Shown: piece after piece, positions 1 through 64,000 of the stretch | How the letters are laid out: each line of letters starts with the position of its first letter | Numbering within the stretch: the stretch's first letter is position 1 | Assembly (NCBI GenBank): GCA_964016885.1 | Contig: OZ024759.1 | Location: forward strand, 5,208,001 to 5,272,000 | Source of the DNA: Eledone cirrhosa | Lineage: Eukaryota | Direction of reading: 5' to 3' | Length of the DNA: 64,000 nucleotides | The notes under the pieces: generated by a model | Database searches by the model: none | What the model saw: the letters and a program-made list of their open reading frames with translations, nothing else | What the model was told of the DNA's origin: nothing | Made by a program: the position numbers and the translations under genes

Positions 1-39
1 ATTAAATTAAGGGTGTCATGTCCGAGAGACATGCGCCAT

Positions 40-149
40 TAAACAACATAAGACAATTATTCCATTTACCAAAGGTTTTATGAAGACTGACGAGCTCGTC
101 TGTCTTCGTGAAACCTTTGGTAAATGGAATAATTGTCTTATGTTGTTTA
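40..149. repeat. Near-perfect 110-bp palindrome, Penelope-like inverted remnant
   Basis: Arms aaacaacataagacaattattccatttaccaaagg / cctttggtaaatggaataattgtcttatgttgttt centred on gagctc (92-97); contains ctgacga...gaaac. Confidence 0.85.
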
Positions 150-289
150 TTACATAACTAAATAGCTCTGTAGCTTACATAGTGCACTCTCCTTTCCTTC
201 GGAAACACTTAATATATATATATGCAGAAGACCTGACTTCCCTAGGGTACAAGCCGAAGCTGAAGCATATGGAAAATATGCCCCCACCC

Positions 290-560
290 CCTCCTCCCAC
301 TGCAAAGTGGTCGTGGAGGTGTCATGACAAAAAAGCACCCAGCCCACACTGTAAAGTGGACATGTAGGCGCCACGGTAAAAAAGCACCTAGCACTCACTG
401 TAAATGAGGTTGGTGTTAGGAAGGGCATCCAGCTGTAGAAATCAAGCCAGCATCAGTTCCCATATGAGCAAGACAAGGTCACTCGACCTGGCATTGCCTA
501 CAACAGGACAACCGGTCTAACCCATGGAAGAATGGACGTAAAAGGGTGATGGTGATGATA
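290..560 (+). mobile_element. SINE/LINE-tail dispersed repeat
   Basis: ggttggtgttaggaagggcatccagctgtagaaa...ggacgtaaaa(gat)n; same motif at 25640, 35320, 36270 (minus), 37745, 38590. Confidence 0.7.
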
Positions 561-721
561 TATATTTTTTTCACTAATGTCACACAAAATTGTATGTTTT
601 TTGTAGCTTTATGGTTTAACGGTTTCCTTTTTAAAAATTGTTTTTTTGTTTTGTTTTGTTTTCGTTCGCTGTCTTCTCTTTTCTTTGTTGATTTTCTTAA
701 ATATATATATATATAAATATA

Positions 722-758
<37 letters not shown>

Positions 759-1485
759 TTTTTTTTTTTTCTGATTCCACCCTGCCTGTCCCTTCAATCT
801 TTCTAATTTCTCATTCTTTCTTCTGATGAAGGACTAGCGTCCAAAACCTTAAAACCCTCTTGTTGCTATTTCAAGTGTTAACCTAATATTTTCTTTCCAT
901 ATACTGTACCGATTGTGTTGTTATCTCTGTTTACACACAATCATCATCATCATCATCATCATTTTACGTCCGCCTTTCCCTGCTTGCAAGGGTTGGACGG
1001 GTTCTATTCAGCGCAGCATCTCTCCACTTGTCACGGTCCTTCGTCATCTCCTCAGATTACATTTATTGTATTCAGCCATGTAGAGTGGAAATTTTATTTT
1101 ATTTGAATGTGGCAAAGCCGGTCATTTATTGCTCGTATACAGGAAACTGACTGGCCAGTCTGCTGATATACAAATCTGGCTGATCAGTGGATCTGCTAAT
1201 ATGCAGATCTGACTGATCAGCCAGTCTGCTAATATGGAAATCAGGCCGATCAGCCACTGTATATTTTAGAAAATAGTATATATTTTCACTAGCTCTGACA
1301 GTTGGCAGGTGAAGAGTGAGCTGTACTGATGAAGGCTGATACCCAGAAAAATTAGTGTCTGCAATTCTGTTTACATGCCAACACAAGAGCAAGAATGATG
1401 GGTTCATTCTATTGACATGGCTTTAAAATTGAGGCTTGTTTGCATAATTGCAGACGAATCGAATGCTATTATTAATATTCGAAAA

Positions 1486-1678
1486 GGGCGGTAGATTGGC
1501 AGTATCGGTAGAGGGTCGGACCATGCTTTGACGCATAAAGTTACGGCCCTTGCTATTCTGAGTTCAAATCCCGCTGAGGTTAACTTTGCCTTTCATCCTT
1601 ATGGGGTCGATAAAATAAAGTACCAGTAATACACTGGGTAATTGCTGGCCTTGTGCCAAAAGTAGAAACAATTATTAA
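1486..1678 (+). mobile_element. tRNA-derived SINE (family B) with TSD
   Basis: Head gggcggtagattggcagtatcggtagag, box B gagttcaaatccc, tail ggccttgtgcc...aacaattatt; attattaatattcgaaaa on both sides. Confidence 0.8.
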
Positions 1679-1839
1679 TATTCGAAAAACTCAGATTACA
1701 TATATATATAGAGATATATATATATGGCTTAAAAGAGAAGATGAATGGTGTGTCTGACACATTGAGGTTGATGGAGACACCTTGCTGAGAGTCATAACAC
1801 CAGACACTTCAAATTTCATGCTGTTCTGATGCATTGAGA

Positions 1840-2070
1840 TGGAACAGCTGCTACCTTTATAACCAGCACCACACCCTCCATTGGAACACACACCTGTCTG
1901 ACAGTTGCTACTTCCACAACCAGCACCACATCTTCCGCTGGAACACATACCTGTCTGACAGTTGATACCTTTATAATCAGCACCACACATTCTACTATAA
2001 CACACACCTGTCTCTGTGTTACACCTGTCTCTGTGTTACATCTGTCTCTGTGTTACACCTACTGTCATCT
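1840..2070 (-). repeat. Three tandem 57-bp copies of the 3' half of the EGF exon
   Basis: In-frame CYSRMCGADYKGINCQTG / MCSSGRCGAGCGSSNCQTG / VCSNGGCGAGYKGSSC; no clear acceptor. Confidence 0.7.
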
Positions 2071-2117
2071 TGTTTCAATATATTAAGTTACAAACAAAGC
2101 TATACTACACCACTTAC

Positions 2118-2255
2118 CTGTCTGACAGTTGCTACCTTCATAACCAGCAGCACATCCGCCACTAAAATACACACCTGTCTGTTTGTTACACCTGTTGTTG
2201 TCAGTACAGTGACAGATGCTTTCGCAGTTGGGTCCAAATTTACCAATATCACAAA
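2118..2255 (-). CDS. EGF-like exon (138 bp, phase 1-1) of MEGF10/11-SREC-like protein; one Cys>Tyr
   Basis: tttag|TT TGT GAT ATT GGT...CAG ACA G|gtaagt; CDIGKFGPNCESICHCTDNNRCNKQTGVYFSGGCAAGYEGSNCQT. Confidence 0.8.
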
Positions 2256-2322
2256 CTAAACATACAAAAAAAATAGATAAACAAATTCTGAAGAAGTCAC
2301 GGCTGTTCCACATTTCTAGTCA

Positions 2323-3260
2323 CTGTACTATTGTAACTAGTACTCTACTAACTACCACTATACTAACTATTGTAACTAGTACTCTACTAACTACTACTAC
2401 ATCATTCACTATACTAACTATTGTAACTAGTACTCTACTAACTACCACTATACTAACTATTGTAACTAGTACTCTATTAACTACCACTACATCATTCACT
2501 ATACTAACTATTGTAACTAGTACTCTACTAACTACCACTATACCATTCACTATACTAACTATTGTAACTAGTACTCTACTAACTACCACTACATCATTCA
2601 CTATACTAACTATTGTAACTAGTACTCTACTAACTACCACTATACCATTCACTATACTAACTATTGTAACTAGTACTCTACTAACTACCACTACATCATT
2701 CACTATACTAACTATTGTAACTAGTACTCTACTAACTACCACTATACCATTCACTATACTAACTATTGTAACTAGTACTCTACTAACTACCACTATACCA
2801 TTCACTATACTAACTATTGTAACTAGTACTCTACTAACTACCACTACATCATTCACTATACTAACTATTGTAACTAGTACTCTACTAACTACCACTACAT
2901 CATTCACTATACTAACTATTGTAACTAGTACTCTACTAATTACCACTATACCAATCACTATACTAACTATTGTAACTAGTACTCTACTAACTACCACTAC
3001 ATCATTCACTATACTAACTATTGTAACTAGTACTCTACTAACTACCACTATACCATTCACTATACTAACTACCACTACATCATTCACTATACTAACTATT
3101 GTAACTAGTACTCTACTAACTACTACTACATCATTCATTATACTAACTATTGTAACTAGTACTCTACTAACTACTACTAAATCATTCACTATACTAACTA
3201 TTGTAACTAGTACGCTACTAACTACCACTATACCATTCACTATACTATTATAACTACCAC
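2323..3260. repeat. 51-bp minisatellite (with 39-bp variants)
   Basis: Unit actatactaactattgtaactagtactctactaactaccactacatcattc; resumes at about 5805-5870 after a SINE. Confidence 0.9.
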
Positions 3261-3264
3261 TCTG

Positions 3265-5800
3265 TAGTAGTAGTAGTGGCACTCCATCGGTTACGATGAG
3301 TGTTCCAACTGATACAATCAACAGTACAGCCTGCTCGTGAAATTTACATGCAAGTGGCTGAGTATTCCACAAACACGCGTACCCATAATATAGTTCTCAG
3401 GGAGATTCAGCAAGACACAATATGTGACAAGGCTAGCATTTCGAATTACAGGTACAGTTCATTTTTGCCAGCTGAGTGGACTGGAGCAACATGAAATAAA
3501 GTGTCTTGCTCAAGGACACAGTGGACTGGAGCAACATGAAATAAAGTGTCTTGCTCAAGGACACAGTGGACTGGAGCAACATGAAATAAAGTGTCTTGCT
3601 CAAGGACACAGTGGACTGGAGCAACATGAAATAAAGTGTCTTGCTCAAGGACACAGTGGACTGGAGCAACATGAAATAAAGTGTCTTGCTCAAGGACACA
3701 GTGGACTGGAGCAACATGAAATAAGGTGTCTTGCTCAAGGACACAGTGGACTGGAGCAACATGAAATAAGGTGTCTTGCTCAAGGACACAGTGGACTGGA
3801 GCAACATGAAATAAAGTGTCTTGCTCAAGGACACAGTGGACTGGAGCAACATGAAATAAGGTGTCTTGCTCAAGGACACAGTGGACTGGAGCAACATGAA
3901 ATAAAGTGTCTTGCTCAAGGACACAGTGGACTGGAGCAACATGAAATAAAGTGTCTTGCTCAAGGACACAGTGGACTGGAGCAACATGAAATAAAGTGTC
4001 TTGCTCAAGAATACAGTGGACTGGAGCAACATGAAATAAAGTGTCTTGCTCAAGGACACAGTGGACTGGAGCAACATGAAATAAGGTGTCTTGTTCAAGG
4101 ACACAGTGGACTGGAGCAACATGAAATAAGGTGTCTTGCTCAAGGACACAGTGGACTGGAGCAACATGAAATAAAGTGTCTTGCTCAAGGACACAGTGGA
4201 CTGGAGCAACATGAAATAAGGTGTCTTGCTCAAGGACACAGTGGACTGGAGCAACATGAAATAAAGTGTCTTGCTCAAGGACACAGTGGACTGGAGCAAC
4301 ATGAAATAAAGTGTCTTGCTCAAGGACACAGTGGACTGGAGCAACATGAAATAAGGTGTCTTGCTCAAGGACACAGTGGACTGGAGCAACATGAAATAAA
4401 GTGTCTTGCTCAAGGACACAGTGGACTGGAGCAACATGAAATAAAGTGTCTTGCTCAAGGACACAGTGGACTGGAGCAACATGAAATAAGGTGTCTTGCT
4501 CAAGGACACAGTGGACTGGAGCAACATGAAATAAGGTGTCTTGCTCAAGGACACAGTGGACTGGAGCAACATGAAATAAAGTGTCTTGCTCAAGGACACA
4601 GTGGACTGGAGCAACATGAAATAAGGTGTCTTGCTCAAGGACACAGTGGACTGGAGCAACATGAAATAAAGTGTCTTGCTCAAGGACACAGTGGACTGGA
4701 GCAACATGAAATAAAGTGTCTTGCTCAAGGACACAGTGGACTGGAGCAACATGAAATAAGGTGTCTTGCTCAAGGACACAGTGGACTGGAGCAACATGAA
4801 ATAAAGTGTCTTGCTCAAGGACACAGTGGACTGGAGCAACATGAAATAAAGTGTCTTGCTCAAGGACACAGTGGACTGGAGCAACATGAAATAAAGTGTC
4901 TTGCTCAAGGACACAGTGGACTGGAGCAACATGAAATAAAGTGTCTTGCTCAAGGACACAGTGGACTGGAGCAACATGAAATAAAGTGTCTTGCTCAAGG
5001 ACACAGTGGACTGGAGCAACATGAAATAAAGTGTCTTGCTCAAGGACACAGTGGACTGGAGCAACATGAAATAAAGTGTCTTGCTCAAGGACACAGTGGA
5101 CTGGAGCAACATGAAATAAGGTGTCTTGCTCAAGGACACAGTGGACTGGAGCAACATGAAATAAAGTGTCTTGCTCAAGGACACAGTGGACTGGAGCAAC
5201 ATGAAATAAGGTGTCTTGCTCAAGGACACAGTGGACTGGAGCAACATGAAATAAAGTGTCTTGCTCAAGGACACAGTGGACTAGAGCAACATGAAATAAA
5301 GTGTCTTGCTCAAGGACACAGTGGACTGGAGCAACATGAAATAAAGTGTCTTGCTCAAGGACACAGTGGACTGGAGCAACATGAAATAAAGTGTCTTGCT
5401 CAAGGACACAGTGGACTGGAGCAACATGAAATAAAGTGTCTTGCTCAAGGACACAGTGGACTAGAGCAACATGAAATAAAGTGTCTTGCTCAAGGACACA
5501 GTGGACTGGAGCAACATGAAATAAAGTGTCTTGCTCAAGGACACAGTGGACTGGAGCAACATGAAATAAAGTGTCTTGCTCAAGGACACAGTGGACTGGA
5601 GCAACATGAAATAAAGTGTCTTGCTCAAGGACACAGTGGACTGGAGCAACATGAAATAAAGTGTCTTGCTCAAGGACACAGTGGACTGGAGCAACATGAA
5701 ATAAAGTGTCTTGCTCAAGGACACAATGTACTGCTGGGAATTGAACTCGTGACCTTACAATCTTAAGCCGAATACCCTAACTACGAAGCCACGTGCTTCA
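3265..5800 (-). mobile_element. tRNA-derived CORE-like SINE with internally amplified 45-bp unit
   Basis: Head near 5730-5800 (box B gagttcaattcc on minus strand), (agt)n tail at 3265, candidate TSD ccactct. Confidence 0.75.
3476..5725. repeat. 45-bp minisatellite, about 50 near-identical copies
   Basis: Unit gtggactggagcaacatgaaataaagtgtcttgctcaaggacaca. Confidence 0.95.
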
Positions 5801-5889
5801 CTCCACTCTACCGCTCTACTAACTACCACTACACCATTCATTATACTAACTATTATAACTACCACTCTACTAGTAATATTTATGAGTAA

Positions 5890-6225
5890 TATTAACTAAT
5901 TATATTAACTAATTATATTGACTAATTATATTGACTAATTATATTAACTAATTATATAGACTAATTATATTAACTAATTATATTGACTAATTATATTGAC
6001 TAATTATATAGACTAATTATATTAACTAATTATATTGACTAATTATATTGACTAATTATATTGACTAATTATATTGACTAATAATATTGACTAATTATAT
6101 TGACTAATTATATTGACTAATAATATTGACTAATTATATTGACTAATAATATTGACTAATAATATTGACTAATAATATTGACTAATTATATTGACTAATA
6201 ATATTGACTAATTATATGAACTAAT
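5890..6225. repeat. 13-bp AT-rich minisatellite
   Basis: (gactaattatatt)n. Confidence 0.85.
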
Positions 6226-6360
6226 AATTGTTTCTACGTAAGGCACAAGGCCAGCAATTACACAGTACATTACTGGTACTTTATTTTATCGACCCCGTAA
6301 GGATGAAAGGCAAAGTCAACCTCGGCGGGATTTGAACTCAGATCGTAAAGGGACGTAACT
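6225..6360 (-). mobile_element. SINE family B, partial
   Basis: ggcacaaggccagc...cgaccccgtaaggatgaaaggcaaagtcaacctcggcgggatttgaactcag. Confidence 0.7.
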
Positions 6361-6407
6361 GGGTTCAAATCCTACTGAAGTTATAGCTCTGGCTTTCATC
6401 CTAACAA

Positions 6408-6622
6408 GGTTGATAAAGTAAAGTACCAGTAACGTACTGGGGTTGATAAAGTAAAGTACCAGTAACGTACTGGGGTTGATAAAGTAAAGTACCAGTAATG
6501 TACTGGGGTTGATAAAGTAAAGTACCAGTAACGTACTGGGGTTGATAAAGTAAAGTACCAGTAATGTACTGGGGTTGATAAAGTACCAGTAACGTACTGG
6601 GGTTGATAAAATAAAGTACCTG
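6408..6622. repeat. 33-bp tandem repeat derived from SINE B interior
   Basis: (ggggttgataaagtaaagtaccagtaacgtact) about 6 copies. Confidence 0.85.
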
Positions 6623-6663
6623 GACTGGTGAGAGATAAAAGCTGAGATATGAAAATAACTAAC

Positions 6664-6801
6664 CTTTCTGACAACTGTTTCCTTCATAACCTGGAGCACA
6701 TCTACCCCTTGAACAGATCCCTAATTCCACATTACACCTGTTGTTATCTTCACAATGACACACCTGATCACAGTTGGCACCAAGTCTTCCACTACTGCAC
6801 A
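6664..6801 (-). CDS. EGF-like exon (138 bp, phase 1-1)
   Basis: ttacag|TG TGC AGT...CAG AAA G|gttagt; CSSGRLGANCDQVCHCEDNNRCNVELGICSRGRCAPGYEGNSCQK, 8 Cys. Confidence 0.88.
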
Positions 6802-6828
6802 CTGTAACAGGAAAACATTGGTGTAGAT

Positions 6829-7555
6829 CAGGGATTGGCAACTTCTTTGCCTCCACGGGCCGGACGAACGCCATAAAAGAATAATTATGGAAAATTACAC
6901 AAGCTAAAATTTAATCTCGAGTGTTGACTATACTATTCATTTCTCAAATCTTGAATTATATTCACAAATACCTCTGAATCCTGTGATTTCCCTCCTTGAA
7001 ATGATGGAAAATGCACAATTTTTATTTCAAAGTTGATGTTCCCACAACTGTAGCTTTTTTTCAAAGACAACAATATGGTTATACATTTCATTTACGAGCT
7101 GAGTTTTACCTTGAAGTTGTAAATTTAAGTTATTTAACCCTTTAGCACTTACATTATTCTATATTTACTATTGTAGTTTCACAGTAAACACTTTATCTTA
7201 TATAGTTATCTCACATAATATTGAATCTATGAGATTTTGATATTATTTATTTTGAGAAGAATACCTTAACGTCAGTATGAGTGGCTAGTTACAGCCGGTT
7301 TGAACAGAAAAAAGTGAGAGATTTCTGGCCGGATATGGCCGGTTTAAATGCTAAAGGGTTAAACGAGTCACAATATCCTCAATAAATACCAAAGTTGTAA
7401 CAGCAGGCCTTTTATTGTATTCGAAAGGCTCGTCTCTCATGTTACAATAAATTTAAATTTTAAATAAACAACTCATTGGGCATAAGTTCTTGCAGGCTGG
7501 TCGAAATCCTTTCCTGAGCTGGACCGGCCTGTGCGCCATAAGTAGCCAACCCCTG
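6829..7555. mobile_element. Non-autonomous hAT-like DNA transposon
   Basis: Termini cagggattggcaac / gtagccaacccctg; degenerate 8-bp flanks gtgtagat / ctgtaggg. Confidence 0.65.
7138..7358 (+). mobile_element. piggyBac-like MITE (221 bp), unexpanded form, nested in the hAT element
   Basis: TTAA|ccctttagca...tgctaaaggg|TTAA. Confidence 0.85.
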
Positions 7556-7675
7556 CTGTAGGGTAATGTCTTGTGATGGTAATGGTGGTACTGGTGGTAG
7601 TAGTGGGAATATTGCACCGGACAATTCTCGTTTCATTTTCTTCCAATTTTCTCTGTTGCTCCATGTTCATCACTC

Positions 7676-9300
7676 ATGTCTCACTCCTATAAATCATGTC
7701 ACTTCTAACACATGTAGCAAACATCTTTCCCTTCCATGTCTCACTCCTATAAATCATATCACTTCTAACACATGTAGCAAACATCTTTCCCTTCCATGTC
7801 TCACTCCTATAAATCATGTCACTTCTAACACATGTAGCAAACATCTTTCCCTTCCATGTCTCACTCCTATAAATCATATCACTTCTAACACATGTAGCAA
7901 ACATCTTTCCCTTCCATGTCTCACTCCTATAAATCATATTACTTTTAACACATGTAGCAAACATCTTTCCCTTCCATGTCTCACTCCTATAAATCATGTC
8001 ACTTCTAACACATGTAGCAAACATCTTTCCCTTCCATGTCTCACTCCTATAAATCATATCACTTCTAACACATGTAGCAAACATCTTTCCCTTCCATCTC
8101 TCACTCCTATAAATCATGTCACTTCTAACACATGTAGCAAACATCTTTCCCTTCCATGTCTCACTCCTATAAATCATGTCACTTCTAACACATGTAGCAA
8201 ACATCTTTCCCTTCCATGTCTCACTCCTATAAATCATATCACTTCTAACACATGTAGCAAACATCTTTCCCTTCCATGTCTCACTCCTATAAATCATGTC
8301 ACTTCTAACATATGTAGCAAACATCTTTCCCTTCCATGTCTCACTCCTATAAATCATGTCACTTCTAACACATGTAGCAAACATCTTTCCCTTCATGTCT
8401 CACTCCTATAAATCATGTCACTTCTAACATATGTAGCAAACATCTTTCCCTTCCATGTCTCACTCCTATAAATCATGTCACTTCTAACACATGTAGCAAA
8501 CATCTTTCCCTTCCATGTCTCACTCCTATAAATCATGTCACTTCTAACACATGTAGCAAACATATTTCCCTTCCATGCCTCACTCCTATAAATTATGTCA
8601 CTTCTAACACATGTAGCAAACATCTTTCCCTTCCATGTCTCACTCCTATAAATCATGTCACTTCTAACACATGTAGCAAACATCTTTCCCTTCCATGTCT
8701 CACTCCTATAAATCATGTCACTTCTAACATATGTAGCAAACATCTTTCCCTTCCATGCCTCACTCCTATAAATCATGTCACTTCTAACACATGTAGCAAA
8801 CATCTTTCCCTTCCATGTCTCACTCCTATAAATCATGTCACTTCTAACACATGTAGCAAACATCTTTCCCTTCCATGTCTCACTCCTATAAATCATGTCA
8901 CTTCTAACACATGTAGCAAACATCTTTCCCTTCCATGTCTCACTCCTATAAATCATGTCACTTCTAACATATGTAGCAAACATCTTTCCCTTCCATGCCT
9001 CACTCCTATAAATCATGTCACTTCTAACACATGTAGCAAACATCTTTCCCTTCCATGTCTCACTCCTATAAATCATGTCACTTCTAACACATGTAGCAAA
9101 CATCTTTCCCTTCCATGTCTCACTCCTATAAATCATGTCACTTCTAACACATGAAGCAAACATCTTTCCCTTCCATGTCTCACTCCTATAAATCATGTCA
9201 CTTCTAACACATGTAGCAAACATCTTTCCCTTCCATGTCTCACTCCTATAAATTATGTCTCTTTTTAAGCATGTATCATACATATCTCTCCTCCATGTGA
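7676..9300. repeat. 60-bp minisatellite derived from an RTE-type LINE coding fragment, about 27 copies
   Basis: Unit catgtctcactcctataaatcatgtcacttctaacacatgtagcaaacatctttcccttc; minus strand reads KGKMFATCVRSDMIYRSETW. Confidence 0.9.
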
Positions 9301-9347
9301 TGTCTCAATATATTATTTTAGAAACAAAGCTACACTACACCACTTAC

Positions 9348-9485
9348 CTGTCTGACAGTTGCTACCTTCATAACCAGCAGCACATCCGCCACTAGAACAC
9401 ACACCTGTCTGTTTGTTACACCTGCTGTTATCTGCACAGTGACATGTATATTTACAGTTGGGTCCAAATTTACCTGTTTTACACC
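9348..9485 (-). CDS. EGF-like exon (138 bp, phase 1-1)
   Basis: ttttcag|GG TGT AAA ACA...CAG ACA G|gtaagt; CKTGKFGPNCKYTCHCADNSRCNKQTGVCSSGGCAAGYEGSNCQT. Confidence 0.88.
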
Positions 9486-9694
9486 CTGAAAATAAAATAT
9501 GAAAGTCTAAATATATTTATTAATTTACATTAATTTCTGATAGTTTCATATTTTACATGGCGGACATTATCAGAGTTTTTGATGAACAGTATGGTTTTCA
9601 TCCTGGACGTAGCAGAGCTGCATGATTAAATAATTAGCTCGAAACCAGTATCACACTGATGATGACATCATATCACCTGCTGATGATGTTTCTC

Positions 9695-9859
9695 ATGGAT
9701 AAGATGAAAGCTTTTTCACAAATGGGATCCTAGCACTGCAACACCAATGGAGAAAGGGTGTGGACCGCAGGGGGGACTATTTGCAAAAATAAACCTCATT
9801 TGGTCACATTGCATGAGAGTAACTTGTTCAACCTAAGAACTATTCAGAAAAGCCTTGTA
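9695..9859 (+). mobile_element. Mariner-like transposase 3' remnant and terminus
   Basis: Degenerate F..GI.AL..W.K.V...GDY C-terminal motif followed by aactattcagaaaagccttgta. Confidence 0.5.
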
Positions 9860-9872
9860 TTACACCACTTAC

Positions 9873-10009
9873 CTGTCTGACAGTTGCTACCTTCATAACC
9901 AGCAGCACATCCTCCACTGGAACACACACCTGTCTGTTTGTTACACCTGTTGTTGTCAGCACAGTGACAAATATTGCCATAGTTGGGCCAAATTTACCTG
10001 TTTTACACA
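9873..10009 (-). pseudogene. Frameshifted EGF exon copy (137 bp)
   Basis: AG/GT intact; 1-bp deletion after TTT GG and a Cys>Tyr (AAC TAT GGC). Confidence 0.75.
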
Positions 10010-10261
10010 CTGAAAATAAAAATATGGAATGTTCTGCATGAGTAAGGGGTTAATGGACAGCTTCTTGCTCCTATAAATCATGTCACCTCTAACACATGTA
10101 GCATACATCTTGCCTTTCCATTCTCTTCAGCTTCTCCTGTAGCTCCATCTTCATCACTCAGTATGTAGCATATATCTTTCCCTTCCATGCGATGCAAACT
10201 TGTTACAAACATTTTCTTTCCATGCGATGTCCCAATATACTAAGTTACAAACAAAGCTTAC

Positions 10262-10381
10262 CTGTCTGACAGTTGCTACCTTCATAACCAGCAGCACATC
10301 CTCCACTGGAACACACACCTGCTGTTGTCAGAACAGTGACATGTGTTGCCACAGTTGGGTCCAATTTACCTGTTTTACACC
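10262..10381 (-). pseudogene. Deleted EGF exon copy (120 bp), frame restored by two compensating deletions
   Basis: ttttcag|GG TGT...G|gtaagc; CKTGKLDPTVATHVTVLTTAGVCSSGGCAAGYEGSNCQT. Confidence 0.7.
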
Positions 10382-11102
10382 CTGAAAATAAAATATGGAA
10401 GTCTAAATATATTTGACAATTCACATTAATTTCTGATAGTCTCATATTTTAAATGGTGGACATTATCCTAATTCTGTAAAATTGAGATAAGAAAGATTGC
10501 TCCAATTAAAGAAGGAACTCCTTGTTAAACCTTCCTGATAAAGTTTATGATAAATGTCTGACAAAGAGAGATTGTTGTGTTCAAGTTAGCTGATGGACAA
10601 TGTGGTTTTACCCTGGATGCAGTAAAGCTGACCAAATATTCACAGTGAGGTAGGTCTTTGATAAATCATGGGATTACTGCCAAGAGATGTATTCCTGTTT
10701 TGCAGACATCAAAAAGGCTTATGACAGTATTTTACAGGATCAGATGTGGAATGTTCTGAATGACTATGGGGTCGATGGACACATCCCGGCTCCAATAAAT
10801 TAGTCATCCCCATTTTTCCTCAACACATGATCCAGCATATCCTTTCATTTCTCTTCATAAATATTATTGACACTATTTACATCAATCTCTGCAAAATATT
10901 GATTTCCTGCCTCTTTCATGGGGATATTTCACCGGACCATTCTCATTTCAAGTCTCCTCTGCTTTCTCTGTTGTTCCATCTTCATCAATCATGTCTCACT
11001 CTTAAAAATAATGTCACTTCTAACACATGTAGCATACATTTTTCCCTTCCATGTGATGTCTCAATATATTAAGTTAGAAACCAAGCTATACTACACCACT
11101 TA

Positions 11103-11965
11103 CCTGTCTGACAGTTTCTATCTTCATAACCAGCACCACACCTGTCTGACAGTTGCTACCTTCATAACCAGCACCACACCTGTCTGACAGTTGTTACCTT
11201 TATAACCAGCACCACACGTGTCTGACAGTTGCTACCTTCATAACCAGCACCACACCTGTCTGACAGTTGTTACCTTTATAACCAGCACCACACCTGTCTG
11301 ACAGTTGTTACCGTCATAACCAGCACCACACCTGTCTGACAGTTGTTACCTTCATAACCAGCACCACACCTGTCTGACAGTTGCTACCTTCATAACCAGC
11401 ACCACACCTGTCTGACAGTTGCTACCTTCATAACCAGCACCACACCTGTCTGACAGTTGTTACCTTTATAACCAGCACCACACCTGTCTGACAGTTGCTA
11501 CCTTCATAACCAACACCACACCTGTCTGACAGTTGTTACCTTCATAACCAGCACCACACCTGTCTGACAGTTGTTACCTTTATAACCAGCACCACACCTG
11601 TCTGACAGTTGCTACCTTCATAACCAGCACCACACCTGTCTGACAGTTGTTACCTTTATAACCAGCACCACACCTGTCTGACAGTTGTTACCTTCATAAC
11701 CAGCACCACACCTGTCTGGCAGTTGCTACCTTCATAACCAGCACCACACCTGTCTGACAGTTGCTATCTTCATAACCAGCACCACACCTGTCTGACAGCT
11801 GATACCTTTATAACAAGCACCACACCTCCACTACAACACACACCTGTCTGACAGCTGATACCTTTATAACTAGCACCACACCTCCACTACAACACACACC
11901 TGTCTGACAGTTGATACCTTTATAACAAGCATCACACCTCCATTACAACACCCACCTGTCTGACA
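11103..11965. repeat. 38-bp minisatellite (about 19 copies) grading into 57-bp units, derived from EGF exon 3' end
   Basis: Unit cctgtctgacagttgctaccttcataaccagcaccaca; retains exon donor cacttacc at its left edge. Confidence 0.9.
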
Positions 11966-11974
11966 CCTGTCTGT

Positions 11975-12150
11975 TTCCATTACTCCTCTCACAGAGTCAC
12001 TTTCATCCATCCTCAACACATGACCCAACCATCTCACACCATTTCTTTTCACAACATTCATCAGTCGTCCTATCCCCATCATCCTTTTTAAATCATCTTT
12101 CAGCAGCCCTCAACTAATCCACTCGATCATTCTCATTTCCATTCTTTCCA
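11975..12150 (-). mobile_element. RTE-type LINE 3' fragment
   Basis: VRWLGHVLRMDESDSVRGVM resembles the RTE C-terminal RLRW.GHV.R motif. Confidence 0.6.
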
Positions 12151-12552
12151 TAATTATTTAAATCTTGTGACTTAAATATTTTTCATATTTCAAAATAATC
12201 AATTAAACTTTAAATTGATTTTAAAAAGGTTTTTTTTCTTTACTTTTTAAAATATTTATTGAAGTGAAATATTAATTTCTAACATAATCACATGACTTGA
12301 CATTTGAAGTGATGGGGTGGGGGCTTAAAGTAATACTACCTAGTATTTTACTGGTACTTAATTAATCAACCCTGACAGTAGTGATGGATAAACCATTAAG
12401 CAAAATAATCACATGTTTAGGGTAACAAGGGAAAAGGGGTAAATTTTAATTAAATTAAACATATTTTTCATTCTGTCAACACCTTCCATCCAATTTTCTT
12501 CCAGAAGTTATTTATGAGGTGAGGGGTGGTGGGGGATGCACACCATCATCCT

Positions 12553-13193
12553 TAACCCTTTAGTATTTACATTACCCTATAAATACTATTATATTTTCAC
12601 GGTAAGGGCTTTATCTCTCATAATTATCTCGCATAATATTGAATCTATGAGATTTTGATATTATTTATTTTGAGAACAATACCTTGCTTTGCGGCACAGA
12701 GTTACTGCCCTTTGCGTTCTGAGTTCAAAACCCGCTGAGGTTTGCTTTGCCTTTCATCCTTACGGGGTCGATAAAATAAAGTACCAGTCACGCACTGGGG
12801 TCAATTAAATCGACTTTCCCCTGAAGTAAAAATTTCAATCTACACTTCGACAATGCTGTTTATTTTAACCCTTTAGTATTTACATTACTCTGTATTTACT
12901 ATTATATTTTCACAGTAAAGTCTTGTGGAGACACTGCACCCTTTAAAACCTCCATGCTTCCTGAGATTCGCCAACACTGCACCTAATATTCCCCCTCCAT
13001 ACACGCGCACATATGTATATCATGACTCACACTATTCACTTCCCTGACATTTGTATAAAATAAAGTACCAGTAATGTACTGGGTAATTTGCTGGCCTTGT
13101 GCCAAATGTAAAAACAATAATATTGAATCTATGAAATGTTTATATTATTTATTTAGAGAACAATACCTTCACATCGATATGCTAAAGGGTTAA
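12553..13193 (+). mobile_element. Cluster of piggyBac-like MITE pieces interrupted by SINE B and CR1-tail fragments
   Basis: ttaaccctttag at about 12552 and 12865, gctaaagggttaa at 13181-13193. Confidence 0.65.
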
Positions 13194-13284
13194 ACTTGTT
13201 AGGGCTTCAAAAGAACTTTATGAGACCCTGCACAGAAAAGTGAAAGACAAAGTCAACCATGGCAAGATTTGAACTCAGAATAGA

Positions 13285-13520
13285 ATGGTGGTGGTGGTGG
13301 TGGTGGTAGTTGTGGTAGTGGTGTTAGTGGCAGTGGTGGCTGGTGGTGGTGGTTGGTAGTGGTTGTGGAGGTGGTGGGGTTGTGGGTGAGGTGGTGGTGG
13401 TTGCAGTGGGAGTTGTGGTGGTTGATAGTGATGTTGGGTAGTGGTTGCGGTTGTGGTTGTGGTAGTGGTGGTAGTAGTGATGATGATGATAATAACAATG
13501 ATGATATTTATGATGATGAT
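13285..13520. repeat. (GGT)n/(GAT)n microsatellite
   Basis: Directly visible. Confidence 0.9.
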
Positions 13521-13534
13521 AGTACACCACTTAC

Positions 13535-13672
13535 CTGTCTGACAGTTGCCACCTTCATATCCAGGAGCACATCCTCCATTAGAGCAGCTACCAGTCTGTG
13601 GCTTACATTTACTCTTGTCAGCACAATGACACATGTTTCGACAGTTTGGTCCAAATTTTCCTCTCTTACATC
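13535..13672 (-). CDS. EGF-like exon (138 bp, phase 1-1)
   Basis: ttgtag|GA TGT AAG AGA...CAG ACA G|gtaagt; CKRGKFGPNCRNMCHCADKSKCKPQTGSCSNGGCAPGYEGGNCQT. Confidence 0.9.
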
Positions 13673-13837
13673 CTACAAATCAATCAATAACAAATATATA
13701 TTTTGGTGTGTATTTGTGTGGCCTTGTGGTAAGGGTGTTGGACTTACAATCATAATGTCGTGAGTTCTATTCCTCAACTAGGTTGTGTGTTGTGTTCTTG
13801 AGCAAAAGTATTTCCATTCATGTTGCTCCAGTATAAT

Positions 13838-14028
13838 AATAATTGTTTCTACTTTTGACACAAGGCCAGCAATTACCCAGTACATTACTGGTACTTTATT
13901 TTATCGACCCCGTAAGGATGAAAGGCAAAGTTAACCTTGGTGGGATTTGAACTCAGATCATAAAGGGACGTAACTCTATGCTTCAAAGCATGGCGTCCGA
14001 CTCTCTACCAATACTGACAATCCACCGC
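13838..14028 (-). mobile_element. SINE family B inserted into a CORE-like SINE
   Basis: gctccagtataataataat duplicated on both flanks; host SINE head at about 13718-13830. Confidence 0.75.
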
Positions 14029-14597
14029 TCCAGTATAATAATAATAATAGTGAAATTATTGTGTACAGTGCTCAGGTGCACTATAACTCATCAAAGGTGC
14101 ATGTAAAGCACATAGAATAATGAACAAATGTCAGGAAAATGAACAGTGTATGAGTCATGATAAACATATGTACGTGTGTATGGAGGAGGGATATCAGGTG
14201 TAGTGTTGGCGAATTTCAGGAAGCTTGGAGTTCAGTGCCAGTAATAGCTGGTGATTTAACCTTGGGATGGACTGGTGCCCTGTCCAGGGGAAGTTTTGTA
14301 TTTTAAGTCACTTCATGCCATAGATAGCACTGGCCTGATGACCCTCAGCACTCGAGACACACTTTAGACATTTTTTTGTTTTTGTATATTCAACAGCCCA
14401 GTCCTTCTAACTGTCAGTAGGTATCACACTGAGCAGAGTCCACTGTATTCCCCACACCTGGACAGGATGCTAGTCCATTGCATGGTATTTCACTGCTATA
14501 TTATTCTATCTACTCCAAAAGTATGACAGAAAAAGTTGATTTTGGTGGGATTTGAATACCGTTTTAAAAAAGAACTCAAAATCACAACCCAAAATAA

Positions 14598-14823
14598 AAC
14601 CTTTAGAATTAAAACCGGTTATATCCGGCCAGAATTCTCACACTTCTTTCTGTTCAAACCAGCCATAACTGGCTGCTCATACTTATGTTAAGGTATTGTT
14701 CTCAAAATAGATATTATCAAAATCTCATAGATTTGATATTATGTGAGATAATTATATGAGATAAAGCCTTTACTGTGAAAATATAATAGTGTATATGAAG
14801 TAGTGTAAATGCTAAAGGGTTAA
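14598..14823 (-). mobile_element. piggyBac-like MITE copy
   Basis: Reverse complement of 7138-7358; ends aatgctaaagggttaa. Confidence 0.8.
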
Positions 14824-15045
14824 TCTGTAACTCTACTGCCCCTGCTACTCACATCTTCCTCATGATCAACATTTAACATTGACTTCCCCTGTAACCAAGA
14901 GTGGGATGTGTCAACAGAGACCGACTCAGAACTTAATCGGAGCTACTGACCTCTCAGATGTTACTGATACATTTCATCATGACTGAAGAGGACATTCATC
15001 CATTTGTCTGGTAGATTCTCTAAAGAAATAGAACTACAAAAGAGC

Positions 15046-18000
15046 ACACACGTGTCTGACAGGTGCTACCTTATAACCAGGACCACACCATCTACTGTAA
15101 CACACCTGTCTGATAGGTGATACCTTATAACCAGGACCACACCATCTACTGTAACACACCTGTCTGACAGGTGCTACCTTATAACCAGGACCACACCATC
15201 TACTGTAACACACCTGTCTGATAGATGATACCTTATAACCAGGACCACACCATCTACTGGAACACACCTGTCTGACAGGTGCTACCTTATAACCAGGACC
15301 ACACCATCTACTGTAACACACCTGTCTGATAGATGATACCTTATAACCAGGACCACACCATCTACTGTAACACACATGTCTGACAGGTGCTACCTTATAA
15401 CCAGGACCACATCATCTACTGTAACACACCTGTCTGATAGATGATACCTTATAAACAGGACCACACCATCTACTGTAACACACCTGTCTGACAGGTGCTA
15501 CCTTATAACCAGGATCACACCATCTACTGTAACACACCTGTCTGACAGGTGCTACCATATAACCAGTACCACACCATCTACTGGAACACACGTGTCTGAC
15601 AGGTGCTACCTTATAACCAGGACCACACCATCTACTGTAACACACCTGTCTGACAGCTGCTACCTTATAACCAGGACCACACCATCTACTGGAACACACC
15701 TGTCTGACAGGTGCTACCTTATAACCAGGACCACACCATCTACTGTAACACACCTGTCTGATAGATGATACCTTATAACCAGGACCACACCATCTACTGG
15801 AACACACCTGTCTGCCAGGTGCTACCTTATAACCAGGACCACACCATCTACTGTAACACACCTGTCTGATAGATGATACCTTATAACCAGGACCACACCA
15901 TCTACTGTAACACACATGTCTGATAGCTGCTACCATATAACCAGGACCACACCATCTACTGTAACACACCTGTCTGATAGATGATACCTTATAACCAGGA
16001 CCACACCATCTACTGTAACACACCTGTCTGACAGGTGCTACCTTATAACCAGGACCACACCATCTACTGTAACACACCTGTCTGATAGATGATACCTTAT
16101 AACCAGGACCACACCATCTACTGTAACACACCTGTCTGACAGGTGCTACCTTATAACCAGGACCACACCTTCTACTGTAACACACCTGTCTGACAGGTGC
16201 TACCTTATAACCAGGACCACACCATCTACTGTAACACACCTATCTGACAGGTGCTACCTTATAACCAGGACCACACCTTCTACTGTAACACACCTGTCTG
16301 ACAGGTGCTACCTTATAACCAGGACCACACCATCTTCTGTAACACACCTGTCTGACAGCTGCTACCATATAACCAGGACCACACCATCTACTGTAACACA
16401 CCTGTCTGATAGCTCCTACCTTATAACCAGGACCACACTATCTACTGTAACACACTTGTCTGACAGGTGCTACCTTATAACCAGGACCACACCATCTACT
16501 GTAACACACCTGTCTGATAGATGATACCTTATAACCAGGACCACACCATCTACTGGAACACACCTGTCTGACAGGTGCTACCTTATAACCAGGACCACAC
16601 CATCTACTGTAACACACCTGTCTGATAGATGATACCTTATAACCAGGACCACACCATCTACTGTAACACACATGTCTGACAGGTGCTACCTTATAACCAG
16701 GACCACATCATCTACTGTAACACACCTGTCTGATAGATGATACCTTATAAACAGGACCACACCATCTACTGTAACACACCTGTCTGACAGGTGCTACCTT
16801 ATAACCAGGATCACACCATCTACTGTAACACACCTGTCTGACAGCTGCTACCATATAACCAGTACCACACCATCTACTGGAACACACGTGTCTGACAGGT
16901 GCTACCTTATAACCAGGACCACACCATCTACTGTAACACACCTGTCTGACAGCTGCTACCTTATAACCAGGACCACACCATCTACTGGAACACACCTGTC
17001 TGACAGGTGCTACCTTATAACCAGGACCACACCATCTACTGTAACACACCTGTCTGATAGATGATACCTTATAACCAGGACCACGCCATCTACTGGAACA
17101 CACCTGTCTGACAGGTGCTACCTTATAACCAGGACCACACCATCTACTGTAACACACCTGTCTGATAGATGATACCTTATAACCAGGACCACACCATCTA
17201 CTGTAACACACATGTCTGATAGCTGCTACCATATAACCAGGACCACACCATCTACTGTAACACACCTGTCTGATAGATGATACCTTATAACCAGGACCAC
17301 ACCATCTACTGTAACACACCTGTCTGACAGGTGCTACCTTATAACCAGGACCACACCATCTACTGTAACACACCTGTCTGACAGGTGCTACCTTATAACC
17401 AGGACCACACCATCTACTGTAACACACATGTCTGATAGCTGCTACCTTATAACCAGGACCACACCATCTACTGTAACACACCTGTCTGACAGCTGCTACC
17501 ATATAACCAGGACCACACCATCTACTGTAACACACCTGTCTGATAGATGATACCTTATAACCAGGACCACACCATCTACTGTAACACACCTGTCTGACAG
17601 GTGCTACCTTATAACCAGGACCACACCTTCTACTGTAACACACCTGTCTGACAGGTGCTACCTTATAACCAGGACCACACCATCTACTGTAACACACCTA
17701 TCTGACAGGTGCTACCTTATAACCAGGACCACACCTTCTACTGTAACACACCTGTCTGACAGGTGCTACCTTATAACCAGGACCACACCATCTTCTGTAA
17801 CACACCTGTCTGACAGCTGCTACCATATAACCAGGACCACACCATCTACTGTAACACACCTGTCTGATAGCTCCTACCTTATAACCAGGACCACACTATC
17901 TACTGTAACACACTTGTCTGACAGGTGCTACCTTATAACCAGGACCACACCATCTACTGTAACACACCTGTCTGATAGATGATACCTTATAACCAGGACC

Positions 18001-21000
18001 ACACCATCTACTGGAACACACCTGTCTGACAGGTGCTACCTTATAACCAGGACCACACCATCTACTGTAACACACCTGTCTGATAGATGATACCTTATAA
18101 CCAGGACCACACCATCTACTGTAACACACATGTCTGACAGGTGCTACCTTATAACCAGGACCACATCATCTACTGTAACACACCTGTCTGATAGATGATA
18201 CCTTATAAACAGGACCACACCATCTACTGTAACACACCTGTCTGACAGCTGCTACCTTATAACCAGGACCACACCATCTACTGTAACACACCTATCTGAC
18301 AGGTGCTACCTTATAACCAGGACCACACCTTCTACTGTAACACACCTGTCTGACAGGTGCTACCTTATAACCAGGACCACACCATCTTCTGTAACACACC
18401 TGTCTGACAGCTGCTACCATATAACCAGGACCACACCATCTACTGTAACACACCTGTCTGATAGCTCCTACCTTATAACCAGTACCACACTATCTACTGT
18501 AACACACTTGTCTGACAGGTGCTACCTTATAACCAGGACCACACCATCTACTGTAACACACCTGTCTGATAGATGATACCTTATAACCAGGACCACACCA
18601 TCTACTGGAACACACCTGTCTGACAGGTGCTACCTTATAACCAGGACCACACCATCTACTGTAACACACCTGTCTGATAGATGATACCTTATAACCAGGA
18701 CCACACCATCTACTGTAACACACATGTCTGACAGATGCTACCTTATAACCAGGACCACATCATCTACTGTAACACACCTGTCTGATAGATGATACCTTAT
18801 AAACAGGACCACACCATCTACTGTAACACACCTGTCTGACAGGTGCTACCTTATAACCAGGATCACACCATCTACTGTAACACACCTGTCTGACAGCTGC
18901 TACCATATAACCAGTACCACACCATCTACTGGAACACACGTGTCTGACAGCTGCTACCTTATAACCAGGACCACACCATCTACTGTAACACACCTGTCTG
19001 ACAGCTGCTACCTTATAACCAGGACCACACCATCTACTGGAACACACCTGTCTGACAGGTGCTACCTTATAACCAGGACCACACCATCTACTGTAACACA
19101 CCTGTCTGATAGATGATACCTTATAACCAGGACCACACCATCTACTGGAACACACCTGTCTGACAGGTGCTACCTTATAACCAGGACCACACCATCTACT
19201 GTAACACACCTGTCTGATAGATGATACCTTATAACCAGGACCACACCATCTACTGTAACACACCTGTCTGATAGATGATACCTTATAAACAGGACCACAC
19301 CATCTACTGTAACACACCTGTCTGACAGGTGCTACCTTATAACCAGGATCACACCATCTACTGTAACACACCTGTCTGACAGCTGCTACCATATAACCAG
19401 TACCACACCATCTACTGGAACACACGTGTCTGACAGGTGCTACCTTATAACCAGGACCACACCATCTACTGTAACACACCTGTCTGACAGCTGCTAACTT
19501 ATAACCAGGACCACACCATCTACTGGAACACACCTGTCTGACAGATGCTACCTTATAACCAGGACCACACCATCTACTGTAACACACCTGTCTGATAGAT
19601 GATACCTTATAACCAGGACCACACCATCTACTGGAACACACCTGTCTGACAGGTACTACCTTATAACCAGGACCACACCATCTACTGTAACACACCTGTC
19701 TGATAGATGATACCTTATAACCAGGACCACACCATCTACTGTAACACACATGTCTGATAGCTGCTACCATATAACCAGGACCACACCATCTACTGTAACA
19801 CACCTGTCTGATAGATGATACCTTATAACCAGGACCACACCATCTACTGTAACACACCTGTCTGACAGGTGCTACCTTATAACCAGGACCACACCATCTA
19901 CTGTAACACACCTGTCTGACAGGTGCTACCTTATAACCAGGACCACACCTTCTACTGTAACACACCTGTTTGACAGGTGCTACCTTATAACCAGGACCAC
20001 ACCATCTACTGTAACACACCTGTCTGACAGGTGCTACCTTATAACCAGGACCACACCTTCTACTGTAACACACCTGTCTGACAGGTGCTACCTTATAACC
20101 AGGACCACACCATCTACTGTAACACACCTGTCTGACAGGTGCTACCTTATAACCAGGACCACACCATCTACTGTAACACACATGTCTGATAGCTGCTACC
20201 TTATAACCAGGACCACACCATCTACTGTAACACACCTGTCTGACAGCTGCTACCATATAACCAGGACCACACCATCTACTGTAACACACCTGTCTGATAG
20301 ATGATACCTTATAACCAGGACCACACCATCTACTGTAACACACCTGTCTGACAGGTGCTACCTTATAACCAGGACCACACCTTCTACTGTAACACACCTG
20401 TCTGACAGGTGCTACCTTATAACCAGGACCACACCATCTACTGTAACACACCTATCTGACAGGTGCTACCTTATAACCAGGACCACACCTTCTACTGTAA
20501 CACACCTGTCTGACAGGTGCTACCTTATAACCAGGACCACACCATCTACTGTAACACACCTGTCTGACAGCTGCTACCATATAACCAGGACCACACCATC
20601 TACTGTAACACACCTGTCTGACAGCTGCTACCTTATAACCAGGACCACACCATCTACTGTAACACACCTGTCTGACAGCTCCTACCTTATAACCAGGACC
20701 ACACTATCTACTGTAACACACTTGTCTGATAGCTGCTACCTTATAACCAGGACCACACCATCTACTGTAACACACCTGTCTGACAGGTGATACCTTATAA
20801 CCAGGACCACGCCATCTACTGTAACACACCTGTCTGACAGCTGCTACCTTATAACCAGGACCACACCATCTACTGTAACACACCTGTCTGACAGCTGCTA
20901 CCTTATAACCAGGACCACACCATCTACTGTAACACACCTGTCTGACAGGTGCTACCTTATAACCAGGACCACACCATCTACTGTAACACACCTGTCTGAC

Positions 21001-24000
21001 AGGTGCTAACTTATAACCAGGACCACACCATCTACTGTAACACACTTATCTGACAGGTGCTACCTATTAACCAGGACCACACCATCTACTGTAACACACC
21101 TGTCTGACAGGTGCTACCTTATAACCAGGACCACACCATCTACTGTAACACACCTGTCTGATAGATGATACCTTATAACCAGGACCACACCATCTACTGT
21201 AACACACCTGTCTGACAGGTGCTACCTTATAACCAGGACCACACCATCTACTGTAACACACCTGTCTGACAGCTGCTACCTTATAACGAGGACCACACCA
21301 TCTACTGTAACACACCTCTCTGACAGGTGCTACCATATAACCAGGACCACACCATCTACTGTAACACACCTGTCTGATAGATGATACCTTATAACCAGGA
21401 CCACACCATCTACTGTAACACACCTGTCTGACAGGTGCTACCTTATAACCAGGACCACACCATCTACTGTAACACACCTGTCTGATAGATGATACCTTAT
21501 AACCAGGACCACACCATCTACTGTAACACACCTGTCTGATAGATGATACCTTATAACCAGGACCACACCATCTACTGTAACACACCTGTCTGATAGATGA
21601 TACCCTATAACCAGGACCACACCATCTACTGTAACACACCTGTCTGACAGGTGCTACCTTATAACCAGGACCACACCATCTACTGTAACACACCTGTCTG
21701 ATAGATGATACCTTATAACCAGGACCACACCATCTACTGGAACACACCTGTCTCACAGGTGCTACCTTATAACCAGGACCACACCATCTACTGTAACACA
21801 CCTGTCTGACAGGTGCTACCTTATAACCAGGACCACACCATCTACTGTAACACACCTGTCTGACAGGTGCTACCTTATAACCAGGATCACACCATCTACT
21901 GTAACACACCTGTCTGACAGGTGCTACCTTATAACCAGGACCACACCATCTACTGTAACACACCTGTCTGATAGATGATACCTTATAACCAGGACCACAC
22001 CATCTACTGTAACACACCTGTCTGACAGGTGCTACCTTATAACCAGGACCACACCATCTACTGTAACACACCTGTCTGACAGGTGCTACCTTATAACCAG
22101 GACCACACCTTCTACTGTAACACACCTGTCTGACAGGTGCTACCTTATAACCAGGACCACACCATCTACTGTAACACACCTGTCTGACAGGTGCTACCTT
22201 ATAACCAGGACCACACCATCTACTGTAACACACATGTCTGATAGATGATACCTTATAACCAGGACCACACCATCTACTGTAACACACCTGTCTGACAGCT
22301 GCTACCATACAACCAGGACCACACCATCTACTGTAACACACCTGTCTGATAGATGATACCTTATAACCAGGACCACACCATCTACTGTAACACACCTGTC
22401 TGACAGGTGCTACCTTATAACCAGGACCACACCATCTACTGTAACACACCTATCTGACAGGTGCTACCTTATAACCAGGACCACACCTTCTACTGTAACA
22501 CACCTGTCTGACAGGTGCTACCTTATAACCAGGACCACACCATCTACTGTAACACACCTGTCTGACAGCTGCTACCATATAACCAGGACCACACCATCTA
22601 CTGTAACACACCTGTCTGACAGCTGCTACCTTATAACCAGGACCACACCATCTACTGTAACACACCTGTCTGACAGCTCCTACCTTATAACCAGGACCAC
22701 ACTATCTACTGTAACACACTTGTCTGATAGCTGCTACCTTATAACCAGGACCACACCTTCTACTGTAACACACCTGTTTGACAGGTCCTACCTTATAACC
22801 AGGACCACACCATCTACTGTAACACACCTGTCTGACAGGTGCTACCTTATAACCAGGACCACACCATCTACTGTAACACACCTGTCTGACAGGTGATACC
22901 TTATAACCAGGACCACACCATCTACTGTAACACACCTGTCTGACAGCTGCTACCTTATAACCAGGACCACACCATCTACTGTAACACACCTGTCTGACAG
23001 CTGCTACCTTATAACCAGGACCACACCATCTACTGTAACACACCTGTCTGACAGGTGCTACCTTATAACCAGGACCACACCATCTACTGTAACACACCTG
23101 TCTGACAGGTGCTAACTTATAACCAGGACCACACCATCTACTGTAACACACTTATCTGACAGGTGCTACCTATTAACCAGGACCACACCATCTACTGTAA
23201 CACACCTGTCTGACAGGTGCTACCTTATAACCAGGACCACACCATCTACTGTAACACACCTGTCTGATAGATGATACCTTATAACCAGGACCACACCATC
23301 TACTGTAACACACCTGTCTGACAGGTGCTACCTTATAACCAGGACCACACCATCTACTGTAACACACCTGTCTGACAGCTGCTACCTTATAACGAGGACC
23401 ACACCATCTACTGTAACACACCTCTCTGACAGGTGCTACCATATAACCAGGACCACACCATCTACTGTAACACACCTGTCTGATAGATGATAACTTATAA
23501 CCAGGACCACACCATCTACTGTAACACACCTGTCTGATAGATGATACCTTATAACCAGGACCACACCATCTACTGTAACACACCTGTCTGACAGGTGCTA
23601 CCTTATAACCAGGACCACACCATCTACTGTAACACACCTGTCTGATAGATGATACCTTATAACCAGGACCACACCATCTACTGTAACACACCTGTCTGAT
23701 AGATGATACCTTATAACCAGGACCACACCATCTACTGTAACACACCTGTCTGATAGATGATACCCTATAACCAGGACCACACCATCTACTGTAACACACC
23801 TGTCTGACAGGTGCTACCTTATAACCAGGACCACACCATCTACTGTAACACACCTGTCTGATAGATGATACCTTATAACCAGGACCACACCATCTACTGG
23901 AACACACCTGTCTCACAGGTGCTACCTTATAACCAGGACCACACCATCTACTGTAACACACCTGTCTGACAGGTGCTACCTTATAACCAGGACCACACCA

Positions 24001-24290
24001 TCTACTGTAACACACCTGTCTGACAGGTGCTACCTTATAACCAGGATCACACCATCTACTGTAACACACCTGTCTGACAGGTGCTACCTTATAACCAGGA
24101 CCACACCATCTACTGTAACACACCTGTCTGATAGATGATACCTTATAACCAGGACCACACCATCTACTGTAACACACCTGTCTGACAGCTGCTACCTTAT
24201 AACCAGGACCACACCATCTACTGTAACACACCTGTCTGATAGATGATACCTTATAACCAGGAACACACCTTCCACTGGAACACACACCTG
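15046..24290. repeat. 54-bp minisatellite, about 170 copies with higher-order structure, derived from EGF exon 3' half
   Basis: Unit cacacctgtctgacaggtgctaccttataaccaggaccacaccatctactgtaa aligns to exon segment cctgtctgacagttgctaccttcataaccagcagcacatcctccactagaacacaca. Confidence 0.95.
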
Positions 24291-24367
24291 TCTCTGTCTT
24301 ACACCTGTCTCTGTGTTACACCTACTATCATCTTGACTAAATATATTAAGTAACAAACAAAGCTTAC

Positions 24368-24505
24368 CTGTCTGACAGTTGCTACTTTCATAACCAGCAG
24401 TACATCCTCCTCTAGAACACACACCTGTCTGTTTGTTACATTTACTGTTGTCAGCACAGTAACATGTGTTGCCACAGTTGGCTCCAAATTTTCCATTTCT
24501 ACAGA
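24368..24505 (-). CDS. EGF-like exon (138 bp, phase 1-1)
   Basis: ttccacag|TC TGT AGA AAT...G|gtaagc; CRNGKFGANCGNTCYCADNSKCNKQTGVCSRGGCTAGYESSNCQT. Confidence 0.87.
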
Positions 24506-24769
24506 CTGTGGAAATAAAAATATGAGAACAATGACAATAACAACAACATATAACACTATACAAGATAATGCTTCTGATTTAGGCACAAGGCCAGCAATTT
24601 TAGGGGAGGAGAAAATCAATTAAATCGACCCCAGTGTGTGACTGGTACTTCATTTTATCAACCCTGTTGGGATGAAAGGGATAGCTACCACAATTCTATC
24701 ATCTATATTATAGCGTTGTCATCTATACTATATCTATATCATCTGTACTATATTTGTATCATCTTAATT

Positions 24770-25235
24770 TCCATGTTTCTAACACCCATGGATATGCCTA
24801 CAAAGTCAGAAAACAGCACAGCTCCCATGACTTTCGGAAACATTTTTTCAAGCTCAGAGTTGCTGAAGCATGGAACAAACTACCTGCATCAGTTGTTAGC
24901 TGTCGAGACACATCCTTTACAACCGCCATGGAACAAACTAATTGCATCAGTTGTTAGCTGTCGAGACACTACATCCTTTAAAACCTCCATGGAACAAACT
25001 ACCTGCATCAGTTGTTAGCTGTCGAGACACTACATCCTTTAAAACCTCTATGCTTCCTGAGATTCGTCAACACTGCACCTGATGTCCCCCCTTCCATACA
25101 CACGCACACATGTATTTCATGACTCTAACACTGTTCCTTTTCCTGACATTTAAACATTATTCTATGTACTATACATGCACCTTTGATGAGTTGTAGTGCA
25201 CCTGAGCACTGTACACAATAATTTCATTATTATAT
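24770..25235 (+). mobile_element. CR1-type LINE 3' fragment with small internal triplication
   Basis: THGYAYKVRKQHSSHDFRKHFFKLRVAEAWNKLP matches the CR1 C-terminal FF..RV...WN.LP motif; (att)n tail; related pieces at about 12930 and 14040-14230. Confidence 0.7.
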
Positions 25236-25411
25236 TATTTTATACTCCAGTGGTATGACCTAAACTATATATAATCCATACTATATCTATACAATCTATA
25301 TGATTTCCGTAACATCGATATTATGTCTATATACTTGCCGATTCTCTACACTCCATACCAATGTTATACTATATATTCATGAGGCTATGATATCCCCTTT
25401 ATATTGTAAGC

Positions 25412-25745
25412 ACATAGCTTAGTAGTTAGAGCATTGGCCTTGCAATCGAAAGGTTGTGAGTTCAATTCTCAGACCGGGTGATGTGTTGTTTCCTTGAGCG
25501 GTACACTTTATTTCCCATTGCTCCAGTTTACTCAGTTGTAGAAATGAGATGATAGGGACTGGGGTCCATATCATTCCACTGCAAAGTGGTCCTGGAGGTG
25601 CCACGGCAAAAAACACCCAATACTCACTGTAAATGAGGTTGGTGTTAGGAAGGGCATCCAGCTGTAGAAATCAAGCCAGAATCAGTTTCCGTCCCACCCT
25701 TGTAAGCAGGGAAATGCAGACGTAAAATGATGATGATGATGATTG
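25412..25745 (+). mobile_element. tRNA/CORE-like SINE (family C)
   Basis: Head ggttagagc...gagttcaattctc, core ccttgagc...ctttatttc...tgctccagt, (gat)n tail. Confidence 0.75.
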
Positions 25746-25920
25746 TAGCTCCAAAACAGTTTAAATCTACCTGTCTCACAGGTGTTACCTTCATAACCAG
25801 CACTACACCCTCCACTAAAACACACACCTGTCTCTGTGTTACACTTAGCTGTGTGTTACACCTACTGTCATCTTGACTCAATATATCATGTTAGAAACAA
25901 AGCTATACTACACCACTTAC

Positions 25921-26058
25921 CTGTCTGACAGTTGCTACCTTCATAACCAGCAGTACATCCTCCACTAGAACACACACCTGTCTGTTTGTAACACCTGTTA
26001 TTATCAGCACAGTGGCATGTGTGTTTACAGTTAGCTCCAAATTTACCAATGTCACAGG
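25921..26058 (-). CDS. EGF-like exon (138 bp, phase 1-1)
   Basis: ttacag|CC TGT GAC ATT...G|gtaagt; CDIGKFGANCKHTCHCADNNRCYKQTGVCSSGGCTAGYEGSNCQT. Confidence 0.88.
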
Positions 26059-26119
26059 CTGTAATATGAAATGTAATGTAAACAGTTTGAACAATTTCAA
26101 GATATAATATTTAGAATTA

Positions 26120-26740
26120 TTAACCTTTTTGATATCAAAATACCTGACACCGATTAACTGTTTTACTCTATATATTTATCTAAAAACCTCCCACTATAGT
26201 GTTATGTAAGAACTTTTGTTAAGTTATGTTCCATCCAAAATATTAGTGATGAAAATCTCAGTTATATAACTATAGCCCTTCAAATTCTTCATTATATAAA
26301 AATTTGTTTAAATTTGTATGCAATATATTTCTTTAGTAATATGGTAATGAAAGGATTAATGACATAGACAGTGTCTTTAAGTAGAAATATGGTAATGAAA
26401 GGGTTAATGATATAGACAGTGTCTTTAAGTAGAAATATGTAATGAAAGGGTTAATGACATAGACAGTGTCTTTAAGTAGAGATATGGTAATGAAAGGGTT
26501 AATGACATAGACAGTGTCTTTAAGTAGAAATATGGTAATGAAAGGGTTAATGACATAGACAGTGTCTTTAAGTAGAGATATGTAATGAAAGGGTTAATGA
26601 CATAGACAGTGTCTTTAAGTAGAAATATGGTAATGAAAGGGTTAATGACATAGACAGTGTCTTTAAGTAGAGATATGTAATGAAAGGGTTAATGACATAG
26701 ACAGTGTCTTTAAGTAGAAACTTGGTAATGAAAGGTTTAA
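26120..26740. mobile_element. Second TTAA-type MITE whose right terminus is amplified as a 48-bp tandem repeat
   Basis: Left ttaacctttttgatatc; right ggtaatgaaagggttaa repeated about 8 times from 26335. Confidence 0.6.
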
Positions 26741-27049
26741 TCCAAATATTCAATTACTTTGAAGCAAGAAACAAATGCAAATATCCGACTAACTTGAATT
26801 TTCCATCGGATTTTAAAATTATTTTACGTATTTTTGCTATATTAGTTTTTTTAACTTAATATTATTATTTTTCTATTGTATTTCTTTATAATTATGTGAA
26901 TACAAAAATATTTTATATTGTAACTTTTTATGTTAAATAATAAATGACTATAAAACTATACAAAAACTATAATAATTTCACAAAAGTCGCATTCATAGGT
27001 ATATCAACTTATGCGACCTCCTTTATTACTGCCTAATTTAAATGTGGCC

Positions 27050-27722
27050 TCTAATAGACAGTATCTTTCATAGACAGTATCTGACATAGACAGTATCTGA
27101 CATAGACAGTATCTTTCATTAGAAATATGGTAATGAAAGGGTTAATGACATAGACAGTGTCTTTTATTAGAAATGTGGTAATGAAAGGGTTAATGACATA
27201 GACAGTGTCTTTTATTAGAAATGTGGTAATGAAAGGGTTAATGACATAGACAGTGTCTTTTATTAGAAATGTGGTAATGAAAGGGTTAATGACATAGACA
27301 GTGTCTTTTATTAGAAATGTGGTAATGAAAGGGTTAATGACATAAACAGTGTCTTTCATTAGAAATATGGTAATGAAAGGGTTAATGACATAGACAGTGT
27401 CTTTTATTAGAAATGTGGTAATGAAAGGGTTAATGACATAGACAGTGTCTTTCATTAGAAATGTGGTAATGAAAGGGTTAATGACATAGACAGTGTCTTT
27501 TATTAGAAATGTGGTAATGAAAGGGTTAATGACATAGACAGTGTCTTTCATTAGAAATATGGTAATGAAAGGGTTAATGACATAGACAGTGTCTTTCATT
27601 AGAAATGTGGTAATGAAAGGGTTAATGACATAGACAGTGTCTTTTATTAGAAATGTGGTAATGAAAGGGTTAATGACATAGACAATGTCTTTCATTAGAA
27701 ATATGGTAATGAAAGGGTTAAT
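27050..27722. repeat. 48-bp minisatellite
   Basis: Unit gacatagacagtgtctttcattagaaatatggtaatgaaagggttaat. Confidence 0.92.
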
Positions 27723-27737
27723 TACTACACCATATAC

Positions 27738-27875
27738 CTGTCTGACAGTTGCTACCTTCATAACCAGCAGCACATCCTCCACTAGAACACACACCTGTCT
27801 GTTTGTTACATTTACTGTTGTCAGCACAGTGACATGTGTTGCCACAGTTGGCTCCAAATTTACCTGATTTACAGA
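27738..27875 (-). CDS. EGF-like exon (138 bp, phase 1-1)
   Basis: tttccag|TC TGT AAA TCA...G|gtatat; CKSGKFGANCGNTCHCADNSKCNKQTGVCSSGGCAAGYEGSNCQT. Confidence 0.85.
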
Positions 27876-27983
27876 CTGGAAATAAAATATGAGAACAATG
27901 ACAATTATAACAACATTTACACTATACAAGATAATAAATATCACAATATTATATTATCTATATTATAATGTTGTCATCTATAC

Positions 27984-29846
27984 CAGAGGTCGGCATCCTT
28001 TTGGGGTGTGCGGGCCACATTGCTATGGAGTGTCACACAGGCAGGCCACATTTCTATGCAGTGTCTCACTGGCAGGCCACATTGTTACGAAGTGTCTTGT
28101 CAGTTGCTCACATTGCTATACAGTGTCTTGTCAGCAGGCCACATTGCTATACAGTGTCTTGTCAGCAGGCCACATAGCTATGGAGTGTCTTGTCAGCAGG
28201 CCACATAGCTATGGAGTGTCTTGTCAGCAGGCCACATAGCTATGGAGTGTCTCACCAGCAGGCCACATTGCTATACAGTGTCTTGTCAGCAGGCCACATT
28301 GCTATACAGTGTCTTGTCAGCAGGCCACATAGCTATGCAGTGTCTCACCAGCAGGCCACATAGCTATGGAGTGTCTAGTCAGCAGGCCACATAGCTATGG
28401 AGTGTCTCACCAGCAGGCCACATTGCTATGCAGTGTCTTCTCAGCAGGCCATATTGCTATGCAGTGTCTCACCAGCAGGCCACATGGCTATGGAGTGTCT
28501 CACCAGCAGGCCACATAGCTATGCAGTGTCTCGTCAGCAGGCCATATTGCTATGCAGTGTCTCGTCAGCAGGCCACATAGCTATGTAGTGTCTCAGCAGC
28601 AGGCCACATAGCTATGGAGTGTCTCACCAGCAGGCCACATAGCTATGGAGTGTCTTGTCAGCAGGCCACATAGCTATGTAATGTCTCGCCAGCAGGCCAC
28701 ATAGCTATGTAGTGTCTTGTCAGCAGGCCACATAGCTATGTAATGTCTCGCCAGCAGGCCACATAGCTATGCAGTGTCTCACCAGCAGGCCACATAGCTA
28801 TGCAGTGTCTCGTCAGCAGGCCATATTGCTATGCAGTGTCTCGTCAGCAGGCCATATTGCTATGCAGTGTCTCACCAGCAGGCCACATAGCTATGCAGTG
28901 TCTCGTCAGCAGGCCACATTGCTATACAGTGTCTTGTCAACAGGCCATATAGCTATGGAGTGTCTCACCAGCAGGCCACATAGCTATGTAGTGTCTTGTC
29001 AGCAGGCGACATAGCTATGGAGTGTCTCACCAGCAGACTACATAGCTATGCAGTGTCTCACCAGCAGGCCACATTGCTATGCAGTGTCTCACCAGCAGGC
29101 CACATAGCTATGCAGTGTCTCGTCAGCAGGCCACATTGCTATGCAGTGTCTCGTCAGCAGGCCACGTAGCTATGTAGTGTCTCGTCGGCAGGCCATGATA
29201 TCAAATAAGTAATGAGAACATATGTAAAAAGAATGCAGTAATATAATAAAATACTCTGACATTTTTAATAAACTCTGACAAAGCCATGACACCTGGCAGT
29301 GTATTTAAACCAGGGTTGCCATTTGTTCAGTGAACATATTTACTTCTAATAATACTGAACACTTTTAACATAGAAAAATAAATAAACATTGATTATTATC
29401 AAATACAGTCCCTTACAGATGTTTTACTACCAGACAGTTAACTAAAATGAACAATTTTGAGGATGAAATGAAATAACTATGTCAGACATACTGACTTTTT
29501 TAGGTAAGTCTGGGTCATTTCACATCCCTGCCATACAGATACTATGTATGTACATATATACACGAATACACACACACAGTCCCTTTGACCTCGATGTCTG
29601 ACTATTCTATCTCTCTGAGTTTGATTGTTTCTTACTGTCACATTAAAACATTACGTTCAGTTAAGTGAGTCTTGAGGTTAGACGTGTTCTCTAGTTGGTA
29701 TTTTAATCCCAAATAATTCAGAACACATTTTCAGGGGATGGCTTAGTCAAAGATTGAAACCTGTCGGCAGGCCAGATGTGGCCCGTGGGCCAGATGTGGC
29801 CCGCGGGCCAGATGTGGCCTACGGGCCAGGGATTTAATGACCCCTA
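27984..29846. mobile_element. Non-autonomous hAT (Charlie-like) element with 8-bp TSD ATCTATAC
   Basis: Termini cagaggtcggca / tgaccccta; subterminal ggcccgcgggcc repeats; atctatac at 27976-27983 and 29847-29854. Confidence 0.85.
28010..29195. repeat. 31-bp minisatellite inside the hAT element
   Basis: Unit gcaggccacatagctatggagtgtcttgtca, about 38 copies. Confidence 0.92.
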
Positions 29847-30211
29847 ATCTATACTATAGTGATATCAACTATTTTATATCTATATCATCTGTACTATATC
29901 CCTACAACCTATATTATATCTATAGCTATACTATATCTATTCCTCTATATTATATCTATTGAAGGTGCAAGGATTAGTGGTAAGAGCGTCAGGCTTACAA
30001 TCATAAAGTTGTGAGTTTGATGCCTGAATCTTGCTGTGTTTTGTGTTCTTGAACAAGTCACTTTATTTCATGTTGCTCAAGATACTCTGCTATAGAAATG
30101 AGTTGTGATGTCACACTTTCAATAGGAACACACACCTGTCTCTAAGTTACACCTGCTGTTGTTTTGTTTCAATATATTATGCTACAACAAAGTTATGCTA
30201 CATCACTTACC

Positions 30212-33200
30212 TTATTAGAAATATGGTAATGAAAGGGTTAATGACATAGACAGTGTCTTTCATTAGAAATATGGTAATGAAAGGGTTAATGACATAGACA
30301 GTGTCTTTCATTAGATATATGGTAATGAAGGGGTTAATGACATAGACAGTGTCTTTCATTAGATATATGGTAATGCAGGGGTTAATAACATAGGTAGTGT
30401 CTTTCATTAGATATATGGTAATGAAAGGGTTAATGACATAGACAGTGTCTTTTATTAGATATATGGTAATGAAGGGGTTAATGACATAGACAGTGTCTTT
30501 CATTAGATATATGGTTATGAAAGGGTTAATGACATAGGTAGTGTCTTTCATTAGAAATATGGTAATGAAAGGGTTAATGACATAGACAGTGTCTTTCATT
30601 AGATATATGGTAATGAAGGGGTTAATGACATAGACGGTGTCTTTCATTAGATATATGGTAATGCAGGGGTTAATAACATAGGTAGTGTCTTTCATTAGAT
30701 ATATGGTAATGAAAGGGTTAATGACATAGACAGTGTCTTTTATTAGATATATGGTAATGAAGGGGTTAATGACATAGACAGTGTCTTTCATTAGATATAT
30801 GGTAATGAAAGGGTTAATGACATAGACAGTGTCTTTCATTAGATATATGGTAATGAAGGGGTTAATGACATAGACAGTGTCTTTCATTAGATATATGGTA
30901 ATGCAGGGGTTAATAACATAGGTAGTGTCTTTCATTAGAAATATGGTAATGAAAGGGTTAATGACATAGACAGTGTCTTTCATTAGAAATATGATAATGA
31001 AAGGGTTAATGACATATAGTGTCTTTCATTAGAAATATGGTAATGAAAGGGTTAATGACATAGACAGTGTCTTTCATTAGATATATGGTAATGCAGGGGT
31101 TAATAACATAGGTAGTGTCTTTCATTAGATATATGGTAATGAAAGGGTTAATGACATAGACAGTGTCTTTTATTAGAAATATGATAATGAAAGGGTTAAT
31201 GACATATAGTGTCTTTCATTAGAAATATGGTAATGAAAGGGTTAATGACATAGACAGTGTCTTTCATTAGATATATGGTAATGAAGGGGTTAATGACATA
31301 GACAGTGTCTTTCATTAGATATATGGTAATGAAAGGGTTAATGACATAGACAGTGTCTTTCATTAGATATATGGTAATGAAGGGGTTAATGACATAGACA
31401 GTGTCTTTCATTAGATATATGGTAATGCAGGGGTTAATAACATAGGTAGTGTCTTTCATTAGAAATATGGTAATGAAAGGGTTAATGACATAGGCAGTGT
31501 CTTTCATTAGAAATATGATAATGAAAGGGTTAATGACATATAGTGTCTTTCATTAGAAATATGGTAATGAAAGGGTTAATGACATAGACAGTGTCTTTCA
31601 TTAGATATATGGTAATGCAGGGGTTAATAACATAGGTAGTGTCTTTCATTAGATATATGGTAATGAAAGGGTTAATGACATAGACAGTGTCTTTTATTAG
31701 AAATATGGTAATGAAAGGGTTAATGATATAGACAGTGTCTTTCACTAGATATATGGTAATGAAGGGGTTAATGACATAGACAGTGTCTTTCATTAGAAAT
31801 ATGGTAATGAAAGGGTTAATGACATAGGTAGTGTCTTTAATTAGAAATATAGTAATGAAAGGGTTAATGACATAGACAGTGTCTTTTATTAGAAATATGA
31901 TAATGAAAGGGTTAATGATATAGACAGTGTCTTTCACTAGATATATGGTAATGAAGGGGTTAATGACATAGACAGTGTCTTTCATTAGAAATATGGTAAT
32001 GAAAGGGTTAATGACATAGGTAGTGTCTTTAATTAGAAATATAGTAATGAAAGGGTTAATGACATAGACAGTGTCTTTCATTAGAAATATGGTAAGGAAA
32101 GGGTTAATGACATAGACAGTGTCTTTCATTAGAAATATGGTAATGAAAGGGTTAATGACATAGGTAATGTCTTTAATTAGAAATATAGTAATGAAAGGGT
32201 TAATGACATAGACAGTGTCTTTCATTAGAAATATGGTAATGAAAGGGTTAATGACATAGACAGTGTCTTTCATTAGAAATATGGTAATGAAAGGGTTAAT
32301 GACATAGACAGTGTCTTTCATTAGAAATATGGTAATGAAAGGGTTAATGACATAGACAGTGTCTTTCATTAGAAATATGGTAATGAAAGTGTTAATGACA
32401 TATACAGTGTCTTTCATTAGAAATATGGTAATGAAAGGGTTAATGACATAGACAGTGTCTTTCATTAGAAATATGGTAATGAAAGGGTTAATGACATAGA
32501 CAGTGTCTTTCATTAGAAATATGGTAATGAAAGGGTTAATGACATAGGTAATGTCTTTAATTAGAAATATAGTAATGAAAGGGTTAATGACATAGACAGT
32601 GTCTTTCATTAGAAATATGGTAAGGAAAGAGTTAATGACAGACAGTGTCTTTCATTAGATATATGGTAATGAAAGGGTTAATGACATAGACAGTGTCTTT
32701 CATTAGAAATATGGTAATGAAAGGGTTAATGACATAGACAGTGTCTTTCATTAGAAATATGGTAATGAAAGGGTTAATGACATATACAGTGTCTTTCATT
32801 AGAAATATGGTAATGAAAGGGTTAATGACATAGACAGTGTCTTTCATTAGAAATATGGTAATGAAAGGGTTAATGACATAGACTGTGTCTTTCTTTAGAA
32901 ATATGGTAATGAAAGGGTTAATGACATATACAGTGTCTTTCATTAGAAATATGGTAATGAAAGGGTTAATGACATAGACAGTGTCTTTCATTAGAAATAT
33001 GGTAATGAAAGGGTTAATGACATATACAGTGTCTTTCACTAGAAATATGATAATTGTTTCTACTTTTGGCACAAGGCCTGCAATTACCCAGTCTATTACT
33101 GGTACTTTATTTTATCGACCCCATAAGGATGAAAGGCAAAGTTAACCTCGGCGGGATTTGAACTCAGAATGGCAAGGGCCGTAACTCTATGCGTCAAAGC

Positions 33201-33410
33201 ATGGCGTCCGACCCTCTACCGATACTGCCAATCCAATTAGATATATGATAATGAAAGGGTTAATGACATAGACAGTGTCTTTCATTAGAAATATGGTAAT
33301 GAAAGGGTTAATGACATAGACAGTGTCTTTCATTAGAAATATGGTAATGAAAGGGTTAATGACATATACTGTGTCTTTCATTAGAAATATGGTAGTAGGA
33401 AGTTTAATTA
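30212..33410. repeat. 48-bp minisatellite, about 60 copies, interrupted by a SINE
   Basis: Same unit as 27050-27722. Confidence 0.95.
33050..33235 (-). mobile_element. SINE family B inserted in the 48-bp satellite
   Basis: Full SINE B sequence; flanks tagaaatatgataat / tagatatatgataat. Confidence 0.8.
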
Positions 33411-33671
33411 CTATACTGACAGTTGCTACCTTCATAACCAGCAGCACATCCTCCACTAGAACATACACCTGTCTCTATGTTACACCTGATGTTGTTTTGT
33501 TTCAATATATTAAGCTACAGACTAAGCTATACTACACAACACACTTCATTGGAACACACACCTGTCTCTGTGTTACATCTCGCTGTTTGTTACACGTCTC
33601 TGTATGTTACACCTGCTGTTGTCTTGACCCACTATATTAAGTTATAAACAAAGCTATACTACACCACTTAC

Positions 33672-33809
33672 CTGTCTGACAGTTGCTACCTTCATAACCA
33701 GCAGTACATCCTCCACTAGAACACACACCTGTCTGTTTGTTACATTTACTGTTGTCAACACAGTGACATGTGTTGCCACAGTTGGCTCCAAATATACCAT
33801 TTCTACAGA
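33672..33809 (-). CDS. EGF-like exon (138 bp, phase 1-1)
   Basis: ttccacag|TC TGT AGA AAT GGT ATA...G|gtaagt; CRNGIFGANCGNTCHCVDNSKCNKQTGVCSSGGCTAGYEGSNCQT. Confidence 0.88.
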
Positions 33810-34499
33810 CTGTGGAAATAAAAATATGAGAACAATGACAACAACAACAACATATAACACTATACAAGATAATCATCATCTTCATCCATTTAATGTCCAT
33901 TTTCTATGCTAGCATGGGTTAGATATACTGTCCCATTGTGAGAAAAGTTGGGTCAGATGGCCATGTCTTGCTTATGCAGAACTGATTTGGGATTGGTTTT
34001 GATGGCTGGATGCCCTTCCAAATGCCAACCACTTTACAGTGTGGACTGGGCACTTTTTGTTGTGTCACCAACTTGACCACTTTACAATGAGAGCTGAGCA
34101 CTTTTTGTTGTGGCATTATCACAACCATTTTACAGTGTGTGCTGGGCACTTTTTGTTGTGGCACTATCACAAGCACTTTATAGTGTGGGCTGGGCATTTT
34201 TGTTGTGGCACTATCACAACCACTTTACAATGAGGGCTGGGCACATTTTGTGTCACCAACATGACCACTTTACAGTGTGGGCTGGGCATTTTCGTTGTGG
34301 CACTATCGCAACCACTTTACAGTGTGGACTGGGGACTTGAGTGGGGCAGTTGCATGGGGATTGAGGAGGTAGATTTAGGGGCATGGGTGAGGGGTGGGGA
34401 TTTAGTAGCTCACTGACCTTTCTTCAACCCATTCTCACACTGGCTACTGTGCTTTCAGAACACCTTCATCCACTGCAAGTAACAGAAACTATGTACCAC

Positions 34500-34693
34500 T
34501 TCTTCATAACCAGCACCACACCCTCTACTGTAACACACCTGTCTTACAGTTGCTATCTTCATAACCATCACCACACACTTCACTGGAACACACACCTGTC
34601 TCTGTGTTACATCTAGCTGTTTGTTACACCTGCTGTTGTTAGTACAGTGACATGTGTGTTTACAGTTAGGTCCAAATTTACCTGCTTTACACC
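34500..34693 (-). pseudogene. Rearranged EGF exon copy
   Basis: Acceptor and CKAGKFGPNCKHTCHCTNNSRCNKQ intact, then a short frameshifting duplication and a degenerate 3' half. Confidence 0.7.
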
Positions 34694-34856
34694 CTGAAAA
34701 TAAAAATATGGAATGTTCTGCATGAGCATGTGGTCGAAGGACAGCTCCTTGCTCCGATAAATCATGTCACTTCTAACACATGTAGCATACATGTTTCCCT
34801 TCCATGTAATAACCCAATATATTAAGTTAGAAACAAAGCTATACTACACCACTTAC

Positions 34857-34993
34857 CTGTCTGACAGTTGCTACCTTCATAACCAGCAGCACATCCTCCA
34901 CTAGAACACACACCTGTCTCTTTGTTACACCTGCTGTTATCAGCACAGTGACATGTGTATTTACAGTTGGGTCCAAATTTACCTGTTTACAGA
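34857..34993 (-). pseudogene. EGF exon copy with 1-bp deletion (137 bp); may be a homopolymer sequencing error
   Basis: TGT AAA CAG GT versus TGT AAA ACA GGT in paralogs; rest intact with AG/GT. Confidence 0.65.
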
Positions 34994-35087
34994 CTGTGGG
35001 TATAAAATATGAGAACAATGACAATTACAGCAACATATAACACTATACAAGATAATAAATATCATAATTATATCATCTATATATATG

Positions 35088-35420
35088 GTGGCACATGGCT
35101 TAATGGTTAGAGCATTGGCCTTGCAATTGAAAGGTTGTGAGTTCAATTCTCAGACCGGGTGATGTGTTGTTTCCTTGAGCAAGACACTTTATTTCACATT
35201 GCTCCAGTTTACTCAGCTGTAGAAATGAGATGATAGGGACTGGGGTCCCTATCATTCCACTGTAAAGTGGTCGTGGAGGTGCCATGGCAAAAAAGCACCC
35301 ACTACTCACTGTAAATAAGGTTGGTGTTAGGAAGGACATCCAGCTGTAGAAATCAAGCCAGAATCAGTTTCCGTCCCACCCTTGCAAGCAGGGAAAAGCG
35401 AACGTAAAATGATGATGAGT
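35088..35420 (+). mobile_element. SINE family C
   Basis: Near-identical to 25412-25745. Confidence 0.8.
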
Positions 35421-35669
35421 CTAACCCATGCTGGTGTGGAAGATGTACGTTATACGAAGATGATGATGATATAGTGTTGTCATCTATCATCTATACTATA
35501 TCTCTACAACCTATATGATATCTATATCCTATATATTATATCTATATCATCTGTATTATATCTATATCATCATAACCAGCATCACACCTGTCTCTGTCTG
35601 TTTTTTTACACCTGCTGTTGTTTTGTTTCATATATCAAGTTAGAAACAAATCTGTACTACAGTACTTAC

Positions 35670-35807
35670 CTGTTTGACAGTTGCTACCTTCATAACCAGC
35701 AGCACATCCTCCACCTGAACACACACCTGTCTCTTTGTTACACCTGCTGTTATCTGCGCAGTGACATGTGTATTTACAGTTGGCTCCAAATTTACCTGTT
35801 TTACAGA
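35670..35807 (-). CDS. EGF-like exon (138 bp, phase 1-1)
   Basis: ttttcag|TC TGT AAA ACA...CAA ACA G|gtaagt; CKTGKFGANCKYTCHCADNSRCNKETGVCSGGGCAAGYEGSNCQT. Confidence 0.88.
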
Positions 35808-36023
35808 CTGAAAATAAAAATATGGAAGTCTAAATATATTTAATAATTCACATTAATTTCTGATATTTTCATATTTTACATGGTAGACATTATTTGAATT
35901 TTGAAAATGTGAGACCAGAGAAATTGCTTCATGTGACACTGTAAGAAAACATTAAAGAAAACATTAAAAAAATGAAATGTATATCTTCTTCTTTATCATT
36001 AAGAATGTCAGCAGCAGCAGCAC

Positions 36024-36055
<32 letters not shown>

Positions 36056-36177
36056 CAGAGAGAGAGAGAGAGAGAGAAGAGAGAGAGTAGTTAATAATAA
36101 ATACAAAGACCAAAATCTAGAGAGGGCTCAATAAGATAAGAGTTTTATGTATATGTATATATATACATATATATGTA

Positions 36178-36512
36178 TCATCATCATCATCATCATCATT
36201 TTACGTCCACTTTTCCCTGGTTGCGAGGGTGGGACGGAAACTGATTCTGGCTTGATTTCTACAGCTGGATGCCCTTCCTACCACCAACCTTATTTACAGT
36301 GAGTGCTGGGTGCTTTTTTGCTGTGGCACCTCCACGACCACTTTGCAGTGGAATGATAGGGACCGCAATCCCTATCATCTCATTTCTACAGCTGAGTAAA
36401 CTGGAGCAATGTGAAATAAAGTGTCTTGCTCAAGGAAACAACACATCACCCGGTTTGAGAATTGAACTCACAACCTTTCGATTGCAAGGCCAGTGCTCTA
36501 ACCACTAAGCCA
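36178..36512 (-). mobile_element. SINE family C, inverted relative to 35088-35420
   Basis: ORF track gives nearly the same 79-aa translation on opposite strands (35100-35339 minus, 36269-36508 plus). Confidence 0.8.
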
Positions 36513-36587
36513 TAGAGAGAGAAGTGAGAGAGTAGTTAATAATAAATAGAAACACCAAAATCTGGAGAGGGCTCAATAAGATAAGAG

Positions 36588-36651
<64 letters not shown>

Positions 36652-38523
36652 TCAATACATAAACAGAGAAAGCCTTAAGCGATACTCTGACCAACACCAT
36701 CTCACTCAACAAACATTAGGATATACCTAAGTATTATCCCAATTTAGTGTTTGGGGTGCTAACTAATCAGTATTTCGTGGATAGCTGGTTGTATTATTTT
36801 ATATGAGACATTATTAAATAAATATCTCTTTCCCTCCAGACGGCCGTTTCATTATAAGATTTCTACAATTTGGAATAAATAATTTCCAGGTTATGTAGAA
36901 ACTTGTATATAATCCATAGTTTTATACACAAGTGGGCTCTTATAAACTCATCAGTGGATGCCCAAATAATATCGATATAAGAATTATATCGACATTAATA
37001 GATTAGTGATGGTCTCCCTCAACGCTAAGAAGAGACTGGTAGTTCAGAAAATCCAGCAGTCCTCTCAAAGATAAAATACACGCTGTACCCAAAAGGGTAA
37101 AGGGAGGTCATCTTAAAATAAACCAATATACACGCTGTTCATTTAAACCTGTTAGGTATTAACCACATGTATAAGAACTCAATTGGATAGTAAAAGAATA
37201 ACTATATGTATACACAACCAATGCACACATAGAGATAACACATAATAAATACATGTATGGATCCCCCATATACACACACAGCCACTCTCTAAGGCTAAAT
37301 CAGACATGGGATACAAGGAAGATCAATCAGTATTTCATATAAAAAATAATAATAATAAAGTGCAGGGTGATAAAAATTAACGGTAGCCACGGAGCAGGCA
37401 GACTCAGAAAAACCTGGGATGACTTGATAAATTCCGACCTCACACCTCTCCAAGACAATGTCACTGGACCGAGATCTTTGGCGCCACACAGAAGACCCGC
37501 CTTGCCTAAGTACAAAGCGAAACCTACAGTCAGTAGGCACCTCTAACAAAATACACCCCTGTCCCACTACCCCACCCCATCCACACCACCCCCTTAAATG
37601 TGAAGTTATGTTGGTACCACAACATCCAGTCCGAAACAAATGAGGTTGTGTAGGTGTCACAACAGAAAAAACACACAGTCCACGCTGTAATGTGGCCGTG
37701 TAGGTAACACGGTAAAAACCTCCCAGTCCACACTGTAAACGTGGTTGGTGTTAGGAAGGGCATCCAGCCATAGAAAACTTGCCAGTCAGTCCTATACGAG
37801 CAGGACAACGAATATTGCCTCAAGTGGGAAAACTCCCGTCCAAACCCATGCAAGCGTGGAAGATGGACGTTAAACGATGATAATGATGATGATGATGATG
37901 ATGAAAGAGAGTCATACCTTATATCTGGAAATCATATCTGGCCACCAAGAGTATATATTCAATACATAAACAGAGAAAGCCTTAAGCGATACTCTGACCA
38001 ACTCCATCTCACTCAACAAACATTAGGATATACCTAAGTATTTTCCTAATTTAGTGTTTGGGGTGCTAACTAATCAGTATTTCGTGGATAGCTGGTTGTA
38101 TTATTTTATATGAGACATTATTAACTAAATATCTCTTTCCTTCCAGACGGCCGTTTCCTTATAAGATTTCTACAATTCGGGATAAATAATTTCCAGGTTA
38201 TGTAGAAACTTGTATATAATCCATAGTTTTATACACAAGCGGGCTCTTATAAACTCATCAGTGGATGCTCAAATAATATCGATATAAGAATTATATCGAC
38301 ATTAATAGATTAGTGATGGTCTCCCTCAGCGCTAAGAAGATCCAGCGCTTAGAAAATCCAGCAGTCCTCTCAAAGATAAAATACACGCTGTCCCCAAGAG
38401 GGTAAGGGGAGGTCATCTTAAAATAAAACAATATACACGCTGGTCATTTAAACCTGTTAGCTATTAACCACGTGTATAAGAACTCAATTGGATATTAAAA
38501 GAATAACTATATGTATACACAAT

Positions 38524-38527
<4 letters not shown>
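36652..38527. repeat. Pair of about 570-bp direct repeats (36652-37222 and 37959-38527)
   Basis: Both start tcaatacataaacagagaaagccttaagcg and end aactatatgtatacacaa; bounded by (TA)n. Confidence 0.85.
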
Positions 38528-38559
<32 letters not shown>

Positions 38560-38781
38560 CAAATATTTCAAATATTTCAGATCAGTGGTTGGCGTTGGGA
38601 AGGGCATCCAGCCGTAAAAAAACAGTCAGAAACTCTCGTATATGAGCGAGACATGGTCACTTGACCCAACATGCCTCTAAATGGGACAACCCTGTCTAAC
38701 CCATGCTAGCATGGAAGATAGACGTTAATTGATGATGATGATGATACATACATATATATATAGCTACATTACACCACTTAC

Positions 38782-38919
38782 CTGTCTGACAGTTGCTACC
38801 TTCATAACCAGCAGTACACCCTCCACTGTAACACACACCTGTCTCTGTGTTACATTTGCTGTTGTCTGCACAGTGACAATTTCTACTACAGCTGGGACCA
38901 AACTTTCCTACAGGACACA
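38782..38919 (-). CDS. EGF-like exon (138 bp, phase 1-1)
   Basis: ttctatag|TG TGT CCT GTA...G|gtaagt; CPVGKFGPSCSRNCHCADNSKCNTETGVCYSGGCTAGYEGSNCQT. Confidence 0.9.
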
Positions 38920-39013
38920 CTATAGAAAATATTTAAAATTCACTTCTAATATTCACTCACTTTTTTCAGGTAACATGTTTGATGTTTGTAAAACCTATGA
39001 AGACCTGCACTAT

Positions 39014-39059
<46 letters not shown>

Positions 39060-39191
39060 TATACATATATATATATACACATATATATACATATATATAT
39101 ATATACACATATATATATACATATATACTGAAGTAAAAGTTAAGTGGAAATATCCAAGAGTAAGAGCACTCAGTCCATAGGACGAGTTTAG

Positions 39192-39371
39192 TATAAATAA
39201 TTACAACAGTGACATAAACAGGTACTCAAGTTTGAATGGGTTCTGGGCCCCAATTTCTTCAGCCTGTCATGAGATGTTTTCCATTTTCCTCATGACAGGC
39301 TGAAGAAATTTGGGGCCGAGAACCCAACGAAACTTGAGTACCTGTTTATGTCACTGTTGTAATTATTTATA
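39192..39371. repeat. About 180-bp inverted repeat, Penelope-like
   Basis: taaataattacaacagtgacataaacaggtactcaagttt...aaacttgagtacctgtttatgtcactgttgtaattattta. Confidence 0.85.
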
Positions 39372-39511
39372 TCTATATACATATATATATATATATATAT
39401 TCAAAATTAATTAAATTAAATTAAATTAGATTAAGGGAGTCATGTCCAAGACATGCGCCATATCCACCGTAGAATAAGCTCAAAGATTTCAATGAATAGA
39501 TCCGAGCATTT

Positions 39512-39839
39512 TATATCAACTAGAAATAGATTGACATATATATATATTTAAAATAAACACATGAAACAATGACAGGGTATAATTTGTAAAGTGTGTAATC
39601 ACACATAGCTAGGTAGGTAACTAATTAAAGTTTAACTAGAGCTTCAAATATTTCCTTTTTAAAAAATTAATCATTTTTTAATTATTTTTTAAAAAGGTAA
39701 TATTTGAAGCTCTAGTTAAACTTTAATTAGTTACCTACCTAGCTATGTGTGATTACACACTTTACAAATTATCCCCTGTCATTGTTTCATGTGTTTATTT
39801 TAAATATATATCTATGTCAATCTATTTCTAGTTGATATA
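39512..39839. repeat. About 330-bp inverted repeat
   Basis: tatatcaactagaaatagattgacata...tatgtcaatctatttctagttgatata with short AT loop near 39675. Confidence 0.9.
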
Positions 39840-40464
39840 TATATATATATCCAGGGAGTGTAACATGAAGTTACTGTAGGTTCACCCAGGTGAGCACTCA
39901 ATCTTTAGATTCTCGTCCATCATTACAACAGCAGAGGTCCGACGACCTTTTGATTCCTCAGTCTGGCTAGATCAATACTGATCAAACTTTGAGCTGAGCA
40001 ATAGCAAAACGTGCATCACCAATCAATAAATGTAATGAAGGCTTAACAAATCGTCATTGTATTATTATTATTATACACACACACACACATATATATGTAT
40101 ATATAAATATATATATATATATTTATATATATATCACAGAAAAAAAGATAGGAAAATCTGCTTCATAGAATCAAAACGTATCTGAGGACCTTGCGATTTT
40201 CAGAGTCAGGTTTGATCATCACATCGATCGTGCCTCGAGCTGGTCGCCAGAGAAACAATTGTAATATGTCCAATAAATTCCATTCGTCGCAACACTGATT
40301 CCCTTCTTTTCTGTGACATCATACTCTGCTCTATGAGAGCATTGAGTGCTCAAATGGCCTACCTCATACGGACACTTTAAGCATCCAACACCAATTATAT
40401 ATATATATATACACACACACATATATATACACACCCACACACATATATATATACACATATGTAT

Positions 40465-40505
<41 letters not shown>

Positions 40506-40519
40506 TATATATACACACC

Positions 40520-40551
<32 letters not shown>

Positions 40552-40591
40552 CATATGTATACACATATATATATATATATATGTACACACC

Positions 40592-41822
40592 TCATCATCA
40601 TCAGGTCGAGCTTGCTCGGCTTTCTACGACACGTTTCCTCCATCCATCTCTGTCTCTCATAGCGTTTGCCAGTTCTTCCGCAGTGCATCCAGTATCATCC
40701 TCAAGTTGCTTGACGTATAACAACACATCACCTGCTATAACAACACATCACCTGCTATATCTTCCTTGCTGCGCCAACAGTGGCCAGCAAATCTGAGTCT
40801 CTGTCCACGTATTGACCTCCTGATAGGTGGTATATTGCCATAGAGATCCTTATTTGTTGGGTGTTCCCTCGAAGACACATTTAAAGCAGCGTGGAGCATA
40901 CGTGTGTATGCCCCGTCTAGCTTTTTCTCCAGTTTTGACGTTAGCGTCCAAGTGATAGAGCCATAAACAAACACAGACTCCACAGCAGCTCTGAAGAAAT
41001 TCCTTTTCAGTTTGACCGGCAGGTTTGATTTCTATATCTTCTCCATTGCATTCAATGCTCCCCAGGCTTTTCCCAGTCTGTTGTTAACATCATGTTCTGT
41101 GGAGGCGATATAGCTACCCAGGTATTTGAAGTCGTCAACTTGCTTGATTATATCGCCGTTTAGACTTCGCATACCAACTGAGGAGTCTTGGTTCAGGCAA
41201 ATATATTCTGTTTTGCCTGTGTTGACATAGAGTCGGATTTCCTTTGCAACTGATTCGATGCTGTGAAGTAGTGATGTTGCATCCTTAAGGTAGTCAGCGA
41301 GGACCGCTAAATCATCCGCATAGTCAGCATCGGTGATTTTCTGAGCTGCATGGCGTCTACACTTTCACTTTGTGAGAGTGAAACCAAGCTCTAAGTTTTC
41401 GTCCAGGGCTTTTCTCAATACATAGTCGAGGCAGATGATAAAAAATGTATGGTGCAAGAGTATCCCCTTGGAGTACTCCTGCAATGATGTCAAAGAAGTT
41501 GGTATCTCCATCAGGTGAGCGCACCATTGCGCAGGTGTTTTTATATAACATCATGATGGCATTTACTGTTTCCCTTGGCAAGCCGTAGGCTAGAAGTATC
41601 TCTCTCATCCTCCCACGATGGATGGAATCGAATGCTTTTGAAAAGTCAATAAACAGGAGAGTTGCTGGGAGGTTTGGGCTTTTACACCTTCCAAGATACG
41701 CCGAATAGTAAGTATTTGCCCTGATGTTGATCTGTTGGTGCGGAAGCCCTTTTGGTTTTTTCTCAGCAAGGGGTCAATGACAGATCTTATTCTGTCAAAC
41801 AGCATGAGATTGTATATCTTTG
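40592..41822 (-). mobile_element. 5'-truncated, frameshifted RTE-like LINE (RT region)
   Basis: GFRTNRSTSGQILTIRRILE, GVLQGDTLAPY, DYADD near 41315, [10 protein letters not shown], (tga)n tail; embedded in (TA/CA)n. Confidence 0.85.
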
Positions 41823-41911
41823 CGTGTGTGTATATATATACACACACACACACATATATATGTATACACACACACACATATATACTGTAATATACATCAT
41901 AATATACATAC

Positions 41912-42045
41912 CATGGTGACAGTCAGGTCCCTGGTAACTGGGTTGACAACCTCCACTGGAACACACACCTGTGATGAAGTTGTGGTGACATCAGCACAGT
42001 GGCAGGTTTCTTTACAGTTGAGGCCGTAGTTACCTTGACGACACT
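41912..42045 (-). pseudogene. Divergent EGF exon with 4-bp deletion (134 bp)
   Basis: CRQGNYGLNCKETCHCADVT, frameshift removing one Cys, then NFITGVCSSGGCQPSYQGPDCHH G|gtatgt. Confidence 0.7.
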
Positions 42046-42074
42046 CTCAAATATTGGACATTATGTACCAACAT

Positions 42075-42635
42075 TACCACCACCACCACCACACCATCAC
42101 CATCATCACCATTGTCCTCCTCACAACCACCACCAACATCACCAGCACCACCACCACCACCACCACCATCATCACCACCCCCAGCACCACCACCACCATC
42201 ATCACCACCACCAGCACCACCACCACCACCACCACCATCACCACCACCACCATCATTCTTATCACCATCACCACCACCACCATCATTCTTATCACCATCA
42301 CCACCACCACCACCACCACCACCACCACCACCACCATCACCACCCCCATCGCCACCACCATCACCACCACCACCACCATCACCACCACCATCACCACCAC
42401 CATCACCACCACCGCCACCACCACCGCTACCACCACCACCACCACCACCACCACCACCACCGCCACCACCACCATCACCACCACCACCACCACCACCACC
42501 ATCACCAACACAACCACCACCACCATCACCAACACAACCACCACCGCCACCACCGCCACCATCACCACCACCACCACCACCGCCACCACCGCCACCACCA
42601 CCGCCACCACCACCACCACCACCACCGCCGCCACC

Positions 42636-42668
<33 letters not shown>

Positions 42669-42993
42669 ACCACCACCACCACCACCACCACCAACACCAC
42701 CACCACCGCCATCACCAACACCACCACCACCACCAAACACCACCACCACCACCACCACCACCACCACCACCGCCATCACCAACACCACCACCGCCACCAC
42801 CGCCATCACCAACACCACCACCGCCACCACCGCCATCACCAACACCACCACCATCACCATCACCACCACCACCGCCACCATCACCGCCACCACCGCCACC
42901 ATCATCACCACCATCACCACCACCATCATCATCACCACCACCACCACCACCACCACCACCACCACCACCACCACCACCATCATCATCACCACC
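42075..42993. repeat. About 900-bp (CAC)n microsatellite
   Basis: Directly visible. Confidence 0.95.
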
Positions 42994-43004
42994 ATCTGCG
43001 AGAT

Positions 43005-46000
43005 CAAAAATACTGTTGTGGTCCCATTCCATTACTTCACCAATCTTGTAGACTCTAAATATTGTAATGGTCACTGTCCCTTCTCTTCCACCAATCTGGG
43101 AGTCACTAAATACTGTCATGGTTCCTGTTCCTCCCTCCAGTAATCTTGGAGACCCTAAATACTGTTGTAGTACCTTCCCATTCCTTCCACTAATTTTGGA
43201 GACCCTAAATATTGCAATGGGTACTGTCCCTTCCTTCCTTTCCATCAATCTAGGGGACCCTAAATACTGTTCTGGTCCCTGTCTCTTCTCTTCCACCAAT
43301 CAGTGAGTCCCTTAATACTGCCGTGGTCCCTGTCTCTTCTCTTCCACCAATCAGTGAGTCCCTTAATACTGTTGTGGTCCCTGTCTCTTCTCTTCCACCA
43401 ATCAGTGAGTCCCTTAATACTGTTGTGGTCCCTGTCTCTTCTCTTCCACCAATCAGTGAGTCCCTAAATACTGTTGTGGTCCCTGTCTCTTCTCTTCCAC
43501 CAATCAGTGAGTCCCTTAATACTGTTGTGGTCCCTGTCTCTTCTCTTCCACCAATCAGTGAGTCCCTAAATACTATCATGGTCCCTGTCTCTTCTCTTCC
43601 ACTAATCAGTGAGTCCCTTAATACTGTTGTGGTCCCTGTCTCTTCTCTTCCACCAATCAGTGAGTCCCTAAATACTATCATGGTCCCTGTCTCTTCTCTT
43701 CCACCAATCAGTGAGTCCCTTAATACTGTTGTGGTGCCTGTCTCTTCTCTTCCACCAATCAGTGAGTCCCTTAATACTGCCGTGGTCCCTGTCTCTTCTC
43801 TTCCACCAATCAGTGAGTCCCTTAATACTGTTGTGGTCCCTGTCTCTTCTCTTCCACCAATCAGTGAGTCCCTTAATACTGTTGTGGTCCCTGTCTCTTC
43901 TCTTCCACCAATCAGTGAGTCGCTAAATACTGTTGTGGTCCCTGTCTCTTCTCTTCCACTAATCAGTGAGTCCCTTAATACTGTTGTGGTCCCTGTCTCT
44001 TCTCTTCCACCAATCAGTGAGTCCCTAAATACTATCATGGTCCCTGTCTCTTCTCTTCCACCAATCAGTGAGTCCCTTAATACTGTTGTGGTCCCTGTCT
44101 CTTCTCTTCCACCAATCAGTGAGTCCCTTAATACTGTTGTGGTCCCTGTCTCTTCTCTTCCACCAATCAGTGAGTCCCTTAATACTGTCGTGGTCCCTGT
44201 CTCTTCTCTTCCACCAATCAGTGAGTCCCTTAATACTGTTGTGGTCCCTGTCTCTTCTCTTCCACCAATCAGTAAGTCCCTTAATACTGTTGTGGTGCCT
44301 GTCTCTTCTCTTCCACCAATCACTGAGTCCCTTAATACTGTTGTGGTCCCTGTCTCTTTTCTTCCACCAATCAGTGAGTCCCTTAATACTGTCATGGTCC
44401 CTGTCTCTTCTCTTCCACCAATCAGTGAGTCCCTTAATACTGTCGTGGTCCCTGTCTCTTCTCTTCCACCAATCAGTGAGTCCCTTAATATTGTCATGGT
44501 CCCTGTCTCTTCTCTTCCACCAATCAGTGAGTTCCTTAATACTGTTGTGGTCCCTGTGTCTTCTCTTCCACCAATCAGTGAGTCCCATAATACTGTCGTG
44601 GTCCCTGTCTCTTCTCTTCCACCAATCAGTGAGTCCCTTAATACTGTTGTGGTCCCTGTCTCTTCTCTTCCACCAATCAGTGAGTCCCTTAATACTGTCG
44701 TGGTCCCTGTCTCTATCTTCCACCAATCAGTGAGTCCCTAAATACTGTTGTGGTCCCTGTCGCTTCTCTTCCACCAATCAGTGAGTCTCTTAATACTGTC
44801 GTGGTCCCTGTCTCTATCTTCCACCAATCAGTGAGTCCCTAAATACTGTTGTGGTCCCTGTCTCTTCTCTTCCACCAATCAGTGAGTCCCTTAATACTGT
44901 TGTGGTCCCTGTCTCTATCTTCCACCAATCAGTGAGTCCCTAAATACTGTTGTGGTCCCTGTCTCTTCTCTTCCACCAATCAGTGAGTCCCTAAATACTG
45001 TTGTGGTCCCTGTCTCTTCTCTTCCACCAATCAGTGAGTCCCTTAATACTGTCGTGGTCCCTGTCTCTTCCACCAATCAGTGAGTCCCTAAATACTGTTG
45101 TGGTCCCTGTCTCTTCTCTTCCACCAATCAGTGAGTCCCTAAATACTGTTGTGGTCCCTGTCTCTTCTCTTCCACCAATCAGTGAGTCCCTTAATACTGT
45201 CGTGGTCCCTGTCTCTTCTCTTCCACCAATCAGTGAGTCTCTTAATACTGTTGTGGTCCCTGTCTCTTCTCTTCCACCAATCAGTGAGTCCCTAAATACT
45301 GTTGTGGTCCCTGTCTCTTCTCTTCCACCAATCAGTGAGTCCCTAAATACTATCATTGTCCCTGTCTCTTCTCTTCCACCAATCAGTGAGTCCCTTAATA
45401 CTGTCGTTGTCCCTGTCTCTTCTCTTCCACCAATCAGTGAGTCTCTTAATACTGTTGTGGTTCCTGTCTCTTCTCTTCCACCAATCAGTGAGTCCCTAAA
45501 TACTATCATTGTCCCTGTCTCTTCTCTTCCACCAATCAGTGAGTCCCTTAATACTGTCGTTGTCCCTGTCTCTTCTCTTCCACCAATCAGTGAGTCCCTA
45601 AATACTGTTGTGGTCCCTGTCTCTTCTCTTCCACCAATCAGTGAGTCCCTTAATACTGTCGTGGGCCCTGTCTCTATCTTCCACCAATCAGTGAGTCTCT
45701 TAATACTGTCGTGGTCCCTGTCTCTTCTCTTACACCAATCAGTGAGTCCCTAAACACTGTTGTGGTCCCTGTCTCTTCTCTTCCACCAATCAGTGAGTCC
45801 CTTAATACTGTTGTGGTCCCTGTCTCTTCTCTTCCACCAATCAGTGAGTCCCTAAATACTGTTGTGGTCCCTGTCTCTTCTCTTCCACCAATCAGTGAGT
45901 CCCTTAATACTGTTGTGGTCCCTGTCTCTTCTCTTCCACCAATCAGTGAGTCTCTTAATACTGTCGTGGTCCCTGTCTCTTCTCTTACACCAATCAGTGA

Positions 46001-46490
46001 GTCCCTAAATACTGTTGTGGTCCCTGTCTCGTCTCATCCACCAATCATTGAGTCCCTTAATACTGTCATGGTCCCTGTCTCTTCTCTTCCACCAATCAGT
46101 GAGTCCCTAAATACTGTCGTGGTCCCTGTCACTTCTCTTCCACCAATCAGTGAGTCCCTTAATACTGTTGTGGTCCCTGTCTCTTCTCTTCCACCAATCA
46201 GTGAGTCCCTTAATACTGTTGTGGTCCCTGTCTCTTCTCTTCCACCAATCAGTGAGTCCCTAAATACTGTTGAGTTCCCTGTCTCTTCTCTTCCACCAAT
46301 CAGTGAGTCCCTAAATACTGTCGTGGTCCCTGTCTCTTCTCTTCCAGCAATCAGTGAGTCATAAATACTATCATGGTCCCTGTCTCTTCTTTTCCACCAA
46401 TCAGTGAGTCCCTTAATACTGTCGTGGTCCCTGTCTCTTCTCTTCCACCAATCAGTGAGTCCCTAAATACTATCATGGTCCCTGTCCCTT
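43005..46490. repeat. 51-bp minisatellite, about 65 copies
   Basis: Unit gtccctgtctcttctcttccaccaatcagtgagtcccttaatactgttgtg; divergent monomers at 43005-43260. Confidence 0.95.
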
Positions 46491-46523
46491 CCCTCTCTAA
46501 AGGGTAAACAGATAAAAACTTAC

Positions 46524-46661
46524 TTGACTGGCAGCTGTGTCCCCTGTGACCAGGTGAGCACCTTCCATGGATGCAGATACCATTGTCAGAGTAACATTTG
46601 CCATTATTCAGACAGTGGCACTCCTTCACACAGTTGACACCAAACATGCCATGGGCACATC
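46524..46661 (-). CDS. EGF-like exon (138 bp, phase 1-1)
   Basis: ttttctcag|GA TGT GCC CAT...TCA A|gtaagt; CAHGMFGVNCVKECHCLNNGKCYSDNGICIHGRCSPGHRGHSCQS. Confidence 0.9.
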
Positions 46662-46689
46662 CTGAGAAAACAACTTCAATATGTAATTA

Positions 46690-47262
46690 CTGTATTTCCT
46701 GACGCCGAAGACACTTCGTCCTCGAGGACACACCCTAATTCTGACAACCAAAAATTTGAAAAAAAATAATTGTTTCTACTTTTGGCACAAGGCCAGTAAT
46801 TATCCCAGTGTATTACTGGTACTTTATTTTATCGACCCCCGTAAGGATGAATGGCAAAGTTAACCTCGGCGGGATTTGAACTCAGACCATAAAGGGACGT
46901 AACTCTTTGCTGCAAAGCATGGCGTCAGACCGATACTGCCAATCCACTGCTCTTTGAATTTGAAGAAAAATAATTGTTTCTACTATTGGCACAAGGCCAG
47001 CAATCACCCAGTACATTACTGGTACTTTATTTTATCGACTCCGTAAGGATGAAAGGCAATGTTAACCTTGGCGGGATTTGAACTCAGAATGGCAAGTGCT
47101 GTAACTCTATGCGTCAAAGCATGGCGTCCGACCCTCTACCGATACTGCCAATTCACTGCCCTTTGAAGAAAAATAATAAACAACTTTCGGCCTCCAGGAT
47201 GCATGGTAGATTTTTGAGACTTATTTTAGTAAAAGTAGCGTCTTTGACGCCGGGAAATACGG
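46690..47262. mobile_element. pogo/Tigger-like MITE carrying two nested SINE B copies
   Basis: Termini ctgtatttcctgacgccgaagac / gtctttgacgccgggaaatacgg; SINEs at about 46768-46950 and 46970-47160 on minus strand. Confidence 0.7.
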
Positions 47263-47439
47263 TGAGTTTAATTAATTCAAATTTCAGAGTTGTTATCTTT
47301 CATCCTTTGAGTGTATCCCATTTACAATAGTAACTCTATAACCCTGCATGTTGTAGAAAGAGCCTAAAATAGTTTGGCATCAAGAAGGGCATCCAGCAGC
47401 AAAATAATGCCTCAATACTATATATCATCATCATCATTG

Positions 47440-47830
47440 GATGCGCAATGTCAATGTGCATGAATGAGCAAGCATAGACGAGTTGAGAAAGAAATTGTGT
47501 ATAATAGGGATAAGCTGTAGTGTGTGGGAGAGAAGACTGCGTTGGTATAGACATATGATGTGCATGGAGGATGACTGCTGGGTAAAGAAGTGCCAAGAAA
47601 TCCCAGTAGAAAGAAGATGCAGTAGAGGAAGACCACGAAAATCATGGACGAAGGTGGTGAGATCTGACCTCAGATTGCTGAAGCTCATGGAGGAGATGAC
47701 GAAAGACTGTGATGAATGGAGAGATGCTGTGCTGTATAGGACCCATCCCACCCTTGCAAGCAGGGAAAAGCGGACGTAAAATGATGATGATGATCATCAT
47801 CATGGTTATCATCATCATCATCATCATTGT
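47440..47830 (+). mobile_element. RTE-type LINE 3' end
   Basis: RRLRWYRHMMCME...RGRPRKSW..VVRSDL...EWR then (gat)n tail. Confidence 0.75.
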
Positions 47831-48873
47831 TTAACATCCATCTTCCACACTAGTCTGGATAAGATGGTTTTGTTCCACTTGAGGTGAGATTGGTCTGGAG
47901 ACTGTGTCTTGCTTGTACAGAACTGTCTTTGGTAGGTTTTTTACCCCTGGAGGCCCTTCCTAACACCAACCACATTTACAGTGTACATCTTCTGTTTATT
48001 ACATAATTCTGTTATACGTATTTCGAAGATGTCAGAGTGGTTGCATAACTTTCTGACATGTTCTCTTCAGACAAGTTGAAATTTGTGTTCTTTTATTTTG
48101 TTTTTGATATGCTACCAAGGAGTGGGGGTTAGAGTTGTGTTTGCATTCCTGTCCAGTTGTTATATGGTTTGGATGGCTATTCTAGTAGGCAGATATGAAG
48201 CAGGAGGTGCTATTGTTGCTGACATACTAGGGATGCTAAGTAGGTTAAGGTATCAAATTACCAGAGGGGTAAGTCATCACCCCACCCCCCGTTCATATAT
48301 GTTAAAGAATTTGTTCGAATAATCTACTTATTTTTTTGTTTATTTGAACTTTGTTTATTTGTTTGAACTACATAGCTATATATCCAGGCTGTGTATTATT
48401 AGAGAAGGTGATTCTTGTGTAACTATGTAAGGATGCATTAAATGTATAGATTTAGTCATTATGTTCAGCTCTAGGTGGAAGTTAGCATGGAACGTGTTAA
48501 CTATCTAATCTAAGGAAAGTTTTAGATATTTTATGCATACAAGTATTAACTCTTTAGCATTTACATTACTCTGTAATGTATTTTCTCTGTAAAGTCTTTA
48601 CCTCACATAATAATCTCACATAATATCAAATCCACAAGATTTTGATATTATTTATTTTGAGAACAATACCTTAACAAAAGTATGAGCAGCCAGTTACGGC
48701 TGGTTTGAACAGAAAAAGCACCACCTACACTCCACTCCCACTATAACCATGACAGCCACCTCCACTCCACCACCACCTCCACTCCACTCCCACTATAACC
48801 ACGACAGCCACCAACACTCCACTCCCACTATAACCATGACAACCACCTACACTCCACCCCCACCACCACTCAC

Positions 48874-49008
48874 CTTTACAAGTGTTATTCACATCAATAT
48901 ATCCATCTTTACATCCAGTCACACATTTGCCAGTCAATTGATCACATGTCTTTCTGCAGTTGTTGCACTCTTCTTTACAATTTCTTCCATAGAATCCAGG
49001 GAGACATT
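48874..49008 (-). CDS. EGF-like exon (135 bp, phase 1-1), first EGF after the lectin-like domain
   Basis: tctttctag|AA TGT CTC CCT...AAA G|gtgagt; CLPGFYGRNCKEECNNCRKTCDQLTGKCVTGCKDGYIDVNNTCK. Confidence 0.9.
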
Positions 49009-49045
49009 CTAGAAAGACAAACAATCTTAGTCATTATTTCAATCT

Positions 49046-49430
49046 AGGGCAGTGGATTGGCAGAATCGGTGGAGCATCGAACACCATGCTTTGCGGCATA
49101 AAGTTATGGCCCTTTATGATCTGAGTTCCAATCCCGCCGAGGGTAACTTTGCTTTTCATCCTTACGGGGTCTTGTGCCTATATAAGGAACCATTATTTTA
49201 ATCAAGGGCGGTGGATTGGCAGTATCGTTAGAGTGTCGAACACCATGCTTTGCGGTATTGAGTTACGACCCTTTCCATTCTGAGTTCAAAACCCGCCAAA
49301 GTTAGCTTGGCCTTTCATCCTTACGGGGTCGATAAAATAAAGTACCAGTCACACACTGGGGTCATTTAAATCGACTTTCCCCCTTCCCTTCAAATTGCTG
49401 GCCTTGTGCCAACAGTAGAAACAATTATTT
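49046..49430 (+). mobile_element. Head-to-tail pair of SINE family B
   Basis: Heads at about 49047 and 49206; attatttcaatc-like motif before, between and after. Confidence 0.78.
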
Positions 49431-49463
49431 CAATCTGCACTTTGACAATGCTGTTTATTTTAA

Positions 49464-52400
49464 CCCTTTAGCATTTACATTACCCTGTATTTACTATTGT
49501 ATTTTCATGGTAAAGGCTTTACCTCACATAATTATCTCACGTAGCATTTACATTACTCTGCATTTACTATTGTATTTTAATGGTAAAGGCTTTACCTCAC
49601 ATAACATTTACATTACCCTGTATTTACTATTGTATTTTCATGGTAAAGGCTTTACCTCACATAATTATCTCATAACATTTACATTACTCTGTATTTACTA
49701 TTGTATTTTCATGGTAAAGGCTTTACCTCACATAATTATCTCACATAACATTTACATTACCCTGTATTTACTATTGTATTTTCATGGTAAAGGTTTTACC
49801 TCACATAATTATCTCATAACATTTAAATTACTCTGTATTTACTATTGTATTTTCATGGTAAAGGCTTTACCTCACATAATTATCTCACATAACATTTACA
49901 TTACCCTGTATTTACTATTGTATTTTCATGGTAAAGGCTTTACCTCACATAATTATCTCATAACATTTACATTACCCTGTATTTACTATTGTATTTTCAT
50001 GGTAAAGGCTTTACCTCACATAACATTTACATTACTCTGTATTTACTATTGTATTTTCATGGTAAAGGCTTTACCTCACATAATTATCTCACATAACATT
50101 TACATTACTCTGTATTTACTATTGTATTTTCATGGTAAAGGCTTTACCTCACATAATTATCTCACATAGCATTTACATTACTCTGTATTTACTATTGTAT
50201 TTTCATGGTAAAGGCTTTACCTCACATAATTATCTCATAACATTTACATTACTCTGTATTTACTATTGTATTTTCATGGTAAAGGCTTTACCTCACATAA
50301 TTATCTCACATAACATTTACATTACCCTGTATTTACTATTGTATTTTCATGGTAAAGGCTTTACCTCACATAATTATCTCACATAACATTTACATTACCC
50401 TGTATTTACTATTGTATTTTCATGGTAAAGGCTTTACCTCACATAATTATCTCATAACATTTACATTACTCTGTATTTACTATTGTATTTTCATGGTAAA
50501 GGCTTTACCTCACATAATTATCTCACATAACATTTACATTACCCTGTATTTACTATTGTATTTTCATGGTAAAGGCTTTACCTCACATAATTATCTCATA
50601 ACATTTACATTACTCTGTATTTACTATTGTATTTTCATGGTAAAGGCTTTACCTCACATAATTATCTCACATAACATTTACATTACCCTGTATTTACTAT
50701 TGTATTTTCATGGTAAAGGCTTTACCTCACATAATTATCTCATAACATTTACATTACTCTGTATTTACTATTGTATTTTCATGGTAAAGGCTTTACCTCA
50801 CATAATTATCTCACATAACATTTACATTACCCTGTATTTACTATTGTATTTTCATGGTAAAGGCTTTACCTCACATAATTATCTCATAACATTTACATTA
50901 CCCTGTATTTACTATTGTATTTTCATGGTAAAGGCTTTACCTCACATAATTATCTCACATAACATTTACATTACTCTGTATTTACTATTGTATTTTCATG
51001 GTAAAGGCTTTATCTCACATAACATTTACATTACTCTGTATTTACTATTGTATTTTCATGTTAAAGGCTTTACCTCACATAATTCTCATAACATTTACAT
51101 TACTCTGTATTTATTATTGTATTTTCATGGTAAAGGCTTTACCTCACATAATTATCTCACATAACATTTACATTACTCTGTATTTACTATTGTATTTTCA
51201 TGGTAAAGGCTTTACCTCACATAATTATCTCACATAACATTTACATTACTCTGTATTTACTATTGTATTTTCATGGTAAAGGCTTTACCTCACATAATTA
51301 TCTCACGTAACATTTACATTACCCTGTATTTACTATTGTATTTTCATGGTAAAGGCTTTACCTCACATAATTATCTCACATAACATTTACATTACTCTGT
51401 ATTTACTATTGTATTTTCATGGTAAAGGCTTTACCTCACATAATATCTCACATAACATTTACATTACCCTGTATTTACTATTGTATTTTCATGGTAAAGG
51501 CTTTACCTCACATAATTATCTCACATAACATTTACATTACCCTGTATTTACTATTGTATTTTCATGGTAAAGGCTTTACCTCACATAATATCTCACATAA
51601 CATTTACATTACTCTGTATTTACTATTGTATTTTCATGGTAAAGGCTTTACCTCACATAACATTTACATTACCCTGTATTTACTATTGTATTTTCATGGT
51701 AAAGGCTTTACCTCACATAATATCTCACATAACATTTACATTACTCTGTATTTACTATTGTATTTTCATGGTAAAGGCTTTACCTCACATAACATTTACA
51801 TTACTCTCTATTTACTATTGTATTTTCATGGTAAAGGCTTTACCTCACATAATTATCTCACATAACATTTACATTACCCTGTATTTACTATTGTATTTTC
51901 ATGGTAAAGGCTTTACCTCACATAATTATCTCACATAACATTTACATTACTCTGTATTTACTATTGTATTTTCATGGTAAAGGCTTTACCTCACATAATA
52001 TCTCACATAACATTTACATTACCCTGTATTTACTATTGTATTTTCATGGTAAAGGCTTTACCTCACATAATATCTCACATAATATTTACATTACCCTGTA
52101 TTTACTATTGTATTTTCATGGTAAAGGCTTTACCTCACATAATATCTCATAACATTTACATTACTCTGTATTTACTATTGTATTTTCATGGTAAAGGCTT
52201 TACCTCACATAATTATCTCACATAACATTTACATTACCCTGTATTTACTATTGTATTTTCATGGTAAAGGCTTTACCTCACATAATATCTCACATAACAT
52301 TTACATTACTCTGTATTTACTATTGTATTTTCATGGTAAAGGCTTTACCTCACATAATACCTCACATAACATTTACATTACTCTCTATTTACTATTGTAT

Positions 52401-52724
52401 TTTCATGGTAAAGGCTTTACCTCACATAATTATCTCACATAACATTTACCTTACTCTGTATTTACTATTGCATTTTCATGGTAAAGGCTTTACCTCACAT
52501 AATTATCTCACATAACATTTACATTACTCTGTATTTACTATTGTATTTTCATGGTAAAGGCTTTACCTCACATAATTATCTCACATAATATTGAATCTAC
52601 AAGATTTTAATATTATTTATTTTGAGAAGAAAACCTTAACATCAGTATGAGTGGCCAGTTGCAGCTGATTTGAACAGAGGTTAGAGAATTCTGGCCGGAT
52701 ATGGCCAGTTTAAATGCTAAAGGG
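49464..52724 (+). mobile_element. piggyBac-like MITE with internal 60-73-bp unit amplified over 40 times
   Basis: TTAA|ccctttagcattta...taaatgctaaaggg|TTAA; same family as 7138-7358. Confidence 0.9.
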
Positions 52725-53182
52725 TTAAACTGTTTACATTCCATTATAATTTCATGTAAGAACCTTTGTTAAGTTATATTCCAAACCACCTGAACTGCCC
52801 CAGGTTCTATGCTACAAAATTGTTTATTCCAAAGCCTTTATATTATCTAAAAATCTTCCATCTAATTTCATGTAAGAACCTTTGTTAAGTTACATTCCAA
52901 ACCACCTGAAACTGCCCTTATTCCACTTTAAGTTTACGGTTCATTTCTTTTTCATTTAGAATTGTCTCCTGCAAGAACATAGATGAAAATGGATGAAAAT
53001 GCACAAAAATTCAAACTGGTTATAATCAACAAGTAAAATCTTATTCATTTTTTTTTTTTTGGCATGGCATTGGAAAAGCATCACACTGTCTAAAAACGTC
53101 TGTCTTAAACCAGAAGGCTTGTTAGGCCAATGCTTATCTCGGTTTCATGGCATGAAGCAACTTGAAGTACAAGACACCTTGC

Positions 53183-53350
53183 TGTGAAGGCACATGTCTT
53201 AGTGGTTAGAGCATTGGGTTTGCAATCGAAAGGTTGTGAGTTCAATTCTCGGACCAGGTGATGTGTTGTTTCCTTGAGCAAGACACTTTATTTCACATTG
53301 CTCCAGTTTACTCAGCTGTAGAAATGAAATGATAGGACTGGGGTCCGTAT
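53183..53350 (+). mobile_element. SINE family C 5' half
   Basis: Matches 35088-35250. Confidence 0.7.
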
Positions 53351-54393
53351 CATTAAATTACCCTAGACACCTCCAACGAGATATACCTTGGAGGAGGCCA
53401 GCTAAACCTGCATATGTGTGAGCTGTAACAACAACAACCTCGCTGGACAGGACACCAGTCCATCACAGTGTTAAACCTCCAGCTATTACTGGTACTCATT
53501 TTCAGCTATATAATACAATATATTTTTCGTTAGGCTGGTGCTTATCTCTGGGAGTACAAGTATCGACTGGGAGTACAAGATTCCCCCTGGACAGGACACC
53601 AGTCCATCACAGGGTTAAACCTCCAGCTATTACTGGTACTCATTTTCAGCTGAGTATACTGGAGCAATGTGAAGTGAAGTGTTTTGCTCAAGAACACAAC
53701 ATGTAACCCAGCTCAGGAATCGAACCCATGACATTATGATTCTAAGTCCAACACCCTTACCACTAGGCAATGCACCAAACTGTGCAACTCCTAAATATTT
53801 TTGTATCTCCTCGTGTTTGTGTTTTTGTAGTTTTTATGTCAAATGAATTCAGAGCATAATCGACATGAGATGATTTCAACTAAAACCTGTTTCCCTATAA
53901 ATATGAAACACCCTAATATATATGTATATATGTTAAAGGTATATTATAAAGAGAAAGGACCTGCTGGCTGAGCTCTTGCTCTTTATAAAATAGCCATGCT
54001 CTACTACCGCGGGCTTTGTGTTGTGTTCTTGAGCAAGACACTTTATTTCACGTTGTTCCAGATCACTCAGCTGTGGAAATGGGTTGCGATGTCACTGGTG
54101 CCAAGCTGTATCGGCCATTGCCTTTCCCTTGGACAATATCAGTGGCATAGAGAGGGGAGGCTGTTATGCATGGGCTACTGCTGGTCTTCTACAAAACAAC
54201 CTTGCCCAGACTTGTGCCTTGGAGGGGAACTTTCTAGACTCAAATTCTATGGTCATTCGTGACCGAAGGATCTCTTTACCTTTTACCCTTACTAACCCAT
54301 GTATCGAATACTCTGTTCAGTAATGGTCTAACTAGTTTTAAACTGGTTCTATCCTGATTTATGTTAAAGGTATAAAGGTATCTATATACTTAT

Positions 54394-54582
54394 GAAAGAC
54401 CTCCACTTCACACATGCTAAGGCTAGGTCCTGACAGCAGAATTATTGTGATTTTGTTGCCCTTAACAGGACTAGAACATTGCACATCAATAACTTTTGTC
54501 TTCTCTAGATTGGAAATCTTCTCACATATTCTGTGTTTTTTGTCTTTTGATACCAACACTATTATTGAGAATTTATTTTGTG
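54394..54582 (-). CDS. Exon (189 bp) encoding the C-terminal half of a galactose-binding/F-type-lectin-like domain
   Basis: tttttctgcag|CA CAA AAT; ...DVQCSSPVKGNKITIILLSGPSLSMCEVEVF matches the C...G..V.I...L.LCEVEVF signature; expected donor reads ATAAGT. Confidence 0.75.
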
Positions 54583-54829
54583 CTGCAGAAAAACATGGTA
54601 AGAAAGTTAAAACAAAAAACAATTAGCAATGGTATTTGGTGGTGGTGGTAGTGGGGATGGTGGTGAGGAGGAGGGAGATTTGGGTAAAGTTTAGTCAAAA
54701 ACTGATTGGCAAACATGGGCTTGGACGAGTGCAAGATTTAGGGCACATGAAGCCCTGTGCTAGTTATGTTATGAGGCCTCTTACTCGTAAAAAATTCATC
54801 ATAAAAAATTGTGCCAAATTTAGAATTAA

Positions 54830-55626
54830 CCCTTTAGCATTTAAACCGGTTGTATTCGGCCAGAATTTTCTCAACTCTTTCTATTCAAACTGGCTGTAAC
54901 TGGACACTCATACTTATATTAAGGTATTGTTCTCAAAATAAATAACATCAAAATCTCATAGATTCGATATTATGTGAGATAATTATGAGGGCGGTGGTTT
55001 GGCAGTATCGGTAGAGGGTCGGACGCCATGCTTTGCCGCATAGAGTTACGGCCCTTTATGATTTTAGTTCAATCCCGCCGAGGTTAACTTTGCCTTTCAT
55101 CCTTATGGGGTTGATAAAATAAAGTACCAGTCACTCACTAGGGTCGATTTAATCGACGTTCGCCTACCCCAAAATTGCTGGCCTTGTGCCTATATAAAAA
55201 ACCATTATGTGAGATATTATGTGAGGTAAAGCCTTTACTGTGTAAATACAATAGTATATATAGAGTAATGTAAATGTTATGTGAGGTATTATGTGAGGTA
55301 AAGCCTTTACTGTGACAATACAATAGTATATATAGAGTAATGTAAATGTTATGTGAGATATTATGTGAGGTAAAGCCTTTACTGTGACGATACAATAGTA
55401 TATATAGAGTAATGTAAATGTTATGTGAGGTATTATGTGAGGTAAAGCCTTTACTGTGACAATACAATAGTATATATAGAGTAATGTAAATGTTATGTGA
55501 GATATTATGTGAGGTAAAGCCTTTACTGTGAAAATACAATAGTATATATAGAGTAATGTAAATGTTATGTGAGATATTATGTGAGGTAAAGCCTTTACTG
55601 TGAACATACAATAGTATATATAGAGT
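54830..55626 (-). mobile_element. One end of a piggyBac-like MITE with SINE B insertion (about 54988-55207) and about six 72-bp internal repeats
   Basis: TTAA|ccctttagcatttaaaccgg, reverse complement of the 52590-52724 end. Confidence 0.85.
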
Positions 55627-55862
55627 GGTTTCTTTATTTGCCACTAGGGCACAAAAGGTAGGGACAGATACAAGGGGGGATGTTTACATATAATTAACGA
55701 GTACAAAAATATAACAATGAAATAACAACAACAAACGAAGTCCTCAATAGGGAGGGGGCATTAACATGGGTCGCACACACCCCGGAAAAATGTGCAACCC
55801 TTCTCCTCAGGAGCACAAAGAGTAGGTGATTCCCTCGTCTCCTCTTTTTCCTCTTCTTTCAC

Positions 55863-58800
55863 CTACAGGCTGATATAGAGAGAAGACCCATTCACTCTGG
55901 TCATTCTCCCTACTTTCACCCACCTTTCATAAAACTTGCTGGGGTAGAGCACCTCTCTCTCCATTCTGATCCTTCTTTTAAAATGGTATTTGAAAAAGGG
56001 GACCAGTTGTTGGCCGGAGAGATAGGTGTCTGACCTCAGCCCTTTCAGCCTCGTCCACCATACAACTTCTTTAGCCATGGCTATCACACAGAGAAAAACC
56101 GCCTCTCCTTCGTTTTTGAAAGGGGGAGGCGGTTTGATTGTGACAATGGACTCGGTGGTCAACCGGATTGGTCCCACCTTCGACAGTAGTCGTTCCACAT
56201 AGCCCCACAGGTCAGCAATGCCTGGGCAGTGTACGAATGCGTGCGCAACCATTTCGTCATCATGCACGCATCTCGGACAGATCTTATTCGAAGGATCCCT
56301 ACCCAAGCTCCCATGCCTGGAGCTTGTCTCGAACGGGTAGAGCCCCTCGGTAGCACTGCCAAGCCAGGGACTTTTGGATGTTGTCCATCGGTCCAGGGCC
56401 AAACGTCCTACCGAACAGACTGGCCAGTTCATCTTCCTCCATGCCTAGAGCTTCTCCGAGAGCATCGTCGCACCTGCTGCGTACCAACCCTCTATAGAAT
56501 GTCGAGGTGGAGTCTCCACTGATTGCCGGGTCCGCTTTCCAGAGGGCCGTGAGCGCCTGGGCACATTCAATGTGCCAGTCGCCCACTTTTCTCGGTCTTT
56601 GCTTGACCCATGATTGCAGCTCGGTGAGCGAGACGAGTCTGGGAAAGGCTCGCCTCACAAACGGGGCCCACACCGGTTGACCGGTGAGGAATACCTGGAG
56701 GTGCCGTAGCCTTAATGCGTGTTTACGCATCTGTAGCCATGGCATCCCCAGCCCTCCTTTCGAAGGGTGTTGACAGCAGATGGATCTCCTCCCCAAAGGG
56801 GTCCGCTTGTTCCAAAGAAATTGGAACAGCGCGCACTCCATTTTGGCGAGTCTTTTCACTGGGCAAGGCACGACGGTCAAGCGGTAGTAGATGACGGATG
56901 CTATATAAGTATTCGCCACCTCCGCTCGACCTTTCAGGGATAGTTTGCACTGGGCCCACACCCTGGCCGTTACCTTGTTCCAGTTTTTCTCCACCTGGAG
57001 GTCTGGTCCGAACGAGACCCCAAGCAGCTTCACCGGGCCCTCTGTCCAGCGTCCGACGACCTCGTTGGAGGGCATCGGTTTGCCTCTCCATGTTCCGAGT
57101 TGCAAACCGACGGACTTGTCCCGGTTCAGCTTGGCTCCTGTAAACCTTTCATATTCCTCCAGTAAGGTGCCAATTTGCGAGGTTTTCGACACCATTACTG
57201 TCACGTCATCGGCGTAGGCCGACGCCGCTTTCTGCAATCCCGGTTCCAAAGTGATGCCCTGCAACCGCTCCAACTTCCGCAGTAGTGGCTCAAGAGCCAG
57301 CACATACAGAAGGGAGGAGAGAGGGCATCCCTGTCCGATGGATCGCATGATTTGGAACGGCTCCGAGAGGTGGCCGTTCACCTTGACCCTTGAGCAGACG
57401 TTGCTGCTGTGCATCGCAGCAATCCAACCCCTGAAAACGGGTCCGAAGTCTGCCGCCGTGAGCACCGCATCCAGGTAACGATGGTCAACCCTATCGAAAG
57501 CTTTAGATTGATCCAAGTTGATCAGGGCCCCACTAAAGCCGGGTTCATTCCCTACCCTCTCTATGATGTATCGCATAAGGTGGAGATTGTCGTGAATGGA
57601 CCTGGACGGGATTGCGCATGTCTGCGCTTCTCCCACCAGGTTTCCGACGACAAGCGCCAACCTCTTCGCTAACACCTTGGCCAAAATCTTTAACTCTGTA
57701 TTTAGCAGAGTTATGGGCCTGAAGTTACTTATGTCATCCCCCTTGTTCTCACCCTCCTCACCAGCGTAACTACGCCCTTGGTCACAGAACTGGGAATTCT
57801 CCCGTTCTGCTGCCAGTTGCAGTAGACCGCTTCGAGGATATCAGAGAACAAGTCCGGCATCGCTACATATAGCTCGTAAGGTAGACCATCGACACCCGGG
57901 GATTTGCGTTTGCCGCTTTGGCTCAGCGCCGCCCCTATCTCAGCAGCTGAAATCGGCCTTTCGCAGGACTTCGCCTCCGCGTCCGAGAGGCGCGGCAGAC
58001 CGTCGAGGTATGGATTGAAATCCATAGTCTCACCCGGCGCGCCGCCCCTCTCGAACAGTCATGCAAAGTGCCACTGAAAGGCCGCACACATCTGCCCAGG
58101 TTCAAGGATCACACGCCCATCCTGGTCCTTCAAAGACCGAATCGTGGACTTGTTACCACTTTTTGCCTCTGTCACTCGGGCCCAGCTAACAGCTTTGGCT
58201 CCCTCATTACCCAAAGCACGTATTTTACTCCTGACAACGCAGCCTTCATGCTTCACCTCAAAGAACTGGTCTAAGGCCATTCTTGATGCCAGCACGCTGG
58301 CTACATTGCCACTCCTAATCGCCTCATCTACTCTATCTACTAATTCCCTTTCCGTCTTGTTCCTATCCCTTGCTAATTCCTGACTAAAACCTATCGATTC
58401 TATTCTAATTGCTCTCTTAAGAGAGATCCACCACCTGTTGTTGACAATTGCCCCTGTCAAACTCTGCTTAACTAACGTGCTAATCCATTTACTGTAAGCT
58501 TTGCTTGTCGGTAAGGACAAGTTCAGCTTCCAGTAACCGGGTCCCTGTCTATGGGTTCTATCAAGGTTGGCTATGCAGGTCACTAACTTGTGATCCGAAT
58601 AGTCAACCATGAACATTTTTGGACAGCTAAATGTGTCCCTATCCTTCTCTCTAACTAGGATCCTATCTAGGTACGACCTAGAGCCGCTGCGATTGGTCCA
58701 CGTCCATAGTGGTACAGTCGGAAAATCTAGTCGATATCTATCGGCCAGGTCAAATCGGCCAATTAACCGTTTGAGGCTTTTACACCCCTCTGTATTGGCA

Positions 58801-59267
58801 CATGCCCCTACATAGTCCCAACGTGCATCCAGGATACCATTCCAGTCCCCCACTAAAAGCAAGGAGCTGGACGTTCCCAGAAAAGTTTCCAGATGTTGGA
58901 AGTATTCCGGCCGTGCTGCCCAAAAAGGGGCGTACGCAGCAATTAGTCTAAGGGCTCCACTTTCACTACTGCCGACTTCTAAAACCACCAGTCGACCCTC
59001 CGGGTCCAGGTGCACCTTCTGTATGGTGAGGCTCAGGTATTTTCGCAGCAGAACGACAACTCCACCCCCACCCCCCGGTTGACAGAGAGATGCGAAGATC
59101 TCAAAGTCGTCGAAGAGGGGCGCCAGTTGGCGCTCGCTGCTGATCCTGGACTCGCAAATAGCCATTACATCCATTCTATGCGACCTGAGATCGTTTAAAA
59201 GTTTGCCTTGTTTCCAAGACAGTCCCAGGCCGCGTACATTCAGACACCCAACTCTTATATCAGCCAT
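55863..59267 (-). pseudogene. Tx1 ORF2 (APE endonuclease, reverse transcriptase, zf-RVT), disrupted
   Basis: CLNVRGL, ICESR, GDWN, SYLDRIL, SDH; KSPGVDGLP; DQSKAFDRVDH, QGCPLS, YADD; CPRC..E..HAFVHC; split into four ORFs. Confidence 0.88.
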
Positions 59268-59272
59268 GTTGG

Positions 59273-61036
59273 TTAAAAGAGGAAGGACCTACCTGTTCGG
59301 CTCCTGAGGAGCAGGTTGCACAATATCCATGGGCGTATTGGAGGGATTGTTTGGTGGGGTGTTGTTTTGTGGTGGGGTGGGGTGGGGGTGTTTGGTGAGG
59401 TGTGGGTGGGGAAACGTTTCAAGAGGACGCGGTTATAGGGTCGAGTACATGTTTTCCCCACGTCCTCAGGAAAGTTCTCTCTTAGTTTTGCATAGGTGTC
59501 CATTGGGAGTCTTATCCTTTTTAAATGCGGTTTGTTGGCCGCGCTTGCAAAGAATTGCCCTTCAGTTTCCACCGAAGGGTCTTTGTGTATTGTTTTTACT
59601 AGTTCTCTGTTATTTGTGTTAATGTATGTATACTGTTTTATTTGTGTTGTGTTTGTTTGTTGTTCTTGTGTGTGCTTGCGTTTTGTTGTATGTGTTATGT
59701 TTTGGGGCGGGGCGGATTTTGTTTGTTCTGTTTGTTTTGTTTTTGTTGGTGGTTGTGTGTTTCTTTCATTTATGTTCGAGTGGTGCTTTCTTTTTTTCCT
59801 TTTTACAGGTTGGAAGGGTCCCCCCCTCTTCGTCACTAGGTGCTATTTCAGCTGGGTCCTCGTCCGTGCTGTCGGGTAGTGGTGTATTTTGGGGTTTTGT
59901 TGTGTTTGTGTGTGTTTTTGGAGTTGTTTTGGGTGGGGCCGTGTCTTGTGTTATTTTTCCGTGTTGTTTTTTGTTGTTGTTGTGGTGGTGGTAGTGGTGG
60001 TGGTGGCGGTGGTAGTGTGTGGGGTGTAGGCAAAAGAGCCTTTTTTTTGTCAATTGAGGGCAGGCAGCCCTTAGATGACCCCTGCTTGAACAGTAGTAAC
60101 ATATGGGCCTCCTACCCTGGGCTGAAATGTATATAAATGTTTCTCCATCGAGGGACACCCTCTGTGGTATTCTAGCTATTCGTTCTGGTCTCATTTGGAC
60201 CAGAACCTCCACGCTCAAACCGCAGAAAACGTCTGTGGTGACTTCTCCTACTGAAAGGATTCCGTCCTCGTCTTCTAAAAATCCTGTTAGTACCCAGGAA
60301 ATGCATTAATTTGGCCGGATTCCGGAGACTCTTATTTTCTGCGTTCTTTTCCCCAAATATGTGGGGAGAAATGTGTGTAGCTTGGAAACAATTGGCGACA
60401 CAGAGTATTTCCTGGCCGTCAATTGATCCTTCATTAGCACCGTTATATTCCCATAGAGTGGCCCTTTTTGTATGAACGATATATCACTCCACACACTTTT
60501 TAGGACCAGCTCAATTTCTTTTGGGATAATTGAGCTGGTTTCCTTGTTATGTTGGAAATTGTTCTGAAAGATATCGTTCTTAGTGTCGTGTCTCTTTTGA
60601 TTTCTTGTGGGGAGGTGATTGTGAAGTCTCCTCCTTCTTTGAAAGTTACATACTGTTTTGCTTCCTTCATCTTTTCTCTCAGAGTTGTAATGTCCAGTTG
60701 CTTGCAGGTCTGTGTTTTCCGGACCGCCTGTGCAAAGGAGGCACCAGTAGTGGGTTCGCTTTGTTTGGTGTTATCGTTATTTTTTCCTTGGTTGGTGTTG
60801 TGACTATTGCTGTTGTTGATCATGCTGTTATTGTCATTGTTGTTTTTGTCTGCGTTTATGTGACTTTCTGGGTTTTCACCCATTTTTACAAATTTTTCTT
60901 TTAATTCCGTGTTCCATGTTTCTTTATCAGAAGTGAGGAGGGAAGACTTAGAGCCTTGTGCTTCTAGCTTCTCTGTATCACCTTTCTTAGGGGGCGTGGC
61001 TTTCTTGTTAGGATGAGATGTGAAAATTCCGTCCAT
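59273..61036 (-). pseudogene. Tx1 ORF1 (gag-like, zinc knuckle), frameshifted
   Basis: SFAQAVRK, CYYCSSRGHLRAAC, low-complexity T/P/K tail; split into four ORFs, ends just upstream of ORF2 ATG. Confidence 0.75.
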
Positions 61037-61246
61037 TTCTATCAGTTTGCCGTAATAAATTTTTAAAAGGAAAATTCGCCCCAAAAAGGGGCGAAAATAA
61101 ATAAACTCAAAGTTTGACGACCAAGGCAAGGGGTTAACGTATATTACAGTATAAAAAAATTAATCAAAACTCACTTTTGAGTAAGTAAATCCAACTCGGT
61201 AGCCGAGCTTGTTCACACACGTCAACACACGTCTCTCGTATACGAG

Positions 61247-61599
61247 ATGTTATGTGAGATATTATGTGAGGTAAAGCCTTTACTGTGAAAATACAATAGT
61301 ATATATAGAGTAATGTAAATGTTATGTGAGATATTATGTGAGGTAAAGCCTTTACTGTGAAAATACAATAGTATATATAGAGTAATGTAAATGTTACGTG
61401 AGATATTATGTGAGGTAAAGCCTTTACTGTGAAAATACAATAGTATATATAGAGTAATGTAAATGTTACGTGAGATATTATGTGAGGTAACGCCTTTACT
61501 GTGAAAATACAATAGTATATATAGAGTAATGTAAATGTTATGTGAGGTATTATGTGAGGTAAAGCCTTTACCACAAAAATACAATAGTATATATAGAGT
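61247..61599. repeat. About five 72-bp MITE-internal repeats separating the two Tx1 copies
   Basis: atgttatgtgagatattatgtgaggtaaagcctttactgtgaaaatacaatagtatatatagagta. Confidence 0.92.
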
Positions 61600-64000
61600 G
61601 GTTTCTTTATTTGCCACTAGGGCACAAAAGGTAGGGACAGATACAAGGGGGGAAGTTTACATACAATTAACGAGTACAAAAATATAACAATGAAATAACA
61701 ACAACAAACGAAGTCCTCAATAGGGAGGGGGCATTAACATGGGTCGCACACACCCCGGAAAAAATGTGTAACCCTTCTCCTCAGGAGCACAAAGAGTAGG
61801 TGCTTCCCTCGTCTCCGCTTTTTCCTCTTCTTTCACCTACAGGCTGATATAGAGAGAAGACCCATTCACTCTGGCCATTCTCCCTACTTTCACCCACCTT
61901 TCATAAAACTTGCTGGGGTAGAGCACCTCTCTCTCCATTCTGATCCTTCTTTTAAAATGGTATTTGAAAAAGGGGACCAGTTGTTGGCCGGAGAGAAAGG
62001 TGTCTGACCTCAGCCCTTTCAGCCTCGTCCACCATACAACTTCTTTAGCCATGGCTACCACACAGAGAAAAACCGCCTCTCCTTCGTTTTTGAAAGGGGG
62101 AGGCGGTTTGATCGTGACAATGGACTCGGTGGTCAACCGGATTGGTCCCACCCTCGACAGTAGTCGTTCCACATAGCCCCACAGGTCAGCAATGCCTGGG
62201 CAGTGTACGAATGCGTGCGCAACGGTTTCGTCATCATGCACGCATCTCGGACAGATCTTATTCAAAGGATCTCTACCCAGGCTCCCATGTCTGTGGAGCT
62301 TGTCTCGAACGGGTAGAGCCCCTCGGTAGCACTGCCAAGCCAGGGACTTTTGGAAGTTGTCCATCGGTCCAGGGCCAAACGTCCTACCGAACAGACTGGC
62401 CAGTTCATCTTCCTCCATGCCTAGAGCTTCTCCGAGAGCATCGTCGCACCTGCTGCGTACCAACCCTCTATAGAATGTCGAGGTGGAGTCTCCACTGATT
62501 GCCGGGTCCGCTTTCCAGAGGGCCGTGAGCGCCTGGGCACATTCAATGTGCCAGTCGCCCACTTTTCTCGGTCTTTGCTTGACCCAGGATTGCAGCTCGG
62601 TGAGCGAGACGAGTCTGGGAAAGGCTCGCCTCACAAACGGGGCCCACACCGGTTGACCGGTGAGGAATACCTGGAGGTGCCGTAGCCTTAATGCGTGTTT
62701 ACGCATCTGTAGCCACGGCATCCCCAGCCCTCCTTTCGAAGGGTGTTGACAGCAGATGGATCTCCTCACCAAAGGGGTCCGCTTGTTCCAAAGAAATTGG
62801 AACAGCGCGCACTCCATTTTGGCGAGTCTTTTCACTGGGCAAGGCACGACGGTCAAGCGGTAGTAGATGACGGATGCTATATAAGTATTCGCCACCTCCG
62901 CTCGACCTTTCAGGGATAGTTTGCACTGGGCCCACTTCTGGGTGAGTGCAAACACCCTGGCCGTTACCTCGTTCCAGTTTTTCTCCACCTGGAGGTCTGG
63001 TCCGAACCAGACCCCAAGCAGCTTCACCGGGCCCTCCGTCCAGCGTCCGACGACGTCGTTGGAGGGCATCGGTTTGCCTCTCCATGTTCCGAGTTGCAAA
63101 CCGACGGACTTGTCCCGGTTCAGCTTGGCTCCTGTAAACCTTTCATATTCCTCCAGTAAGGTGCCGATCTCACCGATTTGCGAGGTTTTCGACACCATTA
63201 CTGTCACGTCATCGGCGTAGGCCGACGCCGCTTTCTGCAATCCCGGTTCCAAAGGGATGCCCTGCAACCGCTCCAACTTCCGCAGTAGTGGCTCAAGAGC
63301 CAGCACATACAGTAGGGAGGAGAGAGGGCATCCCTGTCGGATGGATCGCATGATTTGGAACGGCTCCGAGAGGTGGCCGTTCACCTTGACCCTTGAGCAG
63401 ACGTTGCTGCTGTGCATCGCAGCAATCCAACCCCTGAAAACGGGTCCGAAGCCTGCCGCCGCGAGCACCGCATCCAGGTAACGATGGTCAACCCTATCGA
63501 AAGCTTTAGATTGATCCAAGTTGATCAGGGCCCCACCAAAGCCGGGTTCATTCCCTACCCTCTCTATGATGTATCGCATAAGGTGGAGATTGTCGTGAAT
63601 GGACCTGGACGGGATTGCGCATGTCTGCGCTTCTCCCACCAGGTTTCCAACGACAAGCGCCAACCTCTTCGCTAACACCTTGGCCAAAATCTTTAACTCT
63701 GTATTTAGCAGAGTTATGGGCCTGAAGTTACTTATGTCATCCCCCTTGTTCTCATCCTTCCTCACCAGCGTAACTACGCCCTTGGTCACAGAACTGGGAA
63801 TTCTCCCGTTCTGCTGCCAGTTGCAGTAGACCGCTTCGAGGATATCGGAGAACAAGGCCGGCATCGCTACATATAGCTCGTATGGTAGACCATCGAGACC
63901 CGGGGATTTGCGTTTGCCGCATTGGCTCAGCGCCGCCCCTATCTCAGCAGCTGAAATCGTCCTTTCGCAGGACTTCGCCTCCGCGTCCGAGAGGCGCGGC
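61600..64000 (-). mobile_element. Tx1-clade retrotransposon copy 2, cut by window edge
   Basis: Highly similar to 55627-58000 with identical 3' junction. Confidence 0.92.
61837..64000 (-). CDS. Tx1 ORF2 reverse transcriptase and zinc finger, open over the whole visible part
   Basis: 675-aa ORF; frame stays open upstream to the window edge (PRLSDAEAKSC...KSPGLDGLPYELY). Confidence 0.9.
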   Translation of the reverse strand, partial: PRLSDAEAKSCERTISAAEIGAALSQCGKRKSPGLDGLPYELYVAMPALFSDILEAVYCNWQQNGRIPSSVTKGVVTLVRKDENKGDDISNFRPITLLNTELKILAKVLAKRLALVVGNLVGEAQTCAIPSRSIHDNLHLMRYIIERVGNEPGFGGALINLDQSKAFDRVDHRYLDAVLAAAGFGPVFRGWIAAMHSSNVCSRVKVNGHLSEPFQIMRSIRQGCPLSSLLYVLALEPLLRKLERLQGIPLEPGLQKAASAYADDVTVMVSKTSQIGEIGTLLEEYERFTGAKLNRDKSVGLQLGTWRGKPMPSNDVVGRWTEGPVKLLGVWFGPDLQVEKNWNEVTARVFALTQKWAQCKLSLKGRAEVANTYIASVIYYRLTVVPCPVKRLAKMECALFQFLWNKRTPLVRRSICCQHPSKGGLGMPWLQMRKHALRLRHLQVFLTGQPVWAPFVRRAFPRLVSLTELQSWVKQRPRKVGDWHIECAQALTALWKADPAISGDSTSTFYRGLVRSRCDDALGEALGMEEDELASLFGRTFGPGPMDNFQKSLAWQCYRGALPVRDKLHRHGSLGRDPLNKICPRCVHDDETVAHAFVHCPGIADLWGYVERLLSRVGPIRLTTESIVTIKPPPPFKNEGEAVFLCVVAMAKEVVWWTRLKGLRSDTFLSGQQLVPFFKYHFKRRIRMEREVLYPSKFYERWVKVGRMARVNGSSLYISL

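Follow-up and report, generated by a model that had tools for sequence, protein, structure and literature searches.

The 64,000-nt stretch of Eledone cirrhosa DNA that we analyzed (the window) carries exon L, which encodes the final third of a domain of the galactose-binding (F5/8- or fucolectin-like) type, and 17 EGF-type exons, 12 intact and five damaged (Table 1). All of these parts lie on the minus strand, and the gene runs beyond both ends of the window. The intact exons have AG/GT borders and are of phase 1-1. The 12 full-length and at least five damaged copies of the original prediction were confirmed; the length of 138 bp given to all of them applies to 11 of the intact exons, E1 being 135 bp long. 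Eight cysteines are kept in 11 of the 12 intact exons, with seven in E17, and the exon border falls within this eight-cysteine module. A blind scan for the pattern AG-Cys...GT returned 13 matches at the 12 intact loci (one is a second call within E1) and none on the plus strand; in 50 shuffles, the same scan gave a mean of 0.06 and a maximum of 1. Joined together, exon L and the intact exons encode 613 amino acids with no stop codon.

Table 1. Features of the lectin-EGF locus, in order of transcription (positions in the window)
Feature	Positions	Strand	Length (bp)	Description
Exon L	54394..54582	-	189	C-terminal third of galactose-binding (F5/8- or fucolectin-like) domain; phase 1-1
Exon L 5′ splice site	54388..54393	-		Variable: ATAAGT (dead) in window, GTAAGT in other reads
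E1	48874..49008	-	135	Intact; counterpart of first EGF after lectin domain in XP_036365016.1
E2	46524..46661	-	138	Intact, divergent
E3	41912..42045	-	134	Damaged; lacks 4 bp; splice sites weak; stop in E4 if included
E4	38782..38919	-	138	Intact
E5	35670..35807	-	138	Intact
E6	34857..34993	-	137	1-bp deletion in A run; splice sites strong; private substitutions absent
E7	34539..34693	-	155	17-bp insertion; donor weak; nonsynonymous private changes, 7
E8	33672..33809	-	138	Intact
Remnant	33416..33495	-		3′ half of EGF exon, without donor
Remnant	30110..30215	-		Donor and downstream intron of lost exon, adjoining 48-bp array
E9	27738..27875	-	138	Intact; donor CAG/GTATAT
E10	25921..26058	-	138	Intact; 3′-half remnant next to it (25769-25852)
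E11	24368..24505	-	138	Intact
54-bp minisatellite	15046..24285	-		171 copies, 9.2 kb, from exon 3′ half
E12	13535..13672	-	138	Intact
38- and 56-bp minisatellites	11095..11969	-		From exon 3′ end, terminating in orphan consensus donor
E13	10262..10381	-	120	1-bp and 17-bp deletions, net in frame; 4/8 Cys
E14	9873..10009	-	137	Lacks 1 bp and one Cys; splice sites strong
E15	9348..9485	-	138	Intact
E16	6664..6801	-	138	Intact, divergent; carries stop met on inclusion of E6, E7 or E14
E17	2118..2255	-	138	In frame; one Cys lost
17- and 57-bp repeats	1844..2060	-		From exon 3′ half

The best match to a profile of the EGF exons was Octopus sinensis XP_036365016.1 (P0001; E 3e-120, 61%), which is built as F5/8 - EGF - TM - PTP; the search also retrieved other mollusc relatives. 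Exon L and E1 match the lectin end and first EGF of this protein in the same order and phase. Exon L aligns to residues 358-391 (E 6e-4), and the best match of E1 is residues 393-429 (54% identity, E 1e-9), a pairing supported at 89/85 in trees. Although exon L covers just the C-terminal 62 residues of the lectin domain, 16 of 20 representative phmmer matches carry F5_F8_type_C(_2) (PF22633/PF00754). One match has no family, and we discounted two bacterial adhesins and one FeoB as products of chance or of repeat inflation. Against the eel lectin 1k12, exon L gave E 1.4; the fragment had no match when searched directly against Pfam, and word searches with its sequence found nothing among 39 and 1 candidates. 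Atlas neighbors, which provide a lead only, included clusters without a name at 0.94-0.95, as well as F5/8 clusters at 0.90. The exon L matches and the 12 intact EGF exons bear out the predicted lectin-like head on an EGF stalk. In proteins of the MEGF10/ced-1/Draper type, an N-terminal EMI domain directly precedes the EGF repeats; we rejected this assignment, as the exon before E1 is lectin-like.

By homology, the product is predicted to be a single-pass glycan-sensing receptor, perhaps carrying a tyrosine phosphatase in its cytoplasmic part. Its TM and PTP parts would lie outside the window; within the window, tblastn with four relatives gave EGF matches only and no TM, PTP, or signal peptide. 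We discarded a potential terminal exon at 52968, as it sits in repeated sequence and lacks homology, and an Rfam scan of the window returned no families. The fucose motif of F-type lectins is HX24RXDX4(R/K) (PMC5712786). A relaxed pattern ending in R was found in none of five relatives; in the locus, the motif would be expected in upstream exons outside the window.

In the window, the in-phase donor of exon L is dead, with GT changed to AT at 54393. No consensus in-phase substitute was found near the end of the exon, and read-through meets a stop after 11 further residues. We compared the exon L region with sequenced contigs and reads from samples X1-X3 and X5. The contigs of X1, X2, and X3, which represent one sample, have the GT form only. 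In X5, a second sample, six of 13 reads have the intact donor and seven lack the intact donor base. The species thus has intact and dead forms of the exon L donor, either as alleles or as near-identical copies, and the locus varies between states in which head and stalk are linked and unlinked. In the sample of X1-X3, unique sequence of the locus has a word depth of ~780-1000, versus 4-13 for the listed long contigs of other loci; the locus may be amplified, but depth does not equal copy number. A search of sequencing runs listed no RNA dataset containing the locus, a result that says nothing about expression. Both this donor and the fact that the receptor family had already been described were missed in the original prediction.

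The damaged exons differ in their predicted effects. Frameshifted copies with intact splice sites had been reported, a description that fits only E6 and E14; E3 (GAG acceptor, donor three mismatches from consensus) and E7 (sole donor CAG/GTGTGT) have weak sites, and E13 contains no stop codon. When all combinations of damaged exons were tested in silico, the frame stayed open only for E13 alone, so that, as predicted, a functional frame requires skipping, here of E3, E6, E7, and E14. In working transcripts, L would be spliced to E1 and on to the other intact exons without these four; transcripts that include any of them would hit premature stops in E4 or E16 and be degraded or anchorless. The consensus sites of E6 and E14 should splice well, an observation that runs against skipping.

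Might inclusion of E6, E7, or E14, or the dead exon L donor, instead be a regulated switch that purposely yields a secreted, anchorless decoy lectin? The shifted frame does remain open through several exons, to approximately residues 593-599 in E16, and read-through of exon L adds 11 residues before its stop. However, the E16 stop lies more than 50 nt ahead of the E16-E17 junction, a classic trigger of decay. Exons rich in Cys and Gly, with little Leu, Ile, Val, or Met, would also be expected to have an open shifted frame. The snail LG5R family has TM-less members, which its authors, in the available part of their account, describe as possibly fragmentary (PMC13712769). Altogether, we regard such a switch as very improbable.

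Other copies survive as pieces. EGF exon remnants seeded the 54- and 38-bp minisatellites. An ordinary gene in which assembly errors produced the frameshifts and the dead donor is a further alternative. Two of the three single-base deletions fall in homopolymer runs, the sample behind X1-X3 has only the intact exon L donor, and the read comparison covered the lectin exon only (for the E13/E14 region, 9340-10400, X1, X2, and X3 contain 0.82, 0.72, and 0.65 of its words). Nevertheless, the lesions in E3, E7, and E13 span 4-17 bp, the repeat arrays are mostly in register, and seven of the 13 X5 reads lack the intact donor base. Off-register spacings numbered 0/49 in the 45-bp, 0/154 in the 54-bp, and 1/26 in the 60-bp array; those in the 48-bp (4/49), 51-bp (6/59), and 31-bp (1/36) arrays were mostly recurring variants. 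We therefore consider assembly error extremely unlikely.

The exon sequences indicate purifying selection and mosaic recombination among the intact copies. The dN/dS comparison suggested with the original prediction gave values of 0.14-0.74 in 50 of 55 exon pairs, while the youngest triplet, E8, E9, and E11, had mutual values of 1.15-2.34. Private changes were 18 synonymous to 27 nonsynonymous in intact exons and 0 to 9 in damaged ones (Fisher p=0.022), although the synonymous excess was not significant with E12 left out (p=0.11). Positions 1-2 of cysteine codons were variable in 1 of 16 columns, compared to 30 of 74 other columns (p=0.009). Neighboring sites were more compatible than in permutations (p=0.0002), as expected of recombination among exon copies. 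Exon DNA trees had little resolution, with 11 of 14 branches open, and the damaged copies did not group together. Young exons are 72-96% alike, and the nine young intact copies form one side of a 92/93 branch that separates them from 15 units of XP_036365016.1, which indicates that the locus is a paralog rather than an ortholog. Tandem duplication and recombination of short units, each an exon with some 60-250 bp of flanking sequence, gave a young mosaic array, in which some copies died by indels and others degenerated into minisatellites. The predicted birth-and-death evolution of exons is evident in these young duplicates, indel-damaged copies, and remnants.

A stronger challenge is that the entire locus could be a paralog that has recently begun to die, with no skipping of damaged exons and with a purifying signal left from before its death. 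The five damaged exons, the cysteine loss in E17, and the dead exon L donor, seemingly present in X5 as well, would fit, as would dN/dS at or above 1 in the youngest triplet. The damage is recent, since E6 has no private substitution besides its deletion. On the other side, exon L and all 12 intact exons are free of stops, intact and damaged exons have different patterns of private change, and both of the samples compared contain an intact donor. We judge this explanation unlikely. The E17 cysteine loss and the dN/dS values above 1 nevertheless sit uneasily with a live gene.

The original prediction also raised combinatorial recognition, which we found unsupported. In arthropod Dscam, one exon is chosen per cluster and codes for a specificity surface. 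Splicing of this kind, giving many ligand specificities, could draw on the symmetric exons, on the isoform variety among relatives, and on changes in E8, E9, and E11 that may be relaxed or diversifying. But the copies are homogenized, there is a single lectin head, relatives include many exons jointly, all 12 intact exons here join in frame, and an exon border inside the eight-cysteine module fits a stalk. Such a role is very unlikely; the young EGF copies most likely form a stalk. Variable stalk length, as predicted, is typical of the family: among oyster and clam relatives (predicted RefSeq models), isoforms differ by deletion of whole EGF units in 14 of 16 comparisons.

On balance, the locus is probably the middle part of a mollusc gene of the galactose-binding/fucolectin-like and MEGF receptor family, live and variable, with a stalk growing by unequal crossover and dead exons that are skipped or trigger decay. 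The assembled copy would then be a loss-of-function haplotype, like the EGF-loss haplotypes of the Biomphalaria SudRes1 receptors (PMC12297450, as far as that account is available). The family itself is already known: mollusc lectin-MEGF(-TM-PTP) receptors are tied to schistosome resistance in snails and are a leading candidate for parasite recognition there, with no proof of ligand or function in the available parts of the accounts (PMC12297450, PMC13712769). What is new is the exon L donor, dead in the assembly and intact elsewhere, together with purifying selection and mosaic recombination in the intact exons. Our literature search found no paper on cephalopod members of the family and none on pseudo-exons in it, although supplements of PMC12297450 and PMC13712769 may describe exon-level loss. 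It would be a long shot to propose a cephalopod immune receptor under balancing selection, in which haplotypes differ in head-stalk splicing, transcripts differ in stalk length and anchoring, and frameshifted exons switch the product to a soluble decoy. Ways in which such receptors vary are visible at this locus: exon-sized duplication, conversion, copy death, and a two-state splice-site variant. As a single-base marker, the donor variant at 54393 could be genotyped and compared with infection outcome. Arrays of this sort also disrupt the annotation of genes; our searches yielded no annotated ortholog, which is weak evidence.

Among the closest known systems is XP_036365016.1, a 'MEGF6-like' protein-tyrosine phosphatase that shares the lectin end, special first EGF, and tandem eight-cysteine units (61% identity to E5). 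Its units alternate long and short, and N-glycan sequons occur in 13 of 15, versus 1 of 12 units in the window. Relatives from Magallana/Crassostrea gigas and Mya arenaria (e.g., XP_065926581 and isoforms, LOC128229310) have predicted isoforms that differ by whole 46- or 44-aa EGF units (138/132-bp cassettes); unlike in the window, their units are older and divergent, often with two lectin domains. EGF repeats of Drosophila Nimrod/Eater are homogenized within one gene, in an architecture unrelated to the locus. The same holds for tenascin (PMC2267704, available portion). Brown algal ROCO LRR exon arrays (PMC11378527, available part) and arthropod Dscam likewise combine same-phase repeat exons, alternative splicing, and candidate immune receptors, in part as here, but there the repeats are a binding surface under diversifying selection, or mutually exclusive, whereas here they are homogenized, most likely a stalk, and apparently under purifying selection. 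The MEGF/GBD receptor-like PTPs of Biomphalaria (SudRes1; LG5R 'scavenger class F-like' subgroups 1B and 1C) have a galactose-binding domain followed by multiple EGF repeats (PMC12297450, PMC13712769), and the locus has both the F5/8-like domain part and tandem eight-cysteine MEGF/SCARF-type repeats after it. Duplication, haplotypes that have lost functional EGF domains, and a proposed role for glycan recognition in immunity are described for these snail receptors; compared with the available parts of those accounts, the gene described here is from a cephalopod, has expanded inside one gene, and carries frameshifted pseudo-exons, exon-derived minisatellites, and a variable lectin donor.

The exon array in the window is real: it expanded recently, is decaying, and comes with a splice donor that varies. 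Its gene is encoded on the minus strand, surrounded by SINE-like repeats and long minisatellites, and has 17 EGF-type exons (E1-E17, numbered in minus-strand order). Twelve are intact and phase 1-1, with lengths of 135 bp (E1) or 138 bp (the other eleven), and 11 of the 12 retain eight cysteines. A blind exon scan returned 13 matches at these same 12 loci, one being a second call inside E1; there were none on the plus strand of the window and 0.06 per shuffle in 50 shuffled sequences. Scan and exon inspection bear out the twelve full-length and at least five damaged exons of the original prediction. Its statement that frameshifted copies keep intact splice sites holds for E6 and E14 only, and fails for E3 and E7, because of their sites, and for E13, because of its frame.

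Features of the window, in window positions
Feature	Position	Description
Lectin exon (L)	54394-54582	minus strand, 189 bp
EGF-type exons	49008 to 2118	minus strand
E3 (damaged)		-4 bp, weak splice sites
E6 (damaged)		-1 bp
E7 (damaged)		+17 bp, weak donor
E13 (damaged)		-1 and -17 bp, net in frame, 4 Cys
E14 (damaged)		-1 bp, one Cys gone
Further remnants	33416-33495; 30110-30215; 25769-25852; 11095-11969; 1844-2060	
Exon-derived 54-bp array	15046-24285	
Intronic minisatellites	3475-5733; 7675-9298; 26334-27722; 28013-29195; 30214-33054; 43009-46491; 49472-52592	units of 45, 60, 48, 31, 51, 73 bp
Direct duplication	about 36645-37222 and 37952-38527	E4-E5 intron, 578 bp, 95% identity
Degenerate LINE fragment	40700-41900	minus strand, between E3 and E4; RT match PF00078, E 2e-6
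Non-LTR retrotransposon copies	55650-61240; 61610-64000	minus strand, tandem; endonuclease PF03372, RT-like frames

The 13 young copies (E4-E15 and E17) are 72-96% alike, with some 60-250 bp of flanking sequence in common. The nine intact young copies separate from all 15 EGF units of the Octopus sinensis relative XP_036365016.1 (92/93 support, few columns). Compatibility of nearby sites was above that in permutations (0.56 versus 0.71, p = 0.0002), a pattern expected from conversion or unequal crossover. Among 11 intact exons, dN/dS was 0.14-0.74 in 50 of 55 pairs and 1.15-2.34 in the three pairs among E8, E9 and E11; two pairs were saturated. Intact copies had 18 synonymous and 27 nonsynonymous private changes, damaged copies 0 and 9 (p = 0.022); the synonymous excess in the intact set had p = 0.004, or p = 0.11 when E12 was left out. 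Cysteine codons were conserved (variable columns, 1/16 versus 30/74 elsewhere; p = 0.009).

As an internal control for indel errors, we measured unit spacing in six tandem arrays of the window. Off-register spacings numbered 0/49 (45 bp), 0/154 (54 bp), 1/26 (60 bp), 4/49 (48 bp), 6/59 (51 bp) and 1/36 (31 bp), those of the 48- and 51-bp arrays being mostly of recurring lengths. The three cleanest arrays carry one indel in about 13 kb, compared with three single-base deletions in 2.3 kb of exon sequence, and three exons have lesions of 4-17 bp. Assembly error is thus a most unlikely source of the lesions, although a possible one for E6. Since E6 has no private substitution, its lesion is recent.

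We examined how the damaged exons would affect the product. Exon L joined in silico to the 12 intact exons encodes 613 amino acids with no stop. Adding E3 brings a stop in E4, and adding E6, E7 or E14 shifts the frame, which stays open until E16; E13 is the sole damaged exon tolerated in frame. A full-length receptor would therefore require skipping of the frame-breaking exons. In Pfam registers, each exon spans a module boundary, finishing one eight-cysteine module and beginning the following one, so skipping would yield a chimeric but complete module. A CAG/GTAAAT motif lies 11-12 nt into E5, E6, E7, E9, E13, E14 and E15 and could serve as a cryptic donor or acceptor; acceptor use in E6 would leave 126 nt in frame.

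Exon L, in phase with E1, is expected to end at 54394, where the following bases are ATAAGT, and we found no consensus in-phase alternative donor near its end. We compared 52650-55150 with four sequencing runs, three of one sample (X1-X3) and one of another (X5, RAD reads). X1-X3 each gave one contig over exon L with 1-2 differences, all with the GT form of the donor, 61-62 letters from the contig end. In X5, 6 of 13 reads (5 starts) have GT; the other 7 are assumed to match the window. Nonsynonymous site 54545 also varies, between X2 and both X1 and X3 and in 13 of 31 X5 reads. Dead and intact donors thus both occur within the species, as alleles or near-identical copies, and the assembled copy is probably null. 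X1-X3 contigs of unique sequence in this interval had word depths of about 780-1000, versus 4-13 in long contigs of other loci listed, but word depth is not copy number and a run found through a gene is selected for covering it; the excess may reflect amplification, the collapse of a multi-copy locus or library bias.

That the locus is a dying paralog fits the probable null copy but is unlikely, as the two donor states argue against a fixed pseudogene. We favor a live, variable receptor that would skip its dead exons, and consider this reading probable. Combinatorial recognition, which the original prediction had also raised, appears very doubtful, and a decoy switch slightly more so.

Other repeats populate the locus. 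The 9.2-kb 54-bp array and a 38-bp array both align to the 3′ half of an EGF exon, and the former has long minus-strand open frames, up to 563 codons of a cysteine-rich 18-amino-acid repeat. Several intronic minisatellite units match bits of dispersed repeats, or of intron flank, at other places in the window; thus, the locus repeatedly converts local sequence to tandem arrays. The tandem retrotransposon, presumably Tx1-like, has copies 97% identical over 2378 bp, and the complete one has broken frames. The two copies share one end sequence, next to a 72-bp minisatellite, a pattern that suggests either co-duplication or site-specific insertion.

The gene adds a new member to a mollusc receptor family that is already known. 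A profile built from 11 intact exons matched 24 of 302 candidate proteins, with XP_036365016.1, a "MEGF6-like" protein-tyrosine phosphatase, at the top (E 3e-120, 61%). In this protein an F5/8-type galactose-binding domain is followed by 15 EGF-type units, and there are also a hydrophobic segment and a PTP domain; lower-ranked matches were oyster, clam and gastropod proteins of like build and amphioxus EGF proteins. The top match and the repeat types make an octopus the probable source of the gene. Exon L had no Pfam match, and 16 of its 20 phmmer matches carry F5/8-type domains; it aligns with the end of the octopus lectin domain, and E1 best matches the EGF unit immediately after that domain. 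The predicted signal peptide, TM and PTP parts of the gene would lie outside the window. F-type lectins have a fucose motif, according to an excerpt of PMC5712786.

In oyster and clam relatives, the isoforms predicted by RefSeq show EGF cassette use to be a family trait: whole 46- or 44-amino-acid units, or multiples, are deleted in 14 of 16 comparisons of these models, and the other two are small replacements. By its sequence, the gene belongs to the family whose Biomphalaria members are called MEGF/GBD receptor-like PTPs in excerpts of PMC12297450 and scavenger class F-like subgroups 1B and 1C in excerpts of PMC13712769. There, the former excerpts state, functional EGF domains are lost between haplotypes.

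Follow-up and report, generated by a model that had tools for sequence, protein, structure and literature searches.

A young LINE family of the L1/Tx1 group, present in about 300 copies in the genome of Eledone cirrhosa, most probably inserts at a single site (AGAGT^AATGTAA) in the 72-bp tandem unit of a piggyBac-derived MITE, with nicking by the APE endonuclease and a 25–30-nt leader as likely components of the process. The original prediction of a LINE-in-MITE system was made from two elements in the window, which is the whole stretch of 64,000 nt that was analysed and to which all positions given below refer. The specific insertion and the use of the expanded arrays as landing sites were upheld, and the proposed mobilisation of the composite as cargo was not.

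Structure of the window locus

Both window elements are LINEs on the minus strand, and both encode Exo_endo_phos, RVT_1, and zf-RVT domains. Their 3′ ends join the 72-bp repeat at the same base, as had been claimed, with atagtatatatagagt followed directly by ggtttc at 55626/55627 and 61599/61600. The repeat was also correctly described as internal to a TTAA-flanked MITE with one end at 54830; the TTAA target duplication was found in the sequence at 54826–54829, and CCCTTTAGCA begins at 54830 directly after it. The left TIR (CCCTTTAGCATTTA...) and an arm of ~157 bp, homologous to the piggyBac 5′ end, occupy 54830–54987 (+). The arm is interrupted by a putative SINE-like insert with ATTATG on both sides (54988–55203, +), which has dispersed matches of 75–90% in other loci. 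It is followed by 5.9 copies of the 72-bp unit (about 55204–55626, +), the final one of which stops at AGAGT.

LINE copy 1 (55627–61246, −) is full length (5620 bp), has no poly(A), and ends at its 3′ side with ...AAATAAAGAAACC. Both of its ORFs are broken. ORF2 (55866–59267, −), which covers the APE endonuclease, RT, and zf-RVT, contains a premature stop at 58059–58061 and two frameshifts near 57750 and 56317, and ORF1 (59289–61036, −, low end approximate), which carries a putative CCHC knuckle, contains one stop and two frameshifts; unbroken copies of ORF1 encode ~580 aa. The 5′ UTR covers 61037–61246 (−), and the putative target-homologous 5′ leader, a repeat-like segment of ~25–30 nt that moves with the LINE, would lie at 61247–61275 (−, end approximate). 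The two LINEs are separated by 4.9 copies of the unit (61247–61599, +; 353 bp = 4 × 72 + 65). The 3′ part of LINE copy 2 occupies 61600–64000 (−), and the element runs on to G000:C20:5275253. Its ORF2 is open (1145 aa) and its ORF1 is broken. The 3′ ~3.5–4 kb of copy 2 differ from copy 1 by ~1.8%, and the 5′ ~1.7 kb are almost identical; judged from its sequence, copy 2 is a recombinant. A pure local duplication of copy 1 was excluded by the ~1.8% difference over the 3′ 3.5–4 kb, as against ~0.1% between paralogues.

Past the window, copy 2 terminates at window-equivalent position 67253 and is followed by seven further units and then, as anticipated for the region beyond 64,000, by the closing end of the host MITE (AATGTAAATGCTAAAGAG-TTAA, with one TIR mismatch, at L061:3751–3772). 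An empty, LINE-free copy of this MITE, with some 44 units and a TTAA on either side, is present at 49464–52724 (−), and the window locus lies within a ~131-kb segmental duplication. These two features and the SINE-like insert had been missed in the first reading, as had the apparent target-derived 5′ leader, the (GATA)n sister families, and the recombinant nature of copy 2. Contig depth was similar at both LINE ends in two contig runs of unrecorded kind, which cannot show RNA ends.

The MITE, its piggyBac parent, and the arrays

A resident autonomous piggyBac of 2.58 kb has both termini in common with the MITE. Its open frames of 499–558 aa match the piggyBat and piggyBac transposases, with a DDE_Tnp_1_7 transposase and a C-terminal zinc finger. 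The left TIR of the MITE is identical to the piggyBac end in L210 at 23 of 23 nt, the left arm is alignable along the first ~200 nt of piggyBac, and TTAA was found before 39 of 45 left TIRs and after 48 of 53 right TIRs in the fetched loci. As expected of a piggyBac-derived MITE, the element combines TTAA with the TIRs and subterminal sequence of a resident piggyBac and has no coding capacity; with a single unit it measures about 225 bp, of which the last 72 bp are the tandemly amplified part. At the level of sequence, the MITE is shown by these features to be a deletion derivative of the resident 2.58-kb piggyBac. The 72-bp unit bridges the point at which left-subterminal sequence is fused with the inner part of the right TIR, and the LINEs are inserted where the right TIR of the MITE has its inner edge. 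Because the unit spans the fusion point, the target as such is absent from the autonomous piggyBac, and the terminal TIR is left intact.

The MITE arms are diverged (median 17.8%), which suggests that MITE activity is old. On C1, multi-unit arrays were found in 8 of 20 distal MITEs vs 0 of 20 interior MITEs, and the LINE junctions were distal. These results agree with the proposal that expanded arrays are the source of most landing sites.

Genome-wide copies and the 3′ junction

The family members are 5.65 kb long with two ORFs and an APE/RT. The exact 3′-end 26-mer was found 281 times genome-wide vs 0 times for the reversed control, and the junction of AGAGT with GGTTTC was identical at 253 of these 281 ends. 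When the flanks were tabulated they were not unrelated, since 59 of 60 fetched 3′ ends lay inside the 72-bp unit (58 at AGAGT and 1 at ATAGT), which bears out the predicted targeting of the internal repeat; the sole exception was an 80%-identical sister LINE in (GATA)n. The sampled loci were those with C1–C20 positions among the first 100 matches listed (of 281 3′ ends and 294 5′ junctions), and all 59 sampled family 3′ ends were at the unit site in one orientation. A target preference is defined by more than 20% of flanks in the relevant part of PMC4494074, and the value observed here was 59/59. The copies differ by a median of 1.7%, and both ORFs are open in 10 of 49. Near-identical LINEs were found in diverged MITEs with unrelated outer flanks, which indicates that the insertions are independent.

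Passive spread of a few ancestral insertions, as cargo or by segmental duplication or unequal crossover and with no real specificity, would be compatible with the tandem LINE+unit blocks (6 on C1 and 5 on C10), the segmental duplication of the window locus, the active-looking piggyBac transposase, and the weak correlation between LINE and arm distances (rho 0.12). However, among 29 loci the arm pairs were never less than 6.2% apart, whereas LINE pairs were as little as 0.12% apart in arms differing by 14–26%. Moreover, the same base is occupied by ten copies that are truncated at different points, each with its own duplication, and the insertions use different unit positions within the arrays, from first to last. 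We therefore regard passive spread as extremely unlikely. The same 29 loci contained LINE pairs 0.1–0.5% apart in arms 14–26% apart and no matched LINE+arm pair, which speaks against mobilisation of the composite as cargo. A variant common to the C16 and C20 copies was rejected as a sign of cargo transport, because it reflects the segmental duplication, with outer flanks shared.

The repeat could also be the LINE's own tail, or a read-through RNA 3′ end, by pairing with the target, could confer the specificity in place of the endonuclease; the absence of poly(A), the constant presence of the unit as the 3′ flank, and the 15–30 nt of unit that are all that lie beside the 3′ end in L132 and L147 fit such a view. 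In the 3′ flanks, however, local variants reach almost up to the junction, to a distance of a few bases (e.g., L111, L143, and L144), and the short L132 flank is explained by a later insertion. The genome contains 63,886 unfilled target sites, or ~200 empty sites per filled site, and at least 10,681 exact MITE right ends, in agreement with the earlier designation of the repeat as a target. An origin of the specificity in the tail or in RNA pairing is thus very unlikely, and a few nucleotides of the RNA 3′ end may pair with the target. In regards to the bases recognised, the last 5, 9, and 15 nt before the nick were not conserved above the same positions one unit away (68 vs 66, 65 vs 64, and 57 vs 59 of 69, respectively), and the recognised bases are therefore not mappable by flank conservation.

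The 5′ junctions of full-length and truncated copies

Exact 5′ junctions numbered 294 genome-wide, and the 5′ end was kept in 37 of 39 position-ordered family copies (~95% full length). The full-length copies have a single 5′ junction, at each of which exactly AATGTAA is missing. In 8 of 10 truncated copies, AATGTAA was kept and 2–18 nt were duplicated; the duplications in the ten copies were 2, 2, 6, 7, 9, 9, 13, 18, 42, and 65 nt. The first 27 nt of the unit were identical to the reference in 52 of the 60 units adjoining a LINE 5′ end vs 30 and 22 of 60 in the next two units (sign test, p = 1e-5; the 60 ends include some paralogues and tandem duplicates), and no such excess was found for the distal 30 nt of the unit (28, 30, and 35 of 60). 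Beside the LINE, the local variants of the array were missing from the first 25 unit positions (0/4, 3 loci) and present from position 31 onward (18/19, 8 loci), in counts that comprise few and non-independent variants. At L124 and L128, variants occur in every neighbouring unit, and the junction unit is free of them solely within its first 25 nt. These results suggest a target-homologous, R2-like RNA leader at the LINE 5′ end. The loci were discordant on the unit with which such a leader would pair: L118 fits pairing with a duplicate of the nicked unit and L127 fits the next unit.

The exact absence of AATGTAA at every full-length junction, the 65-nt junction that also occurs in truncated L148, and the private variants common to both sides in L144 could instead be produced by the same targeting with a fixed staggered cut (a 7-bp deletion or a 65-bp duplication) and selection of consensus units, with no leader. 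Such a cut does not agree with the retention of AATGTAA and the 2–18-nt duplications in 8 of 10 truncated copies (the ninth has 42 nt), with the frequent variants in units next to truncated copies, or with the junction units of L124 and L128; furthermore, only 2 of 33 cases had a variant private to the nicked unit on the opposite side as well. We consider the staggered cut unlikely and prefer the leader, under which the full 65-nt junction of L148 would need an internal deletion or a template jump, the only explanation that we can give. A uniform 65-bp target duplication was discarded.

The 5′ region at 61130–61280 folds better than its shuffles (z −3.06). A ribozyme search with Rfam over 54700–62000 at E values up to 5 gave only 3 chance-level matches, and visual inspection of the 5′ fold revealed no HDV fold.

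By analogy with the biochemistry of APE LINEs, the endonuclease would nick the strand reading ...TATAGAGT^AATGTAA, and the 3′-OH at the nick would prime reverse transcription from the RNA 3′ end without poly(A). The RNA start would lie in the neighbouring unit, 25–30 nt upstream of CTCGTATACGAG. Second-strand synthesis could then be primed by annealing of the cDNA end to a neighbouring unit, as proposed for R2. Annealing of the leader to the neighbouring unit would account for both the apparent 7-bp loss and the ~95% of full-length copies, and the 2–18-nt duplications of the truncated copies point to 5′ joining by microhomology. The arrays are expanded in the distal regions in which the LINEs lie, and LINE+unit blocks are multiplied by local duplication or unequal crossover.

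Protein domains and classification

ORF2 matched PF03372, PF00078, and PF13966 in Pfam and aligned with human L1 ORF2p at E = 1e-53 (residues 4–857) vs 3e-23 for R2. It has the N-terminal APE, RT, and C-terminal zinc-binding region of L1-group ORF2, and L1 ORF2p is the closest solved structure. The two ORFs, the absence of LTRs, and the 5′ truncations with target duplications also correspond to the L1 group. The R2 clade is not indicated, as the element has an APE domain, a MITE target, and no Rfam ribozyme. In ORF1, the zf-CCHC match (E = 0.007) was weaker than the Pfam cut-off and no Pfam match to Transposase_22 was obtained; its Atlas look-alikes were CCHC, RRM, and ZCCHC3-type clusters at 0.88–0.93. 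Tx1-clade ORF1 is described in part of PMC5203782 as RRM/zf-CCHC type and not mammalian L1 type. The closest named RT is that of Argonauta hians (68%). The LINE likely belongs to the Tx1 clade.

Sister families and the probable change of target

Sister families with about 7,500 3′ ends, mostly in (GATA)n, have endonucleases up to 82% identical to that of the MITE-targeting family; (TAA)n-located sisters were also found. Truncated copies made up 16 of 28 in the sister families, or 14 when L225 and L230, which extend to the end at the DNA level, are left out. In the best of our quick trees, the MITE-targeting family formed one clade (SH-aLRT 99) nested in the (GATA)n clade (98). Monophyly of the (GATA)n families was not rejected by the AU test (p = 0.156), and the direction of the target switch is therefore not demonstrated. 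The specificity for the MITE site likely arose once, from (GATA)n-targeting relatives, and the endonucleases of the two groups show 21 fixed differences.

Comparison with known systems

Tx1L of Xenopus laevis reportedly lies in an internal tandem repeat of Tx1D. The Eledone LINE is, like Tx1L, an APE LINE in a non-autonomous piggyBac derivative; it differs, in a comparison by description only, in phylum, target sequence, and MITE. It is thus a parallel to Xenopus Tx1L/Tx1D and a further variant of a kind already known. Because its close sisters target (GATA)n, the evidence points to an independent origin. The specific insertion of Tx1L (and Tx2L) of Xenopus laevis in a non-autonomous piggyBac family is described in parts of PMC4494074 and PMC6719617, and the specificity of the Tx1L endonuclease was demonstrated in vitro, according to an excerpt of PMC1950540.

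The crocodilian Tx1-Mar, Tx1-9_AMi, and SINEU prefer DNA transposons (Mariner-N4 and Harbinger), related lineages reside in microsatellites, and flank-driven transcription was suggested for SINEU (PMC4494074, in part). The Eledone family resembles them in its DNA-transposon target and its relatives in microsatellites; however, the crocodilian elements are old and show a preference only, whereas the present family is young, base-exact, ~95% full length, and located in a tandem unit. Kibi and Koshi of the Tx1 clade target TC and TTC microsatellites (PMC3812793, in part), and the (GATA)n and (TAA)n sisters resemble them in their microsatellite targets; (GATA)n does not appear in the list of APE-LINE targets given in that part of the paper. 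In R2, an RNA 5′ end that bears target sequence of up to 36 nt gives uniform 5′ junctions through cDNA annealing, and elements without such a leader have variable microhomology junctions (PMC3774820, in part). The uniform full-length and variable truncated junctions of the Eledone LINE would resemble R2 at the 5′ joining step; R2 differs in its restriction-like endonuclease, single ORF, rDNA target, and HDV ribozyme, where the Eledone LINE has an APE and two ORFs. The MITE has the TTAA duplication and CCC...GGG ends of the piggyBac superfamily (T. ni piggyBac and piggyBat) and, unlike these, is non-coding and ~225 bp in its single-unit form, with the last 72 bp amplified.

A broader reading, tentative and rather doubtful when its parts are taken jointly, is that the target licenses the LINE, with a promoter in the unit (TATATATA, located ~30 nt upstream of the putative RNA start) and a leader that makes 5′ joining precise, a switch from (GATA)n targeting, a re-invention of Tx1L/Tx1D, and R2-like joining. 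If this were true, a copy would be transcribed only when it is full length and sits in a multi-unit array at the correct base. The switch would be recent and would involve a subset of the 21 substitutions in the endonuclease, located outside the tip of the beta-hairpin loop, and the system would be a convergent, datable re-invention of Xenopus Tx1L/Tx1D with R2-like joining in an APE element.

The acquisition and switching of specificity in APE retrotransposons are still poorly understood, and the results of grafting loops between distant endonucleases were ambiguous (PMC1950540, in part). Here, two young groups coexist with endonucleases up to 82% identical and different exact targets, (GATA)n vs TATAGAGT^AATG, and with only 21 fixed differences the question of target specificity is testable with few swaps. 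The Eledone LINE is thus a possible ready test case for a change of DNA target. The apparent leader and ~95% full-length insertion would extend the R2 mechanism to APE LINEs, and leader-guided full-length insertion would bear on retrotransposon-based gene insertion. The family provides a second animal example of a LINE residing in a piggyBac derivative, in which MITE-derived satellites may act as makers of safe sites in distal chromosome regions.

Structure of the locus

The MITE in the window begins with a TTAA at 54826 and its left end at 54830, followed by a SINE-like insert (54988–55203), 5.9 units of the 72-bp repeat (tandem repeat analysis), LINE copy 1 (55627–61246, minus strand), 353 bp of units up to 61599, and LINE copy 2 from 61600. 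The original prediction had described the two LINEs joining the repeat of a TTAA-flanked MITE and suggested looking past 64000, where we found the end of copy 2, seven further units, and the MITE close, ...GCTAAAGAG-TTAA. An empty MITE copy with 44 units lies at 49464–52724. Both ORFs of copy 1 are broken, and copy 2 has an ORF2 open over 1145 aa and a broken ORF1. Copy 2 occupies a different repeat unit from copy 1 and diverges from it by ~1.8% over the 3′ 3.5–4 kb, the 5′ 1.7 kb being nearly identical; four paralogues on C20, the contig that holds the window (5208001–5272000), carry a single LINE, each ~0.1% from copy 1. Copy 2 appears to stem from a second insertion, after which unequal crossover took place.

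A segmental duplication of ~131 kb (~99% identity) includes the window and occurs on C20 near 4.10, 4.23, 5.00, 5.13, and 5.26 Mb and on contig C16 near 0.45, 0.58, and 0.72 Mb. The unit numbers differ between its paralogues, which indicates fast array turnover. The window also contains 48-bp tandem arrays (26334–27722 and 30214–33394), possibly another MITE-derived satellite, whose unit holds AAAGGGTTAA, resembling a piggyBac end plus TTAA. Many further satellites lie at 700–46500 (units of 45, 51, 54, 60, 38, and 31 bp), and several of them seem to have arisen from fragments of SINEs or LINEs.

Target specificity and independent insertion

An internal 26-mer of the LINE 3′ end gave 281 exact genome matches and its reversed control none; the exact AGAGT-GGTTTC junction was present in 253 of the 281. 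When the flanks of the first 30 matches in positional order were tabulated, 29 lay at the family junction, seven of these with a GATTTC end variant, and the remaining one belonged to a sister family inserted in (GATA)n. All of the 30 best DNA matches, a set biased to near-identical copies, had the common junction. Among 60 whole-element stretches (40 position-ordered and 20 partly picked to enrich truncated copies), 58 had the AGAGT end, one a variant unit, and one was the (GATA)n sister already mentioned. Copies were sampled among the first 100 matches listed, for 3′ ends and 5′ junctions alike. The genome has 63,886 occurrences of the unspliced target 17-mer and 10,681 of the exact MITE right end, which rules out the repeat being the LINE's own 3′ tail and puts filled sites at ~0.4%. 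We are highly confident that the finding is real and regard base-exact targeting as well supported.

Local duplication and mobilisation of the composite as cargo had also been considered as sources of copies. In 29 loci containing the LINE, MITE arm, and outer flank, the median divergence was 1.7% for the LINEs and 17.8% for the arms, and no arm pair was closer than 6.2%. The closest LINE pairs, 0.12–0.5% apart, sit in arms differing by 14–26% with unrelated outer flanks; cargo transposition of LINE plus MITE is thus unsupported. Secondary spread occurs as well, by segmental duplication and in tandem blocks of six LINEs on contig C1 and five on C10. At C1:11.026–11.027 Mb (L166 and L167), a full-length copy is accompanied, ~780 bp away, by a small duplicated piece of the LINE 5′ end that has a repeat array of its own.

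5′ junction

The exact 5′ junction CGTATACGAG/ATGTTATGTGAG occurs 294 times in the genome, and an internal 5′ 25-mer gave 266 matches. The 5′ end was retained in 37 of 39 position-ordered family copies; one of the 39 ended <1.5 kb from the 3′ end, versus 14–16 of 28 sister copies. Full-length junctions, compared with the array, show an apparent loss of AATGTAA, which was retained in all ten truncated copies; the latter had duplications of 2, 2, 6, 7, 9, 9, 13, 18, 42, and 65 nt, including microhomology and up to one mismatch.

In 60 full-length 5′ contexts (identical ones merged, some paralogues included), the adjoining unit equalled the reference over its first 27 nt in 52, as against 30 for the next unit and 22 for the one after it (sign test p = 1e-5), and the distal 30 nt of the adjoining unit had no excess match. 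Variants common to both neighbouring arrays appeared in the adjoining unit in 0 of 4 cases at positions up to 25 and in 18 of 19 from position 31 on (8 non-independent loci). These results indicate that 25–30 nt move with the LINE. The RNA would carry this leader, whose cDNA copy would anneal to a neighbouring unit, a mechanism that we consider quite probable. For R2, a similar joining has been proposed in which the RNA bears as much as 36 nt of upstream rRNA and the cDNA anneals (PMC3774820, in part). The apparent annealing unit differs between loci (L118 and L127), reflecting either real variation or blurring by recombination, and L148 is an exception to the leader pattern. No Rfam ribozyme match was found in 54700–62000.

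The unit contains TATATATA ~30 nt upstream of the inferred RNA start, a distance that can be read by the box-to-start spacing rule, and the MITE target may supply the LINE promoter. An internal promoter with an upstream start is at least as likely, because the (GATA)n sisters have family-specific target-like 5′ ends without the TATATATA box. A 14-bp palindrome, TCTCGTATACGAGA, spans the copy 1 5′ junction (61234–61247). The 5′ UTR has a CGCCCC-N-GGGGCG hairpin (about 61085–61103) that is conserved in every sister family seen (L261–L269).

Origin of the MITE and its repeat unit

A genome search with PF13843 gave 125 matches. A TTAA-flanked 2.58-kb piggyBac family had open frames of 499–558 aa in the eight copies checked, and its transposase resembles those of piggyBat and piggyBac. 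One end is CCCTTTAGCATTCACATT, corresponding to the MITE right end CCCTTTAGCATTTACATT; the other, CCCTTTAGC(G/A)TT(C/T)AAA, matches the MITE left end at 23/23 nt (L210). TTAA adjoins the left TIR in 39 of 45 cases and the right TIR in 48 of 53. The first ~200 nt of the piggyBac align with the arm of the MITE and the greater part of the unit, and its inner right TIR with the last bases of the unit. The unit thus fuses these two parts across an internal deletion, and the point of LINE insertion coincides with the resulting junction, on the inner side of the 18-bp TIR motif. At least two resident piggyBac families, with ends CCCTTTAGC... and CCCTTTCGTTAC..., occur at L192–L220, several copies having open transposase frames.

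MITEs sampled on C1 were single-unit in 20/20 at 40–51 Mb, and multi-unit in 8/20 at 0.3–20 Mb (Fisher p = 0.003; 6/18 without two LINE-bearing MITEs, p = 0.007) and 1/10 at 30–31 Mb. None of 28 LINE 5′ junctions on C1 lay at 31–423 Mb. The number of sites that distal arrays offer suffices to account for the distal LINE distribution; a requirement for at least two units is conceivable.

Other inserts occur in the unit. Those at L132:600–1012 and 6787–7244 and L138:382–870, which we take to be Helitron-like, end in CTGTTAG before TAGTATATA; one begins TCTATATATATAAAA and has a 3′ hairpin. Fragments of (CAT)n-tailed SINEs/LINEs at about ATAGTA/TATA (L111:6851–7205, L142:7378–7726, and L135:7047–7786) suggest a second, looser hotspot.

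Relationship to sister families and known systems

ORF2 encodes APE, RT, and zf-RVT domains and ORF1 a weak CCHC knuckle; among 49 copies with a 5′ end, ORF2 was open in 14 and both ORFs in 10. The LINE tested as an L1-group element, and its placement in the Tx1 clade is by likelihood only. Among named sequences, the RT of Argonauta hians comes closest (68% across 89% of the RT region), which makes an octopod host probable.

A degenerate 3′-end pattern gave 7,551 ends, 4,917 directly adjoining GATAGATA. The 28 non-MITE copies sampled included 21 with an AGATA end, three with AGAGA, and one distant copy (L236) in (TAA)n. The (GATA)n sisters are often nested in tandem, as in L161, L130, and L162 (C2:325.72–325.75 Mb) and L221–L270. 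The nearest sisters are 80–82% identical to the MITE family in the endonuclease and 87–89% in the RT. Rapid ML trees built on the C-terminal 365 residues of ORF2, from copies with a 270-aa unbroken piece, placed the MITE family in one clade (SH-aLRT 99), nested with two (GATA)n groups in a larger clade (98) that excluded the (TAA)n copy and a third (GATA)n group. In a second tree, with four rows each of outgroup and MITE sequences and one duplicate removed, (GATA)n monophyly was not rejected (AU p = 0.156), so a change from (GATA)n to MITE is the likelier direction but unproven. A target switch as such is fairly probable.

Tx1L targets the internal tandem repeat of Tx1D. As here, Xenopus Tx1 is a LINE inserted in a non-autonomous piggyBac family, and crocodilian Tx1 families favour Mariner, Harbinger, LTR elements, or microsatellites (PMC4494074, PMC6719617, PMC1950540, PMC1919474, PMC3812793, PMC5203782; each in part). 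(GATA)n is not among the APE-LINE targets listed in the portion of a review available (PMC3812793). A literature search of titles and abstract openings found no earlier description of the family. The O. vulgaris repeat annotation reports 13 recently active L1-Tx1 families, its main text, as available, containing neither 'target' nor 'nested' (PMC13282606); the family may be present in its supplements or library, Repbase, or Dfam.

In the endonuclease, 12 MITE copies are invariant at 21 positions, including W116, A118, E121, L16, and A157-N158, with residues that nine (GATA)n copies lack; the hairpin core NRSGTSRSY, placed by a presumed correspondence with the L1 loops, is common to the MITE family and most sisters. 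Two endonucleases so similar, yet differing in their exact targets, allow a direct test of how specificity switches.
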